A stretch of 64,000 nucleotides of DNA from Candidatus Tayloriibacteriota bacterium (GCA_009695005.1 SIBU01000001.1:77-64076); one strand, 5' to 3'. Shown: positions 1 through 64,000, numbered from the stretch's first letter. Notes: generated by a model from the sequence alone, not told the origin. Program-made: numbers and translations.

Positions 1-398
1 CAAGCGAGGAGGCTTCCAAGTTGCGCCCTGACTACAGTATGAGTCAGGGCGCAAAGGCTATTATTGCTCGTGTGCGCGAACCAAATGTTGGAAAAAAGTT
101 TGTGATGTTCGTGCTTCCAGCAGATAAAAAATTTGATGCAAAAAAGATTAAAGAGCAGTTTGGTTTGGTTGACATTAGCTTTGCAAATGAGTCTCAGGTA
201 GGGGAGATAACAGGGGGTGTACTTCCAGGTGGAGTTCCTCCGTTTGGAAATCTCTTCGGTCTCGACGTAATCATGGATAAGGGTGTTCTGGACAATGAAA
301 AAATTATTTTCAATGCTGGAGACCGATCATTTTCAGTTGCAATGTTTTCCAAGGACTATGTCACTTTGGTGAATCCAAAAATTGGTTCAATCACCTGA
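1..398 (+). CDS. YbaK/EbsC-type aminoacyl-tRNA editing (deacylase) domain protein, 5' end outside window
   Basis: The frame is open from the window edge. ...GEITGGVLPGGVPPFGNLFG...IIFNAGD... fits the YbaK/ProX editing-domain pattern. TGA stop at 396-398. Confidence 0.6.
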   Translation, partial: SEEASKLRPDYSMSQGAKAIIARVREPNVGKKFVMFVLPADKKFDAKKIKEQFGLVDISFANESQVGEITGGVLPGGVPPFGNLFGLDVIMDKGVLDNEKIIFNAGDRSFSVAMFSKDYVTLVNPKIGSIT

Positions 399-522
399 TC
401 GCATGCACTCACTCTAGTGGCCGACTTTTCCTTTATAAAAAATAATAAAATATAGCTAGGGGATAGAGGATTGTGATGTTTGATATTTGAAGGTAAAATA
501 TTGTAACTTGAATGAATTTGGT

Positions 523-1374
523 ATGAATTTATTAAGAACAGGATTTATAAAGAGGGTTTTGCAATTTTTATGTCTGTTTGTTGTGGTTATATTAGTCTGG
601 CAGTGTTTTAAAAAGGTTCCAATTGTGGGGGATTGGCAGGATAATTTGTCTTTAGCTTCCACTGCGGAATTTAGCGGAGATTTGGTAACTGTGAGAAACG
701 TTAGGAATTTTAGATATTATCCAACTAAAGATGACATGCATCCTGGGTATTATGATAGAACTTACGACCTTACACAGTTGAAGAAAGTTTGGTTTATTGC
801 TGAACCTTTTAACGAGAATCAGTTGGCGGCGCACACCTTTGTGTCGTTTGAATTTAATAATGGAGATTTTTTGGCAATCAGTATTGAGGCGCGCCGGACA
901 AAATCGCAGACGTATAGTATGTGGAGTGGCATGTTTAATTCCTATCCACTTATTTACGTTGCGGTAGATGAACGTGATGCCGTACTTTTGAGGGCCAATT
1001 TACGAAAAGATAAGGTTTATGTTTATCCTGTGAAATTGGAGAAAAGCGAAAATGCCAAATTATTGCTTGTGGATATGCTTAAGAGGATGAATGAATTGAC
1101 CTCTGTCAAACCTGCTTGGTATAACACGTTTTTTGCCAATTGCACTTCAAGTATCGCGAAGCATATTAATAATGTATCCCCTGGACGAATCTCGATGCTT
1201 TCATGGCAGTTGTGGTTGACCGCCTCTGCCGATGAACTGGCTATAAATCACGGCCTTTTGGACACCGACCTATCAATTGATGAGGCAAGAATTAGATTTT
1301 CTATTAACGAAGTATCCCAAAAAATAGGTGATATCTCAGATTATTCAGCGGAAATTAGACGGTTTTTGGATTGA
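523..1374 (+). CDS. Membrane-anchored DUF4105/Lnb-like domain protein
   Basis: Long ORF; ATG 523 preferred over TTG 487. N-terminal TM helix (LQFLCLFVVVILVW). FRYYP...WFIAEPF...AHTFVSFEF...IEARR resembles DUF4105. The family call is from memory only. Confidence 0.5.
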   Translation: MNLLRTGFIKRVLQFLCLFVVVILVWQCFKKVPIVGDWQDNLSLASTAEFSGDLVTVRNVRNFRYYPTKDDMHPGYYDRTYDLTQLKKVWFIAEPFNENQLAAHTFVSFEFNNGDFLAISIEARRTKSQTYSMWSGMFNSYPLIYVAVDERDAVLLRANLRKDKVYVYPVKLEKSENAKLLLVDMLKRMNELTSVKPAWYNTFFANCTSSIAKHINNVSPGRISMLSWQLWLTASADELAINHGLLDTDLSIDEARIRFSINEVSQKIGDISDYSAEIRRFLD

Positions 1375-1501
1375 TTTGTTGAAGCGGGTGTTTTTGTATT
1401 GGCAAACGGGTCTTTGTGGTAATTTCTTAGGTACAAGCCTTTTTTACCTTTGTATGGTAGACTATTGGAGTTATATTTTAATTAGTAGCTAATAATAATA
1501 T

Positions 1502-1759
1502 ATGGCAAAACAAAATTCTGCATTTATGATGCCGCTCACAGTGAGCGCAGATCTCGCGGTAGTTGTAGGTAAAGGTCCAATGCCTCGATCAGAAGTCGTT
1601 AAGAAGCTCTGGGTATACATTAAGGGAAAGAATCTTCAGGATCCAAAGAACAAGAGAAACATTGTAGCTGACCCCGCTTTAAAGAAAGTTTTTGGTGGCA
1701 AGGCTGTGGTAAATATGTTTGAAATGACAAAGCTTGTTTCAGTTCACTTGTCTAAATAA
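1502..1759 (+). CDS. SWIB/MDM2 domain protein
   Basis: 85 aa. LAVVVGKGPMPRSEVVKKLWVYIKGKNLQDPKNKRNIVADPALKKVFG matches the SWIB signature. Followed by a strong terminator. Confidence 0.8.
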   Translation: MAKQNSAFMMPLTVSADLAVVVGKGPMPRSEVVKKLWVYIKGKNLQDPKNKRNIVADPALKKVFGGKAVVNMFEMTKLVSVHLSK

Positions 1760-1790
1760 TCTTTTAAAGATTGTTTTAGAAAGATAACAA

Positions 1791-1826
1791 AATCCGTCCC
1801 AACGTAAGTTGGGGCGGATTTTGTAT
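1791..1826 (+). terminator. Rho-independent terminator after the SWIB gene
   Basis: 13-bp stem aatccgtcccaac / gttggggcggatt (one G-U pair) with a GTAA loop, followed by ttgtatt. Confidence 0.75.
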
Positions 1827-1845
1827 TAAGTTTTAAAGTATAGTT

Positions 1846-2071
1846 ATGAAAATAAATAATTATTTAAATTTCTTATTGGCAATAGTTATATCGTAGGTAG
1901 TGGGAATTATTTGGTTAATCTTTACGATTTCAGAGATTCCTGATTGGTATGCTTTGCCTGAAAAACCTGCCTAAAATCTTACGTTGTGTATCCTTGGCCC
2001 CGTTTGCACTGCTCTATATTTTTTGATGGGTATAAAAATTTATTTAGGATATAATTTACAATTCAAGTCTT
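1846..2071 (+). pseudogene. TspO/MBR (tryptophan-rich sensory protein) N-terminal remnant
   Basis: The ATG 1846 frame reads ...DWYALPEKPA*NLTLCILGPVCTALYFLMG..., with in-frame TAG (1894-1896) and TAA (1972-1974). Spacing KP-x15-LYFLMG is identical to the TspO motif WY..L.KP(W)W.PP.W.F...WT.LYxLM. It is cut off by the truB start after about 75 codons. Confidence 0.65.
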
Positions 2072-2881
2072 GTGAATAAATACGCTGTAATTTCAAAAAT
2101 TGTTGGGCAGACACCATTACAGGCGCTTGAGCTTTTTCGTTCTACAATTCCAGAACTTATGGATGTTTCTCTAACTTATGCCGGTCGTCTTGATCCGATG
2201 GCCTCCGGAAAACTTCTTATTCTCATTGGTAACGAATGTAAAAATAGAAAACAATATGACGGATTGGACAAGGAATATGAGTTTGAAATACTTTTTGGTT
2301 TCAAGAGCGATACGGGTGACGTCCTTGGTATGTCGGAAGAGTGTAGTAGTGATGTTCTGTTTTCTGAATATGAGTTAAAGAAAGTAACAAGGTCTTTCTT
2401 GGGCAATTTCAAGTCGCCATACCCCGTCTTTTCATCGAAGACGGTAGAGGGCAAACCGCTCTTTCATCATGCTGTGGAAAATAATCTCGGTGATATTACG
2501 ATTCCGATGATTAAAGGACGGATTTATCAAATCGCATTTTGTGGTATGCGAGAAGTGATTGCAGGTAAGTTGATTGAAAATATTCTTGAAAAGGTTTCAC
2601 TTCTGCGTGTAAATGATAGTGACACGCGAGTCGGGAGTGGATTTCGGAAAAATGAGATAGTCGAGAGGTGGAGGACATTCCAAGTTATTGAGGAAAAAAA
2701 GTTCGTGATTGCAAAGTTTAGGACAGTCGTAACTTCCGGTACCTATATCAGAACTCTTGCCTCACAAATAGCTGTTAAGCTCGGGACCTGCGGGTTGGCG
2801 TACTCAATTCACCGGACCAAGATCGGACGTTTTCGTTCATTTACAAAAAATTTGGGTTTTTGGCAGAGGACTTTTAATTAA
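2072..2881 (+). CDS. truB: tRNA pseudouridine synthase, TruB family
   Basis: GTG start. YAGRLDPMASGKLLILIG contains the catalytic Asp motif. LDKEYEFEILFGFKSDTGDVLG and TYIRTLASQIA fit the TruB pattern. Confidence 0.7.
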   Translation: MNKYAVISKIVGQTPLQALELFRSTIPELMDVSLTYAGRLDPMASGKLLILIGNECKNRKQYDGLDKEYEFEILFGFKSDTGDVLGMSEECSSDVLFSEYELKKVTRSFLGNFKSPYPVFSSKTVEGKPLFHHAVENNLGDITIPMIKGRIYQIAFCGMREVIAGKLIENILEKVSLLRVNDSDTRVGSGFRKNEIVERWRTFQVIEEKKFVIAKFRTVVTSGTYIRTLASQIAVKLGTCGLAYSIHRTKIGRFRSFTKNLGFWQRTFN

Positions 2882-2923
2882 AAGACTTTCAATTTAGACA
2901 AAAATGAAGTACTCTGTTGTTCT

Positions 2924-4390
2924 ATGGCTAAAGATGAAGTAATTTTCCGCTTCGAAGAAGCGAGTTTTGGATACGGACATAATAAGCCAATTTTGGAAGA
3001 AGTTGATTGTTCTGTGCGCCGTGGCTCCAAAGTCACAATTATGGGTCAAAATGGTGCTGGCAAGAGTACTATCTTCGCTCTTATCATTGGCACTCTTAAG
3101 TTAGAGTCGGGGAGAGTCATTGTTGGCCAGGATGTTTCTATTGCTACTGCAAGACAGGTAATTCCAAGGGACCAGTTAGATCTGACTGTTCGGGAGTTTT
3201 TTCTTAAATGTTTTAATAAAAAAATTTACGATATCGATCCAAGAATTGATGATGTGCTTGAAATAGTTAATTTGAAAGGTCATGAAAAAGTGCATGACAG
3301 AATTGTTAGAACTTTTTCTGGCGGACAGCAAGCCAGACTTTTGCTTGCCTCAGCGTTAATCCAGAATCCGGATTTATTGCTTCTGGATGAACCGACAAAT
3401 AATCTTGATAAGGCGGGCATTGCTCATCTCACTGACTTCCTAAAAAATTACAAAAAAACGGTAATCGTTATTTCTCACGATGCGGAATTTTTAAATGCTT
3501 TCTCGACGGGTGTTTTGTATTTGGATATTTTCACCAGAAAAGTAGAGCAGTATGCTGGAAACTATTTGGATGTGTCAGCCGAAATTATTGCTCGTGTGGA
3601 AAAAGAAAATCGTAAGAATGCTCAGCTTGCTAAAGAGATTCAGGAAAATAAGGACAAGGCCAACTTTTTTGCTCAGAAGGGAGGTCAAATGCGTCTTGTT
3701 GCTAAGCGAATGCGCGAGAAAGCTGAGGAACTTGAAGAAGAAAAAGTTGATATCAGAAGGGAGGATAAGACTATCAGATCGTTTATTATTCCCTCACAAC
3801 CAGAGTTGGTTGGTGAAATATTGAATATAGGCGCCTATTCTGTCAGAAATGCGAAAACACACAAATTTGTTTCTCGAAAGGCCAATATTTCTTTGCGTCG
3901 CAACAATCATTTGCTTTTGTCGGGACCCAATGGAATTGGTAAGAGCACCTTGCTTGAATCTATCGCTAGAGGTGAGGCTAAAGGTGTTGTAATCGCGGAA
4001 GGTGTCAGGGTAGGGTATTATCGTCAGGATTTTTCAACGCTCAATTTTGAAGATACAGTTTATGATTCACTTTTGGCGGTAATGGACAAACACATAGAGG
4101 AAAATATGCGTTCAACTGCTGCCGGTTTTCTAATTTCCAGTGAAATGATTCGCACAAAAATTGGCAGTTTGTCGGAGGGCCAGAAGGGTTTGGTGGCTTT
4201 TGCTAGACTTGTACTTCAAAAACCGGGACTTTTGATTTTGGACGAGCCGACCAATCATATTAACTTCCGACACATTCCGATTATCGCGGAAGCTCTCAAT
4301 AAATACGAAGGCGCAATGATTTTAGTTTCTCACGTGCCAGACTTTGTTAGTAAAATAAGGATTGATGAAATTTTGGATTTGGAGAAATAA
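2924..4390 (+). CDS. ABC-F family ATPase (two ABC cassettes, no TM domain)
   Basis: Cassette 1 has GQNGAGKST, SGGQQARLLLA and LLLDEPTNNLD. A charged linker follows (KENRKNAQLAKEIQENKDKA...). Cassette 2 has GPNGIGKST, LSEGQKGLVAFA and LILDEPTNHI. Confidence 0.85.
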   Translation: MAKDEVIFRFEEASFGYGHNKPILEEVDCSVRRGSKVTIMGQNGAGKSTIFALIIGTLKLESGRVIVGQDVSIATARQVIPRDQLDLTVREFFLKCFNKKIYDIDPRIDDVLEIVNLKGHEKVHDRIVRTFSGGQQARLLLASALIQNPDLLLLDEPTNNLDKAGIAHLTDFLKNYKKTVIVISHDAEFLNAFSTGVLYLDIFTRKVEQYAGNYLDVSAEIIARVEKENRKNAQLAKEIQENKDKANFFAQKGGQMRLVAKRMREKAEELEEEKVDIRREDKTIRSFIIPSQPELVGEILNIGAYSVRNAKTHKFVSRKANISLRRNNHLLLSGPNGIGKSTLLESIARGEAKGVVIAEGVRVGYYRQDFSTLNFEDTVYDSLLAVMDKHIEENMRSTAAGFLISSEMIRTKIGSLSEGQKGLVAFARLVLQKPGLLILDEPTNHINFRHIPIIAEALNKYEGAMILVSHVPDFVSKIRIDEILDLEK

Positions 4391-4441
4391 AGAATCGAAA
4401 TAACTTGCATTCTTGACTAAAACAGTTTATTGTTGATTTAT

Positions 4442-4978
4442 ATGAAAGATTTTAAACAAAACAGTAGGTTTGGAGGGGCGGGAAGAGGTGGTGATAGAGG
4501 AAATGACAGAGGGGGAGATCGAGGTGGCTTTAGAGGGGGAAATAGCTTCGGTAAGAGAGATTTTGGCGGACCTAAGGAGATGTTTGATGCTGTTTGTGCT
4601 AAGTGCAACAAGGGGTGTCAGGTACCTTTCAGGCCAAACGGTAAGAAACCCGTTTATTGTTTAGATTGTTTTGGCGATAGTAAGCCTCAAGGTCAGGATA
4701 ATAATTTTGATAGACCAGCCAGACCTGATTTTCAGAGAAGAGAATTTAATGCACCTCAGGTTTCAAGACCTGATAACAATGGAGAGATTGCAGAAATAAA
4801 AAGACAGTTAGTATCCATGAATATTAAATTGGACAGGTTGTTGCAAAAATCCGATACACCGATGAAGGCTGAGACAGTATCGCAACCAAAAGAGATGGTA
4901 TGTGAAGTGAATCCTAAAGTTGCTGAAGTTCCTAAGAAAGCGTCGTCCAGCAAAAAAGCTACCAGTAAAAAGAAATAG
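4442..4978 (+). CDS. CxxC-x17-CxxC zinc-finger protein with N-terminal RGG-rich and C-terminal Lys-rich tails
   Basis: CAKC followed by exactly 17 residues (NKGCQVPFRPNGKKPVY) and then CLDC. N-terminal tail GGAGRGGDRGNDRGGDRGGFRGG. ATG 4442 preferred over TTG 4430. Confidence 0.75.
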   Translation: MKDFKQNSRFGGAGRGGDRGNDRGGDRGGFRGGNSFGKRDFGGPKEMFDAVCAKCNKGCQVPFRPNGKKPVYCLDCFGDSKPQGQDNNFDRPARPDFQRREFNAPQVSRPDNNGEIAEIKRQLVSMNIKLDRLLQKSDTPMKAETVSQPKEMVCEVNPKVAEVPKKASSSKKATSKKK

Positions 4979-4987
4979 TCTCTAAAG

Positions 4988-5017
4988 AAAAAAACGAGCT
5001 AAAAGCTCGTTTTTTTC
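4988..5017 (+). terminator. Rho-independent terminator
   Basis: Stem acgagc / gctcgt with a taaaa loop, followed by T7. Confidence 0.7.
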
Positions 5018-5074
5018 TTTTAGTTCTCGGCAATTGTTAAAGTCTCAGCCTTGGGTTAATATAAAAACGATTTT

Positions 5075-6373
5075 ATGAAGAGAATTTCACAAATAAAGCA
5101 AGAGTTGTTTAACGCTGTAAGAGTCGGTTGGTTTTTGGCATATCATCACATAAGACGTTCAAGTAAGTGGACCACAGTCTTGATTGTTTTCATTATGACA
5201 TTAACTCTTCTTAATCTCGTTGTTGTCTCGGGGCTTTTGTTGGGCTTGATTACTGGATCTTTCGAAGCGTTTAAAGAAAGTTATTCCGGAGAGGTAATTG
5301 TTACTTCGGCGCCTCAACATGATTATATTGAAAATTCTCAAAACCTAATTTCCTATTTAAACAATCATCCAAATGTTAAGGCGACATCAGTAAGGTATGT
5401 TGCAGGTGCACAGCTTCTGGGTACACTTGCCGATCTTCCGGGAAAAGATGAAAGACCTAATAAAATTAGCATTAGGCTTGTTGGAATTGATCCGACCTCA
5501 GAGGAGGCTTTGACAGGATTTTCACGGTTTGTTGTAAAAGGAGAAACTTTGGTTGAAGGAGAAGAAGGATCCATTTTAATTGGAGCAAATATGATAAAGA
5601 AGTATTCATCGTTTGCTGATGCTAATATTCCAGGTTTGGATTTGCTTAATGATGTTGATGTGGGAAGTCGAATAAAAGTTACAATTTCGACGACGGGTGG
5701 AACTGTGATTAAAAAAGATTTCAGAATCAAGGGTATTGTTAAAAGTAAAGTCGACGAAATTTCAACTCGTGCTTTTATTACTGACAAGGAGTTGAAACGA
5801 TTGATTCCTGTTAACAAAGAAGAAGTTCAGGAAATAGCTATAAAAACTGATGATCTCTATGCCCCAATTTTGTCCAACGAGATTAAGTTCTTCATGGGTT
5901 CTTATTCGGCGAGAATACAGACAAGCGGAGAAGCCATTCCTTCCTTTTTAAGAAACATTGAGACAACAATGGGAGTCCTGGGAAACGCTCTTTCTTCATT
6001 CGCTCTTGTTGTGGCATCAATTACAATTTTTATTGTGGTGTTTATCAATGCAGTTACTAAAAGAAAATTTATCGGCATAATGAAGGGTATAGGCGTAAGT
6101 CCGATCGCCATTGAATTTTCATATATTTTCCAAGCGCTGTTTTATGGTGTGGTGGGCTCAATTGTCGGACTAATCATCACTTTCGGAGTTTTAAAACCGT
6201 ATTTTGCCGCTTACCCGATAAATTTTCCATTTTCCGATGGTATCTTGGTGGCGACACCGGAAAGTGCTGGTATCAGAGTAGTAATACTTCTTGTTGTAAC
6301 GTTAGCTGCAGGATATATTCCAGCCAAACTTATTGTAAGGAAAAATACACTTGATGCGATATTGGGTAGATAA
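5075..6373 (+). CDS. FtsX/MacB/LolC-type ABC transporter permease
   Basis: N-terminal TM, a large extracytoplasmic domain, then three C-terminal TMs (FtsX-like topology). The 11-nt gap to the downstream ATPase suggests coupling. Confidence 0.75.
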   Translation: MKRISQIKQELFNAVRVGWFLAYHHIRRSSKWTTVLIVFIMTLTLLNLVVVSGLLLGLITGSFEAFKESYSGEVIVTSAPQHDYIENSQNLISYLNNHPNVKATSVRYVAGAQLLGTLADLPGKDERPNKISIRLVGIDPTSEEALTGFSRFVVKGETLVEGEEGSILIGANMIKKYSSFADANIPGLDLLNDVDVGSRIKVTISTTGGTVIKKDFRIKGIVKSKVDEISTRAFITDKELKRLIPVNKEEVQEIAIKTDDLYAPILSNEIKFFMGSYSARIQTSGEAIPSFLRNIETTMGVLGNALSSFALVVASITIFIVVFINAVTKRKFIGIMKGIGVSPIAIEFSYIFQALFYGVVGSIVGLIITFGVLKPYFAAYPINFPFSDGILVATPESAGIRVVILLVVTLAAGYIPAKLIVRKNTLDAILGR

Positions 6374-6384
6374 TTTTAAATAAA

Positions 6385-7059
6385 ATGATACGTTCAGAAA
6401 ATTTAGTAAAAAAATATGGAAATGCTGATCTTGAACTTACCGTTTTGAAGAACTTAAATATTCAAATTGAGAAAGGTGAATTTGTTGCGATCATTGGACC
6501 TTCGGGAGCTGGTAAGTCCACGTTGCTGTATCAGCTTTCACTGCTTGATGTTCCGACCTCCGGTGGTATATATATCAATGGTAAAAATATGTCAGTGTTG
6601 CCAGAAAAAGAAAAAACGGAATTTCGTCTCCGTGAACTTGGATACGTTTTTCAAGATTATGCTTTGCTTCCTGAACTTACCGCTTTGGAAAATGTGGCAC
6701 TTCCTATGCTTATGCAAGGTCTTTCGTATTCCGATGCTGTTTTAAAGGCCAAGGTGGCATTGTCGACGGTTGGTCTTTCTGAAAAATTAGGTAATTTGCC
6801 TAGTCAACTTTCTGGGGGGCAACAGCAGAGAGTTTCTATTGCAAGGGCAATTGCTCATGGTCCGCATATTTTATTTGCCGATGAACCGACAGCTAATCTG
6901 GATTCCATAAGTGCCGAGCCTGTTATGGAAGCATTTTCTGAACTTCATAAAAGCGGACAAACAATTATTATGGTAACTCATGAGGTGGAATACGCGAGTA
7001 AGGCGGGAAGAATAATAACCTTAAAGGATGGTTTAGTTGTTTCTGATAAAAAAATATAG
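6385..7059 (+). CDS. ABC transporter ATP-binding protein (MacB/LolD-like)
   Basis: GPSGAGKSTLL (Walker A), LSGGQQQRVSIARA (signature), LFADEPTANLD (Walker B), VTHE (H-loop). Confidence 0.9.
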   Translation: MIRSENLVKKYGNADLELTVLKNLNIQIEKGEFVAIIGPSGAGKSTLLYQLSLLDVPTSGGIYINGKNMSVLPEKEKTEFRLRELGYVFQDYALLPELTALENVALPMLMQGLSYSDAVLKAKVALSTVGLSEKLGNLPSQLSGGQQQRVSIARAIAHGPHILFADEPTANLDSISAEPVMEAFSELHKSGQTIIMVTHEVEYASKAGRIITLKDGLVVSDKKI

Positions 7060-7074
7060 GAGCTAAATTATTTT

Positions 7075-7326
7075 ATGCCGTATTTTGTATATATTGTTGA
7101 ATGTTTCGATAACACTCTTTACTGTGGATCAACTAACGACCTGGAAAAGAGAGTTTCGAATCATAACTCTAAAAAGTCTGGCGCTCGTTACACCAGATCC
7201 AGACAGCCCGTTGTGTTAAAATATTTTGAGAAATTTGAAACCAAAAGTGAGGCGATGAAGAGGGAGTATGTGATTAAGCAATTATCAAGGCAAAAGAAGA
7301 TTGCTTTACTAGACAAGTTAATATAA
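7075..7326 (+). CDS. GIY-YIG nuclease superfamily protein (UPF0213-like)
   Basis: YFVYIVEC...LYCGSTNDLEKRVSNHN...GARYTRS...E fits the GIY-YIG pattern. 83 aa. Confidence 0.8.
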   Translation: MPYFVYIVECFDNTLYCGSTNDLEKRVSNHNSKKSGARYTRSRQPVVLKYFEKFETKSEAMKREYVIKQLSRQKKIALLDKLI

Positions 7327-7395
7327 TTTTTTCTAATTTAACTATTTAACTTGTGAATAGTCAAAATGTCCATAGAATTAGGCACCTTTTTAGGC

Positions 7396-7425
7396 TTGTC
7401 GCATAAGTGCTTTAGGGATTATAAT
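7396..7425 (+). promoter_or_regulatory. Candidate sigma70-type promoter for the cupin/GH130 operon
   Basis: TTGTCG (7396-7401), an 18-nt spacer, then TATAAT (7420-7425). Confidence 0.45.
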
Positions 7426-7472
7426 AGTAAGCATATAATTTGCTTAGCAGTTTCTCTTTTCCTGTTAAATAT

Positions 7473-7823
7473 ATGAATACAGAAAAAATATTTACTGAAA
7501 AACGTCCGTGGGGAGAATTTAGACAGTATACTGAAAATGAATCAGTAACTGTTAAGACTATTTTTGTTAAACACGGTGAAGGTTTGAGTTTGCAATATCA
7601 TCACAAACGCAGTGAATTTTGGAGAGTTATTTTTGGTAATCCAGAAATTGTTATAGGTCAGAAAAAAATTTACGCAAAAAAAGGGGATGAATTTGTAATT
7701 CCGACCGAAAAGGTTCATCGTCTTTCTGCACCTCATGATGATGTTGAAATTTTGGAAATCGCTAGTGGTCGTTTTGATGAGGGTGACATTGTGCGGTTAG
7801 AGGATCGTTATGGTAGATCCTGA
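7473..7823 (+). CDS. Cupin protein resembling the type II phosphomannose isomerase C-terminal domain
   Basis: RPWGEF...VKTIFVKHGEGLSLQYHHKRSEFWRVIFG...HRLSAP is the PMI type II cupin pattern. ATG 7473 preferred over TTG 7440. Confidence 0.7.
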   Translation: MNTEKIFTEKRPWGEFRQYTENESVTVKTIFVKHGEGLSLQYHHKRSEFWRVIFGNPEIVIGQKKIYAKKGDEFVIPTEKVHRLSAPHDDVEILEIASGRFDEGDIVRLEDRYGRS

Positions 7824-7828
7824 ATTAA

Positions 7829-9721
7829 ATGTTTAAGAAATTAAAAAAAACAAAGTCGGAAATCGAGAAGTTTGAGTTTCTTTCGGTTGGTTGTAAAGGT
7901 AAAAAGACTATCCTGCTCCGCAGGAAAACAATTTTGGATAAACAAATTATTGTTTTAAGTACAAGTAAGGATGGTGTAAAATTTTCTGAGCGCACAAAGG
8001 AAGTAGTTATTAAAAATAAAGATCGAAGTAAAGAGGACGTTTCGTTGTGTTCGAATTTTCGTTTGGCTGAGAATGAAGGTGGACTTTTTATGACTTACGT
8101 TTTTCACGAAAAGGCTGGTAAAAAACTTCATTACGCAACGTCAAAAGATGGAGAAACCTGGCATGTTCAAGGTAAGATAAAAGATGTGGGTTTTCCAGCC
8201 AGTGCTTTTTTTGGACCGATTTCTGCTTTGTATTTTGGATCTGGAACTCTTCATGCCGCCATTTCTAAAAATCTGAAAACCTGGACAATCGAAAAACCTT
8301 CCCATGTTCCTTATTGGCATTTTTCAGATGGACGACCAGTGCAGGTTATAGGCACTGTTGTGGTTCCAGAAGGTATCGCTGTATTTTATAAGGTTAATGC
8401 GATGCATGATATTTTTACCGATGTAAACTTGAGAAATGAGAAAGTGGGTGAAAAGCATTTTGTAAAAATTGGAGCGGCTCTTTTTTCGGCATATAATCCA
8501 CTTCATTTGCTTTGGCAAAGCGAAGTACCGATTGCCGAGTTAGACTTACAAAAGGGTCAAGAGGCAACGTTCCTGGGAATTGTGCCTGTTTTGACCTTAG
8601 TAGGAAAGAGAAAGTTAAGAATATATGTCGTTAAAGTTCCTGGCGAGGTAGGCTTTATTGAATTTAGTGAAGAAATTTTGGCTAATCACTATAAGCATAA
8701 ACCCGTAATGTTAAACAAATCAGAGGACAATCCAATTATTTGCCCAACTTTAAATGACTGGGAAAATCAGGGAACATTTAATCCTGCTGCGATTCAATTG
8801 GATAATAAAGTTCATTTTGTATATCGGGCTGTAGGTGAAGATGGGACTTCACGTTTTGGATATGCTTCATCAAGTAACGGTTCTTTTGTGGACGAACGTC
8901 AAAATTTCCCCGTTTACACTGCGAGAAAACCTTTCGAAAAATTGCCAGACGGAAAAATATTGAATTTTAATCAGAGCATGTTTGGTTCCGGAGGAAGTTG
9001 GGGAGGATGTGAGGACCCAAAATTAACCAGAATTGATGATCGAATTTATATGACTTATGTGGCGCATGTTGGTACTTGGCCAATGCGTACGGCTTTAACT
9101 TCAATCAGTGTAAAAGATTTTAAGAATAAACGTTGGAACTGGACCACTCCAATGCTTATGTCGGCTCCCAATGTTGGAAGTAAAAGTGTTGTTATTTTGC
9201 CAGAAAAAGTAAAAGGGAATTATGTGATTTTTCATAGAATTTGGCCTAATATAATTGTTGATTTTGTTCCGGAATTGGTTTTTGGAGAGGGGATAAGGTG
9301 GCTTGGGAGTAAGGGACATATTCCTCCACGACATTCATTTTGGGATAGTCAAAAACTTAGCATGGGTTCGGCTCCGATTAAAACTAACAAGGGTTGGCTT
9401 TCGATTTATAACGCAGTCGATAGAATGGATTCCTCTCGATATAAAATTGGTGCAATGTTACTTTCGTTGAGTGACCCAAGGAAAGTGATAGCGAGAACCA
9501 GAAAACCGATTCTTTCCCCTGACGAATGGTATGAAAATGACGGCAAACCGGGAATTGCATATCCAAGTGGAGCCGTACTTCAAGATGATATACTTTATGT
9601 TTATTATGGTGGAGCAGACAAGGTGAGTTGTTTGGCAACATTTCCAATTGACCAGTTACTTTGGAGTTTGGAAAAAGATGTTGAGCTAAATTGTACTCTG
9701 ACTCCAATTTTCATTAAATAA
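7829..9721 (+). CDS. GH130-family glycoside phosphorylase/hydrolase with an extra N-terminal beta-propeller-like half
   Basis: C-terminal half: TFNPAAI, YRAVGEDGTSRFGYASS, GGCEDPKLTRI..YMTYVA, ILPEKVKGNYVIFHRI, GAMLLSLSDPRKV...YYGGADK. N-terminal half has repeated SKDG..W blade-like motifs but no GCEDP motif. Confidence 0.75.
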   Translation: MFKKLKKTKSEIEKFEFLSVGCKGKKTILLRRKTILDKQIIVLSTSKDGVKFSERTKEVVIKNKDRSKEDVSLCSNFRLAENEGGLFMTYVFHEKAGKKLHYATSKDGETWHVQGKIKDVGFPASAFFGPISALYFGSGTLHAAISKNLKTWTIEKPSHVPYWHFSDGRPVQVIGTVVVPEGIAVFYKVNAMHDIFTDVNLRNEKVGEKHFVKIGAALFSAYNPLHLLWQSEVPIAELDLQKGQEATFLGIVPVLTLVGKRKLRIYVVKVPGEVGFIEFSEEILANHYKHKPVMLNKSEDNPIICPTLNDWENQGTFNPAAIQLDNKVHFVYRAVGEDGTSRFGYASSSNGSFVDERQNFPVYTARKPFEKLPDGKILNFNQSMFGSGGSWGGCEDPKLTRIDDRIYMTYVAHVGTWPMRTALTSISVKDFKNKRWNWTTPMLMSAPNVGSKSVVILPEKVKGNYVIFHRIWPNIIVDFVPELVFGEGIRWLGSKGHIPPRHSFWDSQKLSMGSAPIKTNKGWLSIYNAVDRMDSSRYKIGAMLLSLSDPRKVIARTRKPILSPDEWYENDGKPGIAYPSGAVLQDDILYVYYGGADKVSCLATFPIDQLLWSLEKDVELNCTLTPIFIK

Positions 9722-9728
9722 TTAAAAT

Positions 9729-11663
9729 ATGTTTGTTGTAAAAAGATCGCGTCATAATCCTGTGTTGGTGCCAAGTCACGAGCGTTTTTGGGAGGCTTTT
9801 GCTACCTTCAATCTTTCACCACATAAATTTGGTAAAGGAATGATTGCTCTTTATCGAGCAGTCTCGTTGCCGGATTCGTTGCAAAATCCGAGCCAGATTT
9901 CCATTATCGGCAGAGCAAAAAGTTTGGATGGCAGCAACTTCACGGAGAGAGCTTCGTTTATCGAACCTAAGATGGAATGGGAAAGGTTTGGTTGCGAAGA
10001 TCCACGCGTGACTTATTTTGAGGGTAATTATTACACTTTTTATACTGCCCTTTCACATTTTCCTTTTTGTGCTGAAGGAATAAAGGTTGCGGTGGCTGTA
10101 TCGAAAGATTTAAAAAAAGTTTCTGAACGTCATTTGGTCACTCCGTTTAATGCCAAGGCAATGGCACTTTTTCCCGAAAGAATTGGAGGTAAAATTACAG
10201 TAATTCTCTCAGCACATACCGATTCGCCTCCTGCCAAAATGGCAATTGCCCAAGTTGATTCAATGGATGAATTATGGTCTGAGGAATTTTGGGAAAAATG
10301 GCATGCGCAAATCGATACTCACACTTTGGATCCGAGAAGGAACGACAGTGAGCACGTTGAAGTTGGAGCCGTGCCAATTAAAACCAAGCACGGCTGGCTT
10401 CTAATATATTCCCACATTCAAAATTATTTTCCATCCTCGGAGCATTTTGACCGTGTTTTCGGTATCGAAGCTGTTCTTTTGGATTTGAACGACCCGCGTA
10501 AAATTATTGGACGGACTCATGGACCTTTACTTTTTCCTGAAGAGCCGTATGAAATGTCTGGTTACGTAGCAAATGTTATTTTTCCTTCAGGTGCGATTGT
10601 TATTAAAAATACTTTAGTAATCTATTATGGTGCTGCCGATACAACGGTTTGTAAGGCGAGAGTTAATCTTACGGATCTTATTTCAAGTATGGCTTCAGGA
10701 ACTTCAGAGAAGTTTAAATTTAAACGTTATACCGGCAACCCTATTATTTCTCCCAACCCCTCTAATTCTTGGGAGTCAGTCGCAACTTTTAACCCCGCGG
10801 CTATAGAACTCAATAAAAAAATTCGTCTACTTTACCGAGCTTCATCTTCGGATAACACTTCCAGTATTGGTTATGCGGTATCAGAGGACGGTTTGACGAT
10901 AAGTGAGCGTTTGGTGGATCCGATTTATGTACCAAGAGAATCTTTTGAAAGCAAAAAAATCCCTAACACTAATTCCGGTTGTGAGGACCCACGTCTTACA
11001 AAAATCGGTAGTAAGTTGTATATGTGTTATACGGCTTTTGATGGAATTGGCCCAGCAAGAGCGGCGATAACCTCGATAGAAGTAAAGGATTTTCTTGCTC
11101 GAAAATTTAATTGGGAAAAGCCTTTTCTTGTTACTCCTCCAGGTGTAGATGATAAGGATACCTGTATTCTTCCCAGAAAATTTAATAATAAGTATTTGAT
11201 TTTTCACCGCATTGGTAGTGATATTTGTGCCGATTATCTGGATACTTTAGATTTCAAAAAGCATGAAATGGTTAATAAGTGCATAAAAGTACTGGGTCCG
11301 CGGGTCGGCAATTGGGATACTGGTAAGGTTGGAATCAGCGCGCCCCCTATAGAAACATCGAAGGGGTGGTTATTGCTGTATCATGCATCCTCTAAAAATG
11401 ATCATGTTTATCGCGTTGGAGCGGTACTTTTAGATAAGAAAGATCCGACAGTTTTGCTTGCGCGTTCAACCGATCCGATATTTGAACCAGAGGAGATTTA
11501 CGAAAAAGAGGGAATCGTAAACAATGTTGTATTTCCATGTGGAGCCGTTGTTCGAAATGGATTGGTATATATATATTATGGAGGAGCCGATCGAGTGACT
11601 GGTGTGGCTACGATGAAGCTTTCGATTGTTTTAAAGGCTCTTGTAAATGCAATAAAATATTAG
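9729..11663 (+). CDS. Tandem double GH130 module protein
   Basis: Two complete GH130 motif sets in one ORF. First set: FGCEDPRVTYF..YTFYTA, EAVLLDLNDPRKI, YYGAADT. Second set: SGCEDPRLTKI..YMCYTA, ILPRKFNNKYLIFHRI, GAVLLDKKDPTV, YYGGADR. Confidence 0.8.
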   Translation: MFVVKRSRHNPVLVPSHERFWEAFATFNLSPHKFGKGMIALYRAVSLPDSLQNPSQISIIGRAKSLDGSNFTERASFIEPKMEWERFGCEDPRVTYFEGNYYTFYTALSHFPFCAEGIKVAVAVSKDLKKVSERHLVTPFNAKAMALFPERIGGKITVILSAHTDSPPAKMAIAQVDSMDELWSEEFWEKWHAQIDTHTLDPRRNDSEHVEVGAVPIKTKHGWLLIYSHIQNYFPSSEHFDRVFGIEAVLLDLNDPRKIIGRTHGPLLFPEEPYEMSGYVANVIFPSGAIVIKNTLVIYYGAADTTVCKARVNLTDLISSMASGTSEKFKFKRYTGNPIISPNPSNSWESVATFNPAAIELNKKIRLLYRASSSDNTSSIGYAVSEDGLTISERLVDPIYVPRESFESKKIPNTNSGCEDPRLTKIGSKLYMCYTAFDGIGPARAAITSIEVKDFLARKFNWEKPFLVTPPGVDDKDTCILPRKFNNKYLIFHRIGSDICADYLDTLDFKKHEMVNKCIKVLGPRVGNWDTGKVGISAPPIETSKGWLLLYHASSKNDHVYRVGAVLLDKKDPTVLLARSTDPIFEPEEIYEKEGIVNNVVFPCGAVVRNGLVYIYYGGADRVTGVATMKLSIVLKALVNAIKY

Positions 11664-11673
11664 TTTGGTTTGT

Positions 11674-12384
11674 TCAAAATTTTCTTTGAGCGTATATCGA
11701 CATACTTCGACGTTTGAACGCCTGACCTCGGCGTAAGTGGGAGTGTGACTTTGTGATTTTAAGAATATCGAAATTCTCATCGAGTAATTTGGAAATTTCA
11801 TTTTCGGTGTACACGTGCTCGGCAACTCCTATTTTTGGATGTATGTATGAACCACTTTCCCCAGCTGGGCTTTCTTTGAGCAGTCTTTCCGCATGTTCAT
11901 CTTCGTCACGTAAAAATGTTTTCCAAAAAAACCATCCTCCTGGTTTTAGGACACGAGAAATTTCAGTTAATAGACTTTTTCTTTCACTTTCATTTAGAAA
12001 ATGTGAGGTCATCATGTCAAGAACAAAATTTTGGGATTTTTCAGGAATATTGATTTGTCCGGCGATGCTTCTTGTTTGGTATTCAATTGACAAATCTTCG
12101 CTTAATTTTTTTGCCAAAAGAATGGCTTCCTCGGATATATCAAAACCTAAACCGCGCATGCCAAAATTTTTGGAAAGATATATAAGGTTTCGTCCATTGC
12201 CACATCCAAGGTCTAGTACCGATGATTTTATGTTTAAATATTCTTTTCCAGATTCACGTTCCAACCATCTTGTGAATTTAATCAAATCCTCGCTTGGATT
12301 TTCCGAAAGCGCAAGGTGATTCCCACCCCTATACTCCTTGTTCCAAAATTCTTGACCCGCTCCACTGTTTCGACTTCTTTTCAT
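11674..12384 (-). CDS. Class I SAM-dependent methyltransferase
   Basis: VLDLGCGNGRN (motif I), followed by GFDISEEA and LKPGGWFF. ATG at 12384, preceded by TACTAT and 6 nt, is preferred over TTG at 12402. Confidence 0.8.
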   Translation of the reverse strand: MKRSRNSGAGQEFWNKEYRGGNHLALSENPSEDLIKFTRWLERESGKEYLNIKSSVLDLGCGNGRNLIYLSKNFGMRGLGFDISEEAILLAKKLSEDLSIEYQTRSIAGQINIPEKSQNFVLDMMTSHFLNESERKSLLTEISRVLKPGGWFFWKTFLRDEDEHAERLLKESPAGESGSYIHPKIGVAEHVYTENEISKLLDENFDILKITKSHSHLRRGQAFKRRSMSIYAQRKF

Positions 12385-12449
12385 TGCGATATAGTACAAC
12401 AAAGGTGGAATTCTCGCATCCTTTACGATCTTCGAGTATACTCCTTAGA

Positions 12450-13199
12450 ATGACAGACAGAATATACATATATGGCAAGCATGCACTAAAGGAGGCACTC
12501 ATCTTTGCTCCGGACGTGCTCGAAGAGGTGTTTCTTGCGAAGCATTTTGACGATACAGAGATTCTTGACCTTATTAGGAGTCACAGTATCAATTTGAGCG
12601 CCAAGATGCCTAGGGAAGTTGGGGACGGTGTAGTTCATCAAGGAATTGTTGGGATGGTTTCGCTTTCCAAGTTAATGCAAGATTACTCTGAATTCGCGGA
12701 TCAACTCGCTGTGGAACCAAGCACATCGCTCGTACTTTTGGATGAACTGCAGGACCCGCAAAATGTTGGGGCTGTGATCCGAAATGCATCGGCATTTGGT
12801 ATTTCAGGTGTACTTATTCCGGAACATAATCAAGCGCAGGTAACAGGTGCTGTTGTTAAGGTTTCAGCGGGGATGGCTTTCAAGATTCCTTTGGTTAAAA
12901 TCGGTAATATCAACACTGTAATTAGAGATTTGAAGGACCGAGGTTTTGCGGTTTATGGATTATCTGCCAACGCAAAATACACAGTAACTAAAGAAGAATT
13001 TGACATGCCCACACTTTTTGTGTTGGGAAGTGAAGGCGAAGGCATTAGACAAAAAACTTTTGAATTGTGCGATAAAGTGCTTTCGATACCGATTAATCCG
13101 AAATGTGAATCTTTGAACGCTGCCGCATCTGCCTCAATTGCCATGTACACTTGGAGCACTAAACATCCTGAAGCTCTTAAGATAAATAAAATTAAATAA
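12450..13199 (+). CDS. SpoU/TrmH-family RNA 2'-O-methyltransferase (RlmB-like)
   Basis: IYGKHALKEAL N-terminal domain. SpoU motifs LDELQDPQNVGAVIRNASAFG, FVLGSEGEGI and SLNAAASASIAMY. The ORF-track start at 12294 lies inside the convergent methyltransferase gene, so ATG 12450 is used. Confidence 0.8.
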   Translation: MTDRIYIYGKHALKEALIFAPDVLEEVFLAKHFDDTEILDLIRSHSINLSAKMPREVGDGVVHQGIVGMVSLSKLMQDYSEFADQLAVEPSTSLVLLDELQDPQNVGAVIRNASAFGISGVLIPEHNQAQVTGAVVKVSAGMAFKIPLVKIGNINTVIRDLKDRGFAVYGLSANAKYTVTKEEFDMPTLFVLGSEGEGIRQKTFELCDKVLSIPINPKCESLNAAASASIAMYTWSTKHPEALKINKIK

Positions 13200-13435
13200 T
13201 AAGTTGGTTCTAGTCGAGGAAGTATTTAGTGTTGAAACATAAGCCTTTTCTTGTTGTCCTTTATGTCCTATTGTTGTCTTTTAAAGTCAGTTTTAATTTA
13301 CTAAGTAATTTTACTTTTAGGGTGAAAATATCATTCATTCCCTTGTATTGTATTCTGTGTTTAATTGCGTTAACGCTCCACCTCTCTGTGTTAATCTCAA
13401 TTTTACAGATGCATCGTTTCTGTTCTGGTATTTTT

Positions 13436-16400
13436 ATGAACTTGAAAATAAGTTTTTATAATGAATGTGTAAGAAATAAATATAAACTGATTAGCCTTTT
13501 TTTGGGAGTCACTCTTTTTTTTGCTGGATATTTGAATGTTTTTGGTTTGGCTCCGGTTGTCTCAGGAGTTTCTATAAGTTCAGATGGTGTCAGGTCAGGG
13601 TTCGCCAAGATTAATGATCAGGTAACTCTCTCATTCATTTCGGATACTGTACTTGATTTTTCTCCAGTAGTTTCAATAAACGGTACAACTACTGGTGTAA
13701 CTTTGTTTAGTCCTTCAGGAAATAGTTGGGTTGCTACTAAGGCCATGACTGCTATTGATGCGACTGGAACTTTGCCTTTTTTTCAAATTGTGACCGCTTC
13801 GACAACTGATGGTGTGCCGTATTTTTCAACTACAACCATGACGGCCGATAATTCAAGCATCATCTTTGATCCGGAATCTCCGATTTTGGTTTCGGCTAAG
13901 CTTACGGGGGGTAATGAAGTAACTTTGAATTTCTCAGAACCTGTATCGGCAGTTACGGAAGATTTTTATGGCATTACTCTTTCTCCGGGTGGAATGAGAA
14001 ATGTTATTAGCATTTCTACGACTACTAATTCATATATTGTAAATTTCGATGGTTTGATCGCCTCAACTAGTGCTGTTGGAATAATTTCTATCGGTGGAGG
14101 TATTTCTGATTTGGCAGGAAATACTTTTTTGGCTACAACAACCAGTGTAGCTGATGGTCAACCTCCAGGATCTCCGGGGACGCCTGTTAAAAGCTTTGGA
14201 GGTAGTACTGCCAATTTTTCAATCGAGTCGGGAGGTTTCTCTGTTACTGTACCTTTAGTAGATAGTGATGCGGTAGTTGGTGATAGTTTGGACTTGAGAC
14301 TTAATGGCAATGGACAAATTGAAGGACTCGCACCTCATGTAATTTCAGTTCAGGATTTAGTTTCAGGTAGTGTGGTTTTTCCAATTTTACATGGTCAACT
14401 TGGTTTAGATGGTCAAAAGGAGATTGTTGCGAAAGTGACGGATGTTGCCGGGAATATTGGTCCTTCTGGACCAGCGCTAATGTTTGCCTTGGATGTTTCA
14501 ATACCAATAATCTCTTCAGCAAAAATTTCGGGGGGTAATCAGCTTACAATCTCATTTAGCAAACCTGTTCAAGTTGTTTTGTCGGATTTTTCTAATTTTA
14601 TAGCCGGTTCCTTGGGTGCTCGAGCATTATCTTCGGTTTCCGGTTCAGGTTCATCTGTCATTTCTCTTTCTTTTTCCGGCACATCTGTATCAAGTATTGC
14701 TACTGGGACGGTTTCGGTTGATGGAAGTATCTTGGATCTTTCTGGAAATAATTTTTTATCTACAACCACGTTAATTTCTGATGGCCAAGGTCCCTCTGTC
14801 ACATTTGATTATTCAAAAAATCCTACTCATCCGGGATATACGGAAATTATAACAGCAACCTTTGATGAATCAATTGCCGACTCGCCTTTACCGAAAATTT
14901 CTCTTTCAGGCTCCAATATTGTCGGTCCTACTGAAATGACAAAAGTTGACGATACTCACTATACTTTTTCTTATATAGTTGATGCTGGCAACGGAACAAC
15001 TACTTCGATGGTTTCCGATGTTCTGGATTTGGCTGGTAATGCTATTGGTAACTTAGTTTCCAACGAAAGTTTTTTTATTGATGGTATTAGGCCATTGGCT
15101 ACGATTAGTTTTTCCAAAGAGGAGGAAAAATCCGGTAATACTGTAACTATTTCAATAGTGACGGATGAGCCTATAGCGGATTCTCCAACATTGAAGATTT
15201 CTATGGAAGGAGGAAATAATTTTGCTCACGAGGTGGCTACTAAGGTTGATAGTACACATTACTTTTTCGAATACACTGTTCAATCTGGAGGTGGGAGTAT
15301 TGCAGTTTATTTGGAGGGGGCAACTGATTTGGCGGGAAATGTGATTAATCCCACACCTACTTTAGAAAATAATTTTACAATAGATAATATTGAGCCATCG
15401 ATTTTAATTTCAAATCCAGACTCCAGCTTTTCACTGTCAAAGGAAGTAACGGCCACTTCTCCGGACGGTGTTTTGAGTTGGCGATTAACCGAAAGCGGAG
15501 TGTGTGATGGTGGTGCTAAGGATTTTATTCCTTATGTACCAGCGGTCTTTACCTCAGAGTCTGATAATGGTAAACAAGTTTGTTATAAAGCTTTAGACGC
15601 GGTTGGCAACACCACGTATGCCACTTCAAATCAAATTGAAGGCATTGATCGAACACCACCTGTGGTAATCTCGGTAACCATTTCTCCAAATGAAGGTCGT
15701 GTGAAAATAAACGATATTGTTACGCTAAATATCACCGCCGATATCTCTGGGTATAGTGCTGGAGAAATAACTATCAATGGGGTTCCGGTAGGTAATTTCT
15801 ATGATTTAGGTCTAGGTGACGGTACATATGTTGCAAGTTATGTTGTTACTGAAGGGGAGACTGACCGCGAAAGCGGTACGTTACCCGTAAGTGTTGTTTT
15901 GTCTGATGCTACCGGTAATCTAAGTTCTCCATATACCACTCCTGAATCAAATACTTTGTCGGTTGATGCAAATATGCCGGAAATTGTATTCGCCAAAACA
16001 ATTTCAACAACTACTATTAACCTTGTTTTCTCTGAGGACCTTGATGGCACTACATTTTCTAGTGAAGGTTCAAGTTTCAGTGTAGAGGGGTTTAATGTTA
16101 TTGAAGCTTCGAAAATTTCCGATAAAGAGCTCAATCTTATAATTAGTAGTGGTATGAATACCGGGGACACCCCTCTTGTGAGTTTCGGAGGGTCAATCAG
16201 GGATCTTGCAGGAAATATTGTTCATGATTTTGTGGCAGTTGTGCCTTTAGACGGGGTATCTCCTATAATTTCCGAAAGTTCTCCCGTACCCGTTGAGGTG
16301 AATGACGTTACTCCTGACTATACTTTTTTTTCTAGTGAGAGCGGAACGATTACTTATTTGGGTGACTGTACTGCCACTACAACTTCCACTGTTTTTGGTT

Positions 16401-18754
16401 TAAATAAAATTACTTTCGGTACTCTTTCTTCCGGTCTACACTCCAATTGTCAAATTAAGATTGTCGATCAAAGTGGAAATGTAGGCAATCAAATTTCTGT
16501 TTCACCATTTACAATAGATTTGATTGTACCAACTGCGGATCTTTCTTCGGAGAGTGTCAGTCCTTTTAATACCTCGCCGATAAAAGTGACGGCGAAATTT
16601 TCTAAACCAGTTTATGATTTTGAGGTTTTTGACGTGATTGTTGGAAATGGTCTTGCCGGTAATTTTGTTTCGGTAGATTCGTCAACTTATACTTTTGATA
16701 TTGTTCCGGCTGGGCAAGGTTCGGTTACTGTCGATGTGCCGGCCACTGTTACACATGATGGAGCATTAAATTTAAATACCGCATCAGCTGAGCTTGTGAG
16801 AGTTTACGACAGTGTACCCCCGATCATTAGTTTTTCTCCGTATGTTATAGCTTCAACAAATCAGGATATAACAGTTAATGCTTCAGTTAACAATGGAGTA
16901 CTTAATTTTGACTCGCACATTTTTACAGAAAACGGTTTCTTTGATTTTGTCGCTAAAGACATTGCTAGCAACATTTCGACATCGACTGTAACCATTTCCA
17001 ATATTGATAAAGTTGCTCCAGTTTTTGTTCCGCATGGTCACGTTCTTGTAGAGGCGGTTAATCAAAATGGCGCCATTGCTTCTTTCACTTTACCTTCGGT
17101 AAATGACGAGATAGACAGTACGCCTTCAGTTTCATGTTCGCCAGTTTCAGGTTTTCAAATGGCTTTAGGTTCGACGACGATTAGTTGTGTCAGTATTGAC
17201 GATGCCGGTAATTCAAGTGAGATGTCTTTTGTTTTAAGTGTTTCGGATACAACAGGACCTTCGATTGTTCCACCAGCTGTTCAAATTTTTGAAGCCACTA
17301 CTACAGTTTCTGTTCCTAATTTGGTTTTGGCGACGGTTGCCGATGCGGTTTCTACAACTACGTTAGAAGTTTATTATTCTCCACATACATTTAATGTCGG
17401 TTCAACTACTGTTACTTGGACAGCTAATGATGGTGCAGGAAATATTTCAGTTAGTAATTCAGTAGTGGTGATTACGGATCATACTCCGCCGGTAGTTACG
17501 AGCAAAGATTCGATTTATCTTCCCGCCAAGTCCGTGCTTGGTGCGCAAGTAGATTACATTTCACCGTTGGCTTTCGATTTGGTTGATGGTTCTTTGTCAA
17601 CAATTTGTGAGCCTGTTTCGGGAAATATTTTTTCAATCGGCACGACGACGGTTAATTGTTTGATTGCCGATTCAAAATTAAATACCTCAACTTCGCAATT
17701 TTATGTGGTGATTAAAAAGCAAGTTCCTTTAACCTCTTCTAGTTCTGTAAATTCGGGTGCGCCGGATATTGTGGTGTCTGCCGCTACTGTTGCTACCTCT
17801 ACGGTAAATGTTCCCAGTGAAGTTTTAAATGCCCGTATCGATATTTCAGCTTTAGTGGTTTCGGGTGTTAATGGTAATTCGGCAACTATCGGTGGGGAAG
17901 TGATAGTTAATTCAAGTACAAGTTTGGGTCAAGTAAAACTTGTTTTGCCTGAAGGCATCACGATTTCCGGTCCGGCCAGTTGGAATGGTTCAATCGGGTT
18001 GCCAAAAATTTTGGCGCAAAGCTCAGTTACACCTATACCAAGTTTTAATATGATTGCCACAGTGGCATCCGTGGTAGAAATTGGTTCCGAAAGTGAGTCA
18101 CTCATACTTTCAAAACCAGCTAGAATTTTACTGCCGAATCAGGCCAACACATCGGTTGGATATAGCCGATCTGGTTCAGTCTTGAATATAATAAACACTG
18201 TTTGTTCGGCTGATGATCAAGTTGTGGTTGAAACTCAGCTCGCAGGTGCAAACTCTGAGTGTAAAATAAATGTTGGAAGTAATTTGGTAATTTGGACAAA
18301 ACATTTCACCTCATTTGTAACTTACAGAGAAATTGTCGCGCCGACCAATGGCCCGGCCGGCCCGACTTTTGCTCCGACTGAGGCAATTCATCCCACCTTG
18401 GCGGGTTTACTCGGCACGACCCGAGTTCCTATTGTGGTCCCTGTGGAAAATGTTGAAAATTCTTTACTCGAAAATTTGGAAACAGAAGCGCCACAAAATA
18501 TAAAATTAAATCAGGCAAAGAAGGCAAAAATTTCTTCTACTGCTACCGTCAGTAAAACTTCTTCTGCACAGAAAAATATCGTTAAAACTGGCAATAATAA
18601 TTTACGTTTAACTTCTAAAGTTTCTGGAAAAGGTCAATTGGCATCTGTGGCAATCTCGCAAGGAACCACTTCACCTTCGGCTATAAAAAAACCCAGTACA
18701 GCCCTAGGTTCATGGTTTAAAAAGGTGATCTCCGGAATTAAGTCAGCATTTTAA
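13436..18754 (+). CDS. Giant surface protein with tandem Ig-like domains and three HYR-like domains
   Basis: The ORF is continuous from 13229; ATG 13436 precedes a signal-anchor-like helix (LISLFLGVTLFFAGYL). Repeated modules end in ...DLAGN... Three consecutive domains have the HYR pattern (..C.P.SG..F..G.T.V.C...D.AGN...). No LPXTG motif. Confidence 0.8.
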   Translation: MNLKISFYNECVRNKYKLISLFLGVTLFFAGYLNVFGLAPVVSGVSISSDGVRSGFAKINDQVTLSFISDTVLDFSPVVSINGTTTGVTLFSPSGNSWVATKAMTAIDATGTLPFFQIVTASTTDGVPYFSTTTMTADNSSIIFDPESPILVSAKLTGGNEVTLNFSEPVSAVTEDFYGITLSPGGMRNVISISTTTNSYIVNFDGLIASTSAVGIISIGGGISDLAGNTFLATTTSVADGQPPGSPGTPVKSFGGSTANFSIESGGFSVTVPLVDSDAVVGDSLDLRLNGNGQIEGLAPHVISVQDLVSGSVVFPILHGQLGLDGQKEIVAKVTDVAGNIGPSGPALMFALDVSIPIISSAKISGGNQLTISFSKPVQVVLSDFSNFIAGSLGARALSSVSGSGSSVISLSFSGTSVSSIATGTVSVDGSILDLSGNNFLSTTTLISDGQGPSVTFDYSKNPTHPGYTEIITATFDESIADSPLPKISLSGSNIVGPTEMTKVDDTHYTFSYIVDAGNGTTTSMVSDVLDLAGNAIGNLVSNESFFIDGIRPLATISFSKEEEKSGNTVTISIVTDEPIADSPTLKISMEGGNNFAHEVATKVDSTHYFFEYTVQSGGGSIAVYLEGATDLAGNVINPTPTLENNFTIDNIEPSILISNPDSSFSLSKEVTATSPDGVLSWRLTESGVCDGGAKDFIPYVPAVFTSESDNGKQVCYKALDAVGNTTYATSNQIEGIDRTPPVVISVTISPNEGRVKINDIVTLNITADISGYSAGEITINGVPVGNFYDLGLGDGTYVASYVVTEGETDRESGTLPVSVVLSDATGNLSSPYTTPESNTLSVDANMPEIVFAKTISTTTINLVFSEDLDGTTFSSEGSSFSVEGFNVIEASKISDKELNLIISSGMNTGDTPLVSFGGSIRDLAGNIVHDFVAVVPLDGVSPIISESSPVPVEVNDVTPDYTFFSSESGTITYLGDCTATTTSTVFGLNKITFGTLSSGLHSNCQIKIVDQSGNVGNQISVSPFTIDLIVPTADLSSESVSPFNTSPIKVTAKFSKPVYDFEVFDVIVGNGLAGNFVSVDSSTYTFDIVPAGQGSVTVDVPATVTHDGALNLNTASAELVRVYDSVPPIISFSPYVIASTNQDITVNASVNNGVLNFDSHIFTENGFFDFVAKDIASNISTSTVTISNIDKVAPVFVPHGHVLVEAVNQNGAIASFTLPSVNDEIDSTPSVSCSPVSGFQMALGSTTISCVSIDDAGNSSEMSFVLSVSDTTGPSIVPPAVQIFEATTTVSVPNLVLATVADAVSTTTLEVYYSPHTFNVGSTTVTWTANDGAGNISVSNSVVVITDHTPPVVTSKDSIYLPAKSVLGAQVDYISPLAFDLVDGSLSTICEPVSGNIFSIGTTTVNCLIADSKLNTSTSQFYVVIKKQVPLTSSSSVNSGAPDIVVSAATVATSTVNVPSEVLNARIDISALVVSGVNGNSATIGGEVIVNSSTSLGQVKLVLPEGITISGPASWNGSIGLPKILAQSSVTPIPSFNMIATVASVVEIGSESESLILSKPARILLPNQANTSVGYSRSGSVLNIINTVCSADDQVVVETQLAGANSECKINVGSNLVIWTKHFTSFVTYREIVAPTNGPAGPTFAPTEAIHPTLAGLLGTTRVPIVVPVENVENSLLENLETEAPQNIKLNQAKKAKISSTATVSKTSSAQKNIVKTGNNNLRLTSKVSGKGQLASVAISQGTTSPSAIKKPSTALGSWFKKVISGIKSAF

Positions 18755-18867
18755 TTGTCGGTTTCTCAAAAGAATTTTTATAGGTATCGGGGCGAAAGAG
18801 AATTTGAGTTTGAACGGGGCGCTAAATATTTGACAAAATATGAGTTTTAATATATTATTCAATTCCA

Positions 18868-20274
18868 ATGTATTCAGGAAATTTTAAAAGAGAAGGTGGC
18901 GGTGGCACTGGAAGCTCTCGCGGTAGTGGCAGACCTTCATTTGGTGCAAGTTCCAGATTCGGTAAACCCCCAGCCCAGAGGTCTGTAGGGGGTAATTCTT
19001 CGTACAGTAATCAGGGTTCATCTGCCTCAGCAGGAAGGGCCTCGCATTCTAGTGCTCTCTATAGAGGTGGTGGAGGTTTTCGTGGCGGATCAAAACCTTC
19101 ATTCGGTGGAGGTCGTGGTGGTAGTCGTTTTGGTGGTGGGGGTAGAAGGTTTGGTGGCCCAGCGGGTCAGCGAATCGATATTTCAAAATTCATAAACAAA
19201 GCGGTTGTAACTACTGAAGAGGTTAAACAGTATATTTCGGAACATAAGTTCAGTGATTTTCAGATTGATGAGCGCCTTAAGGCAAATATTTTAATAAAAG
19301 GTTACAGTGCGCCAACACCGATTCAAGACAGGATTATTCCTTATATTTTAAAGGGTAATGATGTTGTTGGTATTGCTAACACCGGTACAGGTAAGACCGC
19401 AGCTTTTCTTATTCCTTTAATCGATAAAGTTTTGAGAAATCCGGTTGAGCAGGTTCTTGTTGTTGTGCCTACTCGTGAGTTGGCTTTGCAAATAAACGAT
19501 GAGCTGAAGGGATTTGTTAAGGGAATGAAAATCTTTTCGGTTTGTTGCGTAGGAGGAGCGGGAATCGGAAGACAAATTTCCGAACTTCGCTATAAAAATA
19601 ATTTTATTATTGGTACTCCAGGTCGTCTGAAAGATTTGATAGAACGAAAGAATATAAATCTTATGCAGTTTAAGACTGTCGTTTTGGATGAAGCCGATCG
19701 AATGCTTGATATGGGATTTGTAAATGATATGAGATTTATGATGTCTCGAATGCCTCGTCCGCGTCACACTTTGTTTTTTTCCGCAACAATGTCCAGAGAA
19801 ATTGATTCATTGATTAAGGAATTTTTGCATGAACCTGTAAGTGTTTCGGTTAAGACTCAGGATACTTCAAAAAATGTTGATCAGGATATCATCCGGATTG
19901 CTCAAAATATGACAAAGATCGATGTGCTTCACGATTTGCTTATCAAACCGGAATTTGCAAAAGTTTTGATTTTCGGACGAACAAAACACGGAGTAGAAAA
20001 ATTATCCAACGTATTGGTGGAACGAGGTTTCAAAGCCGAGTCTATTCACGGAAATAAAAATCAATCCGGTAGACAAAGAGCTTTGGCTGCTTTCAAGGAA
20101 GGACGAACTCAAATTCTCGTGGCTACTGATGTTGCTGCTAGAGGATTGGATATCGCCAACGTCTCACATGTTATCAACTTTGATATCCCAGCTACTTATG
20201 ATGATTATGTTCACCGTATTGGACGAACAGGTAGAGCGGGTAAGACCGGTAAAGCTTTAACTTTTGTTGAATAA
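18868..20274 (+). CDS. DEAD-box ATP-dependent RNA helicase with a ~100-aa N-terminal RGG/Gly-rich tail
   Basis: PTPIQ (Q motif), ANTGTGKT, VLDEADRMLDMGF, FFSATM, HRIGRTGRAG. The tail reads GGGGFRGGSKPSFGGGRGGSRFGGGGRRFGG. Confidence 0.9.
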   Translation: MYSGNFKREGGGGTGSSRGSGRPSFGASSRFGKPPAQRSVGGNSSYSNQGSSASAGRASHSSALYRGGGGFRGGSKPSFGGGRGGSRFGGGGRRFGGPAGQRIDISKFINKAVVTTEEVKQYISEHKFSDFQIDERLKANILIKGYSAPTPIQDRIIPYILKGNDVVGIANTGTGKTAAFLIPLIDKVLRNPVEQVLVVVPTRELALQINDELKGFVKGMKIFSVCCVGGAGIGRQISELRYKNNFIIGTPGRLKDLIERKNINLMQFKTVVLDEADRMLDMGFVNDMRFMMSRMPRPRHTLFFSATMSREIDSLIKEFLHEPVSVSVKTQDTSKNVDQDIIRIAQNMTKIDVLHDLLIKPEFAKVLIFGRTKHGVEKLSNVLVERGFKAESIHGNKNQSGRQRALAAFKEGRTQILVATDVAARGLDIANVSHVINFDIPATYDDYVHRIGRTGRAGKTGKALTFVE

Positions 20275-20275
20275 A

Positions 20276-20431
20276 ATGGTTGTTATTAAACATGGACCCC
20301 CAAAAACGTTCCAGAAGGATGGCCACTGGATAGAGAAACCGGAAAAGACGGCTATTTTAATTTGCACCTGTGGAAATAAATATATAAAAACTCGAGAGGT
20401 TCAAAAAAGTTGCTTTAGGTGTATGAGATAG
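20276..20431 (+). CDS. 51-aa putative zinc-ribbon micro-protein, translationally coupled to the helicase
   Basis: Below the ORF-track cutoff. The ATG begins 1 nt after the helicase TAA (TAAAATG). Sequence: MVVIKHGPPKTFQKDGHWIEKPEKTAILICTCGNKYIKTREVQKSCFRCMR, with a CxC-x13-CxxC pattern. A terminator follows. Confidence 0.45.
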   Translation: MVVIKHGPPKTFQKDGHWIEKPEKTAILICTCGNKYIKTREVQKSCFRCMR

Positions 20432-20451
20432 TGTTTTAATAAGGTTAGACT

Positions 20452-20487
20452 AACCCACTTTGCGCTTTTGTGTAAAGTGGGTTTTGG
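20452..20487 (+). terminator. Rho-independent terminator
   Basis: Perfect 10-bp stem aacccacttt / aaagtgggtt with a 12-nt loop and a T-run. Confidence 0.7.
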
Positions 20488-20605
20488 TTTGTATTCTGGC
20501 TTGTAAGCGCTGACACTCTAGGTGTAGAGTGTGGCTAGATAGCGGGTCAATTAACCCGCAGGTCTTAATAAAAATAAAAAAATTCAACCAAGGGATTCCA
20601 CAATT

Positions 20606-21713
20606 ATGGAAGAACCAATCGGTACGCCCACTCGAGTGAGCCACGGGGTGCTATTAGAGCAACTAGCGCAATTGTCGGGACGACGACTTTCTCTTACTGG
20701 GAGATTGAAGAAGGTCGGACAAAATGGATCGACGCGTTTTATACTCAGGGATTTGGGTATCGACATTCAAGGAAAAGGGAATGAACCTTCGGCTAAACTC
20801 GGACCTCTAATACGAAATTACGCTGAGCTCGACGTTCCCGACGAAATAATATCAAACAATCGTGCGGGGGCACTCGTTCCTGTTAGCGGAATTGTTTCAA
20901 GTGAAGATCTTGCAACATTGCACCCAAATGCATGTCTTGTTCTCACAGGGGTGAATGCTAGAAGAGTATCCCTAGCAATTCTCAAGAAGGCGTCCGGTAT
21001 GTTGCGACTTGTGCAGAAGCCGACCAGAGAAATTGATACGAAGGGTTTTCATCCTCGTGATTTCAGGCAAGCATTCGCACTCGGGCTTCTTGTCGATCCG
21101 GATATCAGGCTCGTCGCTCTTTCTGGTATTGCTGGGACGGGGAAGACCTCACTCGCATTGTTAGCAGGTCTGCGGGCGATTGGTAAGTTGCCTGTTGGAC
21201 AGCATAAGGAACCGACATTTAGCAACAAGGTGGAAGTTCCTTTATCTCTCGAACAATCTAAGATTGGCTCCCCTCAACAAAGTCCAGTTCGCATTTTGGT
21301 GTGCCGATCGGTTCACACTATCGGTAAGGAACTCGGTTTCCGACGCCCTGGAGGAAATTGTTGGTTCTTCAGCCGAAACTGACCTGGTTCAAGAAGGGTT
21401 ACTGAGAATCACAACGGTCACCTATGCTCGAGGCCGAACAATAAGAAGAATATTCTTTGTCCTCGATGATATCCAAAACATGGACAAACACGAGGTTCAC
21501 ACCTTGCTTACTCGCGCTGGTCAGGCTACCAAAATCGTTTGCACAGGTGATTCAGGACAAGTGGACAACAGGACACTGACGCCCAATGAGGATGATGGAA
21601 TGACCGTTCTCCTTTCACGAATGGCGGGTTGGGAGCGTTTTGGGTCCGTCAGTTTGGTAAATTCTTATCGATCGGAGCTTGCCGCGGAGGCCGCGCTTCG
21701 GTTCGCTGATTAG
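20606..21713 (+). pseudogene. PhoH/YlaK-like ATPase gene disrupted by an internal out-of-frame deletion
   Basis: The frame from 20606 carries the Walker A (SGIAGTGKTSLAL) and ...RILVCRSVHTIGKELGF, and stops at 21382. The PhoH continuation (DALEEIVG...YARGRTI..FFVLDDIQNMD..LLTRAG..KIVCTGDSGQVD..SYRSELA) lies in the +1 frame (ORF 21180-21713). The usual LPG..EK..P segment between the two parts is missing. G+C is visibly higher than in the flanks. Confidence 0.7.
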
Positions 21714-21733
21714 GTACGACCAAAGTTAATCAC

Positions 21734-21760
21734 ATCACCAGTTTCGGCTGGTGATTTTTA
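21734..21760 (+). terminator. Rho-independent terminator
   Basis: Stem atcaccag / ctggtgat with a 6-nt loop, then TTTT. Confidence 0.7.
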
Positions 21761-21998
21761 TTTAAGAAAATTTTTCGAATAGTTACGAATGTTTTTACAG
21801 AATTATTTTTTTAATTTCATTTATTTTTTTTAAAAATTTCGAGTTGTCCACAGTTTTATTATTTTCACCATTGTAGTTTTTTACGTAAGCCTCATAATAT
21901 AAGTAGAGTCAATGCAATAATTTTGAAAAATATTTTTTTCATTCCGGTAAATCGGAACAGTCGAAAATTTATTGTATACTTTTTATGATTTAAATTTA

Positions 21999-22020
21999 AA
22001 TTCGAATATGGATTCGAATT
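21999..22020. repeat. Perfect 9-bp inverted repeat (candidate operator or RNA hairpin)
   Basis: aattcgaat-atgg-attcgaatt, located 16 nt upstream of the basic micro-ORF. Confidence 0.6.
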
Positions 22021-22035
22021 ATCTACAAAACTCCA

Positions 22036-22116
22036 ATGGCAACAAAAAAGAAAGCGAAGCGATCAAAGGCAAAGAAGCCTGCTAAGAAGCGAAAAGCTGC
22101 GAAGCGAAGCCGATAG
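22036..22116 (+). CDS. 26-aa Lys/Arg-rich micro-ORF (or a short non-coding transcript)
   Basis: MATKKKAKRSKAKKPAKKRKAAKRSR. Followed 10 nt later by a perfect 12-bp terminator stem. No obvious SD, so coding status is uncertain. Confidence 0.35.
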   Translation: MATKKKAKRSKAKKPAKKRKAAKRSR

Positions 22117-22126
22117 TCCTATTTAA

Positions 22127-22160
22127 AACCTCTCTCCCTCGACGTGGGAGAGAGGTTTTA
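22127..22160 (+). terminator. Rho-independent terminator
   Basis: Perfect 12-bp stem aacctctctccc / gggagagaggtt with a 7-nt loop, then ttta. Confidence 0.7.
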
Positions 22161-22210
22161 TGTTGATTATTTACGATTAATAAAATTGTGCACAATAATC
22201 ACAATAAATC

Positions 22211-22219
22211 TGCTATAAT
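22211..22219 (+). promoter_or_regulatory. Extended -10 promoter (TGcTATAAT) 6 nt upstream of ATG 22226
   Basis: tgcTATAAT, then ttacat, then ATG. This predicts a leaderless transcript for the envelope operon. Confidence 0.5.
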
Positions 22220-22225
22220 TTACAT

Positions 22226-22636
22226 ATGCTAACTGACGATCAGATAGGTTACTTAATGAAGATAGGCGATTCAAATCCTCCTTTGCCAGAACAAACGGTA
22301 AAGATTATGTTGACTGCTTTGAAATGGTCGCCCGAGGAAATTAAACACGGTGTTAATTTTTTGAATCGCCCTCATTTGTATGTTAAGCCGACTCCAGTTA
22401 GTGTTCCATCACCACTTGAACAAACAAATTCTCCAAAAATAATTAATCCTGTTGTGTTTTTGAAGCCGATTGTTATCAAGCAAAACCCATTTCCTATAGG
22501 TTCACCACTTTTTAAAAAATCTTTGATGGGTCAAAAATCTCAACCTCATAGAAAGCATTTGATTGCTTGGGGTACAGCCTTAGGGGTAACGGGTTTTTTT
22601 GTAGGGTATCTGGTATATGATAAATTTGCTAAGTAA
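22226..22636 (+). CDS. Tail-anchored membrane protein sharing its N-terminal module with the next gene
   Basis: 136 aa. The N-terminal ~47 aa are paralogous to the start of ORF 22654. Pro-rich linker and a C-terminal TM (LIAWGTALGVTGFFVGYLVY). Confidence 0.6.
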   Translation: MLTDDQIGYLMKIGDSNPPLPEQTVKIMLTALKWSPEEIKHGVNFLNRPHLYVKPTPVSVPSPLEQTNSPKIINPVVFLKPIVIKQNPFPIGSPLFKKSLMGQKSQPHRKHLIAWGTALGVTGFFVGYLVYDKFAK

Positions 22637-22653
22637 ATTTAATTTAATAATCG

Positions 22654-25122
22654 ATGCTTACCAGTCGACAAGTTGAATATCTTTCTAAGGTTAAACAAGT
22701 TAATCCATCTCTTAACGAAAGTTCGGCAAGAACGATGCTTGTTGGGATAGGTTGGATGCCTCAGGATGTCGAGGAGGGAGTAGTATTTCTTAAGCCTTCA
22801 CCTGTTTATAATGGGCAGAAAATTCCTTTGACAAATGTGGCTGAACAAAGTCAAATTCCAATCTCTAACCAAACAGTTTTACCTCAAACAGTTGAGCCGA
22901 CACCTCTTGAGTCAACTGTTTTAAATTCTGCAAATATTTCTCCCGTTCAATCTGTTACAATCTCGCCCGGGCCTAGTTCGGTCACTCAAGGTGATGCCCT
23001 TAAAAAGGGTAACCATCATTTTTTGATATTTTCTGTTGTAGGTTTATTGGTTTTCTTGATGGTTGGAATTTCCGCTTACGCTTATTTTTTTGCTCTAGGA
23101 CCCTTTTCTAAACCACCATACGATGAGAGTAATTTGCTTTCCGGTATTTTTGGAAGTTTTGACCGTATTAATTCAACTTCCTACAAACTTAGTTTGAGTG
23201 CTATGGTTTCTCCTCGTGACGAGGACGCTAGGCCTTTTAAACTTACACTTCCGGATGGCCAAGACCAAAGTCTTTTATTCGGAAGAGATCAGGATCGTTT
23301 CAGGGATTTTGATCAAATAATGCTAGGTCTTCAAAATTATATAAGTAAGAATAAAAAGTACCCTGCTAATCTTGCAATACTTTCAGTTAACAGTAACGAT
23401 CCTTTGGGAGGTCAATATGGTTATGTTGTTATTTCGGGAGGTAAGAGTTTTGCTTTAACCATTGCTTTTGAAACCGAGGAGGCGGCTAATGCTATTAAAA
23501 AAAGTTCAAGTGAAATGTTTTCTGCTGGCAAAACTGTGACCTTCACTGAAAAAAATATATCTTCAAATTATTATTTTACTGGTAAGCCTCAACAGCCAGT
23601 GTTTTTAGAAATTTTTGGCAGCGTAGATGAATATGCAAATTATATTCCACTTAGCCTAGACAGCAGTCTTTCATTTTTAGGAACAGTTGAACGCTCATCG
23701 GCAAATGCTGACGGACATTTTCAAATAATTGGTCAAGCTGCATTTGAGGATTCAAAGTTTATTTTTGATACTGAACTTTCAAAAATTGGGGATAATTTAT
23801 TTGCCAGAGTTAACAAGGTTCCATCAGTTTTTTCAAGTTTTGTTGATTTTTCAAAAATTATAGGTTTATGGATAAAGATGACACCTCAGGATATTGCCAA
23901 TTCAGATTATTCCCCTTTTTCGAAACTTACTGCTGATGGTGCGACTGAGGAGATTTACAATAATGCCAAAATTTTGGCTTCCGAACAGATTAAACTTTTT
24001 GTGGAGATCGCCAATGATGAAAAGGCCCTTGTTATTAATGGCTTACCTGTTAAGGAAAAGTTGGATGGTGTGTCGGTTTATAAATACGATTTGAAGCTTG
24101 AAAGAACGCGTATTGTTAATTTCTATAAGCGTTTAGTGCGTGATTTTGAGAATCGTTTTGGAGGGAGGTCCTTTGTTGTTTCAAGTCCCGAAATTTTGGC
24201 GTATTTAGACAGTCCTGCCTTTACTCAGATTTTTGACTATTTAAATCAAAATAATTTTTTAACACTTTGGGCTGATGAGAAGGGTTTTCCTGTTAAATTT
24301 GTCTATACGATGCGCTTTGTGCCTAAGGATGAAGTTTCCAGAATGAAGGAAAAACAAGTTTCGTTATCTTTTGGAGTTAAATTGTCGGATATTAATAAGC
24401 CGATCATTCTTTCTGAACCTACCAACACAATGTCGTTTGCCGATGCCACTACTGCTTTGACTGGGATGAGCAAGGAGGATTATTTGGCAAAAAAAGAGGA
24501 GACAGCGGTTAAGAAAATCAGAGAGGCTTTGAATGTTTATAAAATTCTTTTTAATAGATATCCGGTTTCACTTTCGGAACTTACTACGATTAACGTTATT
24601 CCAAATAAAGCAGAAACTAAAGAAAATAAAATTTCTACTCCAGTTGTCGAAGAGTATGTTGGTGATAAGGCCTATTACGAAAAAATTTACAATAATACTC
24701 AGATTCTTAAAACTGTGCCACTTGACGCATATACCAATTCACCTTTTGCTTATTCAAAATCTGGTAATGGTTATAAATTGGCTTATACTTTGACCCATTC
24801 GGCTTATAAGCAAGGTTCAAGTCTTTCTCCGTTGTTTGATATAGATTATTCAAATCCAAAACAGCAAAAAATTATACTGCGCTATGTTGAGGGTTTAAAC
24901 ACAGCCAATGAACTGAATTTATCAGTGGAAGTGTTAGATCGGTCAAAGATTGATACTGACGTGGACGGAGTTCCTGATTTTTTTGAGGATTATATTGGTA
25001 CAAACAAATTTAAGAAGGATACGGATGGAGATGGATATAGTGATAGTCAGGAAATATTAAGCGACAGTAATCCTTCTGGGGCCGGTCGTCTCGAGAAAAA
25101 GTCGTCCAATTTTAATTTTTAA
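22654..25122 (+). CDS. Single-pass envelope protein with pilin/T2SS-G-like segments and C-terminal TSP3-type Ca-binding repeats
   Basis: 822 aa. Shared N-terminal module; TM (FLIFSVVGLLVFLMVGISAYAYFF). LQNYISKNKKYPANL...DPLGGQYGY and ALNVYKILFNRYPVSLSEL fit a pilin-like pattern. C-terminus has DTDVDGVPD...DTDGDGYSDSQE. Confidence 0.6.
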   Translation: MLTSRQVEYLSKVKQVNPSLNESSARTMLVGIGWMPQDVEEGVVFLKPSPVYNGQKIPLTNVAEQSQIPISNQTVLPQTVEPTPLESTVLNSANISPVQSVTISPGPSSVTQGDALKKGNHHFLIFSVVGLLVFLMVGISAYAYFFALGPFSKPPYDESNLLSGIFGSFDRINSTSYKLSLSAMVSPRDEDARPFKLTLPDGQDQSLLFGRDQDRFRDFDQIMLGLQNYISKNKKYPANLAILSVNSNDPLGGQYGYVVISGGKSFALTIAFETEEAANAIKKSSSEMFSAGKTVTFTEKNISSNYYFTGKPQQPVFLEIFGSVDEYANYIPLSLDSSLSFLGTVERSSANADGHFQIIGQAAFEDSKFIFDTELSKIGDNLFARVNKVPSVFSSFVDFSKIIGLWIKMTPQDIANSDYSPFSKLTADGATEEIYNNAKILASEQIKLFVEIANDEKALVINGLPVKEKLDGVSVYKYDLKLERTRIVNFYKRLVRDFENRFGGRSFVVSSPEILAYLDSPAFTQIFDYLNQNNFLTLWADEKGFPVKFVYTMRFVPKDEVSRMKEKQVSLSFGVKLSDINKPIILSEPTNTMSFADATTALTGMSKEDYLAKKEETAVKKIREALNVYKILFNRYPVSLSELTTINVIPNKAETKENKISTPVVEEYVGDKAYYEKIYNNTQILKTVPLDAYTNSPFAYSKSGNGYKLAYTLTHSAYKQGSSLSPLFDIDYSNPKQQKIILRYVEGLNTANELNLSVEVLDRSKIDTDVDGVPDFFEDYIGTNKFKKDTDGDGYSDSQEILSDSNPSGAGRLEKKSSNFNF

Positions 25123-25144
25123 TTTAATTAATATATAAATATCT

Positions 25145-27085
25145 ATGTTTGAACTTATAATTATTATTGTCGGTATTATCGCCTTTTTAAATCTGAGTGG
25201 TAGGATTAGTAATCTTGAGTTAAAGGCTAGAAAAGAGTCATCAGTTGGTAAAAAAACACAGGAGAGTGAGGTTCGTTTGGAACATCAAAGTCGCGCGGAA
25301 ACTTCAGCTACAAGTCACGTGTCTGTTTTGTCGGATAGGATTATGGATGGGGGAGCGTCCTCTGTTAACGCCTCGTCGACGCAGGATTCAAATAAGTCAC
25401 AGGATTTTTCTGCTACAAGAGCAATTTCTAGTGAAGAAGAAGGTGGTCGTTGGCTTGGGAAAATCGGTATTGTCTTGTTGCTTTTAGGTGTTTCATTTTT
25501 CCTAAAATACGCCTTTGATAATAATATAATCGGTGTTGTTGGACGTGTTATTCTCGGTTTAATTTCTGGTGTTGCGTTGTTGGCGCTCGGACAATTTCTT
25601 CGTGCGAAATATTTACGTTACTCAGATATTTTAATGGGGGGCGGCATTGGTGTTCTTTATATGACTATTTATGCTTCCTTCGCATTTTATAATCTTATCA
25701 GTCAGCCGGTTGCGTTTGTATTCCTATTTTTGGTTACTGCACTTTCGGTTACAATTAGTATTGTTGATAATGCTTTTACTTTGGCTGCTGTTGGAATTTT
25801 TGGCGGTTTTATTACTCCTTATCTTGTTTCTGCGGGTATGAATTCCGAAGTCGCATTGTTTACGTACATTTTGATTCTTGATGTTGGCGTTTTGGTAATT
25901 TCGTTTCGTGAGAAATGGCAGAAGCTTAACTATATGGCTTTCGCTGGAACAGCTCTTTTGTTTTTGAGCTGGGGAGCGCAATATTATTCTGATGAACATT
26001 TATTTATTACTTTTTTCTTCCTGACAGCGTTTTTCTTGATTTTTCTCGTTGCGACCGTGATGCATCATTTACTTAGAGGCGAAGTTACTAGAGGGCCTGA
26101 TTTGGCTCTGGTGACAATTAATGCTTTCTCATATTTTGGTATGAGCTACGGTATGCTTGAAGTCAGGTTCCACGCCTTTATGGGATTTTTTGCAGTGGCG
26201 ATGGCGTTACTTTATTTCCTGTTGGCGTTTTTATCTGTAAAATCATCAGATAATGATAAGCATCTAAATTTGTATCTTTCTGGTATAGCCATTTTGTTTT
26301 TGACCTTGGCTATTCCAATTCAGCTTTCTGGTACGTGGATAACTCTTGCATGGCTTATTGAGGCGGTGATTATTGCCGGTTTTTCTACTGCGGTGCCCAA
26401 GGCAAAATTTCACGCTTACGGACCAATTGTTTATGTTGTTGGAATGCTCAGGTTGTTTTCTACCGAAATTTTTTCTGGCTATGATTATTCGCGTTTGCCA
26501 TTTTTTAATCAGACCTTTTTCCTGTTTGTAGTAGCCATATTGGCGGCATATGTTTTGGGCTTTTTCTATGACCAGGCGGAGGAAAAAGAAATTATTATCT
26601 TTAAGCCGAAAATTTTGGCTACCGTATTTTTGGTTTTTGCCAACTTGATTACGGTTTTTAGTTTGACTACAGAGGTTTCTAGAATTTACGAAAGAAAGAT
26701 TCAAGATGTATACGCCATCCAAGCAACAGAAAATGTACAGCAAATAAATTATGGAAGTGAAAATTTAGCTCAATCTTTCAATCCTTATTCAGCTAACAGT
26801 AAAATTGTTAGTTTGCAAAACCAAAAGAATACGGCTATTTCGATTCTTTGGACCTTGTATGCGGTTATTTTGACAGTTGCAGGATTTGCCTTAAGGAGCA
26901 AAGCCTTTAGAAGCTTTGGCTTAACTTTCTTTTTTGTTACCGCTTTCAAAATTTTTGTTGATGTTTGGAATCTCGGAGAACTTTATCGCATCATTTCTTC
27001 AATTACTTTCGGCATCGTTGCTCTTGTTGGGTCCTTCGTATACGCCAAATATAAAGATAGAATTAAGCAAATAATTACCGAATAA
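25145..27085 (+). CDS. Polytopic membrane protein, DUF2339-like
   Basis: 646 aa. N-terminal TM, a charged Ser-rich linker, then many hydrophobic helices through to the C-terminus. Adjacency to a DUF3999-like gene matches the known DUF2339/DUF3999 pairing. Called from memory. Confidence 0.5.
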   Translation: MFELIIIIVGIIAFLNLSGRISNLELKARKESSVGKKTQESEVRLEHQSRAETSATSHVSVLSDRIMDGGASSVNASSTQDSNKSQDFSATRAISSEEEGGRWLGKIGIVLLLLGVSFFLKYAFDNNIIGVVGRVILGLISGVALLALGQFLRAKYLRYSDILMGGGIGVLYMTIYASFAFYNLISQPVAFVFLFLVTALSVTISIVDNAFTLAAVGIFGGFITPYLVSAGMNSEVALFTYILILDVGVLVISFREKWQKLNYMAFAGTALLFLSWGAQYYSDEHLFITFFFLTAFFLIFLVATVMHHLLRGEVTRGPDLALVTINAFSYFGMSYGMLEVRFHAFMGFFAVAMALLYFLLAFLSVKSSDNDKHLNLYLSGIAILFLTLAIPIQLSGTWITLAWLIEAVIIAGFSTAVPKAKFHAYGPIVYVVGMLRLFSTEIFSGYDYSRLPFFNQTFFLFVVAILAAYVLGFFYDQAEEKEIIIFKPKILATVFLVFANLITVFSLTTEVSRIYERKIQDVYAIQATENVQQINYGSENLAQSFNPYSANSKIVSLQNQKNTAISILWTLYAVILTVAGFALRSKAFRSFGLTFFFVTAFKIFVDVWNLGELYRIISSITFGIVALVGSFVYAKYKDRIKQIITE

Positions 27086-27089
27086 GCTA

Positions 27090-28367
27090 ATGAATAAAAA
27101 AATAATTACCTCAGCCAGCATCCTTGGGATTTTCGCTTTTGCTACTTATGCTTTTGCCGATTTTAAGCCAACTGATTGGCAGTTCAAAAAGGCTGTTGCT
27201 GTACCTTCGGTTTCAGTTGCAGGGTATGTTCAAGCCACTTTGGATAAGGATATTTACGCCAAATCGAATCTCGAAGATCTTCGGGTTGTTGATGCTCTCG
27301 GTTTGGAAGTGCCGTATCAGTTGGTTGTGAAAAATTCTTCAGGCAATGATCAGTACTATTCTTCCAACTTGCTTGATCTTTCCACTTCGGGTGGTAAAAC
27401 TTCTTTTACTTTGGATCTTGGTAGCAGAGGCATCATTCATGATCGAATCAGTATCGGGTTTTCCTCAGAGAATTTTCGTAGGCAAGTGTCTGTTTTTGCT
27501 TCAGATAAAAATGGTAACTGGCAACTATTGACCGATAAGGGTTACGTTTATAATTTTACAGATAATCAAGCGAATTTTTCCGCAGGTAAAGGGGAAGTGA
27601 ATTATCCAAAAAGTACTGCCCGTTACATTCATGTGGTAATCGGAAATGGAGAAGGGAACGAGGTTTCGGTTTCTAGTGCACAGGTGTATCGCTATGACGT
27701 TCGACAAGCGGTTGAAGAAGGAGTGACAGTTTCTGTATCTGCCGTTTTGAATTCGGTGGAAAAAAGTACTGAGCTGACCGCAGATTTGGGATCTCCTATA
27801 CCAACTCATTCGCTAACTTTAACCTCATCGGATTCAAATTTTAACAGAAGGGTGGTGATTCAAGCCAGTCAAGATAAAAAGACTTGGAGATTAACAGGTC
27901 AAGGTTATATTTTTAAGGTGAACACTTCATTGTTTTCCGGCTCAGAGTTAACCATTAATTATCCCGAGACTTCATCTAGGTATGTTAGGGTAATTGTTTT
28001 TAATCAGGATAATCAGCCGTTAGCTTTTGGTCAGACTGCTTTATTAAAAAGCGTTGCACGAAACATTATTTGGGAGGCAAAGCCGGGTATTCTTTATAGT
28101 ATTTATTACGGTAATTCCTATGCCCAAGCTCCTCACTATGATTTGGATAGAATTTTTCAGTACATTGAAAGTGAAAATATATCTCAAGTTTCACTTTCTG
28201 GAGAAAAAACTATGTTGAATGATGCTTACGTTGCGCCTGCTGGTCGGGTAGTTCCATTTACCGAAAAATACCCTTATGTTTTGAATATCGTTCTTGTGGT
28301 GTTGGTAGTAATTATTTTAATTTTCCTTTTCTTTTACGCACGAAAAGCGTATGGAGTAAAAAAGTAA
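27090..28367 (+). CDS. Secreted, C-terminally anchored protein, DUF3999-like
   Basis: Signal peptide (ILGIFAFATYAFA). Two internal repeats (ARYIHVVIGNGEGNEV and SRYVRVIVFNQDNQPL). C-terminal TM (VLNIVLVVLVVIILIFLFFY). Starts 4 nt after the upstream gene. Confidence 0.5.
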   Translation: MNKKIITSASILGIFAFATYAFADFKPTDWQFKKAVAVPSVSVAGYVQATLDKDIYAKSNLEDLRVVDALGLEVPYQLVVKNSSGNDQYYSSNLLDLSTSGGKTSFTLDLGSRGIIHDRISIGFSSENFRRQVSVFASDKNGNWQLLTDKGYVYNFTDNQANFSAGKGEVNYPKSTARYIHVVIGNGEGNEVSVSSAQVYRYDVRQAVEEGVTVSVSAVLNSVEKSTELTADLGSPIPTHSLTLTSSDSNFNRRVVIQASQDKKTWRLTGQGYIFKVNTSLFSGSELTINYPETSSRYVRVIVFNQDNQPLAFGQTALLKSVARNIIWEAKPGILYSIYYGNSYAQAPHYDLDRIFQYIESENISQVSLSGEKTMLNDAYVAPAGRVVPFTEKYPYVLNIVLVVLVVIILIFLFFYARKAYGVKK

Positions 28368-28382
28368 AAAACTATAAATAAA

Positions 28383-28410
28383 ATACCAATCTTCAGTGAA
28401 GATTGGTATA
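28383..28410 (-). terminator. Terminator hairpin serving the minus-strand 118-aa gene (possibly bidirectional)
   Basis: Perfect 12-bp stem ataccaatcttc / gaagattggtat with an agtg loop. The T-run is on the minus-strand side. Confidence 0.7.
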
Positions 28411-28419
28411 AGATCAAAA

Positions 28420-28776
28420 TTATAGTTGTGCCTGATGAGAATTGATCTGGACACATTTTGTAATATCGATTGTGAAGAGATTGGCAGTTTCTCCACCGCT
28501 TGATGCGATGGCTACAAATTTGGCCAGCTCTTCTGGATTAGTGATATTACAAATACTTAATCCAACCGGATTATTAGGGTCAAATATATTATTTCTTTTC
28601 AGGATGATTACTATTCTCTTTGAAAAGTGTTTTTGGTAAAGAACATTGAATTGATCCTTTTTTTCTGTAAGAAGCTCTCTTTGGTCAGCAGTAAGTTTAA
28701 GGATACAGATTAGGGGAGGTTTATTCCTTGGAATACAAGGTAAAAGAATGGCTGGGAGGATACGGTGTTTTTCCAT
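28420..28776 (-). CDS. Hypothetical protein
   Basis: 118-aa ORF with its own downstream terminator and no overlapping conserved gene. No motif recognised. Confidence 0.45.
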   Translation of the reverse strand: MEKHRILPAILLPCIPRNKPPLICILKLTADQRELLTEKKDQFNVLYQKHFSKRIVIILKRNNIFDPNNPVGLSICNITNPEELAKFVAIASSGGETANLFTIDITKCVQINSHQAQL

Positions 28777-28847
28777 GTTTCTCTAAGTACATTATGTATT
28801 TTGACGAATTAGTCAAGTTTCCAATTATCTAGAGTAATGGTTGGCTG

Positions 28848-28856
28848 TGTTATTAT
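28848..28856 (+). promoter_or_regulatory. Extended -10 (TGtTATTAT) 7 nt upstream of ATG 28864
   Basis: tgtTATTAT, then ttaaccc, then ATG. Confidence 0.4.
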
Positions 28857-28863
28857 TTAACCC

Positions 28864-30540
28864 ATGACTCAAAAAGAGGCTCTAGAAATTCTAAAAATGG
28901 GTAAGAATGCTTTTGTTACGGGCGCTGCCGGAAGTGGGAAAACTCATCTATTAAATGAATACATAAAGTATCTGAGAGAAAATGGCGCTCATTCTGCCAT
29001 AGGTATCACTGCGTCGACTGGTGTTGCCGCAACTCATATGGGAGGTATGACTATTCACGCTTGGTCTGGTTTAGGTATTCGAGACAGATTGACTGATGGG
29101 GATTTAGAGGATATGGAGGAGAGGCAATATTTGTGGAAACGCTTTGAAAAGGCGGGTGTATTGATTATTGATGAAATCTCAATGCTCCATCATTTTCGTC
29201 TGGATTTGGTTGAGCAAATTGTGCGCTCATTTAAAAGAAATGGAAAACCTTTCGGTGGTTTGCAGATAATTTTGGTTGGGGATTTTTTTCAGTTGCCGCC
29301 AGTTTCGAGATCCGGTGAAGAGCCGGCTCGTTTTGCGTATCACTCTGAAATATGGGAAAGTTTAAATTTAAAAATTTGCTATCTTGAAGAACAGCATCGA
29401 CAGAGTGATAAGGATTTTTTGGAAGTGTTGAATGCAGTTAGGGACAATAAAGTTTCAGAAAAAATTCTAGAAAGACTAAAGGGAAGGTTTAACAAAAAAA
29501 CCGAAGGGACGGTTGAACCGACAAGATTATATTCTCACAATATGAATGTTGATGCCGAAAACGATCGTGAGTTAGGCAGAGTTTTGGGTGATATTTACGA
29601 ATACAAAATGACTGACAGCGGGATTCCCAATTTGGTACTTGCCCTTAAGAAAACTTGTCTGGCTCCGGAAGTTCTAAGATTAAAGGTTGGAGCAAGAGTG
29701 ATGTTTGTTAAAAATAATTTTGAAATGGGGTATGCCAATGGAACACTTGGCATGGTGGCAGAGTGTAATTCTGCCATTATTAGGGTAAAAACATACGGAG
29801 GAACGATTATCGACGTGCCACTTGGAAGTTGGAGGGTGGAAGAAGGAACGCGAGTTTTGGCGGAGATTAATCAGTATCCTTTAAGGCTTGCATGGGCCAT
29901 TACAGTACATAAAAGCCAGGGTATGAGTTTGGATGCTGCTGAGGTAGATCTTTCGCAGTCGTTTGAGAAAGGAATGGGGTATGTGGCACTTTCAAGAGTT
30001 AGGACGCTGGCGGGGTTGTCACTTAAGGGTTTAAACAACACGGCCTTACAGGTGCATCCGGAGGTTTTGGAATTCGACAGTCAATTTCGTGCTGACTCAG
30101 AAGAGGATTCCGAGGAGTTTAATCAGATGAGTAAAAAAGATATTCTTTTAGCTCAAAAATCCTTTTTAGAGCAATTGGTTCCGAATCAATCAAAAAACAG
30201 GAAAATTAAAATCGACACCTTCAAAGAGACTCGCAAGTTTGTCGAAGAGGAAAGATCGCTTGAGGAGATAGCTAAAATTAGGAAATTAAAAATTGAAACA
30301 ATTGTCAGTCACATTGAAAAACTTCTAGAAAAGGATGGGGGATTGGAAATAGGTTATTTAAAGAAGGAAATTTCCTCTGCGAAATTTAAGAAAATTGCTA
30401 CAGCTTTCGCCAAAGTTGCCACAAAAAGTGAAATTTCCGCTGAGGGTAGTTTGCCCTCACTTTCTCCAGTAAAATCAATCCTTGGAGCAAATTATTCGTT
30501 TCTTGAAATTAGAATTGCACGTCTTTTTGTTAACCGTTAG
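28864..30540 (+). CDS. Pif1/RecD-family (SF1B) DNA helicase with a C-terminal HTH-like extension
   Basis: GAAGSGKTHLL (Walker A), LIIDEISM (Walker B), GDFFQLPPV, ITVHKSQGMSLD, and a C-terminal helical KLKIETIVSHIEKLL region. Confidence 0.8.
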   Translation: MTQKEALEILKMGKNAFVTGAAGSGKTHLLNEYIKYLRENGAHSAIGITASTGVAATHMGGMTIHAWSGLGIRDRLTDGDLEDMEERQYLWKRFEKAGVLIIDEISMLHHFRLDLVEQIVRSFKRNGKPFGGLQIILVGDFFQLPPVSRSGEEPARFAYHSEIWESLNLKICYLEEQHRQSDKDFLEVLNAVRDNKVSEKILERLKGRFNKKTEGTVEPTRLYSHNMNVDAENDRELGRVLGDIYEYKMTDSGIPNLVLALKKTCLAPEVLRLKVGARVMFVKNNFEMGYANGTLGMVAECNSAIIRVKTYGGTIIDVPLGSWRVEEGTRVLAEINQYPLRLAWAITVHKSQGMSLDAAEVDLSQSFEKGMGYVALSRVRTLAGLSLKGLNNTALQVHPEVLEFDSQFRADSEEDSEEFNQMSKKDILLAQKSFLEQLVPNQSKNRKIKIDTFKETRKFVEEERSLEEIAKIRKLKIETIVSHIEKLLEKDGGLEIGYLKKEISSAKFKKIATAFAKVATKSEISAEGSLPSLSPVKSILGANYSFLEIRIARLFVNR

Positions 30541-30617
30541 TACTCGTGTAGTGAATTTTTGAAGCAACTGATATAATTTATGTGTCAGATATTATTTAAT
30601 AATTTGTTATAAGGATT

Positions 30618-31790
30618 ATGTCTATAAAAAAGATTTTGCTATCAGCTGGAACAGGAATTGTAACCTTCGGATTTTCATTTTTAGCTTTTGCTCAAGTACC
30701 TGTACCATCACCAACAACGATTGACACACCGCCTGTTTCTACAGCTATCACTGCTCCCACTCAGGCACAACCTGGGCAGCTTTCTCCTGTCCCTTATGGT
30801 CAGCCTGGTTTTGGGACGCAACCTCCACAAAATGGTCAACAGCGAATGCCTCAGCAAGGATTCCAGAATCAAAATGGTCAACCTATGCCACCAAGGGATG
30901 GTTTAAGACAAGAACAAAATAATGATAATCAAGGGCAGAATTTTCAAGGTCAAATGCAGCAAAAGTCAGGATATCGACCAGAGCAAGGAGGGGGTAATCA
31001 GGGGCAGAATTTTCAAGGTCAAATGCAGCAAAAGTCAGGATATCGACCAGAGCAAGGAGGGGGTAATCAGGGGCAGAATTTTCAGGGCCAAAGAGGACAA
31101 GCTCAGATGCAACCGAAATCCGGCTCAGATGGAAGTTATAAAAATGAGCAAAACGGAAGAAATAACACATCAGTAGGCAACGAGGGTTCTGATGATAATT
31201 GGTCTGCAGACGAGCAAAAAAGAGATGCTGATCATCAGGCACGTGAAGCTCAGATGGTAAAGAAACAGGCTGCCCAAATGGTAAAACAGCTTCAACAGCA
31301 AGTAACATCTTTTAATAAGCGGGTTGCAAAATTAAAAGCGGCAGGTATTTCTATGTCACAAGATTGTAGTAAAACCTTGACGACTTTTAGTGGTGCAATA
31401 ACAGAGCTGAATAATGTTAAAACTTCCGACGATTTGCAGAATATTCAAGATGATTTGCTATCAATGGATGACTTTAATCAGTGCCGTAATTATGTTGAAC
31501 ATTTGATAAGAGTTCCAAAAATGATGAAAGACATTTCTGCGGCAGTTACTAAGTTAAAGAAAAAGAAATACGATACCACCGAGTTAGAGAAAATTTTTTC
31601 AGATTTAAAGAGTCAGTTTGATAAAATTAAGTCTGGCAATTATACCAATGACGAACTTGACGCATTTTTTGATGAAGCCGATGATTTTGGTAACACGATG
31701 GGGCCGTTGATGGGGAAGCAAAATGATCAAGGTGCAGCTACTTTTGACAGTAGATTGTGGAGCACTGTAACTGGTTGGTTCGGATATTAG
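30618..31790 (+). CDS. Secreted Gln/Gly-rich repeat protein with a helical C-terminal domain
   Basis: Signal peptide (GIVTFGFSFLAFAQ). Q/G/P/N-rich region containing 23-aa tandem repeats. The C-terminal ~190 aa are charged and helical. Confidence 0.65.
   Translation: MSIKKILLSAGTGIVTFGFSFLAFAQVPVPSPTTIDTPPVSTAITAPTQAQPGQLSPVPYGQPGFGTQPPQNGQQRMPQQGFQNQNGQPMPPRDGLRQEQNNDNQGQNFQGQMQQKSGYRPEQGGGNQGQNFQGQMQQKSGYRPEQGGGNQGQNFQGQRGQAQMQPKSGSDGSYKNEQNGRNNTSVGNEGSDDNWSADEQKRDADHQAREAQMVKKQAAQMVKQLQQQVTSFNKRVAKLKAAGISMSQDCSKTLTTFSGAITELNNVKTSDDLQNIQDDLLSMDDFNQCRNYVEHLIRVPKMMKDISAAVTKLKKKKYDTTELEKIFSDLKSQFDKIKSGNYTNDELDAFFDEADDFGNTMGPLMGKQNDQGAATFDSRLWSTVTGWFGY
30927..31095 (+). repeat. 69-bp in-frame tandem repeat, about 2.4 copies
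   Basis: Units at 30927-30995 and 30996-31064 differ at one base. A partial third copy starts at 31065. They encode NQGQNFQGQMQQKSGYRPEQGGG. Confidence 0.95.
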
Positions 31791-31861
31791 CTTCTTAAGC
31801 TTTAAAAGAAAATTTATGACTTAAAACAATGATCCATATTTTGTGGGTCGTTGTTTTTTTA

Positions 31862-31870
31862 TGCTAATAT
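31862..31870 (+). promoter_or_regulatory. Extended -10 (TGcTAATAT) 6 nt upstream of ATG 31877
   Basis: tgcTAATAT, then aattat, then ATG. Confidence 0.4.
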
Positions 31871-31876
31871 AATTAT

Positions 31877-32722
31877 ATGGCACAGGATAAATACACGGCA
31901 GTTTGGGTTTCTCACTCCTCAATGGGCGATTTTTTGAAGTGTCCCCGGGCTTATTATTTACACAATGTTTATAAAAACCCGAAAACTGGTAAGAAAATAA
32001 ATATCATCAATCCGGCATTGGCCTTGGGACAAATTGTTCATGAGATCGTCGAAGGTTTGGCGAAGTTTAAAGCTGAGGAACGTTTTAATCAGCCTCTTCT
32101 TGAGGAATTTGATAAAGCTTGGATCAAAGTTTCCGGCAAAAAGGGCGGTTTCAAATCTGTTTCAGAAGAAGAGGATTCAAAGGCACGTGGGAGAGCCATG
32201 ATTGAGCGTGTGATTAAAAATCCAGGGCCTCTGAAAAACAAAACAGTTTTAATAAAGCCAGGAAAGAACGACTTACCACCCAATTTTTATCTTTCTGAAG
32301 AAGACAATATCATTTTGTGTGGAAAAATTGACTGGCTTGAATATGTTCCGGAAAACGATAGCGTCAAACTTTTGGATTTTAAAACCGGAAAACATGATGA
32401 GACGGGAGATTCATTGCAGTTGCCGATTTATCAATTGCTTTTGAAAAATTGTCAGAATCGGCCGCTGGCTGGAGCAGCATATTGGTATCTCGATCGCGAC
32501 GATTTGCCCAAAGCTGTGACTTTACCAGATTTGGAAACTGGGCGTAGTGCAGTTCTTGATGTGGCTATGAAAGTTAAAAAGGCTAGAGAAAGTAAGGAAT
32601 TTATTTGTCCACGTGGTGAAAAAGGTTGTTTTGCTTGTGAACCATATGAAAAAATTCTTCGGGGGGAAGCGGAGTTTATTGGTACTGGGGAGTACAATCA
32701 AGATATCTATGTAGTTGAGTAA
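31877..32722 (+). CDS. PD-(D/E)XK nuclease, Cas4/AddB-nuclease-like, with four Cys for an Fe-S cluster
   Basis: N-terminal Cys (KCPRAYY); GKIDWLEY...LLDFKTGK (D...DxK); QLPIYQLL (QxxxY); C-terminal CPRGEKGCFAC. Confidence 0.7.
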   Translation: MAQDKYTAVWVSHSSMGDFLKCPRAYYLHNVYKNPKTGKKINIINPALALGQIVHEIVEGLAKFKAEERFNQPLLEEFDKAWIKVSGKKGGFKSVSEEEDSKARGRAMIERVIKNPGPLKNKTVLIKPGKNDLPPNFYLSEEDNIILCGKIDWLEYVPENDSVKLLDFKTGKHDETGDSLQLPIYQLLLKNCQNRPLAGAAYWYLDRDDLPKAVTLPDLETGRSAVLDVAMKVKKARESKEFICPRGEKGCFACEPYEKILRGEAEFIGTGEYNQDIYVVE

Positions 32723-32789
32723 CCAAGATTTAGTTGCATTCTTTTAGCAAAATTTGATGGTGTCGTTTTAAGGTTAGATGATATACAAG

Positions 32790-32814
32790 CCGGTTCTCTT
32801 CGAGACCGGTTTTT
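32790..32814 (+). terminator. Rho-independent terminator
   Basis: Stem ccggttctc / gagaccgg (one bulge), then TTTTT. Confidence 0.6.
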
Positions 32815-32817
32815 CAT

Positions 32818-32846
32818 TTGACACTTTATATTTCTAGCCTTACAAT
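32818..32846 (+). promoter_or_regulatory. Near-consensus sigma70 promoter
   Basis: TTGACA (32818-32823), a 17-nt spacer, then TACAAT (32841-32846). Confidence 0.6.
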
Positions 32847-32895
32847 CATTGTGGTGTTTTTCTCATGAAATAGCGTGAGAAGATCAATAGATATT

Positions 32896-33069
32896 ATGCC
32901 AGAAAAATCACTTGAGGCTGTTGCGACTGAAGTGGCAGCAGGTGGAAAGATAGAATCGATCATATTTCGTTCCTGTTTGCTGGAGGTTGGACCTGTTGAT
33001 GAGGAAGGGGATCCTATCGATACCCCCATTTCAGCAGAGGAAATCGAAAGCGGTTATTTACGCTACTAA
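32896..33069 (+). CDS. Hypothetical small acidic protein (57 aa)
   Basis: MPEKSLEAVATEVAAGGKIESIIFRSCLLEVGPVDEEGDPIDTPISAEEIESGYLRY. Bracketed by the strong promoter and a terminator. Start is uncertain (GTG 32875 or ATG 32896). Confidence 0.4.
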   Translation: MPEKSLEAVATEVAAGGKIESIIFRSCLLEVGPVDEEGDPIDTPISAEEIESGYLRY

Positions 33070-33073
33070 GAAG

Positions 33074-33095
33074 CCCCAATTTGTTGGGGTTTTTA
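33074..33095 (+). terminator. Rho-independent terminator
   Basis: Stem ccccaa / ttgggg with a 4-nt loop, then TTTTT. Confidence 0.65.
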
Positions 33096-33108
33096 TTTTA
33101 AAATATTT

Positions 33109-36100
33109 CTATTCCAAATCTTTAATTTTTTCGGCAATCATACTGATTTCGTCGTTTCTGTTTGAAATTTTGCCCTTGATAGCCACGCATTTCTCGGCCA
33201 CTAGAAATTTTTTATAATCCTCAAAAACTCTGGGAAAAACAACTACTTCAATCGAACCTGTCAGATCTGCAAGTCGAAGAAACATCATTTGGTCGTTCTT
33301 TTTTGTTAGGATAGGTTTGGCTTCCTCGATAATACCTCCAACCACTGCTATCATACCCTCCTTGAGTTCGGCTTTAACTCTTGCAATAGTAACTTCGCGT
33401 TTTTCGAGAACGTTTTTAAATTTATCCAACGGGTGACCAGAAATATAAAGTCCGAGAAGTTCCTTTTCCCAAATCAATTTTTCGGTTTGGCTAGCCGGAG
33501 TGGCGTCCATGAGAGAGAGGTCAGAACCGTCATTTGGTGTGACTATGGATCCGAAAAGAGAATCTTGGTTGTCAGGCGCTTTCGCCTTTTCTTTGTTATA
33601 AGCAAGCAGGTTTTCAACATTAGCCAACATTATTCCTCTCTCTCCAAAATCGTCCAAAGCACCCGCTTTTATGAGAGCCTCAAGCGATTTTTTGTTCATA
33701 TTTCTGTCACGTATTCGATTGAGAAAATTTCCAAGTGAACTAAAAGGTCCATTCGCTTTTCTTTCGGCAATTATTATGTCAGCGATTCCTTCGCCAAAAT
33801 TTTTGATAGTGGTAAGTCCAAAGCGAATCTTGTCAGAGCTATTAACATTTGACATTTGACCATTGACTGCCGGCTTCACTACCGTAAAGCCGGAGAAACT
33901 TTCGTTAATTGACGGCGGTAAAACCGGAATTTCCATTCTTTTGCACTCACCTATAATTTCAGCAATTTTTTCAACATCTCCGGAATCTGCAGTCAGAACG
34001 GCCGACATATAAATGGCGGGGAAGTTAGCTTTCATATATGCGGTTTGATAGGCTACTTTTCCATAACTGGCTGCATGAGCTTTGTTGAAACCGTAGGCTG
34101 CAAACGGTTCGATAAGTTTCCATAACTCATCTGCTTTTTCTACAGTCATTCCATTCTGAATCAAACCCTTTAGGAGTTTTTCTTTTTGAGCTTCCATTTC
34201 TGCTGGGATTTTTTTACCCATTGCTTTGCGGAGTTTATCTGCTTCTAGCCACGAGTAACCTGCAAGTTCTATGGCGATTAACATAACATCGTCTTGATAT
34301 GTGATGACTCCGTAAGATTCTGAAAGAATACTTTTCATTCGTGGGTCAAGATATTTTACGTGTGAGGCGTTATGTTTTCCGTCAATATATTGCGGGATTG
34401 ACTCCATTGGTCCTGGGCGATAAAGGGCCACCATGGCATTGATATCATGTATGGTGTTTGGTCTAAGATCTTTAAGATACCGTGTCATTCCGGAACCGTT
34501 AAGTTGGAATAGCCCGCCCGTTACTCCGAGAGCTAACATAGAGAAAGTTTTCTTGTCGTCCAGAGGGACATTTTCAATATCAATGTCGACATTTTCCAAT
34601 TTTTTTGCCAAAAGCACGGAGTCCGCCAAAATTGAAAGATTTTTAATTCCCAAAAAGTCGAGCTTTAAAAGCCCGACGTCTTCCATAACATACATGTCAT
34701 ATTGTGTAATGACTTTGCCTTCGCCTTTTGGATCAAGCTGAAGCGGGCTAAAATCGGTCAGAGGTGTAGGGGCAATAACGACACCAGCAGCATGGACGGA
34801 AATATGCCTGGCACAACCCTCGATTTTTTTTGCTAAATCTATTATTTCTGTAACTTCCTTCTCATCGGTGTAGGCTGCCTTGAGTTCAGGTACCATTTCA
34901 ATTGCTCTGTCGATAGACATTGGAAAACCTTGACTACCCATAGGGATTAGTTTGGCGATTCTGTCACCTAGAGTGTATGGGTGACCAAGTGCTCTTGCCA
35001 CATCGCGTACGCTACCTCTGGCCATCATGGTACCGAAAGTTCCGATTTGAGCTACTTTGTCGTCGCCGTATTTTTTTCTGGCATAAGAAATCATTTCATC
35101 TCGACGATTGTCGGCGATGTCCATATCGATATCGGGTGCGCTAGGGCGTTCGGGGTTTAGGAAACGATTGAATGGCAGTTTGTATTCAATTGGGTTAACG
35201 GTTGTGATATAGGTTAGGAATGACACCATTGAACCCGCGGCGGAACCTCTGGTTGTACTCAAGATTTTAACTTCTCGGGCGTGACGCAAAAGGTCAGAAA
35301 CAACTAAAAAGTAAGGCGCATAACCTTTTTTCTTAATAACTCCAAGTTCGTATTCGACTCTTTCTAATAATTCAGGAGTTTCGACGAGTTGTCGGGATTT
35401 TATACCTTCGAAAGTAATGTGACGCAGTTCTTCGTCTAGTGACCTGCCGGATTCAACTGGGTAGTCCGGAAATACCCACTTACCGAGTTCGATTTCGAGA
35501 TTGCACATTTCTACAATTTTTTCTACATTGTCTAAGGCCTCAGGTAAATCTTTGAAATATTCTTGGGCTTGTTTCTCATCGATGAAAGAAAAATCCCCGG
35601 AATCTTCCGTACCTGAAGATTTTTCGGAAAGTTCGGCGTTTGAATTTACCAAAGTTAATGTGTCCCGTGCTTTTTTGTCTTCAGGATAAATGTAATACAC
35701 GTCATGTGCCGCTACCAATGGAGTTTTTGTGATTTTGGAGAATTTCTCCAAGAGTTTCATGTTTTTCTCATGGCCTTCAATCTCTGGATGGTGGGTAATT
35801 TCTAAATAGAAGCTATCCTCTCCAAAAGTTTTTTTGTACCAAGCGGTAATTTCTGAAGCTTTGTTTTCGTCACCATTCTTTAGTGCGGACATTACCGGCC
35901 CAGTGAAGGACGGAGAAATGGCGATCAAGCCTTCGGCGTATTTTTCCAGAAGTTCAAGGTCGATTCTTGGTTTGTAGTAAAAACCTTCTAAGTTCGAGAT
36001 AGTTACGATTTTTATAAGATTTCTATAACCGGTAATATTTTTGGCGAGCAAAATTAGTCTGGTACGTCGATTGTCTACTCCAGCTTGCTTGTCGTGACGA

Positions 36101-36324
36101 GTTCGTAGTGCAAGATATGCGTCAACACCTATAATTGGTTTAATATCTTCCTCCTTGCAGGCTTTGTAAAATTCAATTGCTCCATACATGTTGCCACTAT
36201 CGGTAAGAGCTAGTGCAGTCATTCCGGCTTTTTTTGTTGCCTCAAGCAGTTCATCAATTTTAGGTAAAGCGGCAAGCAGGCTATAATGCGAATGAGTGTG
36301 AAGATGGGCGAATTTGGCAGACAT
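33109..36324 (-). CDS. dnaE: DNA polymerase III alpha subunit
   Basis: PHP domain start (FAHLHTHSHYSLL), FNRFLNPERPSAPDIDMD, GFNKAHAASYG, and a C-terminal OB-fold region. 1071 aa. TATAAT (complement of 36331-36336) lies 6 nt upstream of the ATG. Confidence 0.95.
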   Translation of the reverse strand: MSAKFAHLHTHSHYSLLAALPKIDELLEATKKAGMTALALTDSGNMYGAIEFYKACKEEDIKPIIGVDAYLALRTRHDKQAGVDNRRTRLILLAKNITGYRNLIKIVTISNLEGFYYKPRIDLELLEKYAEGLIAISPSFTGPVMSALKNGDENKASEITAWYKKTFGEDSFYLEITHHPEIEGHEKNMKLLEKFSKITKTPLVAAHDVYYIYPEDKKARDTLTLVNSNAELSEKSSGTEDSGDFSFIDEKQAQEYFKDLPEALDNVEKIVEMCNLEIELGKWVFPDYPVESGRSLDEELRHITFEGIKSRQLVETPELLERVEYELGVIKKKGYAPYFLVVSDLLRHAREVKILSTTRGSAAGSMVSFLTYITTVNPIEYKLPFNRFLNPERPSAPDIDMDIADNRRDEMISYARKKYGDDKVAQIGTFGTMMARGSVRDVARALGHPYTLGDRIAKLIPMGSQGFPMSIDRAIEMVPELKAAYTDEKEVTEIIDLAKKIEGCARHISVHAAGVVIAPTPLTDFSPLQLDPKGEGKVITQYDMYVMEDVGLLKLDFLGIKNLSILADSVLLAKKLENVDIDIENVPLDDKKTFSMLALGVTGGLFQLNGSGMTRYLKDLRPNTIHDINAMVALYRPGPMESIPQYIDGKHNASHVKYLDPRMKSILSESYGVITYQDDVMLIAIELAGYSWLEADKLRKAMGKKIPAEMEAQKEKLLKGLIQNGMTVEKADELWKLIEPFAAYGFNKAHAASYGKVAYQTAYMKANFPAIYMSAVLTADSGDVEKIAEIIGECKRMEIPVLPPSINESFSGFTVVKPAVNGQMSNVNSSDKIRFGLTTIKNFGEGIADIIIAERKANGPFSSLGNFLNRIRDRNMNKKSLEALIKAGALDDFGERGIMLANVENLLAYNKEKAKAPDNQDSLFGSIVTPNDGSDLSLMDATPASQTEKLIWEKELLGLYISGHPLDKFKNVLEKREVTIARVKAELKEGMIAVVGGIIEEAKPILTKKNDQMMFLRLADLTGSIEVVVFPRVFEDYKKFLVAEKCVAIKGKISNRNDEISMIAEKIKDLE

Positions 36325-36364
36325 ATCCCGATTATACTACAAAAAATATAAGGCAACTGCATTT

Positions 36365-36967
36365 ATGAAATATTTAATTGGTATTGATGAGGCAGGCAGG
36401 GGCCCGTTGGCTGGTCCGGTAGCAGTATCGGCTTTTTGTGTATTGATTAATTCTAAGCATCATCTTTTAAAATACTTTCCCGACCATAAGGTTCGAGATT
36501 CAAAAAAACTTACAGCTCCAGTTCGTGAGCATATTTACGCGAAGCTTGTCGAGGATAAAGTTAAAAAGCTAATTTTTTTTGAGGTCTCGTTTGCAAGTTC
36601 AAATATTATAGACAAAAAGGGAATTAGTTATGCAATCCGCACAGCTTTGGAAAGTTCAATTGAAAATCTTGGTCTGCTGGCGGAGGAATGTTTGGTGTTG
36701 CTGGACGGAAGTCTTAAAGCACCCGGGAAATACAAGAATCAAGAAACGATAATTAAGGGTGATGAAAAAGAAGCGGTTATCGCTCTGGCGTCGATCGTTG
36801 CAAAAGTTTCTCGAGATAGAAAAATGCAGATATTTGATAAAAAATATCCCTTGTACGGTTTCGGTGTTCATAAAGGTTATGGCACCAAAAAACATTATAT
36901 TTCAATTCGAAAACATGGACTTACTCCTGTCCATAGAAAATCTTATTTAAAATCTGTTGATAAATAA
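36365..36967 (+). CDS. rnhB: Ribonuclease HII
   Basis: IGIDEAGRGPLAGPVAV, DSKKLT, LLDG, SIVAKVSRD. ATG 36365 is chosen because the track start at 36314 overlaps the divergent dnaE start. Confidence 0.85.
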   Translation: MKYLIGIDEAGRGPLAGPVAVSAFCVLINSKHHLLKYFPDHKVRDSKKLTAPVREHIYAKLVEDKVKKLIFFEVSFASSNIIDKKGISYAIRTALESSIENLGLLAEECLVLLDGSLKAPGKYKNQETIIKGDEKEAVIALASIVAKVSRDRKMQIFDKKYPLYGFGVHKGYGTKKHYISIRKHGLTPVHRKSYLKSVDK

Positions 36968-37067
36968 GCACAAGTTAACAATGTATATATTTTGTAATAG
37001 CCAAAAACTCAGCTGAATTTTGAAAATACAAGGAAACTAAACAAAAGAAATCGCGTCTAAAAGGGAA

Positions 37068-37199
37068 ATGGCTAGGTACCTTAGTCACTGTGCAATGGTA
37101 AGTGAAGAGCTAATAAAGTCAGGGTTTGAAAAAAACCTGCAGAAATGTCCTTCAGCTAAACGTAAGTGCTGGAAGATTGAATGTGTACCGATGACTTAA
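37068..37199 (+). other. Orphan transcription unit: a 43-codon Cys-containing ORF or an unassigned small RNA
   Basis: Lies in the 375-nt gap after rnhB. ORF MARYLSHCAMVSEELIKSGFEKNLQKCPSAKRKCWKIECVPMT, preceded by AAGGGA; that box ends only 2 nt before the ATG, which is a poor SD spacing. A dedicated terminator sits at 37221-37250. Contains GUCAGG-stem-GAAA-stem-GCAG, reminiscent of SRP RNA helix 8. Confidence 0.3.
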
Positions 37200-37220
37200 A
37201 TACATCCTGTAAATTCGCGA

Positions 37221-37250
37221 AGTCGCCAAGGTTACACCTGGCGACTTTTT
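37221..37250 (+). terminator. Rho-independent terminator
   Basis: 8-bp stem agtcgcca / tggcgact, then TTTTT. Confidence 0.7.
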
Positions 37251-37360
37251 AGTAAAAAAAGATACCACATTACTTTTGGCTATTGATTTATAAATTAAAT
37301 ATGTTATTGTCAAACTAGATTTGATCCATTTTAAATAGGTTAGTGAAAGTGAGGGGATTA

Positions 37361-38011
37361 ATGAATTATTCAAAAAAAGTTCTAAGAAGAGTTTCGGAGG
37401 CTAAAAAACATCTTTTCGAAGGAGAAAAGCTAGCTGGTGCAACATCAAAAGTTGAAAAGGTTGTCCCTCCCAGGGTTTCTAGTCAAAATGATGGAGCGGT
37501 ATCTTTCAAAAGAATACCAATTCATTTTTCAGCCGGTGTCATTTATTCGAAGATCGAAAAACTGTGGTACATAGCCGGGATTACGGACAAGCGTTTTTTA
37601 AGGGATGTCAAACTTCCAGGGGGCACCAATAAGGGTTATTTGGGTGAAAGTGCGTGGGAGACTCTCTGTCGTGAGTGCGAAGAGGAACTTCTCCTTAGGA
37701 TAGATCCAGAAGAGATTTGTCACCCTGTTCATCAAGTTCTTGTTCCGATCAAACAATTTTTCTTCGTTGTAAGAGGTTGGGAGGGAACATTGCGTGACGG
37801 ACTTACCGACAAGTGGTTTGCCGATACTGATGGAGAAATTCTAAAAGCTCGATGGGTTGAGCTTTCTGAATTTGGAGCTTGCTGTTTCATTAACCACCGT
37901 GAAGGATTGGAAAAAGCTACAGTTACAATTGCTCGAGAACAATGCGATAGAACGTTTGCTGAGCAGGCAATTTCTGCGGACATCATTTCTTCTTCCGATG
38001 TATATCGTTGA
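37361..38011 (+). CDS. Nudix-like protein with a degenerate Nudix box
   Basis: KLPGGTNKGYLGESAWETLCRECEEELLL retains E-x7-RE-x-EE but has irregular G spacing and lacks the terminal G. SD GAGGGG lies 4 nt upstream of ATG 37361. Confidence 0.45.
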   Translation: MNYSKKVLRRVSEAKKHLFEGEKLAGATSKVEKVVPPRVSSQNDGAVSFKRIPIHFSAGVIYSKIEKLWYIAGITDKRFLRDVKLPGGTNKGYLGESAWETLCRECEEELLLRIDPEEICHPVHQVLVPIKQFFFVVRGWEGTLRDGLTDKWFADTDGEILKARWVELSEFGACCFINHREGLEKATVTIAREQCDRTFAEQAISADIISSSDVYR

Positions 38012-38042
38012 ACAGGTTGGCCCAGGCTTTACCTGTTTTTTA
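38011..38042 (+). terminator. Rho-independent terminator
   Basis: Stem aacaggt / acctgtt, then TTTTT. Confidence 0.6.
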
Positions 38043-38153
38043 TATTTGGAAATGAAGTTGTCAGAGCAGCTTGTTGTCTCCTTGCGTAAGGAAATTTTCT
38101 TGATTTGTTGGTAAGGATTGCAAATTTCTCTAAATAGTGTAAGCTTTTAAACC

Positions 38154-38384
38154 ATGGTAGTTCGAATGCGCGCAAACAGGGGTCATAGAGATAATCGAAG
38201 GTCTCACTTCGCATTGAAGGAGGCGCGTTTTTCTCTTTGCAAAGACTGTGGCAAATCGCATTTGAGACATCGGGTTTGTACCACCTGCGGCAAGTACAAG
38301 GGCGTTCAAGTTTTGAATGTCCATGCTAAAATAGAGAAGAAGGCGAAAAAGATGAAGGAGAAGGCAGTAAAAGCAAAAAATTAA
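38154..38384 (+). CDS. rpmF: 50S ribosomal protein L32
   Basis: MVVRMRANRGHRDNRRSHFAL...CKDCGKSHLRHRVCTTCGKYKG fits the bL32 pattern, including the CxxC...CxxC zinc ribbon. Confidence 0.85.
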   Translation: MVVRMRANRGHRDNRRSHFALKEARFSLCKDCGKSHLRHRVCTTCGKYKGVQVLNVHAKIEKKAKKMKEKAVKAKN

Positions 38385-38452
38385 CAATTGACACGTGACG
38401 ATTGACATGTGAGCGAGTTCAGATGTTAAGGGTTTCTTGTTAAATGTTCTTT

Positions 38453-39361
38453 ATGGCTAACCGGCACCTTGCACGTTCAACAGTTTTACAAACACTCTTT
38501 GAGTGGGATTTCAACGGTCAAAAGCCGACTGATGATTTAGAGTTGATTCTTGAGCGCGATGTGCTTGAATTTGCCCCGGGTATCGGCGATACAGCCTTTA
38601 TGCGTGAGCTTCTTCGTTCAATTTTGGAGAAGCGTGGAGACATAGATATGATAATTGAAAAGGCTGCTCCAGACTGGCCTCTCAATAAAATTTCAATTGT
38701 GGACCGCAATGTTTTGCGTATTGGTCTTTATGAATTGCTTTTTGCCGATAAAAATGAGGTCCCTGAAAAAGTAGCAATTAATGAGGCTATTGAATTGGCA
38801 AAAACTTACGGCGGTGAAAATAGTGGTAAGTTTGTGAACGGAGTTCTCGGTTCTGTTTATAAAGAACTAGGTGAACCGGGTAAGGACGTTGTTTCTAAAA
38901 AAAGTAAGCGTAAAAATGATGTGCCTTTTGAAAAAATGCTCATTCAAAAACTTGGTGGTGCCGTTGTTTACGCACGTGATGGAAGCGATGTGTATCTTGC
39001 ACTAGTTCACGATATTTTTGGTCACTGGACGCTATCAAAAGGAAAAATTGAGGTTGATGAAAATGTGGAGCAGGGTACCATTAGAGAGATTAAGGAGGAG
39101 CTCGGCGTGGATATTGTTATAAAAGAACAACTTGGAAAAAACGAGTATGTTGCATCAGACCCCGAGAAAGGAAAAATTCGAAAACAAGTTAATTATTTTT
39201 TAGGGGAGACAAAGTTTGAAACACTTAAACTCGGCACTTCTGGAGGATTGGATGATGCCAGATGGTTTAAAATGGCCGATATTGTGTCACTTAACATTTA
39301 TAACGATATTCTCCCGATAGTGACTAAGGCAGTAAATATTCTATTACAAGATAAAAAATAA
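38453..39361 (+). CDS. nusB: NusB antitermination factor fused to a C-terminal Nudix hydrolase domain
   Basis: N-terminal ~150 aa: RHLARSTVLQTLFEWDF...DRNVLRIGLYELLF...INEAIELAKTYGGENSGKFVNGVLG (NusB). C-terminal part: GKIEVDENVEQGTIREIKEELGV, a perfect Nudix box Gx5Ex7REUxEExGU. Confidence 0.8.
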   Translation: MANRHLARSTVLQTLFEWDFNGQKPTDDLELILERDVLEFAPGIGDTAFMRELLRSILEKRGDIDMIIEKAAPDWPLNKISIVDRNVLRIGLYELLFADKNEVPEKVAINEAIELAKTYGGENSGKFVNGVLGSVYKELGEPGKDVVSKKSKRKNDVPFEKMLIQKLGGAVVYARDGSDVYLALVHDIFGHWTLSKGKIEVDENVEQGTIREIKEELGVDIVIKEQLGKNEYVASDPEKGKIRKQVNYFLGETKFETLKLGTSGGLDDARWFKMADIVSLNIYNDILPIVTKAVNILLQDKK

Positions 39362-39489
39362 ATTCGAAGCGCGAATCATTAAATTCCGAGACAAATTCTA
39401 AGAACGAAATTCTAAATTTTTAACATTGGGATTTTGAATTTGGGTATTGTGTCTGACTTTAAAATTCGAATTTCGGATTTTTAAAAAAA

Positions 39490-40179
39490 ATGGACTTTAG
39501 TAAATTTGAAGATCAGCTCGGTATATTTTTTAAGAATAAAGGTCTTCTGCAGATGGCCTTCACTCATCGCTCGTATATAAACGAAAACCGCAAGGGAACG
39601 TTTGAGCACAATGAGCGTCTTGAGTTTTTGGGCGATGCGGTGCTGGAGCTTATTTGTACGCATTTTCTTTTCAATAAGTATCCTGATAAAACTGAAGGAG
39701 ATTTAACTTCATATCGTAGCGCTTTGGTAAACGCCATTACACTTTCCGAAGTGGCTTCTAAGCTTGGTATGAACGAGTTTCTTTTGCTTTCTAAAGGCGA
39801 GACAAAGGATACTGGCCGAGCAAGGCAATATATTTTAGCTAACACTATGGAGGCTTTTATTGGCGCGTTGTTTCTTGATCAGGGATACGATGTGACTGAA
39901 GTATTTATCAAGAAATATATTCTTTCGCTTATCGACGGTATTGTAGCTAACAAGGCGTGGCTTGATGCTAAGAGTTTTTTTCAAGAGAAAGCTCAGGAAA
40001 TCGATGGTATAACACCATCATACACAGTACTTAAGGAAACTGGCCCTGATCACGACAAACATTTTACAATGGTAGTTTCTATTGGGCGCGAACAGGTCGC
40101 TACTGGAGACGGTAAATCAAAACAAGACGCCGAGCAGGCCGCCGCTGCAGCGGGGCTCAAAGCAAAGGGGTGGCTCTAA
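39490..40179 (+). CDS. rnc: Ribonuclease III
   Basis: NERLEFLGDAVLE signature, NTMEAFIGAL, and a C-terminal dsRBD (GPDHDKHF...GKSKQDAEQAAA). Confidence 0.95.
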   Translation: MDFSKFEDQLGIFFKNKGLLQMAFTHRSYINENRKGTFEHNERLEFLGDAVLELICTHFLFNKYPDKTEGDLTSYRSALVNAITLSEVASKLGMNEFLLLSKGETKDTGRARQYILANTMEAFIGALFLDQGYDVTEVFIKKYILSLIDGIVANKAWLDAKSFFQEKAQEIDGITPSYTVLKETGPDHDKHFTMVVSIGREQVATGDGKSKQDAEQAAAAAGLKAKGWL

Positions 40180-40227
40180 AAAGTTTAAAGTTAAAGGCTT
40201 AAAAGTAAAAGTGACAAAAAAGGGAGT

Positions 40228-40262
40228 CAAGATCCGAGGCAACAAAATTGCCTCGGATCTTG
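40228..40262 (+). terminator. Terminator hairpin after rnc
   Basis: Perfect 13-bp stem caagatccgaggc / gcctcggatcttg. The T-tract is weak. Confidence 0.55.
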
Positions 40263-40386
40263 TACTTTGTGAGGTTTAGTTGTAGTGTCTAATTCGATTA
40301 AAAAAATCGGAGCGGTTTCTACCGTTTTCGCGATAGTTCACCAAAACAAAACGGGCCGTAGTAAGCCCATCCCAAAAGGATAAATT

Positions 40387-40821
40387 ATGAACAAATATAC
40401 AGTCATACGCAGTAAAAACCTAAAACGAGCAAAAAAACTTCCTGTAGCTAGCGGAGATATTCATTCGATAAGCAAGGCTTGCTTAATAATTGAGATGTTG
40501 ATTCCGCAAATTTCAGCTTGGGTCGAGAGGGTCGCAAAAGGTGAGATATTTTGGAGATTTCCAGTGGGTAACAAGCTACAGTCAAAGTTATTGAAGTTGC
40601 AAAAGAAAGTCTCCAACCCATTCGTGGAAGCGGAGCGCATGACTGCATTTGTAGATTGTAATTTCAACGGGGATGGCGGAGTGGATGGATATTTTTTGAA
40701 AATCGACATCTTTGGTCCCAAAAGCAAAGTGATTGTGCTTATCGGGATTTCATTTACAATCCATGGTGATTATTTGTCCTACTGGGACAGAGAAAATGAA
40801 TTAAGAAATGTTCCCGCCTGA
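40387..40821 (+). CDS. Hypothetical protein
   Basis: 144-aa ORF with SD AAAGGA 7 nt upstream and its own terminator downstream. No motif recognised. Confidence 0.5.
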   Translation: MNKYTVIRSKNLKRAKKLPVASGDIHSISKACLIIEMLIPQISAWVERVAKGEIFWRFPVGNKLQSKLLKLQKKVSNPFVEAERMTAFVDCNFNGDGGVDGYFLKIDIFGPKSKVIVLIGISFTIHGDYLSYWDRENELRNVPA

Positions 40822-40840
40822 AACTGTCTTGATTCATGAC

Positions 40841-40874
40841 GCGTCCGACACTTTATAAGTCGGGCGCTTTTTTA
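40841..40874 (+). terminator. Rho-independent terminator
   Basis: Stem gcgtccgac / gtcgggcgc (one G-U pair), then TTTTTT. Confidence 0.7.
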
Positions 40875-40890
40875 TTTGATCAAAAAAAGC

Positions 40891-40896
40891 TATAAT
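40891..40896 (+). promoter_or_regulatory. TATAAT -10 box 7 nt upstream of the smc ATG
   Basis: TATAAT, then tttccat, then ATG 40904. Confidence 0.4.
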
Positions 40897-40903
40897 TTTC
40901 CAT

Positions 40904-43195
40904 ATGTATTTGAAAAGTCTGGAACTTTCTGGATTCAAATCCTTCGCCAAAAAGACGGAGCTGAATTTTTCAACCCCGATTACTTCGATTGTGGGTCCAA
41001 ACGGCAGTGGAAAGAGCAATATTGCGGAAGCTTTTCGTTTTGTACTTGGCGAGCAGTCCATCAAGTCTATGCGAGGAAAACGCACGGAAGATTTGATATG
41101 GAATGGTGGGGGAGATGCGGCGAGAGCGAACAGAGCGTCTGTTAAAGTGGTTTTTGATAATCATAAAAGAATTTTGAATGTTGATTTTGACGAGGTTTCG
41201 GTTGAGCGTGTGATTTATCGAGATTCTTCAAGCGAATATTTTATTAACGGCACTCAGGTGCGGTTAAAGGATGTTATTGAGCTTCTGGCCGCTGCTCATA
41301 TTGGCTCAAGTGGACACCACATAATTTCCCAAGGCGAAGCGGATAAAATTTTGAATGCCAACGGTCGTGAGCGTCGCGATATGCTTGAAGATGCATTGGG
41401 TCTTAAAATCTATCAATATAAGCGTGAGGAGAGTGAACGTAAGCTTGAGAAGACGGAGGAGAATATGGAAAAAGTGGAATCACTTAGACGTGAAATCGCG
41501 CCTCATTTGAAGTTTCTAAAAAAACAAGTTGAAAAAATTGAAAAAACTATTGAGCTTAAAGAGGAATTGCGTAAACTTGCTAAGGAATATTTTAAGCGTG
41601 AAGATACATTTATAAAGCATAATAAAAATGCGATTGTTGAAGAGAAGAAAAAACCTGAAGACGATTTGAAAAGGCTTCATGAGGAACTCATAAGGGCGAA
41701 AGAAACATTGGAGAAGTCCGCCAGTCGTGATGGTAAATCTAACGAAATCATAAAACTAGAAAATGACTTGTCAGTTTTGCGTTCAGAGAAAGATACTTTT
41801 GTTCGTGAACTCGGTAGAATCGAAGGTTCCATAGGAAGTGAGGAAAGAATTATTCGTCGAGAGGAGGAAAATGCCTTACGTGAGGGTAACCAAAATGTGC
41901 CACTTAAAGAAGTGCAGGCTACGGCCACGATTATTGAGGAAAAAATAAAGGAACTTGAAAATCGTCGTGATGACGGATCTGTTATGGCGTTTTTCACTTT
42001 TGTTCGGAAAACCTTTTCCGAGTTTATTTCGCGACATAAGCAGTCGGGCCCTGTTTCGGTGAGGGCTCAATCAGAGGAAGAGATTTTAAAGTTAAAACAA
42101 GAGAGACTGACACTTGAAGGTAAACTTAAAGATTGTAATGAACGTGAGGTTGTATTACGGAAAAACCTATTCACTCTACAAGAAAGAATTGAGAAAGAAA
42201 AAGATTCAAGCCGCGAAGCTGAACGTGACATGTTCCGTATCATGACTGAGGAAAATAATGTAAGAAGTTTGTTGGCAAGCATTAAATCTAAGGAAGAGAG
42301 GTCGATGCTTTTTGAAGAGAATTTTAAAAGAGACCTCCATGAGGTTGCTTTACTTCTGGGACGTGAGATGTTGGATTTTGCTGTGTTTGCTATTATTTCG
42401 GAACAAGGAGTAACCTTAAATCTTCAAGAGATTACACTTGAAGATCGGACAAAACAAGAAGATCGTAGGCGACTTGTGGAAAAAATGAAGATTAGAATTG
42501 AGGATGCTGGCGCTGGTGGCGGAGAAGAAGTGCTTAAAGAATACAGAGAAACTTCGGAAAGAGATGTTTTTTTGGAAAAGGAACTTTCCGATTTGCATTT
42601 GTCTGCCGATTCTCTTAGAAGTCTCATTAAAGAATTGGAGGAAAAGCTTGATAACGAGTTTCGTGAAGGAGTTTCTACAATTAACATACAATTCGGACAA
42701 TTTTTCACGCTCATGTTCGGTGGAGGTTTTGCTAAACTTGAAATTATTCGTGAAGTAAAGAGAAGAAAAAGCGATACGGATATTGAAATATTGACGGAAG
42801 ACGGGTCAACCGGCGATTCTTTTGAAGAATCGCCGGTTGAAGAAGGTATTGAGATTGAAGTCGGTCTTCCTCGTAAAAAAATCAAAGGTCTCATGATGCT
42901 TTCCGGTGGTGAGCGAGCACTGACTTCTATAGCGCTTCTGTTTGCAATTTCTCAGGTAAATCCTCCACCGTTTGTTATCTTGGATGAAACCGATGCCGCC
43001 CTTGATGAAGCCAATTCAAAAAAGTATGGAGATATGATCGAAAGTCTTTCCAAGCTTTCTCAGCTTATCCTTATTACTCACAATCGCGAGACAATGTCTC
43101 GAGCCGGAGTACTTTACGGTGTGACTATGGGTTCAGGTGGAGTGTCAAAATTGTTGTCTATCGCATTTGATGAAGCTGTTGCTGTAGCGAAGTAA
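40904..43195 (+). CDS. smc: SMC chromosome-condensation ATPase, short form (763 aa) without a recognisable hinge
   Basis: N-terminal head MYLKSLELSGFKSFAKKTELNFSTPITSIVGPNGSGKSNI..FRFVLGEQS. C-terminal head LSGGERALTSIALLFAI...FVILDETDAALDEAN...ITHNRETM..A..LYGVTM. The middle is E/K/R/L-rich coiled coil only. Confidence 0.85.
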   Translation: MYLKSLELSGFKSFAKKTELNFSTPITSIVGPNGSGKSNIAEAFRFVLGEQSIKSMRGKRTEDLIWNGGGDAARANRASVKVVFDNHKRILNVDFDEVSVERVIYRDSSSEYFINGTQVRLKDVIELLAAAHIGSSGHHIISQGEADKILNANGRERRDMLEDALGLKIYQYKREESERKLEKTEENMEKVESLRREIAPHLKFLKKQVEKIEKTIELKEELRKLAKEYFKREDTFIKHNKNAIVEEKKKPEDDLKRLHEELIRAKETLEKSASRDGKSNEIIKLENDLSVLRSEKDTFVRELGRIEGSIGSEERIIRREEENALREGNQNVPLKEVQATATIIEEKIKELENRRDDGSVMAFFTFVRKTFSEFISRHKQSGPVSVRAQSEEEILKLKQERLTLEGKLKDCNEREVVLRKNLFTLQERIEKEKDSSREAERDMFRIMTEENNVRSLLASIKSKEERSMLFEENFKRDLHEVALLLGREMLDFAVFAIISEQGVTLNLQEITLEDRTKQEDRRRLVEKMKIRIEDAGAGGGEEVLKEYRETSERDVFLEKELSDLHLSADSLRSLIKELEEKLDNEFREGVSTINIQFGQFFTLMFGGGFAKLEIIREVKRRKSDTDIEILTEDGSTGDSFEESPVEEGIEIEVGLPRKKIKGLMMLSGGERALTSIALLFAISQVNPPPFVILDETDAALDEANSKKYGDMIESLSKLSQLILITHNRETMSRAGVLYGVTMGSGGVSKLLSIAFDEAVAVAK

Positions 43196-43237
43196 TGAAT
43201 TGAATCAAGGATTAGAATCAGGAATAGTAAATAAAAA

Positions 43238-43258
43238 AACCGCAGATATTGCGGTTTT
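43238..43258. terminator. Bidirectional terminator hairpin
   Basis: Stem aaccgc / gcggtt, flanked by an A-run and a T-run. Sits between convergent genes. Confidence 0.6.
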
Positions 43259-43277
43259 GTGTTGCCTGATTTCTAGG

Positions 43278-43493
43278 TCAGGCACTTTCGAAGTCCGTTT
43301 CCATTCTGGAAAATGGTAAGGATCCTATTTTCCCTTGAAATGTGACAAAAAAGCCGCCGGAGTCACTATCAGAAGAGACATTTTCAACGACTACAATGTC
43401 ACTGGGATGTAGAACAACTGGTTCACCTCTTGTTACGAGGTGCACATCTCGTAAGGGGCGAAGTGTTGCCCCTCTAAGTTCAAATGGTGACAT
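43278..43493 (-). CDS. Hypothetical protein (71 aa)
   Basis: ORF between terminators and the divergent AraC-type gene. No motif recognised. Confidence 0.35.
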   Translation of the reverse strand: MSPFELRGATLRPLRDVHLVTRGEPVVLHPSDIVVVENVSSDSDSGGFFVTFQGKIGSLPFSRMETDFESA

Positions 43494-43694
43494 AAGAGTT
43501 AGAATTCTCTGAATCTATCTTATATAACCCACCGCTTATGTCAAAATTACATTGCTGTCGTAGTTGCGTAGGGTCAGTGAGCCGTTACTTGTAATTAATT
43601 AATTTGAGTTTGGCAACTAGTAAAATTTCTGCTATTGTCTTGCTGGTTTAAAAGTATCGGTCAGGTCTTTTGCTGGTGTCGACATTTGATAATT

Positions 43695-44069
43695 ATGAGA
43701 ACAAAAAGACGGGCATCGAGTTTCTTAAAAAGGGGAGTGGTGGCTAAGACTAAACGATATGTCGAAGCTCACCATTCAGAAAAAATAACTGTCTTCGAAG
43801 TCGCGGAAAAACTAGGCCTTAAAAATTGGTCAAGGTTTCTATCGGTTTTTGAGGAAAAAGTCGGGTTAAGGTTTTCAGAGTTTCTTAGCAATGTTAGAGT
43901 TTTGGCGTCTAGGAAATTTCTCCTTAATCAAAACTATACTGAAACGGAGATTGCTCGTGAAGTTGGCTTTACTAATGTCACCACTTTCAGAAGGGCATTC
44001 TTAAAAAAGTTTGGAGAGACCCCCACTTGTTATCGAAAGCGCATACCTAAGTCGCCTCGTACCGATTAG
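43695..44069 (+). CDS. AraC/XylS-family HTH protein (DNA-binding domain only)
   Basis: ...ITVFEVAEKLGLKNWSRFLSVFEEKVGLRFSEFLSNVRVLASRKFLL...TEIAREVGFTNVTTFRRAFLKKFGETP is the double-HTH AraC pattern. ATG 43695. Confidence 0.75.
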   Translation: MRTKRRASSFLKRGVVAKTKRYVEAHHSEKITVFEVAEKLGLKNWSRFLSVFEEKVGLRFSEFLSNVRVLASRKFLLNQNYTETEIAREVGFTNVTTFRRAFLKKFGETPTCYRKRIPKSPRTD

Positions 44070-44105
44070 AAAAATTTAAGCCGTCCTGTACTAGGGGTCG
44101 GTTTT

Positions 44106-44957
44106 TTATTGTTTTAGTAAAATGACTCCAAGAATAGTTACTATTGTTCCTGCAATTTTAAAAAAAAGATTATTTTTTTCTTTTAATAGAACGATTCCGG
44201 AAATTACTACCACCAAAGAGCTTGTTTGAAGAATTGGATAAGCAATTGTCACAGGAAGAAGTAAATATGTTTTAAGTATACAAAAATATGAAATGGCGGA
44301 CGATACGCTTATACCAACAGCAGGCCAGAATTTATTCTTAAAAACTTCCTTAAAGTTTTCTCTTCTTGGCTGTGGAATTGAGAGGAGTATTAATCCGGGT
44401 ATGAAGTAAACTAGAAAACCATATACATTCGGATCAAAAAATCCAAGAGAAAATTTATCCATAATCGGGGCGATGGCAGCAATCGTGGACGATAGAATTG
44501 TTAATTGAACACCACGATTTTTAAAATTACCAAATTTTCTTTCAGGATGAAAAATTGCTATAGTAATTCCAAGAGCAATCAGTACTGTTCCGAAAAATGC
44601 TTTCCCACTCCACGATTCCCCCAAGAGTAATATTCCGAGTAGAAATACGACAATTGCCCTTAATTGACTAATAGGTTCTCTCAGTGAAACCGGTGTATGT
44701 TTATGCGAATTTAAGCTCGTTACCGCGATAATTGCCCAAACTATACTTGCCAGAGTAAGGGCTAATAGTGGTGTAGTGTTACTTGGAAAAGAGAAATGGA
44801 TTATTGCAGATGGAAGAAATATTAACGCAGCGGTAAATTGAATAAAAATTGCAAGACCTAAAACATTTGTTGTTTCTGCACTATAACGGCTTAGAATTTT
44901 TGAACTTGCTCCAAAGATTATAGCTCCTAAAATATAAATTATAGAAATAGGTGTCAT
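44106..44957 (-). CDS. EamA/DMT-family transporter
   Basis: 283 aa with about 10 hydrophobic helices in two halves (EamA-like). Its start overlaps the rnr stop by 4 nt. Confidence 0.7.
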   Translation of the reverse strand: MTPISIIYILGAIIFGASSKILSRYSAETTNVLGLAIFIQFTAALIFLPSAIIHFSFPSNTTPLLALTLASIVWAIIAVTSLNSHKHTPVSLREPISQLRAIVVFLLGILLLGESWSGKAFFGTVLIALGITIAIFHPERKFGNFKNRGVQLTILSSTIAAIAPIMDKFSLGFFDPNVYGFLVYFIPGLILLSIPQPRRENFKEVFKNKFWPAVGISVSSAISYFCILKTYLLLPVTIAYPILQTSSLVVVISGIVLLKEKNNLFFKIAGTIVTILGVILLKQ

Positions 44958-46909
44958 TGTAGAGAATAGTCCAATGTTTTGCGCTCAATATCGGCTCCGG
45001 AAACTTTAAATTTTATCTTATCACCAAGTGAAAATCTTTTCTTTGTTTTCTCACCAACTAGAGAGTAGGTTTTTTCCTCCAGTACATAATAGTCGTCACC
45101 AAGATCACGAAGTTTAATCATACCTTCACATCTTGTGTCTTTTTCCTCAATGTACATTCCCCATTCTGTGACGCCTGAAATAATGCCATCAAAAGTTTGT
45201 CCCACTCTCTCACTCATATATTCAACCTGCTTTAATTTTTTTGAATCTCGTTCGGCTTCAGCTGCTGCAATTTCCTGCTCAGAATTCTCGCGTGCCATTT
45301 TTTCATACGAGTGCCACTCGTTTTGTGGAATACCTGTACCGTTTAAATGATGAAAAAGCACCCTGTGGACTAGAAGGTCGGCATAACGTCGGATAGGGGA
45401 GGTAAAGTGCGTGTAATAGTCAAATGAGAGCCCAAAATGGCCTATATTGATAGTAGAGTAAATAGCTTTAGCCATGCTTCTGACTGCTGCGGTTTTAATC
45501 ATTGATTCTTCAGCGCGACCTTCAATTTTACTAAACAATACTTGTAAGTCTTTTGCGGATACGTTGCCTCCACGCATTGTTAAATCAAAACCTAGTGCTT
45601 TAAGAAAAATTCCTAAGTTCGCAATTCGCTCGCGGTCAGGGAGATCATGAATTCGGTAGATAAAAGGCTCATCACTTTTTTTATTTTCGCGCGCTTTGAA
45701 AATAAATTCGGCAACTTCTTTGTTGGCTAGAAGCATGTATTCTTCAACCAATTTATGAGTATCAAGACGCTTCTTTTTATAAATTTTAATTGGTCTACCT
45801 GTTTCATCAAGTTCAAAACGAACCTCGTCCTGTTCGAAGTCTATGGCGCCTTTTTTGAATTTCTCATCGCGCATCTTTTTTGCGAGCGCGTTCAGTGTTT
45901 CTAGTTCGTTTTTATGTTCCGTTGATTTTCCGTCTAAAACATCTTGGGCCGCTTCATAGGTGAAGCGTTTGGCCGAGTGGATTATTGTCTTACCAAACCA
46001 GCGACTTTTTACTTTACCTTGAGCGTCCAATTCAAATACAGCTGAAAAAGTAAGACGATCTTCGTTCGGCTTCAAACTGCAGACCTCATTTGAAAGGGCC
46101 TCAGGAAGCATCGGGATAGTGCGGTCTACAAGATAGACTGAAAATCCGCGCTTTAAGGCCTCGCGGTTTAATTCAGTGTGTTCGCGGACAAAGTGCGACA
46201 CATCTGCAATATGTACACCTATTTCAAAATTTCCATTTGGAAGTTTCTTGAAAGAAATGGCGTCGTCAAAATCTTTAGCATCGATTGGGTCAATCGTGAA
46301 AGTTAATGTTTGACGAAAATCTCGACGTTTTGCTAGTTCATTTGGGGTTATGGTGCCAAAGTTTTTTGATATGGACTCTGCTTCTTCCTCAACTTCGGGC
46401 GGAAATTCGGTAGCAAAACCTTTGCTCATAACAATGGCGGACATTTCGACATCATGAATACCTTTCTTGCCGATTATCTTGATTATTTTTCCTTCGGGAT
46501 TTCTGTTTGGGTCAGTCCAGTCATTTATTTTCACCAACACTTTGATGTTATCCTGAGCTTCAGAGCTCACGTCTCCAACTATGGCAATATCCTTGTAGAC
46601 TTTTTTGTCGTCGGGAATGAGGAATAGACGGCCGTTTTCATGTTCTAGTGTGCCAACGAATTCCATCTTCGCTCTTTTAATAATTTTGGTTACTTTACCT
46701 ACGGTTCTTCCTTTAACTTTTTTTGGTAAGATGACGAATTCAACCTCGTCTTTGTTGAGAGCAGTGTTTAAATTTTCGTTTTCAATTAAAATATCTTCCT
46801 CTTTGCCTTGAATTTCAATAAAACCAAGGCCTTTGCCTGCGATGCGGATGATACCGGTAAGTATCGGATGTTTGCTCGTTGCCTCGGAGGTTTTTTGACT
46901 TTTCTTCAT
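44954..46909 (-). CDS. rnr: Ribonuclease R (RNB-family 3'-5' exoribonuclease)
   Basis: DPIDAKDFDDAIS, LVDRTIPMLP, HFGLSFDYYTHFTSPIRRYADLLVHR, and a C-terminal S1 domain (GIISGVTEWGMYIE). ATG 46909 is preceded by TGtTAAACT and 8 nt. Confidence 0.9.
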   Translation of the reverse strand: MKKSQKTSEATSKHPILTGIIRIAGKGLGFIEIQGKEEDILIENENLNTALNKDEVEFVILPKKVKGRTVGKVTKIIKRAKMEFVGTLEHENGRLFLIPDDKKVYKDIAIVGDVSSEAQDNIKVLVKINDWTDPNRNPEGKIIKIIGKKGIHDVEMSAIVMSKGFATEFPPEVEEEAESISKNFGTITPNELAKRRDFRQTLTFTIDPIDAKDFDDAISFKKLPNGNFEIGVHIADVSHFVREHTELNREALKRGFSVYLVDRTIPMLPEALSNEVCSLKPNEDRLTFSAVFELDAQGKVKSRWFGKTIIHSAKRFTYEAAQDVLDGKSTEHKNELETLNALAKKMRDEKFKKGAIDFEQDEVRFELDETGRPIKIYKKKRLDTHKLVEEYMLLANKEVAEFIFKARENKKSDEPFIYRIHDLPDRERIANLGIFLKALGFDLTMRGGNVSAKDLQVLFSKIEGRAEESMIKTAAVRSMAKAIYSTINIGHFGLSFDYYTHFTSPIRRYADLLVHRVLFHHLNGTGIPQNEWHSYEKMARENSEQEIAAAEAERDSKKLKQVEYMSERVGQTFDGIISGVTEWGMYIEEKDTRCEGMIKLRDLGDDYYVLEEKTYSLVGEKTKKRFSLGDKIKFKVSGADIERKTLDYSLQ

Positions 46910-46917
46910 AGTGTGGT

Positions 46918-46926
46918 AGTTTAACA
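46918..46926 (-). promoter_or_regulatory. Extended -10 (TGtTAAACT) 8 nt upstream of the rnr ATG
   Basis: The complement of agtttaaca reads tgttaaact, followed by accacact and then ATG. Confidence 0.4.
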
Positions 46927-47005
46927 TAAGAAGAGTTTGAACACCAACGTGTTGTTGGTTTCGAGCTTCTAATAATAAAAGCAAGACAACGTTTGTTTAG
47001 AAATT

Positions 47006-47302
47006 ATGACACAAAGAGCTCCAAATATAGCAGTATGGTTTGACAAAAATAAGGCCGCAATCGAGGATGTTGATGTCACTGATATGGATGAAAGCACGTA
47101 TCGCAACTTTCACGCTGAAGCCTTGGCTAAGGGTGAAATGGTTCTTGACTTTTTTACCTCAACTGTGGAAAACAGTATCGGTGCGGTTTTAGGAGGTCTT
47201 GTCGATTTGAATAACGATGATTCAGTTACTCAATTCAACCATATTATGATGCAATATGCTCTGTTCTTTTACAGGCTTGGACAAACTTCGGTAAAGGCTT
47301 AA
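47006..47302 (+). CDS. Hypothetical protein (98 aa)
   Basis: ORF with a downstream terminator. No motif recognised. Confidence 0.4.
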   Translation: MTQRAPNIAVWFDKNKAAIEDVDVTDMDESTYRNFHAEALAKGEMVLDFFTSTVENSIGAVLGGLVDLNNDDSVTQFNHIMMQYALFFYRLGQTSVKA

Positions 47303-47335
47303 AGTGTAAGCAACTCTAAATCCAGCTCTCGTGTA

Positions 47336-47360
47336 AAGGCAACCTGCGGTTGCCTTTTTT
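47336..47360 (+). terminator. Rho-independent terminator
   Basis: Stem aaggcaacc / ggttgcctt with a 3-nt loop, then TTTTTT. Confidence 0.75.
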
Positions 47361-47368
47361 AATTGGTA

Positions 47369-47377
47369 TGTTAGTAT
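47369..47377 (+). promoter_or_regulatory. Extended -10 (TGtTAGTAT) 7 nt upstream of the rpsP ATG
   Basis: tgtTAGTAT, then tgcctcc, then ATG 47385. Confidence 0.45.
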
Positions 47378-47384
47378 TGCCTCC

Positions 47385-47756
47385 ATGTTAAAAATCAGAT
47401 TACAGAGGGTGGGCAGGACCAATATCCCGACGTTTCGTGTGGTTTTGACCGACTCAAAAAACAGCACTAAAAGTGGCCGTTTTCTTGAAGTTTTGGGTTC
47501 ATACGATCCTCGCGATGATAAGAGTAAATTAATTAAAACTGATCGAGTCAAGTATTGGATTTCTAAAGGAGCTCAGCCTTCAGACACACTTCATAACTTT
47601 TTGGTTCACACCAAGGTGATTGAAGGAAAGAAGAAAAATGTTCTTCCTTTTAAAAGACCAATCAAAAAAGAGGAGGAAGTTAAAAAGGAAGCTGAATCGA
47701 AAGTTGCTCCTGCCACCCCTGTGGCTGAGGTTTCAAAAGAAGAAGTAAAAGCCTAA
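47385..47756 (+). CDS. rpsP: 30S ribosomal protein S16 with a Lys/Glu-rich C-terminal extension
   Basis: MLKIRLQRVGRTNIPTFRVVLTDS...LEVLGSYDPR...W...GAQPS. Confidence 0.9.
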   Translation: MLKIRLQRVGRTNIPTFRVVLTDSKNSTKSGRFLEVLGSYDPRDDKSKLIKTDRVKYWISKGAQPSDTLHNFLVHTKVIEGKKKNVLPFKRPIKKEEEVKKEAESKVAPATPVAEVSKEEVKA

Positions 47757-47767
47757 ATTAAAACAAT

Positions 47768-47803
47768 AAACCCCCGTCCCGACATTCCTCGGGACGGGGG
47801 TTT
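47768..47803 (+). terminator. Rho-independent terminator
   Basis: 13-bp stem aacccccgtcccg / cgggacgggggtt, then ttg. Confidence 0.7.
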
Positions 47804-47940
47804 GTCCTTACTTTCCACTTTACACATTACAGTTTTAACTTTATACTTGCATCTAGCAGTACGTAAGAACGGCGGAACATTATTATTGCCGCAATAACGG
47901 TCGAAACTGCTGAATGAATTACAAATCAAATACTACTTAG

Positions 47941-48258
47941 ATGAAACAAGAAAGTGATGTTCAGTTTCTCGAGTACGTGGTGAAAGCTCTCGTTGATAAT
48001 CCGAATGATGTAAAAATTGTTCGAACTGTTGACGAGATGGGTGTGCTTTTGACTCTATCTCTCAGTCCAGCCGATATGGGTAAGATTATCGGACGAATGG
48101 GAAATACTGCCAAGGCTATCCGAACACTCCTTAGGGTTGTAGGTATGAAGAATAACGCTCGTGTTAATCTCAAAATCAACGAACCTGAAGGCGCAGCTCC
48201 TCGTGAAATGAAGACAACCAAAACGGTTGACGAGGCGATGGCGGATCTTAAGATCTAA
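47941..48258 (+). CDS. KH-domain RNA-binding protein (YlqC/UPF0109-like)
   Basis: LVDNPNDVKI...LSLSPADMGKIIGRMGNTAKAIRTLL is a KH GxxG motif. It sits in the usual position after rpsP. Confidence 0.8.
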   Translation: MKQESDVQFLEYVVKALVDNPNDVKIVRTVDEMGVLLTLSLSPADMGKIIGRMGNTAKAIRTLLRVVGMKNNARVNLKINEPEGAAPREMKTTKTVDEAMADLKI

Positions 48259-48279
48259 GAAAAAAGGAGAGAAAACAAA

Positions 48280-48308
48280 ATGCCGCACTAAATGCGGCAT
48301 TTTGTTTT
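48280..48308 (+). terminator. Rho-independent terminator
   Basis: Stem atgccgca / tgcggcat, then TTTGTTTT. Confidence 0.75.
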
Positions 48309-48487
48309 CTTGCTTTTCTGTGCCACAGTGCCAAGTTGTGGGGAGTTCCTTGTTGAAGTATCAGACTTTCTTTGTTATAGTCGATTTGGTACCAATGAAG
48401 TAGCATGTGCGCCCTGGTCTCTCGGTCGGACAGGTGGCCCTTGTCTGGCGCAGTTTGGACAACCCCAAACTACCGGGTAATATTCCT

Positions 48488-48527
48488 AACCCCCCACCCC
48501 GCAAATGAGAGATAGTGGTGGGGGGTT
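48488..48527 (+). other. GC-rich 11-bp perfect hairpin upstream of an orphan gene (unassigned RNA structure)
   Basis: Stem aaccccccacc / ggtggggggtt with an 18-nt loop. It lies in a roughly 250-nt non-coding stretch; line 48421-48480 hand-counts to 36/60 G+C. Confidence 0.5.
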
Positions 48528-48560
48528 GTTGTATCTAAAGGTCCTTGAAAGGAATAAAAT

Positions 48561-49070
48561 ATGAAAAATATTAGTGTCGGTTTATTGAAGAGGCTAGCCT
48601 TAGCCGCTGCACCACACGAAGTTGACCCGATTGTTAGATGGCGGAACAAGTCAACGCGGGAATCTTCCGAAGAGATCAATCGATTCAACAACGCCTTGTT
48701 CTGTCTGACAGGGGATGATCGACTGAATCTTGCACTGGATTTGTTTGACGTCGTGGTTCGTGGCCGTGCAGATGAAATTCAGGCTGTTTTCGGGGATAAG
48801 TTTAAATGTCCACTATCTGTTGAATACAAGGTCAATAATCTTGGAGGCGTGATTCAATCGTTGCACGTAGGGCAATTATTCTCAGTATTTCAAAGTAGTT
48901 GCGTTTTGGGTCATCGCTTCAACTGGAGAAAACATATGGACAAGATTTCTTACTACCACTCAGTCATCCTGTCCCGTTGGAGATGGGAAGACCATACAAG
49001 GATTGATGATAATCGACAGCAGGACAATATCCGCTTCTCAATGCAGTTGTCAACCTTGGTGAAAAAGTGA
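48561..49070 (+). CDS. Hypothetical protein (169 aa) occupying the usual rimM position
   Basis: ORF with SD GAAAGGA and a downstream terminator. The sequence does not resemble RimM (no PRC barrel pattern seen). Confidence 0.5.
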   Translation: MKNISVGLLKRLALAAAPHEVDPIVRWRNKSTRESSEEINRFNNALFCLTGDDRLNLALDLFDVVVRGRADEIQAVFGDKFKCPLSVEYKVNNLGGVIQSLHVGQLFSVFQSSCVLGHRFNWRKHMDKISYYHSVILSRWRWEDHTRIDDNRQQDNIRFSMQLSTLVKK

Positions 49071-49095
49071 CATTGGTTTCTGTGAGTATTAACAG

Positions 49096-49121
49096 CCGTT
49101 CACTCTTGTGGACGGTTTTTT
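49096..49121 (+). terminator. Rho-independent terminator
   Basis: Stem ccgttcac / gtggacgg (one G-U pair), then TTTTTT. It lies inside the ORF-track 5' extension of trmD. Confidence 0.65.
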
Positions 49122-49158
49122 CTTGCCTTTTTTCTCTACACACTATACTCTAGACGTT

Positions 49159-49806
49159 ATGGTATTTCATGTTATAACCTTATTTCCCAGTGCTTTCGAC
49201 TCTTACCTCGGGGAGTCTATTTTGAAGCGGGCGATTGAGGATAAAAAAATAAAGGTGAAGTTCTATAATCCACGTGATTTCACCGAAGATAAACATAAAC
49301 GTATCGATCGTTCTCCATATGGTGGTGGGCCGGGAATGGTGATTCAAGCTGAGCCTGTCATTAGGGCAATTCAAAATGCAAAACTTAAAATTAAAAGTAA
49401 GAATACAAAGATAATCTGGTTGTCGCCATCAGGAAAGCAATTTACGAATGAGTACGCGAAAAAAATGGCAGGGAAGTGTTCGGATATCATAATCATTTGT
49501 GGCAGGTATGAGGGCATTGATGCTCGTGTGAAAAAAGCTTTTAAGGTAGAAGAAATTTCAGTGGGACCTTTTGTACTTACTGGTGGGGAACTAGCTGCTG
49601 AGATTTTGATAGATGTCATCTCCCGCCAAGTGGAAGGTGTGCTTGGTGATTTTAATTCATTGGAAGAATCTCGCGTTGCAAGCTCGGATGTTTATACTAG
49701 ACCTGAAATTTTCGAATACAAAGGCAAAAAACTCCGCGTCCCCAAAATTCTTCTCTCCGGCCACCGCGCTAAAATTGACGAATGGAAATTAAAACACAAT
49801 AAATAA
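49159..49806 (+). CDS. trmD: tRNA (guanine37-N1)-methyltransferase
   Basis: VITLFPSAFDSYLGESILKRA, DRSPYGGGPGMV, IICGRYEGIDARV, SVGPFVLTGGELAA. ATG 49159. Confidence 0.9.
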   Translation: MVFHVITLFPSAFDSYLGESILKRAIEDKKIKVKFYNPRDFTEDKHKRIDRSPYGGGPGMVIQAEPVIRAIQNAKLKIKSKNTKIIWLSPSGKQFTNEYAKKMAGKCSDIIIICGRYEGIDARVKKAFKVEEISVGPFVLTGGELAAEILIDVISRQVEGVLGDFNSLEESRVASSDVYTRPEIFEYKGKKLRVPKILLSGHRAKIDEWKLKHNK

Positions 49807-49909
49807 ATCGACCTACTTTTTTGTGGTAGGTTGTTCAGACATTTCATATATTCTCTTGTTAGAGTGAATAGGGCAACAAGAATAATTTTACAAGTAGAAA
49901 TTTTGTAGA

Positions 49910-50611
49910 TTAGATTTCGTAGATAACATCCTTTCTTTCCACAACCACTTTCCATTTGTTCATTTTGGCGTAACGGTAGAGTAGCTGATTCGGATTGAAA
50001 CAAATCGCGGTGTCGACAAGTTCGAGCATAGGTATGTCACCCTCGGTATCGCCCACGCCAATCGAGCCTTTAAGTGTGAGCTTTTCCTTCGCGACAGCAC
50101 GGCGAACAATGTTTGCCTTGTTTGCAATCAGGTGTAAATCTACAACCTCACCTGTAAATTCATCTGAAGGACCAAGTTCGTAAAATCTGCCGTAAATTTT
50201 ATTGAAACCAAGACGTTTACAGAAAGCATCTAGTAATCCCTTTGGAGATTGAGAAATTGCTAAAAGATAGTAACCTCTTTTTTTGAGTTTTTTAACCAGA
50301 TCTCTTGTGTAGCGATAAACTTTATCTTTGTTTTCGATAACTACCTCTAAGCCTATTTTTTCAAAGTCAGAATAATTGACGCCCTTTAAATTTTGCATAA
50401 AAGCTTCAATTACTGCCTCAATGTAATCCTCGTAGCTTCCTTTGCGGTTTACCCAATTACTGTATTGTCGTTCGTAAAGCGATTTACTATTTTTGGGAAA
50501 TATCCCTTCCTTGATTAAAGCTTCAACAAGTTCAATCAAAAGACTTGAACGGAAGATGGTACCGTCAATATCAAAAATTGCAACTTTTCTATGCACGGAG
50601 TTTTTTATCAT
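49910..50611 (-). CDS. HAD-superfamily hydrolase (subfamily IB, SerB-like)
   Basis: VAIFDIDGTIF (motif I DxDxT), LLAISQSP (motif II), GVGDTEGDIPML (motif IV). Confidence 0.75.
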   Translation of the reverse strand: MIKNSVHRKVAIFDIDGTIFRSSLLIELVEALIKEGIFPKNSKSLYERQYSNWVNRKGSYEDYIEAVIEAFMQNLKGVNYSDFEKIGLEVVIENKDKVYRYTRDLVKKLKKRGYYLLAISQSPKGLLDAFCKRLGFNKIYGRFYELGPSDEFTGEVVDLHLIANKANIVRRAVAKEKLTLKGSIGVGDTEGDIPMLELVDTAICFNPNQLLYRYAKMNKWKVVVERKDVIYEI

Positions 50612-50790
50612 AAAGTTTTATAAAGTTCGGCATTTGTGAATGAAGTGGATGGGGAAGAGTGTCTAGTGTAAACCATTTTACTTCATCAAATTTGTGAGGT
50701 TCGCCGTTTTTACCATACGAGGAAATTTCCTTTACCGTCATTGCAGTAGAAAACCACACAGATTCCAGGATAGTCCACTCCTTTTTTCAT
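50589..50790 (-). pseudogene. Nudix hydrolase remnant lacking the Nudix box
   Basis: The ATG at 50790 gives MKKGVDYPGICVVFYCNDGKGNFLVW and then a stop (50712-50710). A shifted frame continues KNGEPHKFDEVKWFTLDTLPHPLHSQ..., typical of a Nudix C-terminus. The ~70-aa core with GX5EX7REUXEEXGU is absent. Confidence 0.6.
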
Positions 50791-50972
50791 GCTGACATTT
50801 TATCACAGAATACATCTTGTGTTTCGATGTTCTATGTGGTACGATTGGAAAGGTTTTGAAATTTGAATGCATGCGAAAGTTCCTCCATACGTCTTCGTGC
50901 GTTGGGGCGTGTGAATTGTCGGTGAGCGAGATTGGCTTCTCGACCCGAACTGGCTGGTGTGTATTCATTGGG

Positions 50973-51008
50973 GACGGCTCCTGCAATTATATTCATGGTG
51001 GAGCCGTC
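50973..51008. other. Perfect 9-bp hairpin in an orphan GC-rich spacer
   Basis: Stem gacggctcc / ggagccgtc with an 18-nt loop. Confidence 0.5.
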
Positions 51009-51063
51009 TTCCTACTATTTTGGACGCTCGTTTTCCATGGCTGGTAACGTGTGTCTTGTGCGG

Positions 51064-51100
51064 GGCCGATCGTTGTTTACGATCGGCCTTTCCTCGTTCT
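51064..51100 (+). terminator. Terminator-like hairpin ending an unassigned plus-strand transcript
   Basis: Perfect 9-bp stem ggccgatcg / cgatcggcc with a 7-nt loop, followed by tttcctcgttctgtt. Confidence 0.5.
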
Positions 51101-51102
51101 GT

Positions 51103-51111
51103 TGATATAAT
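51103..51111 (+). promoter_or_regulatory. Extended -10 promoter (TGaTATAAT) for the metK leader
   Basis: tgaTATAAT, directly followed by a second overlapping TATAAT. Confidence 0.5.
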
Positions 51112-51147
51112 ATAATTGATTTGATAGACTAGGGTTACAATTTAATA

Positions 51148-51300
51148 ATTATCAAGAAGACGTGAAGAGCATCTGGCTCGTTGATACGTCTAGCAACTTG
51201 GTCCAAGCGAATGCGAGGAACAAAGTGCTCACCAGAGATCCCTTCGGGGAAAGATAATGTCGATTACATCTTTCCGCGTAATGCGGATTTTTAATTTATT
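51148..51300 (+). promoter_or_regulatory. SAM-I (S-box) riboswitch with terminator/antiterminator expression platform
   Basis: P1: attatc (51148-53) pairs with gataat (51253-58). AAGAAGACGUGAAGAGCAUCUGGCUCGUUGAUACGUCUAGCAAC aligns to the consensus AAGAGAGGUGGAGGGACUGGCCCGAUGAAACCCGGCAACC. GUGCUCACCAG; P4 is UCCC-UUCG-GGGA. Antiterminator: ggaaagat (51248-55) pairs with atctttcc (51268-75). Terminator: tccgc/gcgga plus a U-run (51273-51292). Confidence 0.85.
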
Positions 51301-51304
51301 TTTT

Positions 51305-52366
51305 ATGACAAGAAAACTAAATGATACATATACAGTAGAGAGTGTGACTTGTGGCCATCCGGATAAAGTGTGCGATCAGATTTCAGATGCGATTTTAGAT
51401 GCTTGCTTAGAACAGGATCCAAAAAGTCGAGTAGCGGTGGAAACTTTCGGTAGTCACGGACATTTGGTTATAGGAGGTGAGATTACAAGTAAGGCTAAAG
51501 TTAACTACAAAAAAATCGCAGCGCAAGTTTACAAAGATATTGGTTACACAAAAAAACTGGATATTCATGAATACTTGGTAGCACAATCTCCCGATATTGC
51601 TCAAGGTGTAGATACTGGGGGTGCGGGGGATCAGGGAATAATGTATGGTTTCGCCACCAACGCAACTCCTGAGTTTTTGCCACTTGGTGTGGTGCTGGTT
51701 CATAAGCTTGCTAAGGGTTTGGAAGATCTTCGAACAAGTGGAAAAGTGAAATGGTTGAAACCTGATGGAAAAACTCAAGTAACTTTCCTAGACGGAAAAA
51801 TCAGGACTGTTTTGGTAAGTTGCCAGCATGATAAAAAAATAACACAAGAGGAAATTAAAAAAACAATTACAGAAAAATTGATAAAGCCTGTGCTCGGTAA
51901 ACTTTTTGAAGGGGTTGAAATTCTGGTGAATCCTACAGGTCTTTTTGTTCAAGGTGGTTTTGAAGCCGATGCCGGACTGACAGGCCGAAAAATTATTGTT
52001 GATACTTATGGCGGATTGGTACCTCATGGAGGAGGTTGTTTTTCAGGAAAGGATCTTACCAAAGTTGATAGGTCTGGGGCATATATGTGCAGATTTGTTG
52101 CAAAGAATATGGTGGCTAATGGTTTAGCAAAAGAGTGTATGGTTTCTGTAGCTTATGCCATAGGTCACATCGAACCTTTAATGGTTTATGCAGTTGATGA
52201 GAATGGGAATGACCTTTCTCATGTTGTGCGAAAGCATTTTGATTTTCGTCCCGCCGAAATTATTAAACGACTAAAACTTCTTCGACCAATTTATCGAAAG
52301 ACTGCAGCTTATGGCCATTTTGGGAAAAAGGGAATGCCATGGGAAGAGGTGATTAAACTTGTCTAG
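51305..52366 (+). CDS. metK: S-adenosylmethionine synthetase
   Basis: VESVTCGHPDKVCDQISDAILD, GAGDQGIMYGFA, DTYGG..PHGGGCFSGKD, YGHFG. ATG 51305; the track start at 51257 lies inside the riboswitch. Confidence 0.9.
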   Translation: MTRKLNDTYTVESVTCGHPDKVCDQISDAILDACLEQDPKSRVAVETFGSHGHLVIGGEITSKAKVNYKKIAAQVYKDIGYTKKLDIHEYLVAQSPDIAQGVDTGGAGDQGIMYGFATNATPEFLPLGVVLVHKLAKGLEDLRTSGKVKWLKPDGKTQVTFLDGKIRTVLVSCQHDKKITQEEIKKTITEKLIKPVLGKLFEGVEILVNPTGLFVQGGFEADAGLTGRKIIVDTYGGLVPHGGGCFSGKDLTKVDRSGAYMCRFVAKNMVANGLAKECMVSVAYAIGHIEPLMVYAVDENGNDLSHVVRKHFDFRPAEIIKRLKLLRPIYRKTAAYGHFGKKGMPWEEVIKLV

Positions 52367-52413
52367 ATTTGAAAATAAGATTGATGATTATTGAGTATAA
52401 AAAGATAGATAAA

Positions 52414-52447
52414 AATACCCCGCCCGACATAAGTCGGGCGGGGTATT
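52414..52447. terminator. Bidirectional terminator
   Basis: Perfect 15-bp stem aataccccgcccgac / gtcgggcggggtatt with an ataa loop, flanked by A- and T-runs. Sits between convergent genes. Confidence 0.85.
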
Positions 52448-52471
52448 TTAAATTTAATTTGAATATTGATT

Positions 52472-52999
52472 TTATTTCACTACGATAGCTCCCTGTTCTT
52501 TGTTCCCATTAAGATTGTAATATAACCATGTACCAGGTAGGGTAAATGCGAAAAAGAATTTTCCACCTTTTCCAAGTGGGCCACCTTCTTGCGAAAATCC
52601 AGGGTAAAAATTGTCCGGACTTTCGTCGTGTGAACGAATGACCATTGTTTGATCGCTGGTGTTCAAAAACTCAACGCTTTCACCTTGTTTAATTGTAAGT
52701 ACCGAAGGCTTAAATCCTTGATTGGTATACTCAATAATATTGCTTGCCGGCTTTTTTGTAACCATAGCAGGTCTGTATGTTTTCTTCACTACTGCTGGTA
52801 CCTTAACCACCGTGACCGGGACAGGTTCAGTTTTTACTTCTTTTGCTTCTGTGGTTGTTGAGATCGGATCCACGATGTTTTGAATATCGGATATCTTTGG
52901 ATCAACATTATCCTTTTTTGAAATAAGCACGAGGCCTATAACAGCAATAACGGCTACAGTAGCCCATATCCACTTCATATTTTGATTCATATTTTCCAT
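52472..52999 (-). CDS. Membrane-anchored cupredoxin-like domain protein
   Basis: N-terminal TM (WIWATVAVIAVIGLVLI). C-terminal FKPSVLTIKQGESVEFLNTSDQTMVIRSHD...GTWLYYNLNGNKEQGAIVV fits a cupredoxin beta-sandwich pattern. Copper ligands are not evident. Confidence 0.5.
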   Translation of the reverse strand: MENMNQNMKWIWATVAVIAVIGLVLISKKDNVDPKISDIQNIVDPISTTTEAKEVKTEPVPVTVVKVPAVVKKTYRPAMVTKKPASNIIEYTNQGFKPSVLTIKQGESVEFLNTSDQTMVIRSHDESPDNFYPGFSQEGGPLGKGGKFFFAFTLPGTWLYYNLNGNKEQGAIVVK

Positions 53000-53163
53000 A
53001 TTTAATGCGTCGGTTGTTTGTATAAATACGACAACAATACTATACAGTTATATTGGTAAAAAGTCAATTTTATCTACATTTACCTAAAAATATGAGTAGT
53101 CTACTATTGTAACCTTGTTTGAGTATAGAGTATACTTTTAAATGTATAAGATAATTTACAAGT

Positions 53164-53880
53164 ATGAATAGAAATACAAACGTTGGTATTGTAGTAGTTG
53201 TTGTTTTACTCATTTTGAGCGTTGGGTATAGAACTTATCAAAGAACCGAGGTTGTTTATGTTGAGCCGTCAGTAAAAATTGACTCAACAGGTGGAACCTT
53301 AAAAATTAATGAAACTCCAATTCCAAAGGAAGCTTCTCAGGGTTCCGTGAAAGATCCTGCACAAGAAACATTAAAGCCCGTAACAATAAATAAAACAGAA
53401 ACAAAAAATATGAATAAAGTTACAATCGATACAAGCATGGGGAAAATAGTTTTGGAATTATACCCTGAGGACGCACCTCTCGCTTCAAAAAATTTCATTA
53501 CTTTGGCAGAAAAGGGATTTTATAACGGGGTAATTTTTCATCGGGTTATTCCGGGGTTTATGATTCAAGGTGGTGATCCTCAAGGTCTTGGTACCGGAGG
53601 TCCAGGTTATAAATTTGCCGATGAACTTAGTCCAAATACTCCATCTGCCAAGGTTGGATATCAGAAAGGTGTATTGGCAATGGCAAACTCTGGCCCTAAC
53701 ACTAACGGTAGTCAATTTTTTATTATGCTGGCCAATAATCCTCTACCACACAGTTATACAATTTTTGGTCATGTTGTTTCTGGTCAGGAGGTTGTAGATA
53801 GTATTGGTGGAGTTAAGACTGGACCAAACGATAGGCCTGTAACTTCGGTGGTTATGAAGACAGTTACTGTCGAGAAGTAA
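53164..53880 (+). CDS. Cyclophilin-type peptidyl-prolyl isomerase with an N-terminal membrane anchor
   Basis: FHRVIPGFMIQGGDP, GTGGPGY, MANSGPNTNGSQFFI. N-terminal TM (VGIVVVVVLLILSVG). Confidence 0.9.
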   Translation: MNRNTNVGIVVVVVLLILSVGYRTYQRTEVVYVEPSVKIDSTGGTLKINETPIPKEASQGSVKDPAQETLKPVTINKTETKNMNKVTIDTSMGKIVLELYPEDAPLASKNFITLAEKGFYNGVIFHRVIPGFMIQGGDPQGLGTGGPGYKFADELSPNTPSAKVGYQKGVLAMANSGPNTNGSQFFIMLANNPLPHSYTIFGHVVSGQEVVDSIGGVKTGPNDRPVTSVVMKTVTVEK

Positions 53881-54152
53881 ATTAAGATTATTCTAATTTT
53901 GACACCTAGATAGAGTAATGCGAATTTGTCTCTAATCTACGATGATTTTCAAATCCGATTGATTTCGGAAGCTTATGTTAGACCGTGTATTTTGTATGGT
54001 TTTTTATTCAGTATTAACTTTGCCAGAATTTTTTGTGTAAAGTGAAAGATTTAACAACTGGCCTTAAATCTTGGCGCTATTTTAGCCTAGACTGAAGTAA
54101 AAGTGCCTAAGTAGTTCTCTGCTAGATTTGTATATTTTGTAGTTACATCTGG

Positions 54153-54161
54153 TGGTATAAT
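54153..54161 (+). promoter_or_regulatory. Extended -10 (TGgTATAAT) 6 nt upstream of ATG 54168
   Basis: tggTATAAT, then aggggc, then ATG. Confidence 0.5.
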
Positions 54162-54167
54162 AGGGGC

Positions 54168-55103
54168 ATGAAATTAGAATATATGAAAAGAAATCTTCCG
54201 AACATAATTCCCGCTTGTATCGTATTTGTGCTTTTGGCTATCATAATTATATACGCTTTTGTGCAGATTTTTTCTCTAAAAGATGACGTTGCGCGTCTAA
54301 CTTCCCATTTGGCGTCGACAACTGAAACTTTGTCACGGAACACTTCGACTCTCGAAGGTAATATTTCAGATTTGCGTTCTCAGGCAACAGGACTTTCAAC
54401 TTCAATTAGTAACACACAGCAAAATATCGACGCCGTTAAAACACAGGTCGGTGGTGTCGAACAAACTGTAGGTTCAATTTCTGGTACTGTTGGAACTTTG
54501 AAAAAATTATCTCAAACTGATCCTGAGCTTTTGAGAAAATATTCAAAAGTGTATTTTATGAATGAAAATTATGTACCCGCTCATCTACTCGAAGTACCTA
54601 AGGAATATCTCTATAGTTCCCTTCGTGCAGAACGGTATTTGACCGAGTCATGGCCGTTTCTTAAGGTAATGTTAGACGCTGCAAAAAATCAGAATGTGCC
54701 GATTATGATTAAGTCAGCTTACCGATCGTTCGGTGAGCAACAATCCCTAAAATCATCTTACTCAGTTATTTACGGAGCCGATACCGCAAATTCATTCTCA
54801 GCGGATCAAGGTTATTCTGAACATCAACTCGGAACTACTTTGGATTTTATTACAAGCGGGTTAGGAGGTCAGCTTGACGACAAGTTTGATAAAACAGAAG
54901 CTTACAAATGGCTTGTTGCAAACGCATACAATTTTGGATTTGTGACTTCTTATCCCAAAGGCAACAACTATTATGTCTACGAGCCATGGCACTGGCGTTT
55001 TGTTGGAGTGAAACTATCCAGATATTTACATGATAGAAAAATAAATTTTTACGATTTAGATCAGAGAGAAATTGATACATATTTGGCAGAGACATTTGAT
55101 TGA
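54168..55103 (+). CDS. VanY/M15B-family D-alanyl-D-alanine carboxypeptidase
   Basis: N-terminal TM and a coiled region. SAYRSFGEQQSL, SEHQLGTTLDF and EPWHWRFVG are the M15B zinc and catalytic motifs. Confidence 0.85.
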   Translation: MKLEYMKRNLPNIIPACIVFVLLAIIIIYAFVQIFSLKDDVARLTSHLASTTETLSRNTSTLEGNISDLRSQATGLSTSISNTQQNIDAVKTQVGGVEQTVGSISGTVGTLKKLSQTDPELLRKYSKVYFMNENYVPAHLLEVPKEYLYSSLRAERYLTESWPFLKVMLDAAKNQNVPIMIKSAYRSFGEQQSLKSSYSVIYGADTANSFSADQGYSEHQLGTTLDFITSGLGGQLDDKFDKTEAYKWLVANAYNFGFVTSYPKGNNYYVYEPWHWRFVGVKLSRYLHDRKINFYDLDQREIDTYLAETFD

Positions 55104-55154
55104 AATTTTGGTGGATAGGATGTCTAGAACGCCTATTATTAATTTATTAATTAA

Positions 55155-55163
55155 TGTTATAAT
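55155..55163 (+). promoter_or_regulatory. Extended -10 (TGtTATAAT) 8 nt upstream of ATG 55172
   Basis: tgtTATAAT, then ttaaaact, then ATG. Confidence 0.45.
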
Positions 55164-55171
55164 TTAAAACT

Positions 55172-56086
55172 ATGAAAAATACACTTATAACAATTTTGGT
55201 AGTTGCGGTTGTGGGACTAGGTGCTTATATGTTGTTTCAGACACCATCTGATAAGGTGCCAGTAACACAGGACAGTTCGGTAAATACTACTCAAGCTGAT
55301 GGAAACACTCAGACCGACGCTTCTGTTGTGAAGAAGGAAAATAAAGAAAAGACTGTTATCGGTAAGTCTGTCGGAGGACGAGATATTGTCGCCTACCATT
55401 TCGGTACGGGTAATTCCGAAATATTATTTGTCGGAGGCATTCATGGAGGTTATGAATGGAATACTTCCTTGGTTGCGTATGAAGCAATGGATTATTTTAA
55501 GGCAAATCTTTCCATCATTCCTGCAAATGTAAAAATTACGGTTATTCCTGTTTTAAATCCGGATGGACTTTATAAGGTGGTAGGAACAACCGAAAAGTTT
55601 AGCGCTTCACAAGTGTCTCCTTCACAGACGATTCAGACTGCGGGACGCTTTAATGCAAATAATGTAGACCTTAATCGAAATTTTGATTGTGATTGGAAAT
55701 CTACTGCTAAGTGGCAAAGTAGGACCGTCAGCGGTGGGAGCTCGATGTTTTCTGAGCCTGAAAGTTTGGCAATCAAATCTTATGTAGAGGTCAATAAACC
55801 TACAGCTGTGATTACTTGGTACAGTGCTGCAGGTGGAGTTTATTCTTCAAGTTGTGAGACGGGTATTTCTTCCGAGACAAAAACTATTACAAAGAAATAT
55901 GCTGATGCCTCTGGTTATCCTTCATATGAAAGTTTTGATTCTTACGAGACCACCGGAGATATGGTCAACTGGTTCGCCAAGAACAGTATTCCAGCAATCA
56001 GCGTATTACTTACAAATCATGAGGATACTGAATGGACAAAGAATAAGGCAGGTATTGATTCCTTACTTAAATATTACGCTAAATAA
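55172..56086 (+). CDS. M14-like carboxypeptidase paralog, predicted catalytically inactive
   Basis: FVGGIHGGYEWN and DLNRNFDCDW are conserved. The third zinc ligand position reads WYS (not WHS), and the catalytic-Glu position reads SVLLT (not TVELK as in the downstream paralog). Confidence 0.7.
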   Translation: MKNTLITILVVAVVGLGAYMLFQTPSDKVPVTQDSSVNTTQADGNTQTDASVVKKENKEKTVIGKSVGGRDIVAYHFGTGNSEILFVGGIHGGYEWNTSLVAYEAMDYFKANLSIIPANVKITVIPVLNPDGLYKVVGTTEKFSASQVSPSQTIQTAGRFNANNVDLNRNFDCDWKSTAKWQSRTVSGGSSMFSEPESLAIKSYVEVNKPTAVITWYSAAGGVYSSSCETGISSETKTITKKYADASGYPSYESFDSYETTGDMVNWFAKNSIPAISVLLTNHEDTEWTKNKAGIDSLLKYYAK

Positions 56087-56970
56087 TGCGGTCGTTCTCT
56101 GTTAAGCAGGTAGCTGCAACAATAATTGTTATTACTGCGATAGGAGTTGCTGCCTTTTATCTTGTTGTTGGAACCAAAAAAATTCCCACCGAAGTTAAGG
56201 AGTCCATCTTGGCAAAAGTTTCCGGTTCAATAATTAAGACCTTGGGTAATTCTCTCGAGGGTAGGAAAATTCAAAGCTATACATACGGAACAGGGAAGAC
56301 CAATTTGTTATTTGTCGGCGGCATTCATGGAGGTTATGAATGGAACAGCGTTGTTTTGGCATACACATTTATAGATTACCTTGATGAGCATCCAGAAGTT
56401 GTTCCAGAAAATTTGACTATCACTGTAATTCCTTCGCTTAATCCAGACGGCTTACATAAGGTGGGGGGAAAGGAAGGACGTTTTGAGATTTCTGATGTAT
56501 CAACTGACAAAGCCGTTCTCGCTTCCGGTCGTTTCAACGCCCGCGAAGTGGACTTAAATCGAAACTTTGATTGTAAGTGGCAACCGAAAAGCACATGGCA
56601 ATCTAAAACTGTCAGTGCGGGTACCGCCCCGTTTTCTGAGCCTGAAGCTGTGATTTTAAAGAAAATTGTTTTGGAGAACAAATATTCAGCAGTGGTATTT
56701 TGGCATAGTCAGTCGAACGGTGTTTACGCTTCACAGTGTGAGAAGGGTATCTTGCCTGGCACACTCGACGTTATGAATATTTACTCAAAAGCTTCAGGAT
56801 ACCCTGCAGTTAAAACTTTTGACGCTTATGTCACAACAGGAGCTGCGGAAGATTGGTTGGCGTCAATCAATATTCCCGCTGTTACCGTAGAACTTAAAAC
56901 ACACGAAACTATAGAGTGGGATAAAAATTTGGCCGGCATCAAGGCGTTAATGGGAAGTTTTCAGAAATAG
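56086..56970 (+). CDS. M14-family zinc carboxypeptidase-like protein (motifs intact)
   Basis: FVGGIHGGYEWN, DLNRNFDCKW, VVFWHSQ (His ligand), AVTVELK (catalytic Glu). The start overlaps the upstream stop (TAATG). Confidence 0.75.
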   Translation: MRSFSVKQVAATIIVITAIGVAAFYLVVGTKKIPTEVKESILAKVSGSIIKTLGNSLEGRKIQSYTYGTGKTNLLFVGGIHGGYEWNSVVLAYTFIDYLDEHPEVVPENLTITVIPSLNPDGLHKVGGKEGRFEISDVSTDKAVLASGRFNAREVDLNRNFDCKWQPKSTWQSKTVSAGTAPFSEPEAVILKKIVLENKYSAVVFWHSQSNGVYASQCEKGILPGTLDVMNIYSKASGYPAVKTFDAYVTTGAAEDWLASINIPAVTVELKTHETIEWDKNLAGIKALMGSFQK

Positions 56971-57017
56971 GAGTAGAGAGGGTGGATTTATGTATTTTTT
57001 TCTGGTAAATTGTTGAT

Positions 57018-57272
57018 ATGAAAATGTGGAAAATAGTTTTGTATCATTTGGCAATCTTTGCTTTGGGTATTGTTTGTATCGGTGCGTATTTTACACATAA
57101 AATTTCCGCTCTTCCTCCCGGTAATTTACTTGAGGGTATAGCACTGCTTCCGGTTGCAGTTGTGTTTATGGGAATATTCGGTTTCCTTTGTTTGTTTTCT
57201 CTAATAATTTTTTCCGGAGTCTCGTTTTTGAAAGGAAAAGTCAAACAACACACAAAGGTTTTTCGACGGTAG
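57018..57272 (+). CDS. Small membrane protein (84 aa, 3 predicted TM)
   Basis: Hydrophobic ORF with a downstream hairpin. No family recognised. Confidence 0.4.
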   Translation: MKMWKIVLYHLAIFALGIVCIGAYFTHKISALPPGNLLEGIALLPVAVVFMGIFGFLCLFSLIIFSGVSFLKGKVKQHTKVFRR

Positions 57273-57294
57273 TTTTGTTGTCGATTTAAAATAA

Positions 57295-57319
57295 GACCCC
57301 ACCGTTATTTGGTGGGGTC
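57295..57319. terminator. Bidirectional terminator hairpin
   Basis: 9-bp stem gaccccacc / ggtggggtc, located between convergent small genes. Confidence 0.6.
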
Positions 57320-57325
57320 GGGGAT

Positions 57326-57535
57326 TTAAAGTTTTCTGTGTACCCAATGGCATACACCGGATATCGCTTTGAGTGCCAGTTTCAAAGTGAGTTTTCCGAA
57401 CTTCAAAAATTGTTTAAGTTCCCATTTTGTTATGGCGTTTGCTTTTTTAGGTCCTCCCACAATGTACGATATGCCGTACGTCATGATTAGAATTAGAATT
57501 GCAAAGGTGAAGGCGGTCGAGATCAGTGAGTTCAT
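57326..57535 (-). CDS. Small membrane protein (69 aa)
   Basis: N-terminal TM (ISTAFTFAILILIMTYGISYIV) and a basic C-terminus. No family recognised. Confidence 0.35.
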   Translation of the reverse strand: MNSLISTAFTFAILILIMTYGISYIVGGPKKANAITKWELKQFLKFGKLTLKLALKAISGVCHWVHRKL

Positions 57536-57708
57536 CTATTGACATTTAAACATGTTTTACATAATAAGTCAAGGAAATCCTGAGAATAAAAAAATTGCTA
57601 ATAAGGCGAGTTTAATTTAGGGTCAAGGACTTGAAGAGAGCAGGTTTCGATATCCAATCAATTTTTTATCTATTGCGTTTTGTTAAACTCTGAATGACAA
57701 TTTAATAG

Positions 57709-58938
57709 ATGACGAAAAAAACTATTTTACATATCGACGGGGATGCTTTTTTTGTGGGTGTTGAGGTTGCTAAAAATCCCAAGCTAAAAGGTAGGCCGGT
57801 TGTTACAGGTGAGGATCGGGGAATTGTTTCCGCTCTTTCTTATGAAGCCAAGGCTTTGGGGATTGTTCGTGGTATGCCTATTTTCAGAGTAAAAAAGGAT
57901 TTTCCAAAAGTTCTGATACTCCCGGGGGATTATGAATCTTACGCGCGTTACTCAAGTTTGATGTTTGATATTGTTCGACGGTACGCTGATGATGTGGAGG
58001 AGTACAGTATTGATGAATGTTTTGCGGACCTTACAGGTCTTGAACCACCCCTTAAGATGAGTTATCGGCAAATTGCCGAACGTATTAAAAAGGAAGTGAA
58101 TGATGAGCTTAAATTATCGGTTTCGCTAGGCGTGGCTTCAACTAAGGTTTTAGCAAAAGTTGCTTCGAAGTGGGTTAAGCCTAACGGTTTAACTGTTATT
58201 GAGCCAGGTAAGGAGCGAGATTTTTTAATAAAAACCTCGGTTGAGAAAATTTGGGGTATTGGTCCTAAAACATCGATATTTTTAAAAAAAAGGGGGATTG
58301 AAACCGCCGAAGATTTTGTGGCTAAAGGAATTTCTTGGGTAAGGCAACAACTCTCGAAGCCCTATGAGGCGATTTGGCAGGAGCTTAGCGGTATTTCTGT
58401 TATGGAAATTGATGCTAGGCCAAAAACTGTTTATTCATCGATTCAAAAGACACGGACTTTTCACCCCCCGACAAATGATAGGGTTTTTTTACTTTCGCAA
58501 CTTTCGAAAAATATGGAGGAAGCTTGTGCAAAGGCTCGGCATTATAAACTAGTTCCTAAAAAAATTTCAATTTTTCTTAAAACTCAAAATTTTAAATATT
58601 CTGTGTGTGACATTATTCTTCAGTCCCCGACGAATGCTCCAGAGGTACTGATTTCCTTAGTCGATGAAAGATTTGAAAAAATTCATTCTAAAAGTGTTAT
58701 ATATCGAACAACAGGTGTAACTTTGCGCGATCTTCAGTCTGGCAGTGTCTCTCAGGGAGATTTGTTTGGTGATCGTGCAAAGGCAGACAGGTTTGAACTA
58801 ATTCATAAACAAATTGATTTATTGGAAAATAAATTCGGGAAAAAAATGGTGTATTTGGCCTCAACCCACAAGGCATTGAAGCGAAAGAAGATTGGTACGG
58901 ATTCAGACGACTTGGACAGGGATTTACTTTTTCTGTAG
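57709..58938 (+). CDS. dinB: DNA polymerase IV (Y-family)
   Basis: ILHIDGDAFFVGVE, SIDECFADLTG, SVSLGVASTKVLAKVAS, IWGIGPKT. Confidence 0.9.
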   Translation: MTKKTILHIDGDAFFVGVEVAKNPKLKGRPVVTGEDRGIVSALSYEAKALGIVRGMPIFRVKKDFPKVLILPGDYESYARYSSLMFDIVRRYADDVEEYSIDECFADLTGLEPPLKMSYRQIAERIKKEVNDELKLSVSLGVASTKVLAKVASKWVKPNGLTVIEPGKERDFLIKTSVEKIWGIGPKTSIFLKKRGIETAEDFVAKGISWVRQQLSKPYEAIWQELSGISVMEIDARPKTVYSSIQKTRTFHPPTNDRVFLLSQLSKNMEEACAKARHYKLVPKKISIFLKTQNFKYSVCDIILQSPTNAPEVLISLVDERFEKIHSKSVIYRTTGVTLRDLQSGSVSQGDLFGDRAKADRFELIHKQIDLLENKFGKKMVYLASTHKALKRKKIGTDSDDLDRDLLFL

Positions 58939-59055
58939 AGATTCGCACGTAGGAGTCAAAAATTTCTGGTAATAGTATCTATTTTGTCTATCAAACTTGC
59001 CAATTGAGGACTACTTGATCAGTAGACACTTTTAACTTATACACACCTTGCTCAG

Positions 59056-59084
59056 TTGACATAAAAAAGGAATTAGTATATACT
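59056..59084 (+). promoter_or_regulatory. Near-consensus sigma70 promoter about 300 nt upstream of rpoB
   Basis: TTGACA (59056-61), a 17-nt spacer, then TATACT (59079-84). Confidence 0.6.
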
Positions 59085-59387
59085 CCCGCCTATCTTCGCA
59101 AGATTGTGTCACGGGGGAAAGACGAAGGGATTTCAAGGTTTATTGGTCCTTTTTAGAGCTCGAAAGGGTTCTAACTTATATCTTGCCTAACAAAAATTAA
59201 ATAATCAAAAATTTTTACTACCGCCTTTTTAAAAAAGGGGTTTTTGTGGTTAAGGGTCAAATTTCAACTTTTTATATGAAAATTTCAAGTAAAAACAAAA
59301 ACAGATGAAAAATTTCACAACATGAGAAAGAAAATTATAGACGGCCGGCATTATTTAAATTTCAACATTAATTTTTAATAAAAATCC

Positions 59388-62300
59388 ATGAATACTCACA
59401 AAATTTTTCACAACGGGACAACAGAGGAAATCGTGAAGAGTAACGTTATGGAAAAGAGACCGCAGAAATTTTTCGGTCGATTCCGAAAGCCTCTAACGAA
59501 TTTACCTAACCTTGTTGAGCCACAAATTCAATCTTTTGATTGGCTTTTGAAGCACGGCTTGGAAGAAGTGTTTAAGGAATTTTCATCTATTAAGGATTAT
59601 GCCGGGAAAAAGTTCGAATTGGATTTTACCGGTTTTAAACTAGCTGAAGCTAAGTGTGACGAATACTTTGCAAAAGCGAACAAGCTTTCGTACGAAGCAC
59701 CTCTTAAGGTTACTGTTAGATTGAAGAATAAAGTATTAGGTTCTGTTAAAGAGCAGGAAATTTTTCTTGCTGATTTTCCTTTGATGACCAATCACGGAAC
59801 TTTTATTGTTTCCGGTATTGAAAGAGTTATCGTTCCCCAGCTTGCTCGAAGCTTCGGTATTTCCTTTACTGCTCAAGATGTGAAGGGTAAACGCTATTTC
59901 GGGGCAAAGATCATTCCTTCTCGTGGAGCTTGGATTGAAGTAGAAAGTGATCCGGACGGCGCTATGTATGTTCGCATTGACCGAAAGCGAAAATTTGCCG
60001 TTACTTCTCTGCTTAGAATTTTAGGTGCTCACACTGAGTCTGCGATTTTTGCTTTGTTTAAAGACAATCCTTTTGCGATGACCTTGCTTCAGGCTACTTT
60101 AGCCAAGGATCACGCTAAGAGCGTAGATGAATCATATCTTGAGATTCATAAAAGATTGCGAGATGGAGATTTGGGTACCGTTGATAACGCTCGAGAATTT
60201 ATCAAATCAATTTTCAATGAGGAGCGTTACGATATTTCAAAGGTAGGTCGTTTTCGTTTTAACAAAAGGTTCGATAAATCGATGGACGCTAAGGCTATCG
60301 CCGTTCGTACCGTTACTTTAGACGATGTTGCAACGATTGTTTCAAATATTATTACTCTAAACAATACTCCTGGTGCTATCGAAGACGACATCGATCACCT
60401 AGGTTCAAGGCGTGTACGTTTCGTCGGAGAATTGATGCAACAGAAAATCCGCGTTGGTATGTCTCAGATAAAGAGAAACATCCAAGACAGAATGTCCACT
60501 GTGGATCCTGACGTTACGATGCCGGTTCAATTTATTTCTCCTAAACCACTTCAAGCTAGACTGAAAGAATTCTTTACTACTAACCAGCTTTCACAGTTCA
60601 TGCTTCAGGAAAATATTCTTTCCGAATTGGAGCATTTGAGAACTTTGTCTGCCTTAGGTCCCGGAGGTCTTACTCGTGAACGAGCAGGTTTCGAAGTTCG
60701 AGATGTGCATCCTTCACACTACGGGCGACTTTGTCCTATCCACACACCAGAAGGACCGAACATTGGTTTGATTCTTCGTCTTTCAACTTACGCCACTCTC
60801 AATGATTTCGGTATGATTGAAACTCCGTACGCTAAGGTGGTAAACGGTGTTATTACAAAGGAAATTCATTATTTGGACGCGTTGGCTGAGGAAAATTTTA
60901 AAATTGCTCACGCCGCAACCGATTACGATGAAAACGGAAGAATTACTATTGATGAAGTCGAGGTTCGAATTAATCGAAAGCCAGGTCTTGTTTCGGTAAA
61001 AGAAGTTGATTATATCGACGTTGCCACTAACCAGGCTTTTTCCATTGCTACTTCGATGATTCCGTTCTTAAACCACGACGATGCCAACCGCGCGCTCATG
61101 GGTTCGAACATGCAGAAGCAAGCTACTCCTTGTATTATTCCAGAAGCTCCGTTGGTAGCGACTGGTATTGAGGAGAAGGCAGCAAAGGATAGTGGAAGAA
61201 TTGTTCTAGCCATTGAGGAAGGAACAGTTTCTCAAATCAACGCAGCCAAAATTACAGTTAAAAATGCAAAAGGTAAGGATCACGAATACCCACTGGTTAA
61301 TTTCTCCAGGACAAACGGTTTTACCGCTTTTCATCAGCGACCATCAGTGAACTTGGGTGACAAAGTAAAAAAGGGAGATTTGTTGGCAGATACCTCATCT
61401 AGTGACAAGGGTCAAATTGCTCTTGGACAAAATATGCTCGTGGCTTTTATGTCTTGGTCTGGAGCGAACTATGAAGATGCCATCATTATTTCTGAGAGAG
61501 TTGTTAAAAATAGTAAGTTCAGTTCAATTCACATTGAAGAATTTGTTGTGAATGTTCGTGACACAAAGCTCGGACCGGAAATTACCACTCATGATATTCC
61601 AAACGTTGGCGAAGCAAAATTAAAAAATCTTGATGAGGATGGTATCGTCCGAATCGGTGCAGAGGTACGACCTGGAGACATTTTGGTTGGAAAAATTACA
61701 CCAAAGGGAGAGACTCAACTTACTCCAGAAGAAAGACTTCTTCGAAGTTTGTTCGGTGAAAAGGCTCGTGATGTTAAGGACACTTCAAAACGAATGGAAG
61801 GAGGCAAGCGTGGCCGTATTATCGGTGTGAAAGTATTTTCTCGAGAGAAGGGAGATAAGTTGGATTCGGGAATTATAAAAAGAATTCATATCGAAGTGGC
61901 GGAACTTCGAACCGTTTCTGTTGGAGACAAGCTTGCCGGACGACACGGAAACAAGGGAGTTATTTCAAAAATATTACCTGAAGAGGATATGCCATATATG
62001 CCTGACGGACGACCTGTAGACATGATTCTAACTCCCCTTGGTGTTCCTTCCCGTATGAACCTCGGACAAATTTTGGAACTTCATTTGGGGTTGGCCGCTA
62101 ATGTTTTGGGTTATCAGGCTATTGTGCCGCCATTTGCAGGTGCTACTGAAACTGAAATCAAAGGTGAACTCGTAAAGGCCGGTATTTCTGAATCTGGTAA
62201 GGTAAAACTTTATGACGGAAGAACCGGTGATGCCTTCAATCAAGATATTTCAATCGGCTTTATGTATATTTTGAAACTTCACCACATGGTTGAAGACAAG

Positions 62301-62666
62301 ATTCACATGCGTTCTATTGGACCGTACTCTCTTATTACTCAACAGCCACTTGGAGGTAAAGCTCAAGGTGGAGGTCAACGTTTTGGAGAAATGGAAGTCT
62401 GGGCTCTTCTTGGACACGGTGCCGCACATACACTTCGTGAAATTCTAACAATCAAATCCGACGACATCTTGGGACGTTCCGCTGCTTTCGACGCCATCGT
62501 TAAGGGTGAGGAAATTACTCAGTCAAATGCTCCCGCATCATTTAATGTTCTTTTAAACAACCTCCGTGGTCTCGCCTTGGATGTTGAACTTAAAGGAGAC
62601 ATGCCGGTGCTTACAGATGATCGTGAAAATAAAAGGTCGCCAAACAGGAATTCAGGAGATCGCTAA
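59388..62666 (+). CDS. rpoB: DNA-directed RNA polymerase beta subunit
   Basis: [85 protein letters not shown]. The start could be ATG 59388 or the Met 20 codons downstream (59448). Confidence 0.95.
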
Positions 62667-62695
62667 GCTTTCAGTCAAACGTTAAAACAAAAAAC

Positions 62696-64000
62696 ATGAA
62701 ATCAAAAACAATAAATAACATAAACGCATTTGACACGATAAGTTTAAAGATCGCATCTCCAGACAGGATTAAAGAGTGGTCGTTTGGCGAAATCACAAAA
62801 CCGGAAACTATTAACTACCGAACTCAGCGTAGTGAAAAGAGCGGGTTGTTCGACGAGAAAATTTTCGGACCAGATCGAGACTATGAATGTTACTGTGGAA
62901 AATATCGAGGTATTCGATATAAGGGAATCGTCTGTGAGAAGTGTGGAGTGGAAATCACTCGATCTATCGTTCGACGCGAGCGAATGGGACACATCGAATT
63001 GGCAACACCGGTTTCTCACATTTGGTTTCTTCGAAGTATGCCCTCACGTTTGGGTTTAATTCTTGGAATGGCGACTGGTGATTTGGAAAAAGTAATTTAC
63101 TTTGCCGGTTATATAATTACTAAGGTTTTCCCTGAGGAGAAAGCTCAGATACTTCGTGATTTGGATTCTGAATATAAAGGAAGAGTTAAAGCGCTTCAAG
63201 ACGAGAAATCCAAGGATGCTGTAAAGGAAAAATTCGTCGCCGCAAAGAAGGAAATCGAAGGCATTGAAGAGGGAATGGTTTTAGATGAAGTTGCCTTCCA
63301 CTCATTTTCCATGAAATATGGTACTCTCTTTGAGGCAGGTATTGGTGCTGAGGCGATTTATGACTTGTGTCGAAACATCGATCTAAAGAAATTTGAAGTA
63401 AATCTCGAGGAAGCTTTTCAAAAAGCCAGTTCTCTTGAAAAGGAAAAAGTTAACAAACGTTTGTCGCTTGTTCGCTCGATGATTAATTCAAATATTCGAC
63501 CTGAATGGATGTTTTTGACGAGGATTCCAGTTATTCCACCAGCACTTCGACCAATGGTTCCATTGGATGGTGGTCGTTATGCTACATCCGATGTTAACGA
63601 TTTGTATCGACGAGTTATCAATCGTAATAATCGTCTTAAAAAGCTTAAGGAAATTAATGCTCCGGATGTAATTTTACGAAATGAAAAGCGTATCTTGCAG
63701 GAAGCTGTAGACTCCCTGATTGATAATTCAATTCGTCACGGTAATACTCCATCGGGTGCCTTGAATCAGTCACAACGTAGACCGTTAAAATCCCTCGCTG
63801 ATAACCTAAAAGGTAAGCGTGGACTTTTCCGTCAAAACCTTCTCGGTAAACGTGTCGACTATTCGGCTCGTTCGGTTATTGTTGTCGGTCCAGAACTTCA
63901 CCTTGATCAATGTGGTTTGCCAAAACATATGGCGCTTGAACTTTTTCGACCGTTTGTAATCGGAGAGTTGCTTCGACGTGAATTGGCTTACAACATTCGA
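62696..64000 (+). CDS. rpoC: DNA-directed RNA polymerase beta' subunit, 3' end outside window
   Basis: Not in the ORF track because it runs off the window. ATG 62696; [19 protein letters not shown], zinc motif [22 protein letters not shown], and [16 protein letters not shown]. The frame is open to nt 64000. Confidence 0.95.

Follow-up and report, generated by a model that had tools for sequence, protein, structure and literature searches.

Candidate promoters abutting start codons predict widespread leaderless mRNAs in a Paceibacteria lineage

Introduction

The window analysed here, a stretch of 64,000 nucleotides, raises the question of where the mRNAs of its organism begin. Upstream of ten first-in-operon genes a −10 hexamer ends so close to the ATG that the original prediction read the transcripts as leaderless and treated this as part of an unusual expression architecture. 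The source of the window is a bacterium of the Patescibacteria (CPR), of the Paceibacteria (Parcubacteria) type, with a small, reduced genome of 39% GC, and a homologue search places the closest relatives of its RNase R among Patescibacteria/Paceibacteria MAGs, with identities no higher than 74%. An architecture of this kind has precedent: leaderless ‘group C’ genomes are recognised in the literature by a Pribnow box 6–8 nt ahead of the start (GeneMarkS-2; PMC6028130), and leaderless expression is predicted for some 25–50% of their operons. The question is therefore whether the close-set hexamers are promoters, how widely they occur in the lineage, and what they imply for translation.

Throughout, d denotes the number of nucleotides between the −10 hexamer and the start codon, and first-in-unit genes are counted apart from operon-internal genes. 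Two gene sets were used for the window, one of 38 first-in-unit genes with curated starts and one of 32 genes defined by the first ATG, each opening an ORF of at least 100 aa. The lineage pool comprises about 2 Mb of related contigs, with 734 first genes, the relatives’ genes being called by crude ORF rules; Bacteroidota loci served as the control set.

Close-set −10 elements upstream of first genes

All ten hexamers are present in the window sequence, at spacings of 6–8 nt:

12391..12396, minus strand: TACTAT, no TGn, 6 nt to ATG 12384; SAM-dependent methyltransferase
22211..22219, plus strand: TGcTATAAT, 6 nt to ATG 22226; 136-aa protein, no Pfam match
28848..28856, plus strand: TGtTATTAT, 7 nt to ATG 28864; PIF1-like helicase
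31862..31870, plus strand: TGcTAATAT, 6 nt to ATG 31877; PD-(D/E)XK nuclease
36331..36336, minus strand: TATAAT (context tagTATAAT), 6 nt to ATG 36324; DnaE
40891..40896, plus strand: TATAAT, 7 nt to ATG 40904; SMC, short, 763 aa
46918..46926, minus strand: TGtTAAACT, 8 nt to ATG 46909; RNase R, Met26 of the longest ORF
47369..47377, plus strand: TGtTAGTAT, 7 nt to ATG 47385; ribosomal protein bS16 (rpsP)
54153..54161, plus strand: TGgTATAAT, 6 nt to ATG 54168; VanY-type D-Ala-D-Ala carboxypeptidase
55155..55163, plus strand: TGtTATAAT, 8 nt to ATG 55172; M14 carboxypeptidase

Five sites absent from that earlier list are added as leaderless candidates:

12437..12442, plus strand: TATACT, 7 nt to ATG 12450; SpoU/TrmH-type RNA methyltransferase
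57003..57011, plus strand: TGgTAAATT, 6 nt to ATG 57018; 84-aa protein, no Pfam match
49144..49149, plus strand: TATACT, 9 nt to ATG 49159; TrmD, directly 3′ of a terminator at 49094–49117
18853..18858, plus strand: TATTAT with TTGACA 17 bp upstream, 9 nt to ATG 18868; DEAD-box helicase, predicted leader of 0–3 nt
4428..4433, plus strand: TATTGT with TTGCAT 17 bp upstream, 8 nt to ATG 4442; zinc-finger protein, a weaker candidate

The TGn extension is found at seven of the ten listed sites and at eight of the 15 when the added candidates are counted; TACTAT, TAAACT and TATTGT are weak hexamers. As had been claimed, none of the ten sites has a purine-rich Shine–Dalgarno (SD) core (GGAG, GAGG, AGGA or AAGG) between the −10 and the ATG, and no SD box lies between promoter and start at the five added candidates (0/5). 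The candidate promoters of 12384 and 12450 stand back to back, with a 65-bp divergent spacer, and the −10 of SMC lies just 3′ of a T-rich, terminator-like stretch.

The spacing is not explained by chance

Hexamers of this kind could arise by chance in AT-rich DNA, or starts could have been chosen because they lie behind a TAnnnT. TANNNT is indeed common at 39% GC (about 4% per position upstream of genes), and four of the starts (12384, 46909, 49159 and 4442) were picked with the motif in view. A comparison of the −10-to-start distance with shuffled upstream regions, proposed in the original prediction as a check, nevertheless gives a peak above the shuffles at 6–8 nt in the window, and the lineage peaks at 6–7 nt. 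Among the 38 curated first-in-unit genes, TANNNT occurs at d = 6–8 in 17 (4.8 expected from 5000 dinucleotide shuffles), at least one of which is a clear chance match (metK, where the hexamer lies inside a terminator T-run), and TGNTANNNT occurs in eight (0.31 in 5000 dinucleotide shuffles); not one of the 5000 shuffles matched either observed count. Neighbouring 3-nt spacing bins around the same starts hold 1–10 genes for TANNNT and 0–1 for TGNTANNNT.

The same peak is obtained when the choice of start is taken out of the analyst’s hands. Under the unbiased first-ATG rule TANNNT stands at d = 6–9 in 12 of the 32 window genes, compared with five in the control bin, and a search of the window free of gene calls finds eight cases in which TGNTANNNT is followed at d = 6–8 by an ATG opening an ORF of at least 80 aa, whereas the composition-matched motif TNNNATNGT gives none in the identical test. 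Across the lineage, again with no gene calls, TGNTANNNT followed by the ATG of an ORF of at least 100 aa is found 131, 118, 35, 47 and 37 times at d = 6, 7, 8, 9 and 10, over a background of about 10 per spacing. The 284 TGn candidates of the lineage group into 98 protein clusters, and the signal is thus not confined to a handful of genes. With crude gene calls, TANNNT lies 6–9 nt upstream of 259 of the 734 lineage first genes (103 in the control bin). The Bacteroidota control loci, unlike this lineage, have no 6–7-nt peak, and control motifs are flat. A scan with a generic −35/−10 consensus showed no enrichment (48 vs. 46.4); the signal comes from the −10 and TGn elements together with their position.

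Nor can the peak readily be ascribed to start choice, since for bS16, SMC, DnaE and the PIF1-like helicase homology is sufficient to fix the predicted start. Pfam domains begin at residues 2–7 in SMC, DnaE and the PIF1-like helicase, each of 80 metagenomic homologues of PIF1 aligns from the first query residue, and solved bS16 structures align from residue 1–2 of the protein that opens at ATG 47385. Chance is effectively refuted by the test without gene calls, the lineage spacing counts and the shuffles, and its likelihood is negligible.

The bS16 start also bears on annotation, where the original prediction expected an effect. Public gene calls give bS16 as a 115-aa protein from GTG 47409, with an SD-like ‘cagagg’ ahead of it, and would on the structural alignment truncate it by eight residues. 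This effect is borne out by bS16; rnr, one of the two examples offered at the time, does not illustrate it, as public calls already have the 651-aa RNase R from 46909.

Promoter traits and conservation among orthologues

The arrangement recurs at individual genes in dozens of diverged relatives. Conservation was scored as a −10 (TANNNT) 5–10 nt before the orthologue start, and in the counts that follow different loci are non-independent observations. The element is kept at 54 of 58 bS16 loci, with the consensus TTGACC-17-TGTTAnTAT-(6–7)-ATG, and by 73 of 83 orthologues of the PIF1-like helicase (50 of these with TGn; consensus TGnTAnAAT), 19 of 24 of DnaE (mostly tagTATAAT at 6 nt), 26 of 40 of SMC (20 of these with TGn; consensus TGtTAnAAT) and 30 of 47 of TrmD, and many Paceibacteria orthologues of RNase R have TGnTAnnnT 6–10 nt from the start. 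Genes with leaders, taken for comparison, give 12 of 35 (NusB), 8 of 33 (RNase III) and 9 of 48 (KhpA); leadered genes such as KhpA are at background level.

Further traits accompany the hexamer. In pooled lineage sequences the TGn positions −15 and −14 are T in 53% and G in 47%, and by sequence comparison a TTG lies 16–18 bp upstream of the −10 at 50 of 54 rpsP loci and 7 of 67 PIF1 loci. The base preceding the ATG is T or C in 215 of the 284 TGn candidates (76%). Start codons at d = 6/7 after TGNTANNNT are ATG in 131/118 cases, GTG in 12/9 and TTG in 1/15, the value of 15 for TTG at d = 7 being its in-frame background; GTG is thus weakly enriched and TTG is not. Finally, TGNTANNNT is found at d = 6, 7, 8 and 9 in 5, 6, 3 and 3% of lineage first genes (about 17% combined), and in at most about 1% of operon-internal genes per spacing.

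These traits are relevant to a second explanation, in which TAnnnT is no promoter at all and serves as an A/T-rich, non-SD ribosome-binding or enhancer signal within a 5′ UTR, as in group B Bacteroidota. The AT-rich genome, the very low use of SD boxes and the placement of the motif where a ribosome-binding site would lie would all suit such a signal. It should, however, also precede internal genes, where TGnTAnnnT is found at only about 1%; the TG one base 5′ of the hexamer, the TTGACC of rpsP at 17 bp, the −1 pyrimidine and the exclusion of TTG are traits of promoters and transcription start sites; and the Bacteroidota control loci are without such a peak. A ribosome-binding role in place of a promoter is accordingly considered very improbable.

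A model of transcription from the start codon

The prediction of widespread leaderless mRNAs is supported by features that can be observed directly, namely the motif and its sharp 6–7-nt peak, the restriction to first genes, the ATG and −1 pyrimidine preferences and the conservation among orthologues, to which rpsP adds a −35 element 17 bp upstream. From the geometry of these promoters we infer the transcription start point and, with it, the mode of translation. It is likely that roughly a third or more of the transcription units of the lineage have sigma-70-type promoters with a predicted start on the A of the ATG. Such promoters would mostly have the form TGnTAnnnT, some with a TTGnnn −35 element 17 ± 1 bp upstream, and their −10 would end 6–7 nt, occasionally up to 10 nt, before the ATG. 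RNA polymerase would start at a purine 7–8 nt past the −10 that is preceded by a pyrimidine. With a −10 box 6–8 nt from the ATG the mRNA should begin at the start codon: the starting purine would be the A of the ATG, and the transcript would consequently open with 5′-AUG, or rarely GUG. Sites with a spacing of 8–10 nt are predicted to give leaders of 1–3 nt, not strictly zero. As an mRNA of this kind would have neither a 5′ UTR nor an SD box, the ribosome and initiator tRNA would have to bind the 5′-terminal start codon directly. Downstream genes of operons, being without SD boxes, would presumably depend on coupling, re-initiation or A-rich unstructured spacers, and SD-like boxes would serve a small minority of the first genes that have leaders.

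It is also conceivable that the −10 boxes are real promoters and that protein is made mostly from longer transcripts, from upstream promoters or by read-through, with SD-less internal initiation and the leaderless species as a minor product. In this lineage translation begins without an SD box at operon-internal genes and at many first genes with leaders, so that SD-independent internal initiation must exist, and some candidates lie only 47–88 nt behind a gene on the same strand. Against this, transcription from upstream would be cut off by strong terminators or by divergence at rpsP, trmD, 12384/12450, dnaE/rnhB and rnr. Terminators lie directly 5′ of the rpsP and trmD promoters, with about 30–40 nt left up to the ATG, and at rpsP the terminator hairpin (47335–47357) contains the −35-like TTGCCT in its 3′ arm; little space for a leader would remain at either gene. 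The conserved 6–7-nt spacing, the ATG and the −1 pyrimidine would moreover be hard to explain unless a 5′-AUG transcript were selected. Longer transcripts are thus an unlikely main source of protein, and initiation on leaderless mRNAs is the preferred reading.

Shine–Dalgarno boxes are a minority feature

The original prediction also proposed that core genes are leaderless and orphan genes SD-led, a division illustrated by three SD-like boxes, which are all present:

37351..37356, plus strand: GAGGGG, 4 nt to ATG 37361 (6-nt spacer from the GAGG core); weak NUDIX match
40375..40380, plus strand: AAAGGA, 6 nt to ATG 40387; 144-aa protein, no Pfam match
48547..48553, plus strand: GAAAGGA, 7 nt to ATG 48561; 169-aa protein, no Pfam match

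The GAAAGGA box of 48561 is apparently retained in the closest relative, L001. At three of 32 first genes in the window, SD-like boxes exceed chance by a small margin only (the control bin gave none in the window itself, and 2.6% in pooled loci). In the pooled lineage SD cores lie 5–9 nt upstream of 76 of 734 first genes and of 19 of 734 in the control bin, and on this enrichment SD-led genes are probably a real minority, some 10% of first genes. Only two of the 259 −10-positive first genes have an SD core at 5–9 nt, a low figure to be expected in part, as the two motifs would occupy overlapping positions. In operon-internal genes of the lineage SD cores at 5–9 nt are at background (about 0–3%).

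The proposed division into core and orphan genes is not supported. Unknown or accessory genes are found among the leaderless candidates (22226, 57018, the PIF1-like helicase, the PD-(D/E)XK nuclease, VanY and the M14 carboxypeptidase); many core genes (nusB, rnc, khpA, rpoB and rnhB) lack a close −10 and an SD box alike; and internal genes are essentially without SD boxes. The scarcity of SD boxes fits the loss of the anti-SD in Parcubacteria, the same lineage, where the passages of Tsurumaki et al. (2022, RNA 28:1041; PMC9297842) that deal with the subject report the anti-SD CCTCCT in only 48%, bS21 as often absent and bS1 as short. That study is concerned with ribosome components, and its SD-related passages do not treat mRNA 5′ architecture or promoters. 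The window contains no rRNA, and a 16S 3′ end is found in none of the related loci that were fetched.

Relation to known leaderless systems

The predicted architecture matches the group C signature in a new lineage, and we found no literature report of it for Patescibacteria. Group C membership is reported mainly for Actinobacteria and Deinococcus-Thermus (PMC6028130). Actinobacteria of this group (Mycobacterium tuberculosis, M. smegmatis, Corynebacterium and Streptomyces) resemble the present case in having TANNNT 6–8 nt before first genes, no SD and a 5′ ATG or GTG, and the leaderless fraction and spacing are also similar to those of the window and its relatives, where they are predicted from sequence. 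They differ in being GC-rich and free-living, whereas the genome studied here is a reduced CPR genome of 39% GC; in using SD boxes for their remaining and operon-internal genes, which are essentially without SD here; and in the TGn extension, which is prominent here, at seven of ten sites and with about 50% T and G at −15/−14 in pooled sequences. As SD boxes are at background before internal genes and precede no more than about 10% of first genes, the genome type is best described as group C-like for first genes and SD-poor otherwise.

In haloarchaea (group D; Haloferax volcanii and Halobacterium salinarum) many first genes are leaderless, as predicted here, and in Haloferax leadered or internal genes are likewise mostly without SD boxes. 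The promoters are of a different kind, with TATA/BRE elements about 22–26 nt from the start, whereas those described here are sigma-70-type extended −10 elements at 6–8 nt. Bacteroidota (group B) share the near-absence of SD boxes and the A-rich, G-poor regions before internal and leadered starts, yet have a single non-SD, non-promoter motif before first and internal genes alike, in contrast to the restriction to first genes and the promoter features seen here.

In Deinococcus deserti most of the mapped transcripts lack a leader and have a −10 right before the start, and many starts were re-annotated, on the account of de Groot et al. (2014) as cited in PMC6028130; the truncated bS16 of the public calls is a parallel. 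Leaderless transcripts in D. deserti were established, by the same account, by dRNA-seq and proteogenomics, whereas those described here are predicted, in a different phylum and at a different base composition.

The metK leader

A side remark of the original prediction was that the metK promoter, although of the same class, feeds a long riboswitch leader. The promoter sequence and a long predicted leader are borne out: TGATATAAT is found at 51103–51111, and the region is laid out as follows:

51103..51111, plus strand: TGaTATAAT, extended −10 of the leadered metK unit, predicted leader of about 190 nt
51146..51260, plus strand: SAM-I (S-box) aptamer, Rfam RF00162, covariance model match upstream of metK ATG 51305

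The riboswitch itself has to be stated more cautiously, in that the match is full-length (model positions 1–108; E = 6.9e-6) and its 34.5 bits fall short of Rfam’s gathering score, 44.4. The element probably represents a divergent SAM-I riboswitch, and a terminator hairpin (51273–51287) lies after it and before metK.

Extended −10 elements ahead of start codons

Ten start codons in the window had been proposed to follow a −10 hexamer, (TGn)TAnnnT, at a distance of 6–8 nt, an arrangement taken to predict widespread leaderless mRNAs, that is, mRNAs beginning at the start codon. All ten hexamers, together with their spacings and the Shine–Dalgarno (SD)-like boxes described alongside them, are present as reported. 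The TGn extension occurs at 7/10 of these sites and, as had been claimed, no purine-rich SD intervenes between −10 element and ATG, the SD core being absent at 10/10. The original list was incomplete, since five more starts share the arrangement.

Candidate leaderless starts in the window (position of start codon; product where assigned)
12384
22226
28864, PIF1-like helicase
31877
36324 (minus strand), DnaE
40904 (plus strand), SMC
46909 (minus strand), RNase R
47385 (plus strand), bS16
54168
55172 (plus strand), first gene of an M14 carboxypeptidase pair
12450 (added), SpoU methylase
57018 (added)
49159 (added), TrmD
18868 (added), DEAD helicase
4442 (added)

Against a null of 5000 dinucleotide-preserving shuffles, the plain −10 motif TANNNT lies 6–8 nt before the start in 17/38 first-in-unit genes (shuffle mean 4.8) and the TGn-extended motif TGNTANNNT in 8/38 (shuffle mean 0.31; curated starts), and no shuffle reached either count. 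Adjacent 3-nt spacing bins hold 1–10 genes for TANNNT and 0–1 for TGNTANNNT. With starts taken by a motif-blind rule (for every ORF ≥100 aa preceded by a gap of ≥60 nt, its first ATG), TANNNT was found in 19% of genes at a distance (d) of 6 nt between the end of the hexamer and the start codon and in 16% at d = 7, on a background of ~3% per position. A test free of gene calls returned eight places in the window where an ATG that opens an ORF ≥80 aa stands at d = 6–8 behind TGNTANNNT, and zero for the composition-matched motif TNNNATNGT. At least one TANNNT match, within the terminator T-run before metK, is a chance occurrence.

TANNNT alone proved too noisy for the gene-call-free test, giving in-frame peaks that stem from codon periodicity inside genes, so that either the TGn-extended motif or a restriction to upstream regions is needed. 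A generic scan for TTGACA-N16–18-TATAAT was also discarded as evidence (48 matches vs 46.4 in shuffles, no enrichment); it is uninformative because many promoters are −35-less extended −10 elements.

Conservation of the arrangement

Orthologues of the candidate genes, and of three leadered genes (those with a 5′ UTR), were scored for a −10 element 5–10 nt before the start.

Orthologues with a −10 element at 5–10 nt
bS16: 54/58, 49 with TGn
PIF1-like helicase: 73/83, 50 with TGn; mostly without a −35; MTQK start conserved
DnaE: 19/24, mostly tagTATAAT at 6 nt
SMC: 26/40
TrmD: 30/47
RNase R: 8/13, restricted to matches whose alignment starts at or before query residue 5; many more were seen otherwise
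NusB (leadered): 12/35, background level
RNase III (leadered): 8/33, background level
KhpA (leadered): 9/48, background level

The bS16 promoters yield the consensus TTGACC-17 bp-TGTTAnTAT-7-ATG, with TTG 16–18 bp upstream in 50/54. The boxes adjoin start codons that protein homology itself fixes and that cannot lie further downstream: Pfam domains begin at residue 2 of SMC, residue 7 of DnaE and residue 3 of the PIF1-like helicase, and the alignment starts at query residue 1 for 80/80 metagenomic PIF1 homologues.

The signal extends well beyond these genes. The comparison set, ~2 Mb in all, combined 59 CPR loci that surround RNase R in species-representative genomes with 80 metagenomic PIF1-like helicase loci; 21 Sphingobacteriaceae loci from the RNase R search were the control. 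Across the CPR loci and the window, each TGNTANNNT with a start codon behind it that opens an ORF ≥100 aa was counted by spacing.

ATG starts after TGNTANNNT, by spacing
d = 6: 131
d = 7: 118
d = 8: 35
d = 9: 47
d = 10: 37
other spacings: ~10

GTG starts are slightly enriched (12 at d = 6, 9 at d = 7) and TTG starts are not (1 at d = 6), and a pyrimidine (T or C) precedes the ATG in 215/284 cases. The Bacteroidota control loci show no spacing peak, and control motifs are flat. Many gene families are involved, the 284 TGn candidates falling into 98 protein clusters. In the pooled loci, for which gene calls were crude, TANNNT lies at 6–9 nt in 259/734 first genes vs 103 in the control bin; TGn boxes at 6–9 nt precede ~17% of first genes, and operon-internal genes carry them at ~1% per spacing.

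Spacers and terminators

Terminator-like hairpins are more numerous in 36001–56000 than expected (38 vs 16 in shuffles), and such hairpins immediately precede the promoters of rpsP and trmD, marking these genes as separate units with almost no space for a leader. Long, near-perfect GC-rich hairpins with stems of 15–19 bp, terminator-scoring on both strands, are probably bidirectional terminators between units:

40228–40262, both strands, hairpin
47766–47805, both strands, hairpin
48269–48311, both strands, hairpin
52412–52449, both strands, hairpin

Two divergent spacers with back-to-back promoters are very short:

12385–12449 (65 bp), between the starts at 12384 and 12450, both of which look leaderless
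36325–36364 (40 bp), between dnaE and rnhB, where the minus-strand dnaE −10 TATAAT overlaps a plus-strand TATACT, 26 nt before the rnhB ATG

Proposed leaderless transcription and translation

Canonical initiation falls seven or eight bases past the −10 element, on a purine that follows a pyrimidine. Where 6–7 bases separate the −10 element from the ATG, the canonical +1 purine would be the A of the ATG. The most likely route is thus the following: sigma-70 holoenzyme would bind the extended −10 element, with or without a −35, as motif, position and conservation suggest, transcription would start on the start codon, and the resulting 5′-AUG mRNA would be translated without an SD/anti-SD interaction. 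At the level of sequence, the prediction of widespread leaderless mRNAs in the lineage of the window is well supported, with both the transcription start and SD-free translation being inferred.

Shine–Dalgarno use

Operon-internal genes, in the window and its relatives, have essentially no SD core at 5–9 nt, and the sequence ahead of them is rich in A and poor in G. At the operon-internal starts of the CPR loci, A is found at −6 in 61% and at −3 and −2 in 55% each, T at −1 in 56%, and G is depleted; these preferences may constitute a Kozak-like or coupling signal, or may merely be the stop codons of upstream genes. SD-like boxes in the window are only marginally above expectation, and under the motif-blind rule the three genes originally cited as SD-led are the only such cases among 32 first genes. 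Window-level counts had suggested that SD use was wholly absent, a view overturned by a small but real positional peak in pooled first genes (76/734 at 5–9 nt vs 19 in the control bin). An SD-like box, GAGGAAG, is also found 6 nt before the GTG start of an operon-internal gene at 13229–18754 (plus strand), which encodes an 1841-aa protein with HYR and bacterial Ig-like domains, probably a surface protein.

The originally proposed division, with core genes leaderless and orphan genes led by an SD, does not hold on the gene table of the window: unknown and accessory genes are among the leaderless candidates, and many core genes have neither signal.

On the ribosomal side, a pattern search for conserved 16S sites in 80 loci turned up no more than a truncated 5′ portion, in L061 (one of the fetched comparative loci). 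According to published work, just 48% of Parcubacteria have a detectable anti-SD motif, and in this group bS21 is frequently lacking and bS1 short (PMC9297842), features that fit an SD-poor regime. We lean, if only slightly, towards a Paceibacteria-wide and largely SD-independent mode of initiation, in which at least one third of units would be leaderless by way of extended −10 promoters next to the AUG, internal genes SD-free and only ~10% of first genes SD-led, and which would have co-evolved with a reduced ribosome (frequent anti-SD loss, missing bS21, short bS1). In its favour, loci with a higher SD fraction tend weakly to have a lower leaderless fraction (Spearman −0.28, p = 0.018).

Relation to known systems

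A Pribnow box 6–8 nt from the start is the leaderless signature of the ‘group C’ genomes defined with GeneMarkS-2, reported mainly for Actinobacteria and Deinococcus-Thermus (PMC6028130). The lineage of the window shares this spacing with group C but departs from the classic picture in its SD-free operon-internal genes; with leaderless first genes and SD-free internal genes, it is closer to haloarchaea than to Actinobacteria. In a literature search of incomplete coverage, no paper describing leaderless genes in Patescibacteria or Paceibacteria was found. The architecture is known in kind, and its occurrence in these groups is apparently the new part.

If the Paceibacteria-wide regime is real, CPR bacteria would join two other major bacterial groups in which leaderless mRNAs are prevalent, and would be the first of them that is AT-rich with a reduced genome. 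The present result is the counterpart, at the level of mRNA, of the anti-SD and bS21 loss reported for Parcubacteria ribosomes, and it makes directly testable how these reduced ribosomes find start codons. The promoter model, TGnTAnnnT-N6–7-ATG with or without TTGACC at 17 bp, could serve operon prediction and the design of expression tools for the few cultivable CPR.

Start-codon annotation

The expectation that start-codon annotation would be affected is borne out for bS16 but not for RNase R, one of the examples originally given, where public calls already use 46909; they also agree with the starts at 54168, 55172, 49159 and 51305. The public bS16 call on the same contig is a 115-aa protein from GTG 47409, behind an SD-like ‘cagagg’, whereas translation from ATG 47385 (47385–47756, plus strand) gives 123 aa. 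Solved bS16 chains align from residue 1–2 of the latter, so that the public call is eight conserved residues short, losing the N-terminus MLKIRLQR. This is a concrete failure of SD-biased start calling on a predicted leaderless gene, the ‘cagagg’ being fortuitous. CPR/Patescibacteria make up a large, almost uncultivated share of bacterial diversity whose genes are nearly all known from automatic calls only. If one third of units are leaderless and SD sequences rare, SD-trained prediction would misplace starts, and thousands of CPR MAGs whose genes were called with SD-biased software would carry a systematic risk of wrong starts.

The metK leader

The description of the metK promoter as feeding a long riboswitch leader was essentially right:

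51103–51111 (plus strand), promoter element TGATATAAT
51146–51260 (plus strand), sub-threshold full-length SAM-I match
51273–51287, terminator hairpin
51305, metK ATG

The SAM-I match appeared in a permissive search only (34.5 bits vs a gathering score of 44.4, E = 7e-6), and the leader is predicted to be a divergent SAM-I riboswitch, a kind of CPR variant that standard annotation may miss. A second perfect TGATATAAT, at 30569–30577 (plus strand), ~40 nt upstream of ATG 30618 (390-aa protein, function unassigned), is likely a leadered promoter of the same class.

Gene content of the window

The window has 39% GC and a positive GC skew throughout, and its plus strand carries most genes. Pfam scans gave a map of ~49 genes, including DnaE, RNase HII, a NusB-NUDIX fusion, RNase III, a short SMC, RNase R, bS16, KhpA, TrmD, MetK, RpoB and RpoC, besides accessory and unknown genes. 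No tRNA or rRNA was found in the window, and no Rfam family matched anywhere in it at gathering thresholds.

The closest relatives of RNase R (44954–46909, minus strand), at up to 74% identity, come from Patescibacteria/Paceibacteria/Parcubacteria MAGs labelled Taylorbacteria, Nomurabacteria, Lloydbacteria and similar, which makes the organism a Paceibacteria-type CPR bacterium. The exact protein is also recorded under ENA assembly ERZ1305449 and under Logan SRR8561390, and Hainich groundwater (wells H41, H43 and H52) is a source of relatives. The next homologues after CPR (~50% identity; loci L055–L080) are all from Sphingobacteriaceae (Mucilaginibacter, Pedobacter), which may be due to horizontal transfer or to the way the pattern-based search samples.

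The SMC protein (40904–43195, plus strand) has only 763 aa, with a Pfam SMC_N match over residues 2–748; as bacterial SMC proteins typically have ~1,150–1,200 aa, a much shortened coiled coil is implied. NusB and NUDIX hydrolase domains are fused in one 302-aa protein (38453–39361, plus strand), whose MANR start is kept in 35 relatives. Tandem paralogues are found at two places:

7829–11663 (plus strand), two adjacent GH130-domain proteins of ~630–644 aa
55172–56970 (plus strand), the M14 carboxypeptidase pair, the second gene overlapping the first's stop codon by one base
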